A stretch of DNA of 64,000 nt, taken from Heptranchias perlo (Eukaryota). How positions within the stretch are numbered: the first letter of the stretch is position 1; each line of letters starts with the position of its first letter. The DNA lies in NCBI RefSeq assembly GCF_035084215.1, contig NC_090359.1, positions 24,242,001 through 24,306,000 of the forward strand. Reading direction: 5' to 3'. This document shows, piece after piece, positions 1 to 64,000 of this stretch. The translations under genes and the position numbers were made by a program. The notes beneath the pieces were generated by a model. It did no database searches. It was not told where the DNA came from and was given only the letters and a program-made list of their open reading frames with translations.

Positions 1-11553: not shown

Positions 11554-11849
11554 ACTGATCTGAGGCTGCGTCTCACTGGTATTGAATGAACAAAGTTACT
11601 CCGGATATCCTAGTATCTCCCAACACTTTAAGCTGGCCCTGCTTTTCTCCTTTCTATTTCAATCATCTCACAGCCTCCTCTTGTTGTAAAGTACATTATC
11701 GCTTCCTGGGTCACCATTCCCACTATTCCAGCATCTCTGTATTCACACAATTCCTTGATCCCAAGGGATCCTTGTTGGCAGACGGACCATTCCCGTCTCA
11801 CCTCTAGCCCCCGTCTTCTGCCGTTCACCGTCTTGTCTCTGTCTCACAA

Positions 11850-12335
11850 GGGGCCTTGGAGAGGGTGCAAGAGGAGATTTACCAGAATGGTACCAGGGAC
11901 GAGGGACTTCAGTTACGTGGAGAGACTGGAGAAGCTGGGGTCGTCCTCCTTAGAGCAGAGAAGGTTAAGGGGAGATTTAATAGAGATGTTCAAAATCATG
12001 AAGGGTTTTGATAGAGTGAATAAGGAGAAACTGTTTCCAGTGGGAGAAGGGTCGGTGACCAGAGGACACGGATTTAGGGTAACTGGCAAAAGAACCAGTC
12101 TGGAGATGAGGAGAATGTTTTTTATGCAGCGAGTTGTGATGATCTGGAACGCACTCCCTGAAAGGGCGGTGGAAGCAGATTCGATCGTAACTTTCAAAAG
12201 GGAATTGGATAAATACTGGAAGGGGAAAAATTTGCAGGGCTACGGGGAAAGAGCAGGGGGAGTGGGACTAATTGGATAGCTCTTTCAAAGAGCCGGCACA
12301 GGCACGATGGGCCGAATGGCCTCCTCCTGTGCTGC
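11850..12335 (+). mobile_element. CR1 LINE 3' fragment
   Basis: RRFTRMVPG...LEQRRLRGDLIEMFKIMKG...RVVMIWNALPE..FKRELD, the CR1 ORF2 C-terminus, plus 3' UTR. Confidence 0.92.
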
Positions 12336-12344
12336 GTTATTCCC

Positions 12345-12842
12345 CAAGTCGCCTCTGGCTCTTTTGCCAATTACTTTAAATCTGCGTCCTCTGGTTACCG
12401 ACCCTCCTGCCACTGGAAACAGTTTCTCCTTATTTACTCTCAAAACCATTCATGATTTTGAACACCTCTGTCAAATCTCTCCTTAACCTTCTCTGCTCTA
12501 AGGAGAACAACCCCAGTTTCTCCAGTCTCTCCACGTTACTGAAGTGTTTCATCCTTGGTACATTCTGGTAAATCTCCTCTGCACCCTCTCTAAGGCCTTG
12601 ACATCCTTCCTAAAGTGCGGTGCCCAGAACTGACCACGATAGTCCAGCTGGGACCTAACCAGCGTTTTATAAAGGTTGAGCATAACTTCCTTGCTTCTAT
12701 ACTCTATGCCTCTATTTCTAAAGCAAGGATCCAGTATGCCTTTTAAACATCCTTCTCAACTTGTCCTGCCACCTTCAAAGACTTGTGTATGTACAGCCCC
12801 AGGTCTCTCTGTTCCTTCATCCCCTTTAAAATGGTACCATTT
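12345..12842 (-). mobile_element. CR1 LINE fragment, opposite orientation
   Basis: Reverse complement of the same CR1 family (ccttaaccttctctgctctaaggagaacaacccc, gtgcggtgcccagaactg). Confidence 0.9.
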
Positions 12843-12964
12843 AGTCCCAAGGCACTTCACAGGAGCATTACCAGACTTCAATTGACACCGAGCCAAAGAA
12901 GGAGACATTAGGAGAGGTGGTGGTACCGAGCCAGACTGAGGGAACGGCCCAGGTTTAACACTCA

Positions 12965-14520
12965 GTCTGTTTACGTGGGTCTCTATTAGAGAGGGAGTGG
13001 GATATCAGTGAGTGTTACAGTGAGGGGTGTGTTATACAGGGGGCTGTTTACATGGGTCTATTAGAGGGAGTGGAACAGAAGAGAGTGTTACAGTGAGGTG
13101 TGTGTTATACAGGGGTTATTTATATGTGTCGCTATTAGAGGGAGTGGGATATCAGTGAGTGTTACAGTGAGGGGTGTGTTATACAGGGTCTGTTTATATG
13201 TGTCTCTATTAGAGAGAGTGGGATATCAGTGAGTGTTACAGTGAGGTGTGTTATACAGGGGGCTGTTTATATGTGTCTCTATTAGAGAGAGTGGGATATC
13301 AGTGAGTGTTACAGTGAGGTGTGTTATACAGGGGGCTGTTTATATGTGTCTCTATTAGAGAGAGTGGGATATCAGTGAGTGTTACAGTGAGGTGTGTTAT
13401 ACAGGGGGCTGTTTATATGTGTCTCTATTAGAGAGAGTGGGATATCAGTGAGTGTTACAGTGAGGTGTGTTATACAGGGGGCTGTTTATATGTGTCTATT
13501 AGAGAGAGTGGGATATCAGTGAGTGTTACAGTGAGGTGTGTTATACAGGGTCTGTTTATATGTGTCTATTAGAGAGAGTGGGATATCAGTGAGAGTTACA
13601 GTGAGGTGTGTTATACAGGGGGCTGTTTATATGTGTCACTATTAGAGAGAGTGGGATATCAGTGAGTGTTACAGTGAGGTGTGTTATACAGGGGGCTGTT
13701 TATATGTGTCTCTATTAGAGAGAGTGGGATATCAGTGAGAGTTACAGTGAGGTGTGTTATACAGGGTCTGTTTATATGTGTCTATTAGAGAGAGTGGGAT
13801 ATCAGTGAGAGTTACAGTGAGGTGTGTTATACAGGGGGCTGTTTATATGTGTCACTATTAGAGAGAGTGGGATATCAGTGAGTGTTACAGTGAGGTGTGT
13901 TATACAGGGGCTGTTTATATGGGTCTATTAGAGAGAGTGGGATATCAGTGAGTGTTACAGTGAGGTGTGTTATACAGGGGGCTGTTTATATGTGTCTCTA
14001 TTAGAGAGAGTGGGATATCAGTGAGAGTTACAGTGAGGTGTGTTATACAGGGGCTGTTTATATGGGTCTATTAGAGAGAGTGGGATATCAGTGAGAGTTA
14101 CAGTGAGGTGTGTGTTATACAGGGGGCTGTTTATATGTGTCACTATTAGAGAGAGTGGGATATCAGTGAGAGTTACAGTGAGGTGTGTGTTATACAGGGG
14201 GCTGTTTATATGTGTCACTATTAGAGAGAGTGGGATATCAGTGAGAGTTACAGTGAGGTGTGTTATACAGGGGCTGTTTATATGGGTCTATTAGAGAGAG
14301 TGGGATATCAGTGAGAGTTACAGTGAGGTGTGTGTTATACAGGGGGCTGTTTATATGGGTCTATTAGAGAGAGTGGGATATCAGTGAGAGTTACAGTGAG
14401 GTGTGTGTTATACAGAAGCTGTTTATATGGGTCTATTAGAGAGAGTGGGATATCAGTGAGTGTTACAGTGAGGTGTGTGTTATACAGGGGCTGTTTATAT
14501 GGGTCTATTAGAGAGAGGTG
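12965..14520. repeat. ~70-75-bp minisatellite B
   Basis: Tandem agagagagtgggatatcagtgagtgttacagtgaggtgtgttatacagggggctgtttatatgtgtctctatt, ~21 copies. Confidence 0.95.
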
Positions 14521-15134
14521 TAATAGACAATGCAAAATGATGTAACTGCATGCAGCATGGTCATTTACTGACACCTGGCGTGCCGTACAGTTTGGCTCAC
14601 GTCTGTCAGTATCCTTCAACTTTCGGAACATCAAGAGCATTTTTCTTCTTGTACAAGATGGCACCGAATGGATGGGCACGTAGGTGAACTGGAGAGAGGT
14701 CTCCCTGGTGACCCATAAGATGGTAAAGGGACATCTCCGCTTATGTGCCCAGGTCACTCTTGTGAAGGGTCTGTGGAGCGGCCTAATTGGCTCTCGATGA
14801 TCCTGTTGGGACTCACCTCATGTTGGCGGGGTGGGGCGTGGGTGGAGAACTCTGCAGCCCCTCGTCCTCAAGCTCCCCGAGGAGAGGAGCAAATTCCAAA
14901 GGGAACGTCTAATCCCTTCTGCAAATCAGAGTGAGACTCCCCTGACTGGGAAGTGGGGAAAACAGGAAAATGAAAGTGCAAATTGAAGAGAAAATGTTAA
15001 AAAAATAAATAAGTAACGCTCATAAATAAACTCAACAAATTCAAACCAAAAATACAAAAAATTGCAACGACAACAATAAAAATTGTCTCATGCACCAAGG
15101 CACGCAGCGTTAAGATCAGAATGCTCCTTCCCAC

Positions 15135-15590
15135 CAGCTCAGTGGGCAGCGCTCTCACCTCTAAGTCAGAAGGTCGTGGGTTCAAGTCCCACTCCAGAGG
15201 CTTGAGCGCAAAATCCAGGCCGACGCTCCCAGTGCAGTACTGAGGGAGTGCTGCACTGTCGGAGGTGCCGTCTTTCAGATGAGGCCCCTTCTGCTGCCTG
15301 AGGTGGATGTAAAAGATCCCACGGCCACTATTTTAAAGAAGAGCAGGGGGAGTTCTCCCCCGGTGTCCTTGGCAACATTCATCCCTCAACCAACATCACT
15401 TAACAAAACGGATGATCTGGCCGTTATCACATTGCTGTTTGTGGGTTCTTGCTGTGCGCAAACTGACTGCCGCGTTTCCTACATTACAACAGTGACCACA
15501 CTTTCAAAAGTGCTTCATTGGCTGTAAAGAGCTTTGGGACGTCCTGAGGTTGTGAAAGGCGCTAGATAAATGCAAGATCTTTCTTTCTTT
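15135..15590 (+). mobile_element. Near full-length DeuSINE (SacSINE1-like) with tRNA-derived head
   Basis: Pol III A-box-like agctcagtggg and B-box ggttcaagtcc, then the Deu domain and L2-like tail ending in ctttctttc. Confidence 0.88.
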
Positions 15591-15759
15591 CCCATTGCTG
15601 GGAATTTTCAACTCAGTTCTCTAAGGTTCCAAGGGGATTACATCCCAACCACACACTGCTCAAGCTCATGCCACTCAGGGGGCACTTTGCAGGGTTAGTG
15701 AATTAGTAACAGAGTAAGGAAAGTAGCTGGCACAAAGTACAATATACAAGAGCATTGAG

Positions 15760-15865
15760 GGTTACAGAACTGAGGCGGGTAGGTGGAGATCTCCAGCCAT
15801 GATCTAACGGAATGGCGGAACAGGCTCGAGGGGCTGAATGGCCTACTCCTCTTCCTATGTTCTTG
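15760..15865 (+). mobile_element. CR1 3' UTR fragment
   Basis: cagccatgatctaacggaatggcggaacaggctcgaggggctgaatggcctactcct; matches the ends of the CR1 copies at 51340 and 58600. Confidence 0.7.
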
Positions 15866-16619
15866 ATCTATAGATATATATAAGGGTAGTCACAGTGTAA
15901 GGAAGTAGTTTTGGAAAGGGAGATGGGATCCTTATTGCAATTCCCGGTCAATGCCGTTGCTTTAAGTAAACACGGCCCTGATCGCATCGAGTCGCCAGTT
16001 CATTTCTGAACTCGGTCTGCTTTCAACTTTTGGGAGTTGGCAGGAAGAAACGTAGACTTCAGTCTTATGAAGGGCCCTTGACAGGATTCTTGGAAAGTGA
16101 GGGACTTTGTGAAGGTGTGTTGGGGAGGGAGGAAAAAGAGAACAAGAGGCGTAGAGTGACTTTATTCGGTGAGAGTTATTTATTGAAAGTTCTGGGCTCT
16201 CAGCTCTGGCAGCGGGCTCTCCTGTCCTGCCTCTTCCTTGTGCACACACTTTGAGTTGTGGGAAGACCTTCTAGCTCTATAGACCCTGGTGAGTGTCTTA
16301 TGTGCAGGGAAAAGATACCTCCAGTGATGCCAAGTGTCTTTATCTTCCTCCATAATGTCAAAATAAATGTATTCCCATTGCACTGAGGAAATTCAGCAGC
16401 AAACGTTCCTCCCTCACCCCCCGAGGTACTAAAAAGATCGCTGTGCAGGTAAAGGAACACCAACCTCCAGTAGCAGCACACAAAATAGCCTCTTCATGGG
16501 TCTCCACCTCAGAGATACCTTGCAGGAACTCCTACTGCCATTGATATACAGCGGTGATTATTTAGGGCAGATTTGGGGTGGAAAATAAGGGGACCAGGGC
16601 AGAGGGGTTAGAGTCCATG

Positions 16620-17825
16620 ATTGGGTAGAGTGCATAGGGGCTGTGGAAGGAGATTAATTGGACAGGTTAGAGTGTATAGGGGCTGTGGAAGGAGATTAAA
16701 TGGACGGGTTAGAGTGTATAGGGGCTGTGGAAGGAGATTAATTGGATGGGTGAGAGTGCATAGGGGCTGTGGAAGGAGATTAAATGGACGGGTTAGAGTG
16801 TATAGGGGCTGTGGAAGGAGATTAATTGGACGGGTGAGAGTGTATAGGGGCTGTGGAAGGAGATTAAATGGACGGGTTAGAGTGTATAGGGGCTGTGGAA
16901 GGAGATTAAATGGACGGGTTAGAGTGTATAGGGGCTGTGGAAGGAGATTAAATGGACGGGTTAGAGTGTATAGGGGCTGTGGAAGGAGATTAATTGGACG
17001 GGTGAGAGTGTATAGGGGCTGTGGAAGGAGATTAAATGGATGGGTTAGAGTGTATAGGGGCTGTGGAAGGAGATTAAATGGACGGGTGAGAGTGCATAGG
17101 GGCTGTGGAAGGAGATTAAATGGATGGGTGAGAGTGTATAGGGGCTGTGGAAGGAGATTAAATGGACGGGTTAGAGTGTATAGGGGCTGTGGAAGGAGAT
17201 TAAATGGACGGGTGAGAGTGTATAGAGGCTGTGGAAGGACATTAATTGGATGGGTGAGAGTGTATAGGGGCTGTGGAAGGAGATTAAATGGACGGGTTAG
17301 AGTGTATAGGGGCTGTGGAAGGAGATTAAATGGACGGGTGAGAGTGTATAGGGGCTGTGGAAGGAGATTAAATGGACGGGTTAGAGTGTATAGGGGCTGT
17401 GGAAGGAGATTAAATGGACGGGTTAGAGTGTATAAGGGCTGTGGAAGGAGATTAAATGGACGGGTTAGAGTGTATAGGGGCTGTGGAAGGAGATTAAATG
17501 GACGGGTTAGAGTGTATAGGGGCTGTGGAAGGAGATTAAATGGACGGGTTAGAGTGTATAGGGGCTGTGGAAGGAGATTAAATGGACGGGTTAGAGTGTA
17601 TAGGGGCTGTGGAAGGAGATTAATTCGACGGGTGAGAGTGTTTAGGGGCTGTGGAAGGAGATTGATTGGATGGGTGAGAGTGTATAGGGGCTGTGGAAGG
17701 AGATTAAATGGACGGGTGAGAGTGTATAGGGGCTGTGGAAGGAGATTAAATGGACGGGTTAGAGTGTATAGGGGCTGTGGAAGGAGATTAAATGGACGGG
17801 TGAGAGTGTATAGGGGCTGTGGAAG
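16620..17825. repeat. 42-bp minisatellite
   Basis: Tandem agagtgtataggggctgtggaaggagattaaatggacgggtt, ~28 copies; gives 14-aa-periodic ORFs on both strands. Confidence 0.97.
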
Positions 17826-18644
17826 GAGCAGGATTATTTGGCCAAAAGGCCTTTTCATGTTTTTGTATGTTCCCTTCGGACTTAAAGCAGGAACATCACT
17901 CCTTCTGGCACTTCCAGCATTCACATCAAACCTATCTGATACTTATCAGAAAAGGTCATGGAAGTTGGGTTGGTTTTCCTTTGGCAAGGCAAGGCCGGAT
18001 TGAAGCTTTCGAGGCCAGGAAGGGAAAGGATGATGGATGGCACGGATCCAAAGCACAGACACGTAGCAGAAGAAGAAAGCAGGAAAGGCTGTCGGGTAAT
18101 CCTTATTTCCCTGTGATTCTTGGAACTGGAGGAAAAGTCAAGCAAAGAATGTCACCCTCGCTCACGGTAATTCGTTAATCAAAAGTAATTACTTAACGAT
18201 GTTATAAATTCATGAGTATTCGTGAAGCAAAATCAAACCTTATATTTGATTTTCCTGAATAAAATCCTGTTACACGCTTAATAATTCACAACGTTATTTG
18301 GCAATGATTTAACAGTTCATTCACACATCAGTCAAATCATTAATACACGTGCAATCTTTAAACCGAGGATTTCGCTCATCGAGGCCTGAAGGCAGTAAGC
18401 TCTTTGAGTCCGTGAGGTCCTTCTCTTCGTGTGTGATGTTCGACTGCCGGGTGGTGAAGAGGCTGTCCGTCTCTCAAAGTCTTTTTGTATTGTTTTTAAC
18501 CAACAGGACGTGAGGTTGGGGGCGGGTCATTTTTTTTTTTTGGTCCAATCGCTCCCTGTTGCTGTGCCTCAATCCTGAACATACAACGATTGTCAGTTTA
18601 GGCTTTGATCATGTGCCTGGAGACCCTTTGACGTGGATAAGACC

Positions 18645-19575
18645 ATGGGCTCGATTTTGAAAGGGCGGTGGGATGGCAGCAGGGTTGGGGGGAGGGGGTC
18701 AATGGGAGCGCGGGTGACCCGGCCAATAAAATCTTAACGTTTCCCAGGCGATCGCGTGCCCACATGACAGGCTGTCAGCTGGAGCGTCTCTATTTGAAGG
18801 GCCATCGCTCCAGCAAAGATCCAAAGCACACAGTGGAGCGACACAAGGGCATTTCTGCTCCAAGGTTCATTGATGCCTCACTGCAGCAGCTGCTGGCCGG
18901 GATGAGGAGGAGGAGGGAAGTGTTTTACCCCGCGGACGGGAGGAAGTGCCCTGCCTTTGCCACCAAGAAGGCCTGGCTCCAGGTGGCGGAGGAGGTCACC
19001 AGCAGCAGCAACATCTCCTGCGCATGGATCCAGTGCAAGAAGTGTTTCAATGACCCAACCAGGTCAGCAAAAGTGAGTACATTTATTGATTCTCCTACGT
19101 TCCGTGTTCCACATCACTGCACCCCCGCCCCCCGCCCTACTCGTTCTGTACTGCCAAGGCTACTCCTCACACCCACTTAAGGCTCATCCTCAATTTACCT
19201 GCACTTCCTCAGCACTTCCTCACCTCCCCAAGGTGAGTCCAGGTACAGGGGCGGTGGAGGTAATCAGTGGGGGAGAGGGGCGAGCTCAACTTTCAGGCAA
19301 GTATTCATTTTAATGACGTACCTTTCTTTTGGCGGTGGCCTCCAGCGGTCCCTTTAAGGACCTCCAGTTTGGCCGCACGTGGACCAGGTGATGTTGAGCA
19401 GTGGGTCCGACGCCAGCTGCGTTCAGGGCAAACCAATTTCCGGTTTGGGTCCTAAATAAGGGGTTATTAGCATATTCAAGGGGCGAGACGCCCTAGGGAC
19501 ACCTCTACAGCGCCAGAACCAATATGGTGTCGGATGTGTTTCTGACGCTATTCGGGTGCGGGAGATTGGCCCCCT
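18645..19575 (+). mobile_element. PIF/Harbinger-type transposon remnant with Myb/SANT-like coding segment (~18850-19072)
   Basis: APRFIDASLQQLL...RRREVFYP...KKAWLQVAEEV...WIQCKKCFND, a Myb/SANT-like (MSANTD) pattern typical of Harbinger accessory proteins, followed by an AAA|gtgagt donor; boundaries approximate. Confidence 0.7.
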
Positions 19576-20239
19576 AAATTGGACCGCTTTGCACCCGTTT
19601 TCCGCCCGGTAAATGGGTGCAATGAGTTCCATTTTCACCCCCCCCCCCCACCCCGTACAGAGTAGCAGGATTTCAAGACCTAAAGGGCCCATGCTAGGTC
19701 CATTTTGGGAGTACCCCAATATCAGGTTCTAGAAAAGCAAGAGCAGATTTAGACACGAGCAGCAGAGAAGTGCAGAAAACAAAGCTTTATTCTACCAGTG
19801 ATATAGCAGTCAGTAGCTGAGACACAGCGATTAGTGTTAACACATTGGAAAGTCATAAAACAGAGTCGCTTCTCTGAGTACATGCAAGCACAGCGTAAGC
19901 CAGACAGTAAGATCACCCGTTAGTACGATCAGTCCAAGCAGGGCCGTTGGAAAACATCTCATCCCACTCTCAACCCATTTTTCAATCACCTGTAAGCCCT
20001 GGCTTCGAGTGTCTCTAAGCGGCCAGGCACCTGTATACTTCTATCTAGCTTGACACTTACTGAAACCGTGCAAAGGTTTACACAGCTGTCTGTGAGCAGG
20101 GTGAGAATGAGTATGAAAGCAGTTTGCACAAGGACCAGGCTGAGCATCCAATGGAGACTGGTTGCTTTGGCTCGAGTTGGTTTGATAATGGGGCAGGTGT
20201 TCTCGCCAAGTGGGTTACACTGAATTGAGAACATGGACG

Positions 20240-21090
20240 GAGACAGGGCTGACAACATCAGCAGGAAAATTGGCGTAAGTATTATCAAGGACATCAACAG
20301 AGACATGGGCATCAATGGGGAAATTAGCATGGGCATTGGCACCAAGAAGGGAACGGGCATCATTGTGGACATCATCAAGGACATAGACATCACCATGGAT
20401 ATCACTGTTAACCTAGCAACAGTGACAAGGATGACAACATTGATTTAGCCATCAACAGAGAGATAGACATCACCATGAACATAGACATCACCAAAAACAT
20501 CATCAACAGCGACATCGGCAACAACAGTGAAATAGCATCAAAACGGATTTGGGCATCGACAGCAAAAGAGCAACGTCAGCATGGGCATCACCAACGTCAC
20601 CATGGGCATCACCAACGTCACCATGGGCATCACCAACAGAGACATGGACATCACCAACACCACCATGGACATCACCAACACCACCATGGGCATCACCAAT
20701 ATCACCATGGGCATCACCAACAGAGACATGGACATCACCAACACCACCATGGGCATCACCAATATCACCATGGGCATCACCAACAGAGACATGGACATCA
20801 CCAATATCACCATGGGCATCACCAACAGAGACATGGACATCACCAACATCACCATGGCCATCACCAACAGAGACATGGACATCAACAGGGACACCGACAT
20901 CATCATGGAAATTAATGTTGCTGTGGACAGGGACAGGGACAAGGACAAGTGTATCAAAGGGACATCAATAGGGAAAGAGACAAGGGTATCAAAGGGACAT
21001 CAACAGGGAAAGGGTATTAAAGGGACATCAATAGGGATAAGGCAAAGGATATCAAAGGGACATCGACATTAACAGGGACAAGGGTATCAA
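20240..21090. repeat. Degenerate 21-bp-period repeat (catcaccatgggcatcaccaa / cagagacatggacatcaccaa)
   Basis: Tandem units clearest at 20575-20890; produces His-rich and Met-rich ORFs in several frames. Confidence 0.8.
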
Positions 21091-22094
21091 TAGCTCACAG
21101 ACCTTCCCAGAATTACCACCGACCACAAATACACTCAGGTTCACTACTACTTTTCACAATTAAATAGTGTGACTCTGCCACCTGTTTTAGAGAATGGTGA
21201 GAGTGCAATGACCGAGTAAGGGGCACACTATATCAAACAAAGAAAAACAATAACATCCGAGATCAGCTCAATCACATTGAAGTAAAACGTTTCTCGTTCG
21301 CTATCTGTCGCCCACCGAAGGTCCTCGGGTGTGTCGGTGAATGCATCCGGTTACCTGCCCGGTAATGAGGAGATGACAATCTGTCCTCCATGATATTCCC
21401 ATCACCAAACACACAAGAGGACAAATAAACAAGGTAAACTAAACGGAGAAAGGGCATGGTCGTGCTGTATTCACAGCGATCACAGGCCATTACACTCTGG
21501 AGCACCGGCCAAGGCGTTGAGACATCCAAACCGTCTCCTGTTGAGAACGTTGTCCCATTCTCCCATCGTCTCCCTTCCATCTTCTGAAAGCCCCAATCCC
21601 GCTGGAGTACGGATCCACTCATCTCCCTCTGGAAGCTCACTCAAGGGCGTCTGTTCCTCGGGGGGAGGGGAGGTGAGAGCAAACCCCACCACAGTGGGGA
21701 GGGGGAGTGGGTGGGGTGGCCAAGGCCGTGCCCTCACGATGGGGCACTTTCCAGCAAAGGGGGGCCCCTCGCTGGACAGCAGCGGGGAGCAGGAACCCAG
21801 GCTCAGATCAACCGACTCAACAGGTACAGGGGTTCAAAACTCTGGGACGTCTTTCGCCCGCAAGGCCGGGGAGGGAGCTTGTGCTGTCGGCTTTAGACCC
21901 CCTACCCTTCACATCCACTCCAGGCTGTGTCGTGGGATCGACATCCCACACTCACCAATTGCACATTTATACTCTGCGATAAAATAATTACTATATGGCA
22001 GGATAAGGTAAGGGTTCAATCTGAATCAGGACAACATTTGGCTTCCATAGCAACGGACTCGGCATTTAACGAGTGGAGTGACTACTGACACCGC

Positions 22095-22390
22095 ACGATT
22101 TAGGGTCTATGGGGTTGGGGTTAGCGGTTGGGGGTTTGGAGTAGGATTAGTGGTTAGGGCTAAGGGTTAGTGGTTAGAGCTAAGGTTAGTGGTCAGCGAT
22201 TAGTAGTTAGGGTTAGGATTAGGGGTTAGAGGTTAGAGGTTAGGGATAGAAGTTAGGGTTCGTGGTTAAAATTAGGATTAGGGATAGAGGTTAAAGTTGG
22301 GGTTGGTGGTTAGGATTAATGATAGTAGTCAGGGATAGAGGTAGCGGTTAGTAGTTTGGGTTACTGGTTAGGTTTAGGGGTTAATGGTTA
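22095..22390. repeat. Degenerate (GGTTAG)n telomere-like low-complexity tract
   Basis: Repeated ggttag/gggttagg/ggattagg variants with few perfect TTAGGG. Confidence 0.6.
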
Positions 22391-23234
22391 AAGATAGAAC
22401 TGCTATTGACAATACAATTGTCACTAGACCTGTCCATTTGCAATTTAAAAAAAAATAAAAGTAGCCAATCTTTTTAAAACCTCCCACGGCGACGGCCCAG
22501 GATGTGTCTTTGACGCTGAGGCACTCCAGAGACGTTGTGTGTGTGAGGGAGCAGCCCTGTGTATAACTGAGCACATTCACTTATTGCAACGGGAGTCTGT
22601 TCGGGACTCGGCCCAAGTCCGGGGGATACCGCAGCTTGAGCTCGGAGAACTTCACACCTTCTGCCAGTCTCGTGTTTGCAGGAGCGGTCGGGGGGGGGTG
22701 AGTGGGGAGGGGGATAGTTGGGGGTTTGGACGCCTCTGGGTCTGTCCCCGATTCGGATAAAACTCCCACCCGCCCCCGCACTGCAGCCAAACGAGGGGGG
22801 GGGGGGGGGCCAATGCTGCGATGGAGGTGCTCGCGGGCTAGAATCAAGAATTGGCGGGTATCTCTCGCTCTCTTCCTGCAATCGTCTCCTGCGGACCATC
22901 AGGAGCACAACTTGGGAAAACAGAATTCCAAAGTCTCAGGCCGACCCACCTCTGGTCATGGGAGAATCGTTCGAAGAAACGAAGAGCAAAATTAACGCAC
23001 TCTGCGGACATGGGCGGGGTACATCTAAAGTGAGGCACAAAGCCACATGCAAATAGTTACTTCATAGACTTGGGGGGCATATGTTCCAGTATCAATCCTT
23101 AAACAAGTTAGCACACAACATTTCTTGTCTTCGAAGTGCTGGTTTCAGATTATATGTACAAGATCTGAAAATAAAGAAAAGGGGTCATTCTGCCTCATTC
23201 TCTTTATCTGATGGGTTTCTCTCACCAGCTCACC

Positions 23235-23690
23235 CTGGGCCGGGATGAGGAAGGCCCATTTGATCTCAACCTCCCAGGATCCCAACCCTGCCACCACCCC
23301 ACCCCCGCCTCCCCACCCTCGCCCCCTTCCCATTACAGCATCCAGCTGTCTCTTAAGTGAGCCCAGTGCCCTGGCCTCAAGCATGCTCCCTGCTAACCCC
23401 AATCCAGCTGTTGATCACACTCCCCTGACATCTGTCCTAAACTAGCCCGTCACAACTCTGAGCCCAATGCCCTGGGGCAACGAAAGGATCACTTAGGGCT
23501 CACTCTTTCTATCCTATTGAGTATTGCATAAGGTCCCCCTAAGGGACATCTCCGTTCAATACTGAAGTGCCCTGGCCCACCAACACTAGGGACCCGCCTC
23601 GTCCGCACCGCCTCCTGGACTGCATCTCAAGTTCCGCCGCACTGTCCTCGCTGATACTGAGTATCTAACGGGGCGCAGTTCATCTTGGTC
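23235..23690 (-). mobile_element. Old degenerate CR1-like fragment
   Basis: Minus frame EARALGSLKRQLDAVM resembles the CR1 C-terminal EAxxxxxFKxxLD motif. Confidence 0.45.
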
Positions 23691-24316
23691 ACACTGAGGG
23701 TTCCCGTTCGACAGAGGCTTTCCTTGGTGGAGAAGTTGGTGAGTGGGTCAAGGGCTCACTGGGCACTGGGCGTGCGAATGGCTCAGGCAGTGAAGGCACC
23801 CTGGAAGTGCCAGCCTGGAGCTGGGGATAACACGGTCGTCTGGTGACCCAAGGACACCCTGGTCTGGGGCTTGCGAGACTAATGGGAATTGTGGGTGGTG
23901 GGCCCACATCTGCTGGCGTTTCCTACGCAGTGTATACAAAAACAGTTGGACGTCCGCCAATCTAAGTGAGCAATACGCAGACTTTGGAAATAGAAGAAAA
24001 CACGTCCTTGCTCGTTCATCAAAGCAAGAAAGAGTTTGCATTTCTATTGAGCTTTTCACGACCTCAAGGCGTCCCAAAGCTCTTCACGACCAATGGAGTC
24101 TGGCCTCGCCATACCTCTCTCTCCCTCCCTCCCTCCCTCCGCACCCCCTCCCTCTCCCTCCTTCACTCGACTTCCTATAAGAGTCAGTCAATGCGGCACG
24201 GGAACTGGGATTGTGTTTTGCAGAAGCTCCACCTGCAGGTTCGGAGCACGTCTCCCGTTGTTGAGAACATCGTAAGAGAGAGAGGTGCGGACCAGGACGC
24301 CATTTGGCTCATCACG

Positions 24317-24668
24317 AGGGTCGCCAACTCTCATTGGACGGATCCCTGGAGGTTTCATCACATGACCTCCGGCCTCCAAATGCCCCGCCCCCACATTCCC
24401 ACCATTGGTCGCCCGACACGTCCATCCTCCAGGTGCACCAATTGGAAGGCGAGCAGACTCTTTGTTACCCAATTGGATCATTCTTGACTGTCAGTCAAAC
24501 AGCCTTTTCTCCCCATCTCCAATATTTTGATAACTAATAAATAAAAGTATTCAAAGAAAATTAAGAAAAACCACACGCAGTCTTTTTGTAACGCCCCTAT
24601 GATTTTGCCCGCAGCAGTGTCCAGGTGATTAATCCTTAATTCCTGGAGACTCCAGGGTGGCAATCCTA
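24317..24668 (+). mobile_element. hAT-type MITE, copy 1
   Basis: Ends agggtcgccaac ... ggtggcaatccta; internal sequence clearly similar to 50742-51112. Confidence 0.75.
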
Positions 24669-24764
24669 GTTATCCTCAAAGGCCGTATAGTTCCTCCTAC
24701 CAATCATGACTGCTTCTGGAATCAGCTATCTGGACATCCATGCTCAGGGAATAGAGGAGGTGGG

Positions 24765-25060
24765 GTACTGTAGGTTAGTGGTTATGGTACTGAGGTTGTT
24801 AGCTCAAATCCCACCATTGCATTGAATTCAACGAAGGTAAACCAGCAACAGACCCAAAAAAAACCCCAATGGCCATAAAAATTGCCAGGTTCATTCAACC
24901 AGTTCACTGATAATCCTTCAGAGAAGGGAATCTGTCACCTCTACCTGTGACTATGTGGTTGATCCTTAAAGCCCCCCTGGAAGGATTGACTTAGAATAAG
25001 GCTAGACATCGTCCCAGGGCAAGTAGGGATAGGTAATAATTGAGGCCATGCCACCATCTT
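24765..25060 (+). mobile_element. Degenerate SINE-like element with LINE-derived tail
   Basis: tRNA-like head remnants (tagtggtt, tcaaatcccacca); tail agggcaagtagggataggtaataa resembles the 3' end of the LINE at 54300-54766. Confidence 0.5.
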
Positions 25061-25239
25061 GAGAGCTCCCTGCCTTCCAGATATCTGTTGTAGCAGAGGG
25101 GTGAACTCTAAACATCTCCTACTGAGCTGCTCCCCCTCAGGGACAAAACAGAAGGGGTTGGACTCCACCAGGGAATACATTAACCTCTCTTTAGTGAAAG
25201 TCTCATTCTGGAGATTGAGATTTCCAGGATTGGATGTTG

Positions 25240-25405
25240 ATAGAACCATAGAAAAGATACAGCACAGAAGGGGGCCGTTCGGCCCATCGTGTCCGCGCCG
25301 GCTCGAAGAACAACCAGGTGCCCATTCTAATCCCACGGTCCATGGCCCTGCGGCTTACAGCACTTTAGGTGCAGGTCCAGGTACTTTTCAAAAGAGTTGA
25401 GGGTC
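25240..25405 (-). mobile_element. CR1 3' end fragment
   Basis: atagaaccatagaaaagatacagcacagaagggggccgttcggcccatcgtg, reverse complement of a CR1 3' UTR. Confidence 0.7.
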
Positions 25406-25524
25406 AGTAACAGTAAATAATGGCATGGCTCCTGAAACCTGGTGACTGAGAGGAGAGCTGTGCACAAGATGGTAAACAGTGTGGAAAGGGCAAATCTCAA
25501 ACTAAAGCAAGACAAGGGGCTACC

Positions 25525-26032
25525 CTACTCTAGGAAGGATAACAAGGCCTTGGAGAGGGTGCAGAGGAGATTTACCAGAATGGTGCCAGGGATGAGGGAC
25601 TTTAGTTATGTGGAGAGACTGGAGAAGCTGGGGTTGTTCTCCTTAGAGCAGAGAAGGTTAAGGGGAGATTTAATAGAGGTGTTCAAAATTATGAGAGAGG
25701 TTTTGATAGAGTAGATAAGGGAGAAACAGTTACGACTGGCAGGAGGGTCGGTAACCAGGGGACACAGATTTAAAATAATTGGCAAAAAAGCCAGGGTGGG
25801 AGATGAGGAGAATTTTTTTTTTACGCAGCGAGTTGTAATGATCTGGAATTCACTGCCTGAAAGGGCGGTGGAAGCAGATTCAATAATAACTTTCAAAAGG
25901 TGAATTGGAGAAATACTTGAAAAGGAAAAATTTGCAGGGCTCTGGGGCAAGAGCAGGGGGAGTGGGACTAATTGGATCGTTCTTTCAGAGAGCTGGCACA
26001 GGCCAAATGGCCTCCCAATGTGCTGTATGATT
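25525..26032 (+). mobile_element. CR1 LINE 3' fragment
   Basis: ALERVQRRFTRMVPGMRDFSYVERLEKLGLFSLEQRRLRGDLIEVFKIM plus 3' UTR. Confidence 0.92.
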
Positions 26033-27069
26033 CTAGGGGCGTTAAATTGGGCCGTGCAGCGCCCGTTGTTTTGGCGCTACACGGCCTCTCTGACATCCAA
26101 GATGGCGTCTTGGATGTGCACGCACGTCAAAGACCAAAAATAAGAAGTAATGTGAGACTCCACATTTTTAAATTTAATTGTTAGTTGTTTTGCAGTCAAT
26201 AAGACCAACTGCGCTTTTAAAACTTAGTTTAGACCTGGAATTTTTAGGCGTAGCTTTAGATGGCGGAATTAGTTGCTTTCCAATTGGGCGGATGAGCAAG
26301 TTTGGGAATTTTTTTTAATGATTGTAGCGTGCGATGGCCCTTTAATTCGCAGCTGTCAAGTCGCTGGCAAGCCAACAGGAGGACGTTCACAATTTCTGCG
26401 TTTCACTCGGAACTGGCTCCTTCGATTTTTCCATTAAAAACGGAGGGCACTGCGGGGCTCCTCCGTTATTGCGGGAGTGATTTCTGGCCCATTATCTCAT
26501 TCACAGGTCAAGGGCAAGACGTGGAATTCAGTGGGAAGGGTGGGTGAGGGGCCTAGAAACTCGTTAAAGGGGCAGCGTCACCGTGATTTCCCCCTGGGGC
26601 TGATCCTTACAGCGGGATTGCGAGCGACGCTCCAAGGGCGGACAAGCACCGGGATTCGGGAATGATCAGACAGCTGATGAAGGCCGCACGGACGCAGCTG
26701 TCCACCCCCGCTCCTTGCTGAGGCAGCTAACCTCGGGGGGGGGTGGGGACAGTGGTCGGGGGGTTGGGGAGATGCCTGTCGCAGATCGCCTCGGCATGCC
26801 TGGAGACGAAGCGAATATCAGCCAGTGTTCCCACTCCAGTCACCGCTGGCAGGAAAGCGAGAGTCCGCACGGCGAGTATTGTTAGGTTATTCAACTCTGG
26901 GGGGCATCACAGCTGAGCCCGGTCCGGTCCCTGCCGGGTGGGGAGAGAGGATCTGACACAGTTGCCATGACTCCTTGGGTCAAATAGCTGACCTTCACCG
27001 CTTATATAACGAGGGTGGCCTCTTGGATAGAACCATGGAACCTCTACCCTAGAATAAACGAGCAATTAG

Positions 27070-27790
27070 ACAGGAAAGAGGAGTAAAGAGGGAGACAGAC
27101 GTAGGGGGAGGGGAGAGACAGAAGGGGGAGAAGGAGATAGAGGGGGAGGGGTGACGGAGATGGAGGGGAAGATGGAAGGGAGACGGGAGGAGAAAAGGGC
27201 GAGACAGGAGAGGAAAGGGGGAGACGGAAGGAGGAAAGGGGGAGACGGGAGGGGGAAAGGGGGAGATGGGAGGGGGAAAGGGGAGACAGGAGGGGGAGGG
27301 GAAATGGGAGAGGGGGAGACGGGAGGGGGAAAGGGGAGACAGGTGGGGGAGGGGAAATGGGAGCGGGGGAGACGGGAGGGGGAAAGGGGAGACGGGAGGG
27401 GGAAAGGGGGAGACGGGAGGGGGAAAGGGGGAAGACAGGAGGGGGAGTGGAAACGGGAGAGGGGGAGACGGGAGGGGGAAAGGGGAGACAGGAGGGAGAG
27501 GGGAGATGGGAGGGGGAGACGGGAGGGGGAGACTGAAGGAGGTAACGGGAGGGGGAGATGGGGGAGACAGGAGGGGGGAGATGGGAAGGGGAGTTGGGGG
27601 AGATGGGGGAAATGGGAGGGGGTTAACGGGAGAAGGGGAGATGGAAGGGGAGACGAGAGGAGGTAACGGGAGGGGGAGATGGGGGGGAGACGGGAGAAGG
27701 GGAGATGGGAAGGGGGAGTTGGGGGAGATGGGGGCGACGGGAGGGGGAGACGGAGAGGAGGGATGGGGAAGACGGAGGGGGAGGGTTGAA
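27070..27790. repeat. G/A-rich low-complexity tract
   Basis: Repeated gggagggggaaagggggagac-type units with many G-runs. Confidence 0.85.
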
Positions 27791-27854
27791 GCAGAAAGTC
27801 AAGGCACCATCTCCTGCCTCTTTACTGACCTCGTGTGAACTGTTCAGAAACCCG

Positions 27855-27928
27855 TCAGCTGAAGAAGGGAACGAGAGCCAGGCCTGCGATCAGGAGCATG
27901 CTGGGGAGAGTCGTAATCTCAGCAGCAT
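27855..27928 (-). CDS. Last coding exon of IgV gene C: GPI-anchor-like C-terminal signal (exon continues to a donor at 27830)
   Basis: Strong acceptor (T-rich tract + tctgttctgcag|), phase 1, DAAEITTLPSMLLIAGLALVPFFS*; donor GAG|gtcagt 25 nt after the stop. Confidence 0.75.
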
Positions 27929-28309
27929 CTGCAGAACAGAAAAAAACAAAATGGAATATTAGTTTCCGTCTCACCCCCGTCCCTCAAAATATAATCTCCC
28001 CTCCCCCAGTCTGGAACTCCCTCCCCACAGGTTGTCCACCAGACTATTGACACCCAAAGGCTGGCCGCGGTCGGTGGAATGGGGGGGCACGTGATGAAGG
28101 AGGGGGGACACAGGGGGAAGGAGGGGACACGGGGTGAAGGAGGGGGGGACACGGGGTGAAGGAGGGGGGGACACGGGGTGAAGGAGGGGGAACATGCTCA
28201 TGTTTTAAAAGTCTCTGCTTCTGTTTCCCACGAGGTCCATTCACTGCATCACTCTGCGATCTGCTGAACCAACCAATTGAAAGGGGGCCTAGTCTTTCTC
28301 GGGCTGAGT

Positions 28310-29212
28310 GTGAGGGAGCGAGTGAGAGAGGGAGGGAGAGGAGAGGAGAGAGAGAAAGAGGGAGGAGAGAGAGAAAGAGAGACAGGTGGGAGAGAAAGAG
28401 ACNNNNNNNNNNNNNNNNNNNNNNNNNNNNNNNNNNNNNNNNNNNNNNNNNNNNNNNNNNNNNNNNNNNNNNNNNNNNNNNNNNNNNNNNNNNNNNNNNN
28501 NNNNNNNNNNNNNNNNNNNNNNNNNNNNNNNNNNNNNNNNNNNNNNNNNNNNNNNNNNNNNNNNNNNNNNNNNNAGAGAGAAAGAGGGAGGAGAGAGAGA
28601 AAGAGGGAGGAGAGAGAGAAAGGGAGACAGGTGGGAGAGAAAGAGACAGGAGAGAGAAAGAGGGAGGAGAGAGAGAAAGAGGGGGGCGAGAGAGAAAGAG
28701 AGACAGGAGAGAGAGAAAGAGAGACAGGAGAGAGAGAAAGAGACAGGAGAGAGAAAGAGACAGGAGAGAGAAAGAGGGAGGAGAGAGAGAAAGAGAGACA
28801 GGAGAGAGAGAAAGAGACAGGAGAGAGAAAGAGGGAGGAGGGAGAGGAGAGGAGAGAGAGAAAGAGGGAGGAGAGAGAGAAAGGGAGACAGGGGAGTGAG
28901 AGAGGANNNNNNNNNNNNNNNNNNNNNNNNNNNNNNNNNNNNNNNNNNNNNNNNNNNNNNNNNNNNNNNNNNNNNNNNNNNNNNNNNNNNNNNNNNNNNN
29001 NNNNNNNNNNNNNNNNNNNNNNNNNNNNNNNNNNNNNNAGGAGAGAGAGAAAGAGGGAGGAGGGAGAGGAGAGGAGAGAGAGAAAGAGGGAGGAGAGAGA
29101 GAAAGAGGGAGGAGAGAGAGAAAGGGAGACAGGAGAGTGAGAGAGAGACAGGAGAGTAGAGAGAGGGGAGAAGAGGGAGGTGATGGAGAGAGTGAGGGAG
29201 GGAGGGAGGGGA
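28310..29212. repeat. GA-rich microsatellite containing two assembly gaps (N 28403-28574, 28907-29038)
   Basis: Purine tract of gagagagaaagag/agacagg units interrupted by N runs. Confidence 0.9.
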
Positions 29213-29873
29213 GCAATATCTGTATCTGTCCCTCAAACCGTGCCTTAGGCTCAGGTAAAGTCTAACAGGGAGCTGAGTTGCCGGGGCCTCCTCACTGCCG
29301 GTCGGTCACTGCCTCTCCCAGGCCCTCGGTTAGCAGCACTGGTTCTGTGATCCTGACCGCAGGTTATCTTGCCCACCAGTCCCGGCTCAGAGTGACCCTC
29401 TCTGAGTGTCCTCCCTTCTCCCAGCTTTAAAGCAACACTTCTTGTGCTCTGAACCTCAGTCCACTCCCTCGGGCGGACCAGCCGTGGGGCGACGGTGCCT
29501 CCTGCTGCAGCAGTGACCCGGGAAAGACCCTGGTTCAAACCCCGGCCTGAACTGAGCAAGCTGATGTCGGCTGTGGTGCTACGATGGTCCGCAGCCCCCC
29601 CACCCCGGCAGCGGGAAGAGGAAGACTGACCGCTTCCCAATGGGCTCCCCAAATCCCCCCCCCCCCCGTCCCCTCCCTCCCTCCGCCCGCCAGCCACTCC
29701 CTCCCTCCGCCAGCTGGATGTTGAGGAACATGATGCGATGCCCCCCACAGTCGAACAGCCCGCCACCACTCACTGCCGCAGCCGCTTGGCCGAGGCTCCG
29801 GGAGGGCCCGCCGGCACGCTGCGCCTCCGCGGCCCGGCAGCAGCCGAGGAAGGGCGCCAACGGAAACCCTCAC

Positions 29874-30242
29874 CTGTGGCGACACTCAGCGTGACGGCGG
29901 CACAGTTCTCTGAGTTGTGAGGCCGTTGAGTGACGATGTGGCATTCGTAGGTCCCAGTGTCGCGCACCGACACTCCCGTCAGGTTCAGCGCCGCGTCTCT
30001 CCTCTCAAACCAATCGGCCGCCAAGGCGGTGCGTCCCACGAACTCGCTGCCCTGGTTTTTGTTCTCCGTTTTTCGGTCCCTCGTGTGGACTACCAGAGGG
30101 TCACCCCCTTTCACCTCCTTTTTCCAAACCACCCTGCACACCTCGGGAGAGGGGCCCGTCCAGTTGAAACTGCACGGCAAGAAGACGGAGCCTCCATTCG
30201 TCACCGTCAACTCATCCGCCTGGCGCGTGCACTGGAGGGAAT
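29874..30242 (-). CDS. Ig V-set exon of gene C, B7/butyrophilin-like
   Basis: Acceptor cttcacttgttccag|, donor ACAG|gtgagg, 369 nt, phase 1-1; GGSVFLPCSF...VVWKKE...QGSEFVGRTAL..D..ERRDAALNLTGVSVRDTGTYEC with canonical C-W-DxGxYxC. Confidence 0.92.
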
Positions 30243-30258
30243 CTGGAACAAGTGAAGG

Positions 30259-33200
30259 CACACTCGCGGTTACAGAGAGCTCAGGCTCAGCTCGCACACG
30301 CTCACACTCAGCTCACACACACTCACACTCAGGGTTACTGAGAGCTCACACACTCACACTCAGGGTTACTGAGAGCTCACGCACTCAGCTGACTCACAAT
30401 CACACTCAGGGTTACTGGGAGCTCACACACTCAGCTCAAACACACTCACACTCGCAGTTACAGAGAGCTCAGACTCAGCTCACACACACTCACACTCGTG
30501 GTTATGGAGAGCTCAGACTCAGCTCACGCACACTCACACTCAGGGTTACTGAGAGCTCACACACCCAGCTCACATTCAGGGTTACTGGGAGCTCACACAC
30601 TCAGCTCATACACACTCACACTCGCAGTTACAGAGAGCTCAGACTCAGCTCACACACACTCACACTCGTGGTTACGGAGAGCTCAGACTCAGCTCACGCA
30701 CACTCACACTCAGGGTTACTGAGAGCTCACACACTCAGCTCACATTCAGGGTCACTGGGAGCTCACACACTCAGCTCACACACACTCACACTCACAGTTA
30801 CAGAGAGCTCAGACTCAGCTCACACACACTCACACTCGTGGTTACGGAGAGCTCAGACTCAGCTCATACACACTCACACTCGTGGTTACGGAGAGCTCAG
30901 ACTCAGCTCATACACACTCACACTCAGGGTTACTGAGAGCTCTCACACTCAGCTCACAAACACTCACACTCAGGGTTACTGAGAGCGCACACACTCAGCT
31001 CACACACACTCACACTCAGGGTTACTGAGAGCTCACACACACAGCTCACACACACTCACACTCAGGGTTACTGAGAGCTCACACACTCAACTCACACTCA
31101 GGAGTACTGAGAGCTCACACACTCAGCTCTCACACACTCGCACTCAGGGTTACTGAGAGCTTACACACTCAGCTCACACACTCAGCTCACATTCAGGGTT
31201 ACTGGGAGCTCACACACTCAGCTCCCACACACTCACACTCATGGTTACTGAGAGGTCACACACTCTCACAATCAGGGTTACTGAGAGCTCGCACACTCAG
31301 CTCACACACACTCATACTCAGAGTTGCTGAGAGCCCACACACTCAGCTCACTCACACTCACACTCAGGGTTACTGAGAGCACACACACTCAGCTCACACA
31401 CACTCACACTCAGGGTTACTGAGAGCTCACACACTCACACTCAGGGTTACTGGGAGCACACACTCTCAGCTCACACACACTCACACTCAGGGTTACTGAG
31501 AGCTCACACACTCAGCTCACATTCAGGGTTACTGGGAGCTCACACTCTCAGCTCACACACACTCACACTTTGAGTTACTGAGAGCCCACACACTCAGCTC
31601 ACTCACACTCACACTCAGGGTTACTGAGAGCACACACACTCAGCTCACTCACACTCACACTCAGGGTTACTGAGAGCTCACACACTCACACTCAGGGTTA
31701 CTGAGAGCACACACACTCAGCTCACACACACTCACACTCATGGTTGCTGAGAGGTCACACACTCTCACAATCAGGGTTACTGAGAGCTCGCACACTCAGC
31801 TCACTCACACTCACACTCAGGGTTATTGTTAGCTCACACACTCAGCTCACTCACACTCCTATTCAGGGTTACTGAGAGCTCACACACTTTCACACTTAGG
31901 GTTACTGAGAGCTCACACACTCAGCTCACACACGCTCACAATCAGAGTTACTGAGAGCTCACACACTCAGCTCACAAACACTCACACTCAGGGTTACTGA
32001 GAGCGCACACACTCAGCTCACACACACTCACACTCAGGGTTACTGAGAGCTCACACACTCAGCTCACATTCAGGGTTACTGGGAGCTCACACACTCAGCT
32101 CACTCACACTCACACTCAGGGATACTGAGAGCTCACACACTCACACTCAGGGCTACTGAGAGCTCACATACTCACACTCAGGGCTACTGAGAGCTCACAC
32201 ACTCAGCTCATACACACTCACAATCTGGGTTACTGAGAGCTCACACACTCAGCTCACTCACACTAACACTCAGGGATACTGAGAGCTCACACACTCACAC
32301 TCAGGGCTACTGAGAGCTCACATACTCACACTCAGGGCTACTGAGAGCTCACACACTCAGCTCTCACACACTCACAATCTGGGTTACTGAGAGCTCACAC
32401 ACACAGCTCACATTCAGGGTTACTGGGAGCTCACACACGCGGCTCCCACACACTCACACTCATGGTTACTGAGAGGTCACACACTCCCACACTCAGGGTT
32501 ACTGAGAGCTCGCACACTCAGCTCACACACACTCACACTCAGGGTTACTGAGAGCTCACACACTCAGCTCCCACACTCTCACACTCATGGTTACAGAGAG
32601 GTCACACTCTCACACTCAGGGTTACTGAGAGCTCGCACACTCAGCTCACTCACACTCACACTCAGGGTTACTGAGAGCTCACACACTCAGCTCACAAACA
32701 CACACTCAGGGTTACTGTGCGCTCACACACTCAGCTCACAAACACTCACACTCAGGGTTACTGAGAGCTCACACACTCAGCTCACTCACACTCAGGGTGA
32801 CTGAGAGCACATACACTCAGCTCACACACACTCACACTCGGGGTTACTGAGAGCTCACACTCTCAGCTCACACACACTCACACTCAGGGTTACTGAGAGC
32901 TCACACACTCAGCTCACATTCAGGGTTACTGGGAGCACACACTCTCAGCTCACACACACTCACACTCAGGGTTACTGAGAGCTCACACACTCAGCTCACA
33001 CACACACACTCAGGGTGACTGAGAGCTCACACACTCAGCTCCCACACAATCGCACTCAGGGTTACTGAGAGCTCACACACTCAGCTCACAAACACTCACA
33101 CTCAGGGTGACTGAGAGCTCACACACTCAGCTCACAAACACTCACACTTATGGTTACTGTGAGCTGACACACTCAGCTCACAAACACTCATACTCAGGGT

Positions 33201-36200
33201 TACTGAGAGCTCACACACTCAGCTCACACACACTCACACTCAGGGTTACTGAGAGCTCACACACTCAGCTCCCACACAATCGCACTCAGGGTTACTGAGA
33301 GCTCACACACTCAGCTCACAAACACTCACACTCAGGGTTACTGAGAGCTCACACACTCAGCTCACAAACACTCACACTCATGGTTACTGTGAGCTGACAC
33401 ACTCAGCTCACAAACACTCATACTCAGGGTTACTGAGAGCTCACACACTCAGCTCACACACACTCACACTCAGGGTTACTGAGTGCTCACACACTCAGCT
33501 CACACACACTCACACTCAGGGTTACTGCGTCCTCACACACTCAGCTCACACACACTCACACTCAGGGTTACTGAGAGCTCTCACACTCAGCTCACACACA
33601 CTCATACTCAGGGTTACTGAGTGCTCACACACTCATCTCCCACACACTCACACTCAGGGTTACTGCGTCCTCACACACTCAGCTCACAAACACTCACACT
33701 CAGGGTTACTGAGTGCTCACACACTCAGCTCCCACACACTCACACTCAGGATTACTGGGAGCTCACACACTCTCACACTCGGGGTTACTGAGAGCTCACA
33801 CCCTCAGCTCACTCACACTCACACTCTGGGTTACTGAGAGCTCACACATTCTCACACTCAGGGTTACTGAGAGCTCACGCACTCAGCTCACGCACACACA
33901 TACAGGGTTACTGAGCGCTCGCACACTCAGCTGCCTCACACTCACACTCAGGGTTATTTAGAGTTCACACACTTAGCTCACATTCAGGGTTACTGGGAGC
34001 TCACACACTCAGCTCACACACGCTCACACTCAGGGTTACTGAGTGCTCACAACATCTCACACTCAGGGTTACTGAGAGCTTACACACTCAGCTCACACAC
34101 ACTCACACTCAGGGTGACTGAGAGCTCACACACTCACCTCACAAACACTCACACTCAGGATTACTGAGTGCTCACACACTCAGCTCCCACACTCTCACAC
34201 TCATGGTTACAGAGAGGTCACACTCTCACACTCAGGGTTACTGAGAGCTCGCACACTCAGCTCACTCACACTCACACTCAGGGTTACTGAGAGCTCACAC
34301 ACTCAGCTCACTCACACTCCTATTCAGGGTCACTGAGAGCTCACACACTCAGCTCACAAACACTCACACTCAGGGTTACTGAGAGCTCACACACTCAGCT
34401 CACACACACACACTCAGGGTTACTGTGCGCTCACACACTCAGCTCACAAACACTCACACTCAGGGTTACTGAGAGCTCACACACTCAGCTCACTCACACT
34501 CAGGGTGACTGAGAGCACATACACTCAGCTCACACACACTCACACTCAGGGTTACTGAGAGCTCACACTCTCAGCTCACACACACTCACACTCAGGGTTA
34601 CTGAGAGCTCACACACTCAGCTCACATTCAGGGTTACTGGGAGCACACACTCTCAGCTCACACACACTCACACTCAGGGTTACTGAGAGCTCACACACTC
34701 AGCTCACACACACACACTCAGGGTTACTGAGAGCTCACACACTCAGCTCCCACACAATCGCACTCAGGGTTACTGAGAGCTCACACACTCAGCTCACAAA
34801 CACTCACACTCAGGGTTACTGAGAGCTCACACACTCAGCTCACAAACACTCACACTCATGGTTACTGTGAGCTGACACACTCAGCTCACAAACACTCATA
34901 CTCAGGGTTACTGAGAGCTCACACACTCAGCTCACGCACACTCACACTCAGGGTTACTGAGAGCTCACACACTCAGCTCACAAACACTCACACTCAGGGT
35001 TACTGAGAGCTCACACACTCAGCTCACAAACACTCACACTCATGGTTACTGTGAGCTGACACACTCAGCTCACAAACACTCATACTCAGGGTTACTGAGA
35101 GCTCACACACTCAGCTCACACACACTCACACTCAGGGTTACTGAGTGCTCACACACTCAGCTCACACACACTCACACTCAGGGTTACTGAGTGCTCACAC
35201 ACTCAGCTCACACACACTCACACTCAGGGTTACTGTGTCCTCACACACTCAGCTCACACACACTCACACTCAGGGTTACTGAGAGCTCTCACACTCAGCT
35301 CACACACACACTCATACTCAGGGTTACTGAGTGCTCACACACTCATCTCCCACACACTCACACTCAGGGTTACTGCGTCCTCACACACTCAGCTCACAAA
35401 CACTCACACTCAGGGTTACTGAGTGCTCACACACTCAGCTCCCACACACTCACACTCAGGATTACTGGGAGCTCACACGCTCTCACACTCGGGGTTACTG
35501 AGAGCTCACACCCTCAGCTCACTCACACTCACACTCTGGGTTACTGAGAGCTCACACATTCTCACACTCAGGGTTACTAAGAGCTCACGCACTCAGCTCA
35601 CGCACACACATACAGTGTTACTGAGCGCTCGCACACTCAGCTGCCTCACACTCACACTCAGGGTTATTTAGAGTTCACACACTTAGCTCACATTCAGGGT
35701 TACTGGGAGCTCACACACTCAGCTCACACACGCTCACACTCAGGGTTACTGAGTGCTCACAACATCTCACACTCAGGGTTACTGAGAGCTTACACACTCA
35801 GCTCACACACACTCACACTCAGGGTTACTGTGCGCTCACACACTCAGCTCACAAACACTCACACTCAGGATTACTGAGTGCTCACACACTCAGCTCCCAC
35901 ACTCTCACACTCATGGTTACAGAGAGGTCACACTCTCACACTCAGGGTTACTGAGAGCTCGCACACTCAGCTCACTCACACTCACACTCAGGGTTACTGA
36001 GAGCTCACACACTCAGCTCACTCACACTCCTATTCAGGGTCACTGAGAGCTCACACACTCAGCTCACAAACACTCACACTCAGGGTTACTGAGAGCTCAC
36101 ACACTCAGCTCACTCACACTCAGGGTGACTGAGAGCACATACACTCAGCTCACACACACTCACACTCAGGGTTACTGAGAGCTCACACTCTCAGCTCACA

Positions 36201-39200
36201 CACACTCACACTCAGGGTTACTGAGAGCTCACACACTCAGCTCACATTCAGGGTTACTGGGAGCACACACTCTCAGCTCACACACACTCACACTCAGGGT
36301 TACTGAGAGCTCACACACTCAGCTCACACACACACACTCAGGGTTACTGAGAGCTCACACACTCAGCTCCCACACAATCGCACTCAGGGTTACTGAGAGC
36401 TCACACACTCAGCTCACAAACACTCACACTCAGGGTTACTGAGAGCTCACACACTCAGCTCACAAACACTCACACTCATGGTTACTGTGAGCTGACACAC
36501 TCAGCTCACAAACACTCATACTCAGGGTTACTGAGAGCTCACACACTCAGCTCACGCACACTCACACTCAGGGTTACTGAGAGCTCACACACTCAGCTCA
36601 CAAACACTCACACTCAGGGTTACTGAGAGCTCACACACTCAGCTCACAAACACTCACACTCATGGTTACTGTGAGCTGACACACTCAGCTCACAAACACT
36701 CATACTCAGGGTTACTGAGAGCTCACACACTCAGCTCACACACACTCACACTCAGGGTTACTGAGTGCTCACACACTCAGCTCACACACACTCACACTCA
36801 GGGTTACTGTGTCCTCACACACTCAGCTCACACACACTCACACTCAGGGTTACTGAGAGCTCTCACACTCAGCTCACACACACTCATACTCAGGGTTACT
36901 GAGTGCTCACACACTCATCTCCCACACACTCACACTCAGGGTTATTGCGTCCTCACACACTCAGCTCACAAACACTCACACTCAGGGTTACTGAGTGCTC
37001 ACACACTCAGCTCCCACACACTCACACTCAGGATTACTGGGAGCTCACACACTCTCACACTCGGGGTTACTGAGAGCTCACACCCTCAGCTCACTCACAC
37101 TCACACTCTGGGTTACTGAGAGCTCACACATTCTCACACTCAGGGTTACTGAGAGCTCACGCACTCAGCTCACGCACACACATACAGGGTTACTGAGCGC
37201 TCGCACACTCAGCTGCCTCACACTCACACTCAGGGTTATTTAGAGTTCACACACTTAGCTCACATTCAGGGTTACTGGGAGCTCACACACTCAGCTCACA
37301 CACGCTCACACTCAGGGTTACTGAGTGCTCACAACATCTCACACTCAGGGTTACTGAGAGCTTACACACTCAGCTCACACACACTCACACTCAGGGTTAC
37401 TGAGAGCTCACACACTCACCTCACAAACACTCACACTCAGGATTACTGAGTGCTCACACACTCAGCTCCCACACTCTCACACTCATGGTTACAGAGAGGT
37501 CACACTCTCACACTCAGGGTTACTGGGAGCACACACTCTCAGCTCACACACACTCACACTCAGGGTTACTGAGAGCTCACACACTCAGCTCACACACACA
37601 CACTCAGGGTTACTGAGAGCTCACACACTCAGCTCCCACACAATCGCACTCAGGGTTACTGAGAGCTCACACACTCAGCTCACAAACACTCACACTCAGG
37701 GTTACTGAGAGCTCACACACTCAGCTCACAAACACTCACACTTATGGTTACTGTGAGCTGACACACTCAGCTCACAAACACTCATACTCAGGGTTACTGA
37801 GAGCTCACACACTCAGCTCACACACACTCACACTCAGGGTTACTGAGAGCTCACACACTCAGCTCCCACACAATCGCACTCAGGGCTACTGAGAGCTCAC
37901 ACACTCAGCTCACAAACACTCACACTCAGGGTTACTGAGAGCTCACACACTCAGCTCACAAACACTCACACTCATGGTTACTGTGAGCTGACACACTCAG
38001 CTCACAAACACTCATACTCAGGGTTACTGAGAGCTCACACACTCAGCTCACACACACTCACACTCAGGGTTACTGAGTGCTCACACACTCAGCTCACACA
38101 CACTCACACTCAGGGTTACTGCGTCCTCACACACTCAGCTCACACACACTCACACTCAGGGTTACTGAGAGCTCTCACACTCAGCTCACACACACTCATA
38201 CTCAGGGTTACTGAGTGCTCACACACTCATCTCCCACACACTCACACTCAGGGTTACTGCGTCCTCACACACTCAGCTCACAAACACTCACACTCAGGGT
38301 TACTGAGTGCTCACACACTCAGCTCCCACACACTCACACTCAGGATTACTGGGAGCTCACACACTCTCACACTCGGGGTTACTGAGAGCTCACACCCTCA
38401 GCTCACTCACACTCACACTCTGGGTTACTGAGAGCTCACACATTCTCACACTCAGGGTTACTGAGAGCTCACGCACTCAGCTCACGCACACACATACAGG
38501 GTTACTGAGCGCTCGCACACTCAGCTGCCTCACACTCACACTCAGGGTTATTTAGAGTTCACACACTTAGCTCACATTCAGGGTTACTGGGAGCTCACAC
38601 ACTCAGCTCACACACGCTCACACTCAGGGTTACTGAGTGCTCACAACATCTCACACTCAGGGTTACTGAGAGCTTACACACTCAGCTCACACACACTCAC
38701 ACTCAGGGTTACTGTGCGCTCACACACTCAGCTCACAAACACTCACACTCAGGATTACTGAGTGCTCACACACTCAGCTCCCACACTCTCACACTCATGG
38801 TTACAGAGAGGTCACACTCTCACACTCAGGGTTACTGAGAGCTCGCACACTCAGCTCACTCACACTCACACTCAGGGTTACTGAGAGCTCACACACTCAG
38901 CTCACTCACACTCCTATTCAGGGTCACTGAGAGCTCACACACTCAGCTCACAAACACTCACACTCAGGGTTACTGAGAGCTCACACACTCAGCTCACACA
39001 CACACACTCAGGGTTACTGTGCGCTCACACACTCAGCTCACAAACACTCTAACTCAGGGTTACTGAGAGCTCACACACTCAGCTCACTCACACTCAGGGT
39101 GACTGAGAGCACATACACTCAGCTCACACACACTCACACTCAGGGTTACTGAGAGCTCACACTCTCAGCTCACACACACTCACACTCAGGGTTACTGAGA

Positions 39201-42200
39201 GCTCACACACTCAGCTCACATTCAGGGTTACTGGGAGCACACACTCTCAGCTCACACACACTCACACTCAGGGTTACTGAGAGCTCACACACTCAGCTCA
39301 CACACACACACTCAGGGTTACTGAGAGCTCACACACTCAGCTCCCACACAATCGCACTCAGGGTTACTGAGAGCTCACACACTCAGCTCACAAACACTCA
39401 CACTCAGGGTTACTGAGAGCTCACACACTCAGCTCACAAACACTCACACTCATGGTTACTGTGAGCTGACACACTCAGCTCACAAACACTCATACTCAGG
39501 GTTACTGAGAGCTCACACACTCAGCTCACACACACTCACACTCAGGGTTACTGAGTGCTCACACACTCAGCTCACACACACTCACACTCAGGGTTACTGC
39601 GTCCTCACACACTCAGCTCACACACACTCACACTCAGGGTTACTGAGAGCTCTCACACTCAGCTCACACACACTCATACTCAGGGTTACTGAGTGCTCAC
39701 ACACTCATCTCCCACACACTCACACTCAGGGTTACTGCGTCCTCACACACTCAGCTCACAAACACTCACACTCAGGGTTACTGAGTGCTCACACACTCAG
39801 CTCCCACACACTCACACTCAGGATTACTGGGAGCTCACACACTCTCACACTCGGGGTTACTGAGAGCTCACACCCTCAGCTCACTCACACTCACACTCTG
39901 GGTTACTGAGAGCTCACACATTCTCACACTCAGGGTTACTGAGAGCTCACGCACTCAGCTCACGCACACACATACAGGGTTACTGAGCGCTCGCACACTC
40001 AGCTGCCTCACACTCACACTCAGGGTTATTTAGAGTTCACACACTTAGCTCACATTCAGGGTTACTGGGAGCTCACACACTCAGCTCACACACGCTCACA
40101 CTCAGGGTTACTGAGTGCTCACAACATCTCACACTCAGGGTTACTGAGAGCTTACACACTCAGCTCACACACACTCACACTCAGGGTTACTGTGCGCTCA
40201 CACACTCAGCTCACAAACACTCACACTCAGGATTACTGAGTGCTCACACACTCAGCTCCCACACTCTCACACTCATGGTTACAGAGAGGTCACACTCTCA
40301 CACTCAGGGTTACTGAGAGCTCGCACACTCAGCTCACTCACACTCACACTCAGGGTTACTGAGAGCTCACACACTCAGCTCACTCACACTCCTATTCAGG
40401 GTCACTGAGAGCTCACACACTCAGCTCACAAACACTCACACTCAGGGTTACTGAGAGCTCACACACTCAGCTCACACACACACACTCAGGGTTACTGTGC
40501 GCTCACACACTCAGCTCACAAACACTCTAACTCAGGGTTACTGAGAGCTCACACACTCAGCTCACTCACACTCAGGGTGACTGAGAGCACATACACTCAG
40601 CTCACACACACTCACACTCAGGGTTACTGAGAGCTCACACTCTCAGCTCACACACACTCACACTCAGGGTTACTGAGAGCTCACACACTCAGCTCACATT
40701 CAGGGTTACTGGGAGCACACACTCTCAGCTCACACACACTCACACTCAGGGTTACTGAGAGCTCACACACTCAGCTCACACACACACACTCAGGGTTACT
40801 GAGAGCTCACACACTCAGCTCCCACACAATCGCACTCAGGGTTACTGAGAGCTCACACACTCAGCTCACAAACACTCACACTCAGGGTTACTGAGAGCTC
40901 ACACACTCAGCTCACAAACACTCACACTCATGGTTACTGTGAGCTGACACACTCAGCTCACAAACACTCATACTCAGGGTTACTGAGAGCTCACACACTC
41001 AGCTCACACACACTCACACTCAGGGTTACTGAGTGCTCACACACTCAGCTCACACACACTCACACTCAGGGTTACTGTGTCCTCACACACTCAGCTCACA
41101 CACACTCACACTCAGGGTTACTGAGAGCTCTCACACTCAGCTCACACACACTCATACTCAGGGTTACTGAGTGCTCACACACTCATCTCCCACACACTCA
41201 CACTCAGGGTTACTGCGTCCTCACACACTCAGCTCACAAACACTCACACTCAGGGTTACTGAGTGCTCACACACTCAGCTCCCACACACTCACACTCAGG
41301 ATTACTGGGAGCTCACACACTCTCACACTCGGGGTTACTGAGAGCTCACACCCTCAGCTCACTCACACTCACACTCTGGGTTACTGAGAGCTCACACATT
41401 CTCACACTCAGGGTTACTGAGAGCTCACGCACTCAGCTCACGCACACACATACAGGGTTACTGAGCGCTCGCACACTCAGCTGCCTCACACTCACACTCA
41501 GGGTTATTTAGAGTTCACACACTTAGCTCACATTCAGGGTTACTGGGAGCTCACACACTCAGCTCACACACGCTCACACTCAGGGTTACTGAGTGCTCAC
41601 AACATCTCACACTCAGGGTTACTGAGAGCTTACACACTCAGCTCACACACACTCACACTCAGGGTTACTGAGAGCTCACACACTCACCTCACAAACACTC
41701 ACACTCAGGATTACTGAGTGCTCACACACTCAGCTCCCACACTCTCACACTCATGGTTGCAGAGAGGTCACACTCTCACACTCAGGGTTACTGGGAGCAC
41801 ACACTCTCAGCTCACACACACTCACACTCAGGGTTACTGAGAGCTCACACACTCAGCTCACACACACACACTCAGGGTTACTGAGAGCTCACACACTCAG
41901 CTCCCACACAATCGCACTCAGGGTTACTGAGAGCTCACACACTCAGCTCACAAACACTCACACTCAGGGTTACTGAGAGCTCACACACTCAGCTCACAAA
42001 CACTCACACTTATGGTTACTGTGAGCTGACACACTCAGCTCACAAACACTCATACTCAGGGTTACTGAGAGCTCACACACTCAGCTCACACACACTCACA
42101 CTCAGGGTTACTGAGAGCTCACACACTCAGCTCCCACACAATCGCACTCAGGGCTACTGAGAGCTCACACACTCAGCTCACAAACACTCACACTCAGGGT

Positions 42201-45200
42201 TACTGAGAGCTCACACACTCAGCTCACAAACACTCACACTCATGGTTACTGTGAGCTGACACACTCAGCTCACAAACACTCATACTCAGGGTTACTGAGA
42301 GCTCACACACTCAGCTCACACACACTCACACTCAGGGTTACTGAGTGCTCACACACTCAGCTCACACACACTCACACTCAGGGTTACTGCGTCCTCACAC
42401 ACTCAGCTCACACACACTCACACTCAGGGTTACTGAGAGCTCTCACACTCAGCTCACACACACTCATACTCAGGGTTACTGAGTGCTCACACACTCATCT
42501 CCCACACACTCACACTCAGGGTTACTGCGTCCTCACACACTCAGCTCACAAACACTCACACTCAGGGTTACTGAGTGCTCACACACTCAGCTCCCACACA
42601 CTCACACTCAGGATTACTGGGAGCTCACACACTCTCACACTCGGGGTTACTGAGAGCTCACACCCTCAGCTCACTCACACTCACACTCTGGGTTACTGAG
42701 AGCTCACACATTCTCACACTCAGGGTTACTGAGAGCTCACGCACTCAGCTCACGCACACACATACAGGGTTACTGAGCGCTCGCACACTCAGCTGCCTCA
42801 CACTCACACTCAGGGTTATTTAGAGTTCACACACTTAGCTCACATTCAGGGTTACTGGGAGCTCACACACTCAGCTCACACACGCTCACACTCAGGGTTA
42901 CTGAGTGCTCACAACATCTCACACTCAGGGTTACTGAGAGCTTACACACTCAGCTCACACACACTCACACTCAGGGTTACTGTGCGCTCACACACTCAGC
43001 TCACAAACACTCACACTCAGGATTACTGAGTGCTCACACACTCAGCTCCCACACTCTCACACTCATGGTTACAGAGAGGTCACACTCTCACACTCAGGGT
43101 TACTGAGATCTCGCACACTCAGCTCACTCACACTCACACTCGGGGTTACTGAGAGCTCACACACTCAGCTCACTCACACTCCTATTCAGGGTCACTGAGA
43201 GCTCACACACTCAGCTCACAAACACTCACACTCAGGGTTACTGAGAGCTCACACACTCAGCTCACACACACACACTCAGGGTTACTGTGCGCTCACACAC
43301 TCAGCTCACAAACACTCACACTCAGGGTTACTGAGAGCTCACACACTCAGCTCACTCACACTCAGGGTGACTGAGAGCACATACACTCAGCTCACACACA
43401 CTCACACTCAGGGTTACTGAGAGCTCACACTCTCAGCTCACACACACTCACACTCAGGGTTACTGAGAGCTCACACACTCAGCTCACATTCAGGGTTACT
43501 GGGAGCACACACTCTCAGCTCACACACACTCACACTCAGGGTTACTGAGAGCTCACACACTCAGCTCACACACACACACTCAGGGTTACTGAGAGCTCAC
43601 ACACTCAGCTCCAACACAATCGCACTCAGGGTTACTGAGAGCTCACACACTCAGCTCACAAACACTCACACTCAGGGTTACTGAGAGCTCACACACTCAG
43701 CTCACACACACACACTCAGGGTTACTGTGCGCTCACACACTCAGCTCACAAACACTCTAACTCAGGGTTACTGAGAGCTCACACACTCAGCTCACTCACA
43801 CTCAGGGTGACTGAGAGCACATACACTCAGCTCACACACACTCACACTCAGGGTTACTGAGAGCTCACACTCTCAGCTCACACACACTCACACTCAGGGT
43901 TACTGAGAGCTCACACACTCAGCTCACATTCAGGGTTACTGGGAGCACACACTCTCAGCTCACACACACTCACACTCAGGGTTACTGAGAGCTCACACAC
44001 TCAGCTCACACACACACACTCAGGGTTACTGAGAGCTCACACACTCAGCTCCCACACAATCGCACTCAGGGTTACTGAGAGCTCACACACTCAGCTCACA
44101 AACACTCACACTCAGGGTTACTGAGAGCTCACACACTCAGCTCACAAACACTCACACTCATGGTTACTGTGAGCTGACACACTCAGCTCACAAACACTCA
44201 TACTCAGGGTTACTGAGAGCTCACACACTCAGCTCACACACACTCACACTCAGGGTTACTGAGTGCTCACACACTCAGCTCACACACACTCACACTCAGG
44301 GTTACTGTGTCCTCACACACTCAGCTCACACACACTCACACTCAGGGTTACTGAGAGCTCTCACACTCAGCTCACACACACTCATACTCAGGGTTACTGA
44401 GTGCTCACACACTCATCTCCCACACACTCACACTCAGGGTTACTGCGTCCTCACACACTCAGCTCACAAACACTCACACTCAGGGTTACTGAGTGCTCAC
44501 ACACTCAGCTCCCACACACTCACACTCAGGATTACTGGGAGCTCACACACTCTCACACTCGGGGTTACTGAGAGCTCACACCCTCAGCTCACTCACACTC
44601 ACACTCTGGGTTACTGAGAGCTCACACATTCTCACACTCAGGGTTACTGAGAGCTCACGCACTCAGCTCACGCACACACATACAGGGTTACTGAGCGCTC
44701 GCACACTCAGCTGCCTCACACTCACACTCAGGGTTATTTAGAGTTCACACACTTAGCTCACATTCAGGGTTACTGGGAGCTCACACACTCAGCTCACACA
44801 CGCTCACACTCAGGGTTACTGAGTGCTCACAACATCTCACACTCAGGGTTACTGAGAGCTTACACACTCAGCTCACACACACTCACACTCAGGGTTACTG
44901 AGAGCTCACACACTCACCTCACAAACACTCACACTCAGGATTACTGAGTGCTCACACACTCAGCTCCCACACTCTCACACTCATGGTTGCAGAGAGGTCA
45001 CACTCTCACACTCAGGGTTACTGGGAGCACACACTCTCAGCTCACACACACTCACACTCAGGGTTACTGAGAGCTCACACACTCAGCTCACACACACACA
45101 CTCAGGGTTACTGAGAGCTCACACACTCAGCTCCCACACAATCGCACTCAGGGTTACTGAGAGCTCACACACTCAGCTCACAAACACTCACACTCAGGGT

Positions 45201-48200
45201 TACTGAGAGCTCACACACTCAGCTCACAAACACTCACACTTATGGTTACTGTGAGCTGACACACTCAGCTCACAAACACTCATACTCAGGGTTACTGAGA
45301 GCTCACACACTCAGCTCACACACACTCACACTCAGGGTTACTGAGAGCTCACACACTCAGCTCCCACACAATCGCACTCAGGGCTACTGAGAGCTCACAC
45401 ACTCAGCTCACAAACACTCACACTCAGGGTTACTGAGAGCTCACACACTCAGCTCACAAACACTCACACTCATGGTTACTGTGAGCTGACACACTCAGCT
45501 CACAAACACTCATACTCAGGGTTACTGAGAGCTCACACACTCAGCTCACACACACTCACACTCAGGGTTACTGAGTGCTCACACACTCAGCTCACACACA
45601 CTCACACTCAGGGTTACTGCGTCCTCACACACTCAGCTCACACACACTCACACTCAGGGTTACTGAGAGCTCTCACACTCAGCTCACACACACTCATACT
45701 CAGGGTTACTGAGTGCTCACACACTCATCTCCCACACACTCACACTCAGGGTTACTGCGTCCTCACACACTCAGCTCACAAACACTCACACTCAGGGTTA
45801 CTGAGTGCTCACACACTCAGCTCCCACACACTCACACTCAGGATTACTGGGAGCTCACACACTCTCACACTCGGGGTTACTGAGAGCTCACACCCTCAGC
45901 TCACTCACACTCACACTCTGGGTTACTGAGAGCTCACACATTCTCACACTCAGGGTTACTGAGAGCTCACGCACTCAGCTCACGCACACACATACAGGGT
46001 TACTGAGCGCTCGCACACTCAGCTGCCTCACACTCACACTCAGGGTTATTTAGAGTTCACACACTTAGCTCACATTCAGGGTTACTGGGAGCTCACACAC
46101 TCAGCTCACACACGCTCACACTCAGGGTTACTGAGTGCTCACAACATCTCACACTCAGGGTTACTGAGAGCTTACACACTCAGCTCACACACACTCACAC
46201 TCAGGGTTACTGTGCGCTCACACACTCAGCTCACAAACACTCACACTCAGGATTACTGAGTGCTCACACACTCAGCTCCCACACTCTCACACTCATGGTT
46301 ACAGAGAGGTCACACTCTCACACTCAGGGTTACTGAGATCTCGCACACTCAGCTCACTCACACTCACACTCGGGGTTACTGAGAGCTCACACACTCAGCT
46401 CACTCACACTCCTATTCAGGGTCACTGAGAGCTCACACACTCAGCTCACAAACACTCACACTCAGGGTTACTGAGAGCTCACACACTCAGCTCACACACA
46501 CACACTCAGGGTTACTGTGCGCTCACACACTCAGCTCACAAACACTCACACTCAGGGTTACTGAGAGCTCACACACTCAGCTCACTCACACTCAGGGTGA
46601 CTGAGAGCACATACACTCAGCTCACACACACTCACACTCAGGGTTACTGAGAGCTCACACTCTCAGCTCACACACACTCACACTCAGGGTTACTGAGAGC
46701 TCACACACTCAGCTCACATTCAGGGTTACTGGGAGCACACACTCTCAGCTCACACACACTCACACTCAGGGTTACTGAGAGCTCACACACTCAGCTCACA
46801 CACACACACTCAGGGTTACTGAGAGCTCACACACTCAGCTCCAACACAATCGCACTCAGGGTTACTGAGAGCTCACACACTCAGCTCACAAACACTCACA
46901 CTCAGGGTTACTGAGAGCTCACACACTCAGCTCACAAACACTCACACTCATGGTTACTGTGAGCTGACACACTCAGCTCACAAACACTCATACTCAGGGT
47001 TACTGAGAGCTCACACACTCAGCTCACGCACACTCACACTCAGGGTTACTGAGAGCTCACACACTCAGCTCACAAACACTCACACTCAGGGTTACTGAGA
47101 GCTTACACACTCAGCTCACAAACACTCACACTCATGGTTACTGTGAGCTGACACACTCAGCTCACAAACACTCATACTCAGGGTTACTGAGAGCTCACAC
47201 ACTCAGCTCACACACACTCACACTCAGGGTTACTGAGTGCTCACACACTCAGCTCACACACACTCACACTCAGGGTTACTGTGTCCTCACACACTCAGCT
47301 CACACACACTCACACTCAGGGTTACTGAGAGCTCTCACACTCAGCTCACACACACTCATACTCAGGGTTACTGAGTGCTCACACACTCATCTCCCACACA
47401 CTCACACTCAGGGTTACTGCGTCCTCACACACTCAGCTCACAAACACTCACACTCAGGGTTACTGAGTGCTCACACACTCAGCTCCCACACACTCACACT
47501 CAGGATTACTGGGAGCTCACACATTCTCACACTCGGGGTTACTGAGAGCTCACACCCTCAGCTCACTCACACTCACACTCTGGGTTACTGAGAGCTCACA
47601 CATTCTCACACTCAGGGTTACTGAGAGCTCACGCACTCAGCTCACGCACACACATACAGGGTTACTGAGCGCTCGCACACTCAGCTGCCTCACACTCACA
47701 CTCAGGGTTATTTAGAGTTCACACACTTAGCTCACATTCAGGGTTACTGGGAGCTCACACACTCAGCTCACACACGCTCACACTCAGGGTTACTGAGTGC
47801 TCACAACATCTCACACTCAGGGTTACTGAGAGCTTACACACTCAGCTCACACACACTCACACTCAGGGTTACTGTGCGCTCACACACTCAGCTCACAAAC
47901 ACTCACACTCAGGGTTACTGAGAGCTCGCACACTCAGCTCACTCACACTCACACTCAGGGTTACTGAGAGCTCACACACTCAGCTCACTCACACTCCTAT
48001 TCAGGGTCACTGAGAGCTCACACACTCAGCTCACAAACACTCACACTCAGGGTTACTGAGAGCTCACACACTCAGCTCACACACACACACTCAGGGTTAC
48101 TGTGCGCTCACACACTCAGCTCACAAACACTCACACTCAGGGTTACTGAGAGCTCACACACTCAGCTCACTCACACTCAGGGTGACTGAGAGCACATACA

Positions 48201-50055
48201 CTCAGCTCACACACACTCACACTCAGGGTTACTGAGAGCTCACACTCTCAGCTCACACACACTCACACTCAGGGTTACTGAGAGCTCACACACTCAGCTC
48301 ACATTCAGGGTTACTGGGAGCACACACTCTCAGCTCACACACACTCACACTCAGGGTTACTGAGAGCTCACACACTCAGCTCACACACACACACTCAGGG
48401 TTACTGAGAGCTCACACACTCAGCTCCAACACAATCGCACTCAGGGTTACTGAGAGCTCACACACTCAGCTCACAAACACTCACACTCAGGGTTACTGAG
48501 AGCTCACACACTCAGCTCACAAACACTCACACTCATGGTTACTGTGAGCTGACACACTCAGCTCACAAACACTCATACTCAGTGTTACTGAGAGCTCACA
48601 CACTCAGCTCACGCACACTCACACTCAGGGTTACTGAGAGCTCACACACTCAGCTCACAAACACTCACACTCAGGGTTACTGAGAGCTCACACACTCAGC
48701 TCACAAACACTCACACTCATGGTTACTGTGAGCTGACACACTCAGCTCACAAACACTCATACTCAGGGTTACTGAGAGCTCACACACTCAGCTCACACAC
48801 ACTCACACTCAGGGTTACTGAGTGCTCACACACTCAGCTCACACACACTCACACTCAGGGTTACTGTGTCCTCACACACTCAGCTCACACACACTCACAC
48901 TCAGGGTTACTGAGAGCTCTCACACTCAGCTCACACACACTCATACTCGGGGTTACTGAGTGCTCACACACTCATCTCCCACACACTCACACTCAGGGTT
49001 ACTGCGTCCTCACACACTCAGCTCACAAACACTCACACTCAGGGTTACTGAGTGCTCACACACTCAGCTCCCACACACTCACACTCAGGATTACTGGGAG
49101 CTCACACATTCTCACACTCGGGGTTACTGAGAGCTCACACCCTCAGCTCACTCACACTCACACTCTGGGTTACTGAGAGCTCACACATTCTCACACTCAG
49201 GGTTACTGAGAGCTCACGCACTCAGCTCACGCACACACATACAGGGTTACTGAGCGCTCGCACACTCAGCTGCCTCACACTCACACTCAGGGTTATTTAG
49301 AGTTCACACACTTAGCTCACATTCAGGGTTACTGGGAGCTCACACACTCAGCTCACACACGCTCACACTCAGGGTTACTGAGTGCTCACAACATCTCACA
49401 CTCAGGGTTACTGAGAGCTTACACACTCAGCTCACACACACTCACACTCAGGGTTACTGAGAGCTCACACACTCACCTCACAAACACTCACACTCAGGAT
49501 TACTGAGTGCTCACACACTCAGCTCCCACACTCTCACACTCATGGTTACAGAGAGGTCACACTCTCACACTCAGGGTTACTGAGAGCTCGCACACTCAGC
49601 TCACTCACACTCGTACTCAGGGTTACTGAGAGCTCACACACTGAGCTCTCACACACTCACACTCAGGGTTACTGAGAGTACACACACTCAGCTCTCACAC
49701 ACTCGTACTGAGGGTTACTGAGAGCTCACACACTCATCTCTCACACACTCACACTCAGGGTTACTGAGAGCTCACACACTTAGCTCTCACACACTCACAC
49801 TCAGGGTTACTGAGAGCTCACACACTCAGCTCTCACACACTCACACTCAGGGTTACTGAGAGCTCACACACTCAGCTCTCACACACTCACACTCAGGGTT
49901 ACTGAGAGCTCACACACTCAGCTCTCACACACTCACACTCAGGGTTACTGAGAGCTCACACACTCAGCTCTCACACACTCACACTCAGGGTTATTGAGAG
50001 CTCACACACTCAGCTCTCACACACTCACACTCAGGGTTACTGAGAGCTCACACAC
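30259..50055. repeat. ~19.8-kb satellite, ~46-bp monomer with 1.3-1.9-kb higher-order repeats
   Basis: Monomer cagggttactgagagctcacacactcagctcacacacactcacact with shorter variants; a near-identical 249-bp variant block recurs 11 times between 33713 and 49052. Confidence 0.97.
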
Positions 50056-50099
50056 GTTGCTCCATGAGATGGATAGAAAAGTAAAAGAAAAAGTAAAAA

Positions 50100-50420
50100 A
50101 GGAAAGACTTTCACAACCTCAGGACGTCCTAAAACGCTTTACAGCCAATGAAGTACTTTTGAAGTGTAGTTACTGTTGTGATGTAGGAAACGTGGCAACC
50201 AATTTACGCACAGCAAGATCCCACAAACAGCAATGAGATAAATGACCAGATAATCCGTCTTAGTGATGTTTGTTGAGGGATAAATATCGGCCCAGGACAC
50301 CGGGGAGAACTCCCCCTGCTCTTCTTCGAAATAGTGGCCGTGGGATCTTTTACGTCCACCTGAGAGGGCAGATGGGGGCCTCGGTTTAACGTCTCATCCG
50401 AAAGACGGCACCTCCCGACT
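50100..50420 (-). mobile_element. DeuSINE (SacSINE1-like)
   Basis: Reverse complement of the Deu domain and tail (tgggatcttttacgtccacctgagaggg..cctcggtttaacgtctcatccgaaagacggcacctcc). Confidence 0.88.
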
Positions 50421-50741
50421 GCAGCGGTGGCAAGGGAACGGAGTTAATGGCCGGGGGCTGAAGTCGACGGATCCGGCCTTCCCAATATTTAACAGGAGGA
50501 AATTGTGAGTGGATATCGGGCGAGCAGTCTGACAACACAGCGGGGTCAAGAGAGGTGGTGGGAGAGATAGCAATGGGGGGGCCATCAGTGTGGAAGCTCT
50601 TTTGGGGTTTATCTCGGCCTTTTTAAGAGTGTCTCGGCAATTTGATTTGGGCCTGTTTCAGCTATTTTGGGGTTCACGTTGGCAGTCACCCCCTCTCTAG
50701 GCTGGCGCCTGCTCGGCAGTCGTTCAGCTGGCACCTTCAGG

Positions 50742-51112
50742 CAGGGGTTGCCAACTCTGGTTGGCCGTATTCCAGGAGGTTTCATCACGTGACCTCCTGC
50801 CTCCGACTGCCCCGAGACTCCCGCTGTTGGTTGCCCGAAACATCCTTCCTCCTGGCGTCCTGCCTACCCACAGCCAATTGGAAGGCGAAAAGACCCTTCA
50901 ATTACCCAATTGGATGACTCGTGACTGTCAGTCAAACAGCCTTTTATCCCCATCTCCAAATATTTTTATAATTTGCGCGCAAAGAAAATGAAAAACATTT
51001 TTTTCCCCCATTGAATGACCCAATGCTTTTTCTCTCCCTGTGTTGTTCGCACCAGATATCAAGCTTCAATTTCTGGAGACTTCAGGCCAATCCTGGAGGG
51101 TTGGGAACCCTA
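50742..51112 (+). mobile_element. hAT-type MITE, copy 2, with 8-bp target-site duplication
   Basis: TIRs caggggttgccaac ... gttgggaacccta; flanking direct repeat ccttcagg at 50734-50741 and 51113-51120. Confidence 0.85.
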
Positions 51113-51168
51113 CCTTCAGGAAGGCGATCGCAGACGAAGGAGTGTGTAAATCTGATGGAAACACTTAC

Positions 51169-51232
51169 TCTTTGCCGAGGTGAGAGTGACTATCATCAGT
51201 AGCACAAGCAACAAGACCCTCCCGACAGCCAT
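51169..51232 (-). CDS. Signal-peptide exon of gene C (full exon 51169-51254 including 5' UTR)
   Basis: Acceptor gtgtttttccgacag|, good Kozak gaactATGG, MAVGRVLLLVLLMIVTLTSAK plus a phase-1 donor A|gtaagt, compatible with the V exon at 30242. Confidence 0.82.
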
Positions 51233-51339
51233 AGTTCCAACTTCAGCAACGGACCTGTCGGAAAAACACAAGGAACATGAACTTGATTCAACCATTGCCA
51301 TTTGGACCAGCTGCACCTGGTAGACATTGAATCCAGTAC

Positions 51340-52155
51340 ATAAGAACATAAGAAATAGGAGCAGGAGTAGGCCAATCGGCCCCTCGAGCCTGCTTTGCCA
51401 TTCAATAAGATCATGGCTGATCTGATCCTAACCTCAAATCTAAATTCATGTCCAATTTCCTGCCCGCTCCCCGTAACCCCTAATTCCCTTTACTTCTAGG
51501 AAACTGTCTATTTCTGTTTTAAATTTATTTAATGATGTAGCTTCCACAGCTTCCTGGAGCAGCAAATTCCACAGACCTACTACCCTCTGAGTGAAGAAGT
51601 TTCTCCTCATCTCAGTTTTGAAAGAGCAGCCCCTTATTCTAAGATTATGCCCCCTAGTTCTAGTTTCACCCATCCTTGGGAACATCCTTACCGCATCCAC
51701 CCGATCAAGCCGCTCCACAATCTTATATGTTTCAATAAGATCGCCTCTCATTCTTCTGAACTCCAATGAGTAGAGTCCCAATCTACTCAACCTCTCCTCA
51801 TATGTCCACCCCCTCATCCCCGGGATTAACCGAGTGAACCTTCTTTGTACTGCCTCGAGAGCAAGTATGTCTTTTCTTAAGTATGGAGACCAAAACTGTA
51901 TGCAGTATTGCAGGTGCGGTCTCACCAATACCTTATATAACTGCAGCAATACCTCCCTGTTTTTATATTCTATCCCCCCAGCAATAAAAGCCAACATTCC
52001 GTTGGCCTTCTTGATCACCTGCTGCACCTGCATACTAACTTTTTGATTTTCTTGCACCAGGACCCCCAGATCCCTTTGTACTGCAGTACTTTCCAGTTTC
52101 TCGCCATTAAGATAATAACTTGCTCTCTGATTTTTCCTGCCAAAGTGCATAAAAA
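51340..52155 (-). mobile_element. CR1 LINE 3' fragment (second subfamily, frame still open)
   Basis: ORF 51446-52168: RDLGVLV...KANGMLAFI...LYKVLVRPHLQYC..FWSPYLRKDILALEAVQRRFTRLIPG...RRMRGDLIETYKI. Confidence 0.95.
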
Positions 52156-52244
52156 AGTACAGAGCCATCTAGAGCACGGGCTGAGCACTTTTGTGTGTGT
52201 GTGTGTGTGTGTGTTTGTACGTGTGTGTGTTTGCATATGTGCAG

Positions 52245-54150
52245 AATCATGGAATGGTCACAGCACAGAAGGAGGCCATTTGGCCCATCGAGTCCATGCC
52301 GGCTCTTTCTAAGAGCAATCCAGTTAGTCCCATTCCCCCCGCTCTTTCCCCCTAGCCCTGCAAACTTTTTCCCTTCAAGTATTTATCCTTTTTGAAAGCC
52401 ACGATTGGATCTTCCTCCACCGCCCTTTCAGGCAGTGCATTCCAGATCATAACCGCTCGCTGCGTAAAAATGTTTTTCCTCGTGTCACCTTTGGTTCTTT
52501 TGCCAATCACCTCAAATCTGTGTCCTTTCGTTCTTGACCCTTCCGCCAATGGGAACAGTTTCTCTTTATTTACTTTCTCGAAACCCGTCATGATTTTGAA
52601 CACCTCTGTCAAATCTCCTCTCAACCTTCTCTGCTCTAAGGAGAACAACCCCAGCTTCTCCAGTCTCTCCGCAGAACTGAAGTCCCTCATCCCTGGAACC
52701 ATTCTAGTAAATCTCCTCTGCACCCTCTCCAAGGCCTTGACATCCTTCCTAAAGTGCGGTGCCCAGAATTGGACACAATACTCCAGCTGTGGTCGAACCA
52801 GTGTTTTATAAAGGTTCATCATAACTTCCTTGCTTTTGTATTCTATTCCTCTATTTATAAAGCCCAGGATCCCATATGCTTTTTTAACCAGTTTCTCAAC
52901 CTGTTCTGCCACCATTCAAGATTTGTGCGCATATACCCCCATAAACTCTGTTTCTGCACCCCCTTTAGAATTGTACTATTTAGTTTATATTGCCTCTCCT
53001 TGCTGCCAAAATGTATCACTTCGCACTTCTCTGCCTTAAATTTCATCTGCCACGTGTCCGCCCATTCCACCAGCCTGTCTATATCCTCTTGAAGTCTATC
53101 ACTATCCTCCTCACTGTTTACTAAACTTCCAAGTTTTGTGTCATCTGCAAATTTTGAAATTGTGCCCTGTACACCCAAGTCCAAGTCATTAATATATATC
53201 AACAAAAGCAATGGTCCTAGTACCGACCCCTGGGGAACACCACTGTACACCTCCCTCCAGTCCGAAAAACAACCGTTCACCACGACTCCCTGTTTCCTGT
53301 CACTTAACCAATTCTGTATCCATGCTGTCATTGCCCCTTTTATTCCATGGGCTTCAATTTTGCTGACAAGCCTATTATGTGGCACTTTATCAACACCATC
53401 AACTGCTTTACCCTCATCACCACTCTCTGTTACCTCATCAAAAAACTCAATCAAGTTAGTTAAACACAATTTGCCTTCAATAAATCCGTGCTGGCTTTCC
53501 CTGATCAATCCACACTTGTCCAAGTGACTATTAATTCTGTCCCGGATTATCGTTTCTAAAAGCTTCCCCACCACCGAGGTTAAACTGACTGGCCTGTAGT
53601 TGCTGGGTTTATCCGTACACCCTTTTTTGAACAAGGGTGTAACAATTGCAATTCACCGGTTCCTCTGGCACCACCCCCGTATCTACGGATGTTTGGAAGA
53701 TTATGGCCAGGACCTCTGCAATTTCCACCCTTACTTCCCTCAGCAACCTAGGATGCATCCCATCCGGACCTGGTGACTTATCTACTTTAAGCTTAGCTAG
53801 CCTTTCTAGTACCTACTCTTTATCAATTTTCACCCCATCCAGTATCTCAACCACCTCCCCTTTTACTGTGATTTTGGCAGCCTCTTCTTCCTCGGTAAAG
53901 ACAGATGCAAAGTACTCATTTAGTACCTCAGCCATGCCCTCTGCCTCCATGAGTAGATCTCCTCTTTGGTCCCTAATCATCCCCACCTCTCCTCTTACTA
54001 CCCGTTTACTGTTTACATGCCTGTAGAAGACTTTTGGATTCCCTTTTATGTTGGCCGCCAGTCTATTCTCATACTCTCTCTTTGCACATCTTATTTCCTT
54101 TTTCACTTCCTATCTGTACTATCTATATTCAGCCTGGTTCCCTCTTGTAT
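52245..54150 (-). mobile_element. 5'-truncated CR1 LINE with frameshifted reverse-transcriptase ORF2
   Basis: NYRPVSLTSVVGKLLE, QHGF, SGVPQGSVLGP, ISKFADDTKL RT motifs across ORFs 53813-54106, 52855-53634 and 52352-52915; (TG)n on both sides. Confidence 0.96.
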
Positions 54151-54299
54151 TATCAAGATACACACACGCACATGTATATGAATGTGTGAGTGTATATATG
54201 CATGTGCTTGTGTGTATGTGAATGCGTGTGTGTGTATGTGAAAGTGTGTGTGCTTGTGTGTGTGTGTGTGAGTGTGTGTTTATGTGCGTGTATGTGAAT

Positions 54300-54766
54300 T
54301 TTTTTTTATTCGTTCATGGGATGTGGGCATCGCTGGCGAGGCCGGCATTTATTGCCCATCCCTAATTACCCTTGAGAAGGTGGTGGTGAGCCGCCTTCTT
54401 GAACCACTGCAGTCCGTGTGGTGAAGGTTCTCCCGCAGTGCTGTTAGGAAGGGAGTTCCAGGATTTTGACCCAGCTACGATGAAGGAACGGCCGATATAT
54501 TTCCAAGTCGGGATGGTGTGTGACTTGGAGGGGAACGTGCAGGTGGTGTTGTTCCCATGTGCCTGCTGCTCTTGTCCTTCTAGGTGGTAGAGGTCGCGGG
54601 TTTGGGAGGTGCTGTCGAAGAAGCCTTGGCGAGTTGCTGCAGTGCATCCTGTGGATGGTACACACTGCAGCCACTGTGCGCCAGTGGTGAAGGGAGTGAA
54701 TGTTTAGGTGGATGGGGTGCCAATCAAGTGGGCTGCTTTGTCCTGGATGGTGTCGAGCTTCTTGAG
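54300..54766 (-). mobile_element. LINE (CR1/L2 clade) 3' end running into an assembly gap (N 54767-55087)
   Basis: T-run tail then attcgttcatgggatgtgggcatcgctggc; minus frame LKKLDTIQDKAAHLIG resembles a LINE ORF2 C-terminus. Confidence 0.75.
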
Positions 54767-55804
54767 NNNNNNNNNNNNNNNNNNNNNNNNNNNNNNNNNN
54801 NNNNNNNNNNNNNNNNNNNNNNNNNNNNNNNNNNNNNNNNNNNNNNNNNNNNNNNNNNNNNNNNNNNNNNNNNNNNNNNNNNNNNNNNNNNNNNNNNNNN
54901 NNNNNNNNNNNNNNNNNNNNNNNNNNNNNNNNNNNNNNNNNNNNNNNNNNNNNNNNNNNNNNNNNNNNNNNNNNNNNNNNNNNNNNNNNNNNNNNNNNNN
55001 NNNNNNNNNNNNNNNNNNNNNNNNNNNNNNNNNNNNNNNNNNNNNNNNNNNNNNNNNNNNNNNNNNNNNNNNNNNNNNNNNNNNNNNTGTAACTAGTAGT
55101 AATCCTATAACCAGCTGATATTTACTCTGAAACAATAGGCACAATCCCCCTGCACTGCACAAGGTGCGGTCAGAGTCCCCAGTCAATGCCACTTTTAATA
55201 AGCCCCATCTCTCCCCCTATCTCCTTGGACTCCATGTGTGAAGGTGACAGCTCTAAACTGGGAGCCTCAGTCAGAGCCGATCTGTACTTGGATTTCACAC
55301 ATCACAGACCGTCCGGTACAGACTGACCTGAACCAAACCCAGCGATCGCACAAAGGACAATGGGCTCAGTGTTTGGGGCACTTCTCACAGGGCACATCGT
55401 CCTAAACTCAGCTCAGGGCCAACATTTCTAAACCACTCCCTGAGCTCGGACTCAATAAAGAAGAGTTTTCATAGAATGATAGAAATTACAGACCAGGAGG
55501 AGGTCTTTTTGGCCTCAAATATCCCATTGCCTTTGAATTGAAGTTTTAGCCTCTACCTCAATAGCTACATGTGGTGAAGCACCCCACGGTCCAATAGCCC
55601 TCAGTTCAAGGACGTTCCTCCTCCCTTCCCCCTTGTTTCCTCCAGTGAGACTCCTTGGTTTCCGTTTCTCCAGGTCCCCATTCGTCCACCAGTGGAAATA
55701 ATCGTTCCCCAGTTACCCACAGTGAGGTCCCCTTTACTGGCTGCTCCTCCCCTCTCACTGCTGCTCCCACTCACCACGTTACTGCTGCGGCTGCTCCCGG
55801 CTCC

Positions 55805-56400
55805 CCCCGATTTCAGAAGCCCCCCTATTTCAGTCCCCCCTATTTCAGAGCCCCCCCTATTTCAGAGTTCCCCCCTATTTGAGAGTCCTCCCTATTTCAG
55901 TGTCCCCTATTTGAGAGTCCCCCCCTATTTCAGAGCCCCCCCTATTTCAGTGCCCCCTATTTGAGAGTCCCCCCCTATTTCAGAGCCCCCCTATTTCAGA
56001 GTCCTCCCTATTTCAGTGCCCCCCCCTATTTCAGAGTCCCCCCCTATTTCAGTGCCCCCTATTTCAGAGCCCCCCCTATTTCAGTGCCCCCTATTTCAGA
56101 GTCCCCCCCATTACGAGCCCCCCCTATTTCAGAGTCCCCCCCTATTTCAGAGTCCCCCCTATTTCAGAGCCCCCCCTATTTCAGTGCCCCCTATTTCAGA
56201 GTCCCCCCCATTACGAGCCCCCCCTATTTCAGAGTCCCCCCCTATTTCAGAGTCCCCCCTATTTCAGAGCCCCCCCTATTTCAGTGCCCCCTATTTCAGA
56301 GTCCCCCCCATTATGAGCCCCCCCTATTTCAGAGTCCCCCCACTATTTCAGAGCCCCCCCCTATTTCAGAGCTCCCTCTATTTCAGAGCCCCCCGATTGC
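55805..56400. repeat. 15-18-bp minisatellite (cccccctatttcagag)
   Basis: Tandem C-run plus tatttcagag units; G-runs on the minus strand. Confidence 0.92.
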
Positions 56401-56444
56401 TGAGCCCCCCACCCCCCCCCCTCCAAATGACTACACCTCCGATT

Positions 56445-56530
56445 CCCGATTGGACTCCACGAGGTCGTGACTCTCTGTGGGTGACGTCACTGAGCCAAAG
56501 GCTTTGCTAATGGCAGCCAATGACATCACG
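56445..56530. promoter_or_regulatory. Candidate promoter motif cluster (CRE plus two CCAAT boxes)
   Basis: Perfect TGACGTCA at 56482-56489, ATTGG at 56449-56453, CCAAT at 56517-56521 overlapping CRE-like TGACATCA; non-repetitive sequence upstream of gene C. Motif match only. Confidence 0.4.
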
Positions 56531-56649
56531 GAGCGCAGGTGGCAAGAAGTTTAAATCATGGATTTCCTGGGCTGCTGGAGGCAGCGCCCGGGGGAGGAGA
56601 CCCTCAAATCTGGGAAACTGCCGGTCATTCCGGGAGGGTTGGGAACCCT

Positions 56650-57665
56650 GGTGTAGGCCCAGAGTGGGTAGGGGTGGGACTGGAGTCACATGTAGGACCA
56701 GACTGGGTAGAGGTGGGGACTGGAGTCACATGTAGGCCCAGACTGGGTAGAGGTGGGGACTGGAGTCACATGTAGGCCCAGACTGGGGAGAGATGGGGAC
56801 TGGAGTCACATGTAGGCCCAGACTGGGTAGAGGTGGGGACTGGAGTCACATGTAGGCCCAGACTGGGTAGAGGTGGGGACTGGAGTCACATGTAGGCCCA
56901 GACTGGGTAGAGGTGGGGACTGGAGTCACATGTAGGCCCAGACTGGGGAGAGATGGGGACTGGAGTCACATGTAGGCCCAGACTGGGTAGAGGTGGGGAC
57001 TGGAGTCACATGTAGGCCCAGACTGGGTAGAGATGGGGACTGGAGTCACATGTAGGCCCAGACTGGGTAGAGATGGGGACTGGAGTCACATGTAGGCCCA
57101 GACTGGGTAGAGGTGGGGACTGGAGTCACATGTAGGCCCAGACTGGGTAGAGATGGGGACTGGAGTCACATGTAGGCCCAGACTGGGTAGAGGTGGGACT
57201 GGAGTCACATGTAGGCCCAGACTGGGTAGAGGTGGGGACTGGAGTCACATGTAGGCCCAGACTGGGTAGAGGTGGGGACTGGAGTCACATGTAGGCCCAG
57301 ACTGGGTAGAGGTGGGGACTGGAGTCACATGTAGGCCCAAACCAGTTAGAGGTGGGACTGGAGTCACGTGTAGGCCCAGACATGGTTCTGATGGGACTGG
57401 AGTCACGTGTAGGCCCAGAACGGTTTGGGGTGGGACTGGAGTCATGTGTAGGCCCAGACATGGTTCTGATGGGACTGGAGTCACGTGTAGGTCCAGAGCA
57501 GGTAGGGGTGGGACTGGAGTGACGTGTAGGCCAGGTGGGGTAGGGATAGGATTGGAGCCACACTCCAGAACAGACAAGGTCGTAGTCGACATGGAGTTTG
57601 GATCTGGAGTCACGTGTAAACCCAGAATGGGTAAGTGATGGGACTGGAGTCACGTGTAGGCCAGA
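56650..57665. repeat. 40-bp minisatellite
   Basis: Tandem tggagtcacatgtaggcccagactgggtagaggtggggac, degenerating after ~57340. Confidence 0.95.
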
Positions 57666-57771
57666 CGATGTTGGGTGGCGGGTTCCCTTCCCTGAAGGGC
57701 ATGAGTGAACCAGTTGGGTTTTTACCCGGGGACAATGGCGACTATGATGGGTTTTTTTAAATAGGGGGAAC

Positions 57772-58568
57772 ATTACTCTGTATCTAATCCGTGCTGTACC
57801 TGCCCTGGGAGTGTTTGATGGGACAGTGTAGAGGGAGCTTTACTCTGTATCTAACCCGTGCTGTACCTGCCCTGGGAATGTTTGATGGGACAGTGTAGAG
57901 GGAGCTTTACTCTGTGTCTAACCCGTGCTGTACCTGCCCTGGGAGTGTTTGATGGGACAGTGTAGAGGGAGCTTTACTCTGTATCTAACCCTGTACCTGC
58001 CCTGGGAGTGTTTGATGGGACAGTGTAGAGGGAGCTTTACTCTGTATCTAACCCGTGCTGTACCCGCCCTGGGAGTGTTTGATGGGACAGTGTAGAGGGA
58101 GCTTTACTCTGTATCTAACCCGTGCTGTACCCGCCCTGGGAGTGTTTGATGGGACAGTGTAGAGGGAGCTTTACTCTGTATCTAACCCGTGCTGTACCCG
58201 CCCTGGGAGTGTTTGATGGGACAGTGTAGAGGGAGCTTTACTCTGTATCTAACCCGTGCTGTACCTGCCCTGGGAGTGTTTGATGGGACAGTGTAGAGGG
58301 AGCTTTACTCTGTATCTAACCCGTGCTGTACCCGCCCTGGGAGTGTTTGATGGGACAGTGTAGAGGGAGCTTTACTCTGTATCTAACCCGTGCTGTACCT
58401 GCCCTGGGAGTGTTTGATGGGACAGTGTAGAGGGAGCTTTACTCTGTATCTAACCCGTGCTGTACCCGCCCTGGGAGTGTTTGATGGGACAGTGTAGAGG
58501 GAGCTTTACTCTGTATCTAACCCGTGCTGTACCTGCCCTGGGAGTGTTTGATGGGACAGTGTGGAGGG
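57772..58568. repeat. 67-bp minisatellite
   Basis: Tandem gggagctttactctgtatctaacccgtgctgtacctgccctgggagtgtttgatgggacagtgtaga, ~12 copies. Confidence 0.95.
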
Positions 58569-58594
58569 ATTGAGGAGTGGAGGGAGATCTACAT

Positions 58595-59165
58595 TGGAAC
58601 ATGACAACATATGAACAGGAGGAGGCCATTCAGCCCCTCAAGCCTGTTCCGCCATTCAATGAGATCATGGCTGATCTGTAACTTAACTCCATTTACCCGC
58701 CTTGGTTTAATTTCCCTTAATACCCTCACCGAACAAAAATCTCTCAATCTCAGTTTTGAAATTTTCAATTGACCCCCAGCCTCAACAGCTTTTCGGGGGA
58801 GAGAGTTCCAGATTTCCACTCCCCTTTGTGTGACGAAGTGCTTCCTGACATCACCCCTGAACGGCCTGGCTCTAATTTGAAGGTCATGCCCCCTTGTTCT
58901 GGACTCTCCCCACCAGAGGAAATAGTTTCTCTCTATCGACCCTATCCAAACCTTTAACCACCTTAAACACCTCAATTAGATCAACCCCTTAATCTTCTAT
59001 ACTCAAGGGATCACCAACCTGGTCTATGCAACCTGCCCTCGTAAGTTAACCCTTTTAGCCCCAGTATCATTCTGGTGAATCTGCACTGCACCCACTCCAA
59101 GGCCGATATATGCTTCCTGAGGTGCGGTACCCAGAATCGAACACAGTGCTCCAGATGGGGTCTAT
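58595..59165 (-). mobile_element. CR1 LINE 3' fragment
   Basis: ESRTRGHDLQIRARPFRGDVRKHFVTQRGVEIWNSLP and RPHLEHCVRFW..HLRK motifs. Confidence 0.9.
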
Positions 59166-59369
59166 CCTGGACAGAAGAGGCTGTGAGACACATTGGAACA
59201 GGGCAAGAAATATGCAGAGTTGCAAAGTCAGGAAATGAAGGTGATCAGGCATCAGAGGTTTGAGATGCTGCAATCAGTGTGAATCAGCGGGAAGGAGTAT
59301 AGGATTAAACTCCCACCATAAAAAACTACTCGAGGGTCTGATCAGCAGGGATACAAGGCGGGAGACTCG

Positions 59370-59890
59370 GTATAACAACAACCTGCATTTATATAGCGCC
59401 TTTAACGTAGTAAAACGTCCCAGGAGCGATTATCAAACAAAATTTGACACCGAGTAACATAAGGAGATATTGGGACAGGCGACCAAAAGCTCGGTCAAAG
59501 AGGTAGGTTTTAAGGAGCGTCTTAAAGGAGGAGAGAGAGGCGGAGAGGTTTAGGGAGGGAATTCCAGAGCTTAGGGCCCAGGCAGCTGAAGGCACGGCCG
59601 CCAATGGTGGAGCGATGGAAATCGGGGATGCGCAAGAGGTCGGAATTGGAGGAGCGCAGAGATCTCGGAGGGTTGGAGGGCTGGAGGAGGTTACGGAGAT
59701 AGGGGAGGTGGCGAGAGCCCGTGGAGGGATTTGAAAACAAGGATGAGAATTTTTAAATCGAGGCGTTACTGCACCGGGAGCCAATGTCGGTCAGCGAGCA
59801 CAGGGGGGTGATGGGAGAACGGGACCTGGTGCGAGTTAGGATACGGGGCTGCTGTGTTTCAGATGAGCTCGAGTTTATGGAGGGTGCAAA
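59370..59890 (-). mobile_element. L2-type LINE 3' fragment
   Basis: PYLRNLLQPSNPPRSLRSSNSDLL..P...TIGGRAFSCLGPKLWNSLP..FKTLLKTYLFD; tail ggcgctatataaatgcaggttgttg. Confidence 0.88.
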
Positions 59891-60609
59891 GGTCAGGTCA
59901 GGAACAGAGCAGAGAGCCCACACTGATGTGTCTCCCCCTCCACTTCGAGTTACTACTGAGCCATTCAGACCAGGAGGTTGTGTGATGGATCCCTGATCAG
60001 GGCTGGGTTTGCCAGTGGTGGCACCAGTGCCCCTGCGTTAGAAAGGGGAAAGTCAACCAGGATTGCTGCACCTGATCCCTATCCGGTGAGAATTCCCTGT
60101 GTCAGTTGGACGTAGCGGCGTTGCCTTCACAGTGGAATAGCCCGACAGCAGTGAAGAACTGCCTCCTCCCCCCTCACCAAGGGACCTTCCTGCACCTCAC
60201 CCCAAACACAAAAAGGGCATTTGTATGTTATGAGCTTTGACAGCAAGAATCGGCAGGCTATTTGACTGTGGAGGGCATTGCAGCTGCCCTCACCCAACAC
60301 CCAGGTGCACAAGTCAGCGGGAATCGCGGAGCAGCTGATTCCCGAGTCCGCTGACTCATTGGACTCCTAAGCTTCGCAAACGGCAGTGTCATGTTTGTGA
60401 GAACACCAGCCTGCTACGGGCGCGCCTTATCATGACATCATGCTGGGCTAACAATGCCTCCTCCTCCTTTTTGTCCTTTCCACCCTTCCCCCCTCTATTT
60501 CATCCCAAAATTGGCCTGCAACATTCTGGAAAAATGTGCGTTCCGTGTCCCCCTCCCGTGGGGAATATTCTCCGTGCCACCGAGTGCTTCACGTACAATG
60601 AATTACTTT

Positions 60610-60850
60610 AAGGTGCAGTGACGGACGCTGTGCTGAAGCCAATTTGCACACAGCAAAGATCCCACAAATAGCAATAAAATGAACCCGGCTTTTTTTTTTT
60701 AGTTGAGGGATAAATGTTGGCCGGGACACAGGGGAGAACTACCACCCCCCACCCTGCTCGTCTTCCAATAGTGGCCGTGGGATCTTTCCTGTCCACCTGA
60801 GAGGGCAGACGGGGCCTCAGTTTATTGTCTCATCTGAAGGACAGCACTGC
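60610..60850 (-). mobile_element. Degenerate DeuSINE fragment
   Basis: gggatctttcctgtccacctgagagggcagacggggcctcag..tctcatctgaaggacagcac. Confidence 0.75.
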
Positions 60851-60994
60851 CAGATCTGCAGCTGAAACATTAACCAGCCTATTGAGCTGACCACAGGCCC
60901 GCTGTCGACTCACTGTGCTTTCTGGACTGATTCGAATGATTATTTATCTGCCTGTTCCGTTTCCACAGGCAGTGCCTCTCTCAGCAGCCTGCTG

Positions 60995-61312
60995 CTCCTC
61001 TCTCCCCTTTCCCTCTCCATCTTTACTTCTCCTCTTTCTCTTCCGCCCTCCCTTTATCTTTCTTGCCTCTTTCTCTCTCTCTCGGCCCCTCTCTCCCCGC
61101 TCGCCCTCTCTTTCTTTCTCTCCCTCCCTCTCTTTCTTTCCATCTCCATCTTTGTCCCTCTCCCTCTGTCTCTTCCTCTCCGTCTTCCATTCCCCCTCTC
61201 CGTCTCTCTCCGTCTCTCTCTTTGTATTTCTCCATCATCTCTCTCTCTCTCTCTGCCTCTTCATTTTCCTCCCCCCTTCCTCTCCGCACTCTCTCTCTCC
61301 CCCTCTCCTCCG
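60995..61312. repeat. CT-rich low-complexity tract
   Basis: Nearly pure pyrimidine sequence. Confidence 0.85.
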
Positions 61313-63244
61313 CCACGATCATTTCTGCCGCCGTCTCTAATTTCTGCTTCCTTGCTCTGAAAGAACAGGCGACAAATAGCAAAGACAAGGTGAACCTCCT
61401 CGATGTTGCTGCTGCAATAAAATCTGTCTTTGTACAGATGCTGGAACATACTATACTCACAGTGTGATGGGCCAGTCACTGAATGCTTCTCTCAAGAATT
61501 GCAGACAGCCTCTCGTGCTGCGAGACCCCTCGTCTGATTGGATTAATGGATTAGCACACAGGCGATGGGTGACGTGCGTGAGGTTAACTGCTTGGCATTG
61601 CGCAATTTTAACCTTGCAGTGTGCTGGCTGCTGATTCCTTGGTAACCAGAAAGATGCCACTGATAGTCTCAGTCTGGCAGGCTGAGGCTATAGGGATGCA
61701 CTGGGACCAAGTGAGGGGCGTTTATCAGATTGGGAGGGGGGTACCTGAGGGATTTGCTCAGATTAATGCCGACTGCTTAACTTCTCCCCAAATCCTTCGA
61801 CCCCCTTTATCCCGAAACACATTCGATCACCCCTGATTCCGAGAGGGAATTTACATTTTTAAAAATTGATACAACTCCTTCACTGCAGCAGTTCGCCTGA
61901 TGTCAGTCGTCGGGTTAAACATCGCACTCCACCCCCCCTCTCTCTCTCTCTCTCCTGCGGGCCGACAGGTGCCAGCCCTGCTCCTCGCACCTCGCTCCCT
62001 CTTAGTGCGTGGAGGGGCAATCAGTGGCAACCAGCTATTCCACCGTGGGGAGAGAATCGCAGGCCCCAGCGTCCTTTCCCCCCCCCCCAACGCCCCTTCC
62101 CCGTCCCATCTCCTCTCCCTCTCTCCCCCCACCCCCACCACCATGCTCCTCATCGCTCCCCCCCAACTCCATCTCTTCCCATCCCTTACCCCACATAGTC
62201 CCATCCCCTCCCGACTCCCATCCACCTGCACTTTCCAGCATTGGGAACTCTGGTTGATATTTCCAACCCCACCCCCTCCGCACATGAAGGAGTGGGGGGG
62301 TTGATACAGAGGCCGGGTCCCGCCCTCTGGCTTGGTACTGCACTCTCGCTGGCTGTGAGTTTTACTGCTAGGTTTCAGGAGGCGTTTTAAGGTCCTCACC
62401 ACAGACAAACCAATGACAATTCAACACCAGTTTAATGCGCAGTTGGGCGTTTGGGCCCCTCCCCTGGTTGCCAGGCACCAAATAGCAGGCCCAGTAGGCG
62501 GCCTCCCCCCACCACCTCAGACTGCATCCCCGATTCCCTTACCTGACTGCCAGGGACCGTTTCCCCCCCGGGCTCCTGCCCTGCTCACCCGGCTCCCACC
62601 CACCTACCTCACGTACATTCCCACCGGGTGCAGTCGGGAGCCGGGCCTGGAGTTAAAATGGCCTGGGCCTCTCGCCAGCGAGTCAGAGAGATTCCGCTAG
62701 GCCCCAGGCTCACCTCTTGGCCCAGGTTAAAATCGGGGATCGAGAGAGAGGGAGAGAGAGAGAGTTAGAGGGAAGAGATAGGGATCGATTGATAAATGAT
62801 GAAGTAGAGAGGTAGATAGAGAGGGAACATCGACCAGGGTAGCCACTCCTGATCACGATCGAGTAATGCTCGCTGGACAATGCAATCGTCAGGTGATGGA
62901 GGCTCAGTCTCAGCTGGGACACCCACCCTGACCAAAATAGGGAACGGCCCCTCATCTGCGAGTCCGAACCTCCAGCAGAGTTAGAGGACCGGCAGGGTCT
63001 TCACACCCGCCCCCCACCCCGAACCTGGCCGGGGGGTGGGGTGGGGAATTCGGGCGCCAAGCGGGCCGTCGCTGGGGTCCCGCGGGAACTGTCCCCAGCG
63101 GTCAGGTGAGATGTGGGAGGTGGTGGGAAGGACGGGGAGGGGTCCAGAGGGGATTGCTAAAGTTGGGGGGCTGGGGGGGGGGCTCAGGGTAAGGGGAGGC
63201 CCACGGTCTCCTGAACCCCCTCTTGGCCTACAGGGAATCGTAGG

Positions 63245-63795
63245 ATCATAGAATTATACGGCGCGGAAGGGAGGCCATTCGGCCCCTCGTGCCTGTGCCG
63301 GCTCTTTGAGAGAACTATCCAATTAGTCCCACTCCCCCCTGCTCTTTCCGCATGGCCCTGCAAATTTTGCCTTTTCAAATATTTATCCAATTCCCTTTGA
63401 AAGCAAAGATTGAATCTGCTTCCACCGCCCTTTCAGGCAGAGCATTCCAGATTGTTAATAGTTTCTCCCTATCTACTCTATCAAAGCCCCTGATAGTTTC
63501 GAACACCTCTATTAAATCTCCCCTTAACCTTCTCTGCTTTAAGGAGAACAACCCCAGCTTCTCCAGTCTCTCCACGTAACTGAAGTCCCTCATCCCTGGT
63601 ACCATTCTAGTAAATCTCCTCTGCACCCTCTCCGAGGCCTTGACATCCTTCCTAAAGTGCGGTGCCCAGAATTGGACACAATACTCCAGCTGGGGTCTAA
63701 CCAGTGATTTATAAAGGTTTAGCATAACTCCCTTGCTTTTGTGCTCCATGCATCTATTTATAAAGCTCAGAATCCCTTATTAACAGCCTTATTGA
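63245..63795 (-). mobile_element. CR1 LINE 3' fragment with internal deletion
   Basis: ORF 63375-63749 LYKSLVRPQLEYCVQFWAPHFRKDV..ERVQRRFTRMVPG; joins REKLL directly to TIWNALPE. Confidence 0.92.
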
Positions 63796-64000
63796 CTTAA
63801 AACTTAAAATTTACCTTCCTGGGCCTCTTCTGGTCCTCGATCCAGTTTTTGGGAGGTTTGCCCTGGAGGCTGGGTTGCAGGAGCGGGGAGAGGGTGGAAT
63901 CTGTCACTGCTCCTTCTCTCAGGCTGTGGGTTAGAATAGATCAAGCCTGATGACGTAGTCGGAGCCCAGTCTGCATATTTAAAGAGGACTCCGCTGGCTT

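What the first reader, a model, noticed from the sequence alone, without database searches (positions are those of the whole stretch)
27830..51254. Hidden intact gene for a probable GPI-anchored, single-IgV, B7/butyrophilin-like protein (gene C)
Seen: three minus-strand exons with consensus splice sites and matching phase-1 junctions (51169-51232, 29874-30242, 27855-27928) join into a stop-free 168-aa product. It reads MAVGRVLLLVLLMIVTLTSAK-NSLQCTRQ...V domain...VTLSVAT-DAAEITTLPSMLLIAGLALVPFFS*. Knowledge: the Q-x-x-x-F/Y-x-GRT-x-L ... AAL ... V-x-x-x-D-x-G-x-Y-x-C signature resembles B7/butyrophilin/MOG V domains, which are normally type-I membrane proteins, usually with an added C-type domain. 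Small residues (D-A-A), a short polar spacer and a terminal hydrophobic stretch with no cytoplasmic tail form the standard GPI-signal layout. Inference: a Thy-1-like architecture built on a B7/BTN-type domain, possibly a ligand or decoy, next to PILR/Siglec-like receptor genes. I do not recognise it as a named gene, and no single ORF in the track shows it.
Basis: partly seen in the sequence, partly recalled or inferred. Interest (0 to 1): 0.8.

Follow-up and report, generated by a model that had tools for sequence, protein, structure and literature searches.

The report
Small shark B7-like surface protein gene
This is a real three-exon shark gene for a small cell-surface protein with one antibody-like domain and a probable lipid (GPI) anchor; public databases already predict it, but nobody has studied it.

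Summary
They have GT/AG splice sites and matching phase 1. Both assembly gaps lie inside intron 2 and touch no exon.

The gene is not hidden. RefSeq already holds exactly this 168-aa product as XP_067828258.1, "V-set domain-containing T-cell activation inhibitor 1-like", from Heptranchias perlo.

All 6 elasmobranch models that a profile search returned, three sharks and three rays, share the leader, the single V domain and the tail. The D-A/T-A start of the tail and four cysteines never vary.

The domain is V-set (Pfam E 1.7e-12). Its best solved relatives by sequence are CD276 and VTCN1, but only narrowly ahead of MXRA8, pIgR and JAML. By fold it is a generic V domain.

The tail fits the GPI-signal layout by my own crude rules. 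I had no GPI predictor and no experiment.

Four paper searches found nothing on this gene. The scan noted a similar single-IgV, GPI-type gene about 0.5 Mb away in the same genome (s1-882487).

Verdict: a real, conserved, uncharacterised member of a known kind, of moderate interest.

The parts
51169..51232 (-). Coding part of exon 1: the ATG and a 21-codon signal peptide (MAVGRVLLLVLLMIVTLTSAK), plus the first base of a split codon. The donor is AAGA|GTAAGT.
   Evidence: tblastn of P0001 residues 1-29 hits here. M1, R5, L8, L9, L11, L12, M13, A20 and K21 are invariant in 6 of 6 orthologues. Cleavage after T-S-A is my reading by the -3/-1 rule, not a tool result.
30243..51168 (-). Intron 1 (20.9 kb). 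Almost all of it is a 46-bp-unit minisatellite at 30347-50055.
   Evidence: Tandem Repeats Finder: period 46, 412.8 copies over 30347-49390; period 138 over 30724-50055. The ORF list shows only repeat-derived frames there.
29874..30242 (-). Exon 2: the whole V-set Ig domain in phase 1/1. It carries the canonical C45/W61/C122, a second conserved cysteine pair C26/C135, a species-specific C57, and the sequons N48-W-T and N108-L-T.
   Evidence: Pfam V-set E 1.7e-12, 47.9 bits against a cut-off of 26. 100% identical to P0001 residues 23-144. AlphaFold2 mean pLDDT is 89.8.
27929..29873 (-). Intron 2 (1.9 kb). It holds both assembly gaps (28403-28574 and 28907-29038) and AG-rich simple repeats.
   Evidence: Three ORFs of this intron plus one that runs from it 7 nt into exon 3 had no Pfam match at E up to 0.1.
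27855..27928 (-). Exon 3, coding part: the tail D-A-A-EITTLPS-MLLIAGLALVPFFS and the stop (TGA at 27855-27857). This is the candidate GPI-attachment signal, with D145 as the candidate attachment (omega) residue.
   Evidence: tblastn of the whale-shark protein's tail hits here (E 4e-5). D145, A147, L157, G160, L161, F167 and S168 are invariant in 6 of 6 orthologues. Layout rule.

Best explanation
This is an intact three-exon gene of the sharpnose sevengill shark (Heptranchias perlo). RefSeq already predicts it as XP_067828258.1. It belongs to an elasmobranch-wide orthologue group.

Shown here:
- The exons, splice sites and phases.
- A V-set domain whose sequence is closest to the V domains of the B7 members CD276 and VTCN1.
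- The same leader, V domain and tail in three sharks and three rays.
- Four invariant cysteines.

Inferred:
- The leader is cut after Ala20.
- The V domain folds with the canonical C45-C122 bond and a second bond, C26-C135, that ties the A and G strands.
- The C-terminal 23 residues are removed by the GPI transamidase at Asp145. That leaves a glycoprotein of about 125 residues held in the outer leaflet by a GPI anchor.
- Like B7-type V domains, it would act as a surface ligand or co-ligand for a receptor on another cell. That receptor is unknown.
For: Exons, sites and phase.

An identical 168-aa public protein with an accession.

V-set domain at E 1.7e-12.

Orthologues: a profile search gave 6 proteins at E up to 1e-10 out of 8,000 scored candidates, all elasmobranch and all with the same layout. 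50 columns are invariant, among them D145, A147 and the four cysteines.

The orthologue clade has SH-aLRT 99, and the rays inside it have 100, which agrees with the species relationships.

All three full-length orthologues tested end with 0 residues after the hydrophobic run and have a D-A-A omega candidate with a 7-residue spacer and a 14-residue tail. The other three show the same ending in the alignment.

Few AG sites pass the tail rule: 5 of 5,206 on the minus strand and 0 of 5,458 on the plus strand.

Solved relatives by profile: CD276 first, and VTCN1 the best single-domain chain.

The protein atlas places it nearest to clusters named VTCN1, butyrophilin and HHLA2. Thy-1 clusters score 0.91. 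This is a lead only.

Precedent for a GPI link in the B7 family: passages in PMC9104196 say that B7-H4 has been proposed to be GPI-linked and that a C-terminal Flag tag is lost on expression.
Against: No RNA evidence.

All six orthologues are pipeline predictions. None of their clusters lists a transcript-assembly source.

The GPI call rests on my own crude rules, not on a trained predictor or an experiment.

The uncharged run I149-S168 is 20 residues long and could span a membrane.

The tail is about as conserved as the V domain, which is more than I would expect of a signal that is thrown away (expectation from memory).

The B7 lead is narrow: VTCN1 40.1 bits, MXRA8 39.7, pIgR 39.4, JAML 38.6. 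Foldseek ranks CAR D1 first and B7-H4 15th.

The C26-C135 bond is inferred from conservation only. I had no model coordinates.
Confidence: 0.6

Rival explanations
1. The gene and product are the same, but the tail is not cleaved. The protein is a type I membrane protein held by a tail-less transmembrane helix (I149-S168) and has no GPI anchor.
For: The uncharged run is 20 residues long in P0001 and P0004 and 23 in P0024. AlphaFold2 draws a helix at 154-167. The tail sequence G-L-A/V...F-S is conserved between sharks and rays, which suits a retained membrane segment. A paralogue in the same genome (P0058) has a true transmembrane segment with a 28-residue cytoplasmic tail.
Against: No residue follows the hydrophobic run in any of the 6 orthologues, so there is no basic stop-transfer residue. 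The strongly hydrophobic core is only 14 residues, and no 19-residue window there reaches the mean hydropathy of 2.0 used. The invariant small D-A/T-A triplet sits at the spacing expected of an omega site.
Confidence: 0.2
2. The model is a gene-prediction artefact or an unexpressed relic. The V exon is real, but the leader or tail pairing is not used in vivo, or another 3' exon (one hidden in an assembly gap, or a soluble form) gives the real product.
For: No spliced reads were seen. All supporting proteins are automatic predictions. Two gaps lie in intron 2. One related database fragment (P0021) leaves the shared sequence after the V domain and ends differently, and P0010 reads on past the donor. 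A 19.7-kb minisatellite sits in intron 1.
Against: Leader, V domain and tail are each conserved, and the frame is open in 6 of 6 species across the shark-ray split. The tree follows the species. The splice sites are strong. No alternative hydrophobic exon appears outside simple repeats. No second Ig exon was found in the window.
Confidence: 0.1
3. The V domain is not of the B7/butyrophilin type. It belongs to another V-set lineage (CTX/JAM/CAR, MXRA8, or sodium-channel beta/MPZ-like), and the B7-like names are best-hit artefacts.
For: Foldseek ranks 1-8 and ranks 10, 11 and 13 are CAR D1, and sodium-channel beta-4 is rank 9. MXRA8, pIgR and JAML score within 2 bits of VTCN1. The automatic names given to relatives disagree with one another: VTCN1-like, CD276-like, MOG-like, ICOS-ligand-like.
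Against: CD276 is first with both profiles. VTCN1 is the best single-domain chain, and PD-L1, MOG, ICOS-L, CD86 and BTNL8 all appear. The motif run VVH...Q...F.GRT...W...(N/D)A.L.L..V...D.G.Y.C aligns along CD276 V (alignment printed). The atlas's nearest named clusters are VTCN1, BTN1A1-like and HHLA2.
Confidence: 0.1

Closest known systems
VTCN1 / B7-H4
   Same: RefSeq names the protein after it. Its V domain (4gos) is the best single-domain solved match by profile: 52.0 bits and 40.1 bits. Foldseek gives 25% identity. B7-H4 also ends in a hydrophobic stretch and has been proposed to be GPI-linked (passages of PMC9104196).
   Different: B7-H4 has an IgV plus an IgC domain (from memory). This product has the V domain only and no second Ig exon was found. 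It also carries the extra conserved cysteine pair C26/C135. Nothing here shows orthology.
CD276 / B7-H3
   Same: Top hit of both profile searches against solved structures (E 1.7e-25, 7.3e-12). The alignment runs over most of the V domain, including the F.(G/N)RT and D.G.Y.C motifs.
   Different: CD276 is a V-C or V-C-V-C type I membrane protein. The high total score comes from two V domains of about 42 bits each.
Thy-1 (CD90)
   Same: Same build: signal peptide, one V-like Ig domain, C-terminal GPI signal, and a mature size near 110-125 residues (Thy-1 facts from memory). Atlas clusters named Thy-1 score 0.91 by language-model features.
   Different: None of my searches gave a sequence match to Thy-1. 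The V domain's sequence relatives are B7-type. The atlas score is a lead, not a test.
MOG (myelin-oligodendrocyte glycoprotein)
   Same: A single B7/BTN-type IgV ectodomain. It appears in the family-profile search (E 4.3e-11). Amphibian relatives of this family carry the automatic name MOG and have a V domain plus two hydrophobic segments.
   Different: MOG is membrane-spanning, not GPI-linked (from memory). It does not appear among the best 60 hits of the group-A profile.
Elasmobranch paralogue group B (e.g. XP_067828272.1 and XP_067828273.1 of H. perlo)
   Same: Same four-cysteine V domain at 33-38% identity. They lie on the same 29.8-Mb contig. Several members end in a hydrophobic C-terminus (P0051, P0068, P0151).
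   Different: They have a long, low-complexity stalk of about 50-70 residues between the V domain and the tail. One copy (P0058) has a transmembrane segment and a cytoplasmic tail. They form a separate clade (SH-aLRT 98) that groups with salamander and caecilian proteins on a midpoint-rooted tree.

Membership tests
V-set immunoglobulin domain (Pfam PF07686) | A profile match above the curated cut-off | tested here: met
   E 1.7e-12, 47.9 bits against a cut-off of 26, over residues 8-111 of the 122-aa exon 2 translation.
V-set immunoglobulin domain (Pfam PF07686) | The canonical Cys...Trp...D-x-G-x-Y-x-C core and a beta-sandwich fold | tested here: met
   C45, W61, D116, G118, Y120 and C122 are present. 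W61, G118 and C122 are invariant in 29 of 29 rows, and C45 is in 28 of the 28 rows that have a residue there. AlphaFold2 mean pLDDT is 89.8, with strands throughout residues 23-143.
B7 family (CD80/86, PD-L1/2, ICOSL, CD276, VTCN1, HHLA2) | The V domain is closest in sequence to B7 V domains | tested here: inconclusive
   CD276 and VTCN1 lead both profile searches, but MXRA8, pIgR and JAML are within about 2 bits of VTCN1. Foldseek ranks CAR D1 first. I could not build a tree with named B7 references.
B7 family (CD80/86, PD-L1/2, ICOSL, CD276, VTCN1, HHLA2) | An ectodomain of IgV followed by IgC | tested here: not met
   The 168-aa product has one Ig domain. tblastn with two-domain relatives found no second Ig exon in the window. 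The intron-2 ORFs have no Pfam match. The unread gaps cannot be checked.
B7 family (CD80/86, PD-L1/2, ICOSL, CD276, VTCN1, HHLA2) | Binds a CD28-family or other lymphocyte receptor | not testable with these tools
   This needs binding assays.
Butyrophilins | IgV-IgC-TM with, usually, a cytoplasmic B30.2 (PRY/SPRY) domain | tested here: not met
   The product ends 24 residues after the V domain. The definition of the family is from memory.
GPI-anchored proteins | An N-terminal signal peptide | tested here: met
   MAVGR followed by a 12-residue hydrophobic core and T-S-A. The leader is conserved in 6 of 6 orthologues. It was judged by the -3/-1 rule by eye; SignalP was not run.
GPI-anchored proteins | A C-terminal signal: small omega and omega+2 residues, a polar spacer, and a hydrophobic end with no cytoplasmic residues | tested here: met
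   D145-A-A, spacer EITTLPS, a 14-residue tail of mean hydropathy 2.3, and 0 residues after it. D is kept in 6 of 6 and A147 in 6 of 6. These are my own rules only; NetGPI, PredGPI and big-PI were not available.
GPI-anchored proteins | Cleavage and lipid attachment shown (PI-PLC release, loss of a C-terminal tag) | not testable with these tools
   This needs an experiment.
Thy-1 | Sequence homology to Thy-1 | not tested
   No Thy-1 sequence was available from a tool. The only pointer is an atlas feature score of 0.91 to clusters named Thy-1.

The most novel reading that the evidence does not exclude
The elasmobranch group-A genes are the surviving GPI-anchored members of an old, undescribed B7-like V-domain lineage. 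The lineage is marked by a second cysteine pair (C26/C135) and a D-W-F motif. Sharks, rays, coelacanth and amphibians share it, and no amniote appeared among the relatives whose species I looked up. On this reading it split from its sister group before cartilaginous and bony vertebrates parted. Its product would be the surface ligand of one of the paired PILR/Siglec-like receptors encoded beside it.
Probability: 0.1. Interest if true: 0.6.

Novelty: new member of a known kind. Interest (0 to 1): 0.3.

Why it matters
B7-type ligands set thresholds for lymphocyte activation, and cartilaginous fish are the oldest living lineage with antibody- and T-cell-receptor-based immunity. A small, probably lipid-anchored B7-like protein kept from sevengill sharks to rays points to a conserved surface interaction whose receptor is unknown. 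If the GPI anchor and an immune expression pattern were confirmed, it would add a Thy-1-sized member to the B7-like repertoire and offer a tractable probe, as an Fc fusion, for finding its receptor in sharks.

The practical gain for the scan is smaller. The gene is already in RefSeq under an automatic name, so this is a correct reading of an annotated but unstudied gene, not a discovery of a missing one.

Tried and rejected

3. A second Ig (C-type) exon or another membrane exon. tblastn with 19 family proteins hit only exon 2, the tail, the leader and, weakly, the unrelated V exon near 10 kb. The hydropathy scan of 10.5-29.9 kb found only simple-repeat frames and short chance ORFs. Six ORFs had no Pfam match.

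4. Fold search as a family test. It was uninformative, because every V-set family matches at E around 1e-7 to 1e-9.

5. A tree against named B7, BTN and CTX references. I did not do it. No tool gave me those sequences as stored proteins, and I did not type sequence from memory.

6. Disulfide geometry of C26/C135.

7. Literature. Four searches found nothing on this gene or on a GPI-anchored B7-like protein of sharks; I saw only titles and abstract starts. For PMC9104196 I read three passages. Supplementary files were not consulted.

8. Upstream in-frame ATGs at 51295, 51301 and 51349. I rejected them as starts. The N-terminal extensions of the whale-shark and stingray models are not conserved with each other, whereas the M-A...R-leader is.
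Full report
**What is in the sequence**

Reading the minus strand directly confirms the three exons. Exon 1 (51169-51232) starts at an ATG and ends AAGA|GTAAGT. Exon 2 (29874-30242) follows CTTGTTCCAG and ends ACAG|GTGAGG. Exon 3 (27855-27928) follows a long pyrimidine tract and CAG, and it ends in TGA. The lengths of 64, 369 and 74 nt give phase 1 at both junctions, and each exon is open in that phase.

The window has N runs at 28403-28574, 28907-29038 and 54767-55087. The first two lie inside intron 2 and touch no exon. Continuity across them therefore does not affect the reading frame. An exon hidden in a gap cannot be excluded from this DNA alone.

Intron 1 is 20.9 kb. It is almost entirely a minisatellite with a 46-bp unit, about 413 copies over 30347-50055. 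Without the repeat, the leader would sit roughly 1.2 kb from the V exon.

**The gene is not hidden**

I searched the spliced model exon by exon and left the joined step out. Exon 2 alone returned one protein of 168 aa at 100% identity, 1 hit among 19 candidates. Its sequence equals leader plus V domain plus tail. It is RefSeq XP_067828258.1, [quoted passage not shown], on a 29.8-Mb contig.

The window is therefore from the sharpnose sevengill shark. tblastn of that protein back onto the window places its three parts on the three exons.

**The domain**

Exon 2 is a V-set domain: Pfam E 1.7e-12, 47.9 bits against a cut-off of 26. AlphaFold2 with a 29-row alignment gave mean pLDDT 89.8 and pTM 0.76. 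The model is a beta sandwich over residues 23-143 with a C-terminal helix at 154-167 of lower confidence.

Foldseek against the PDB was not discriminating. CAR D1 came first (E 4.9e-9), sodium-channel beta-4 was rank 9, ICOS-L rank 12 and the B7-H4 V domain rank 15 at 25% identity.

By sequence profile the picture is clearer, but the margin is narrow.
- With the 13-row family profile, CD276 leads (E 1.7e-25, two V domains of about 42 bits each). JAML, MXRA8, VTCN1 (52.0 bits), mouse CD276, MOG, PD-L1, ICOS-L, CD86 and BTNL8 follow.
- With the 6-row orthologue profile, CD276 leads again. VTCN1 (40.1 bits) is the best single-domain chain, and MXRA8 (39.7), pIgR (39.4) and JAML (38.6) are close behind.

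The protein atlas's nearest named clusters are VTCN1, BTN1A1-like and HHLA2. Thy-1-named clusters score 0.91. These are leads only. "B7/butyrophilin-like" is thus the best-supported label, but it is not proven.

**Relatives**

The all-against-all HMMER search with exon 2 found 742 proteins at E up to 0.001, 173 at up to 1e-10 and 6 at up to 1e-30. From the 150 listed, I fetched 27 short or single-domain hits. I looked up names for 20 proteins in all, 17 of those 27 plus 3 multi-domain hits.

A profile of three orthologues then returned 6 proteins at E up to 1e-10 among 8,000 scored candidates:
- Heptranchias perlo
- Cetorhinus maximus (also 168 aa)
- Rhincodon typus
- Hemitrygon akajei
- Hypanus sabinus
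- Mobula hypostoma

All 6 show the same three parts. Fifty columns are invariant. They include M1, R5, A20 and K21 of the leader, C26, C45, W61, R92, T93, W99, F100, C122 and C135 of the domain, and D145, A147, L157, G160, L161, F167 and S168 of the tail.

I built a quick maximum-likelihood tree of the V domain from 30 rows. P0021 and P0037 were dropped as near-duplicates of P0004 and P0151. The tree gives the orthologue clade SH-aLRT 99 and the rays within it 100.

A second elasmobranch clade, group B, has support 98. It has a long stalk and includes two H. perlo genes on the same contig. One of these has a hydrophobic C-terminus (P0051) and one has a transmembrane segment with a 28-residue cytoplasmic tail (P0058).

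More distant relatives are in coelacanth, frogs, salamanders and caecilians. Their automatic names disagree with one another: MOG, CD276-like, ICOS-ligand-like or uncharacterised.

The second cysteine pair is a family mark. C26 is present in 25 of the 26 rows that have a residue there, and C135 in 28 of 29. C57 occurs only in H. perlo, 1 of 6 orthologues.

**The tail**

The product ends D145-A-A, then EITTLPS, then MLLIAGLALVPFFS. My rule-of-thumb scan requires a small omega residue, a small omega+2 residue, a 7-residue spacer, and an uncharged hydrophobic end that reaches the C-terminus. It finds D-A-A as a candidate in all three full-length orthologues tested, with 0 residues after the hydrophobic run. 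The other three show the same ending in the alignment.

As a chance control, 5 of 5,206 minus-strand AG sites and 0 of 5,458 plus-strand AG sites give a phase-1 peptide that passes a comparable rule.

No 19-residue window of mean hydropathy 2.0 or more exists in this tail. The windows of that kind elsewhere in 10.5-29.9 kb lie in simple repeats or short chance ORFs.

From memory, placental alkaline phosphatase uses a D-A-A omega triplet. I did not check this with a tool. A GPI link has been proposed for B7-H4, and loss of a C-terminal Flag tag has been reported (three passages of PMC9104196).

Against the GPI reading:
- The uncharged run is 20 residues long.
- AlphaFold2 draws a helix there.
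- The tail is as conserved as the V domain.
- No trained predictor or experiment was available.

**Expression**

This could not be tested. Four runs of one sample hold exon 2, but none is on record as RNA. That stretch was kept out of all later searches.

All orthologue proteins come from NCBI or UniRef records. None of their clusters lists a transcript-assembly source. That is a weak negative.

**Literature**

Four full-text searches found no paper on this gene or on a GPI-anchored B7-like protein of cartilaginous fish. I saw only listings and abstract starts. They could hold gene lists of shark immune loci that I did not see.

**Verdict**

The architecture and the B7-like reading hold at the sequence level and are conserved across elasmobranchs. 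The claim that the gene is hidden fails. The anchor, the expression and the function remain inferred.

My odds:
- About 0.85 that the gene and its product are real as modelled.
- About 0.6 for the whole explanation, including the GPI anchor.

The scan's own note s1-882487 reports a similar single-IgV gene with a GPI-type end about 505 kb beyond this window's end, in the same genome. That fits the group-B paralogue on the same contig, but I did not verify its place.

Noticed in passing
window 30347-50055: A minisatellite with a 46-bp unit, about 413 copies and 19.7 kb, fills intron 1 of the gene. Its true length in the animal may differ from the assembly.
   Followed up: partly
window 9777-10433 (-): An open frame that holds a second, unrelated V-set exon (Pfam V-set E 1.3e-7, Ig_CD22 E 6.6e-4). 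It is the PILR/Siglec-like domain noted elsewhere in the scan.
   Followed up: partly
window 4431-9888, 16611-18000 and 20412-21069: Three more long tandem-repeat blocks give long repeat-derived open frames (GERSVSVRDP-type, LPQPLYTLTRPFN-type and His-rich HHGHHQ-type), seen in the ORF lists.
   Followed up: no
window 51449-53652 (-), 11632-12276 (+), 25436-25711 (+), 63378-63776 (-): Open frames that look like reverse-transcriptase or LINE fragments sit just upstream of exon 1 and elsewhere. This was judged by eye, with no Pfam scan.
   Followed up: no
window 51295, 51301, 51349 (-): There are three in-frame ATGs upstream of the conserved start. The RefSeq models of whale shark and the two stingrays carry non-conserved N-terminal extensions of about 60-85 residues, which look like wrong start choices.
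   Followed up: partly
P0001 residue 57 (window exon 2): A fifth cysteine occurs only in H. perlo among the six orthologues; the others have K, R, H or Q. It may be unpaired.
   Followed up: no
P0051 and P0058 (H. perlo, same 29.8-Mb contig): Two paralogues have nearly identical V domains. One ends in a hydrophobic C-terminus and the other has a transmembrane segment and a 28-residue cytoplasmic tail. Each has two accessions.
   Followed up: partly
P0050 and P0088 (Xenopus): Amphibian relatives have one V domain followed by two hydrophobic segments, a MOG-like topology.
   Followed up: no
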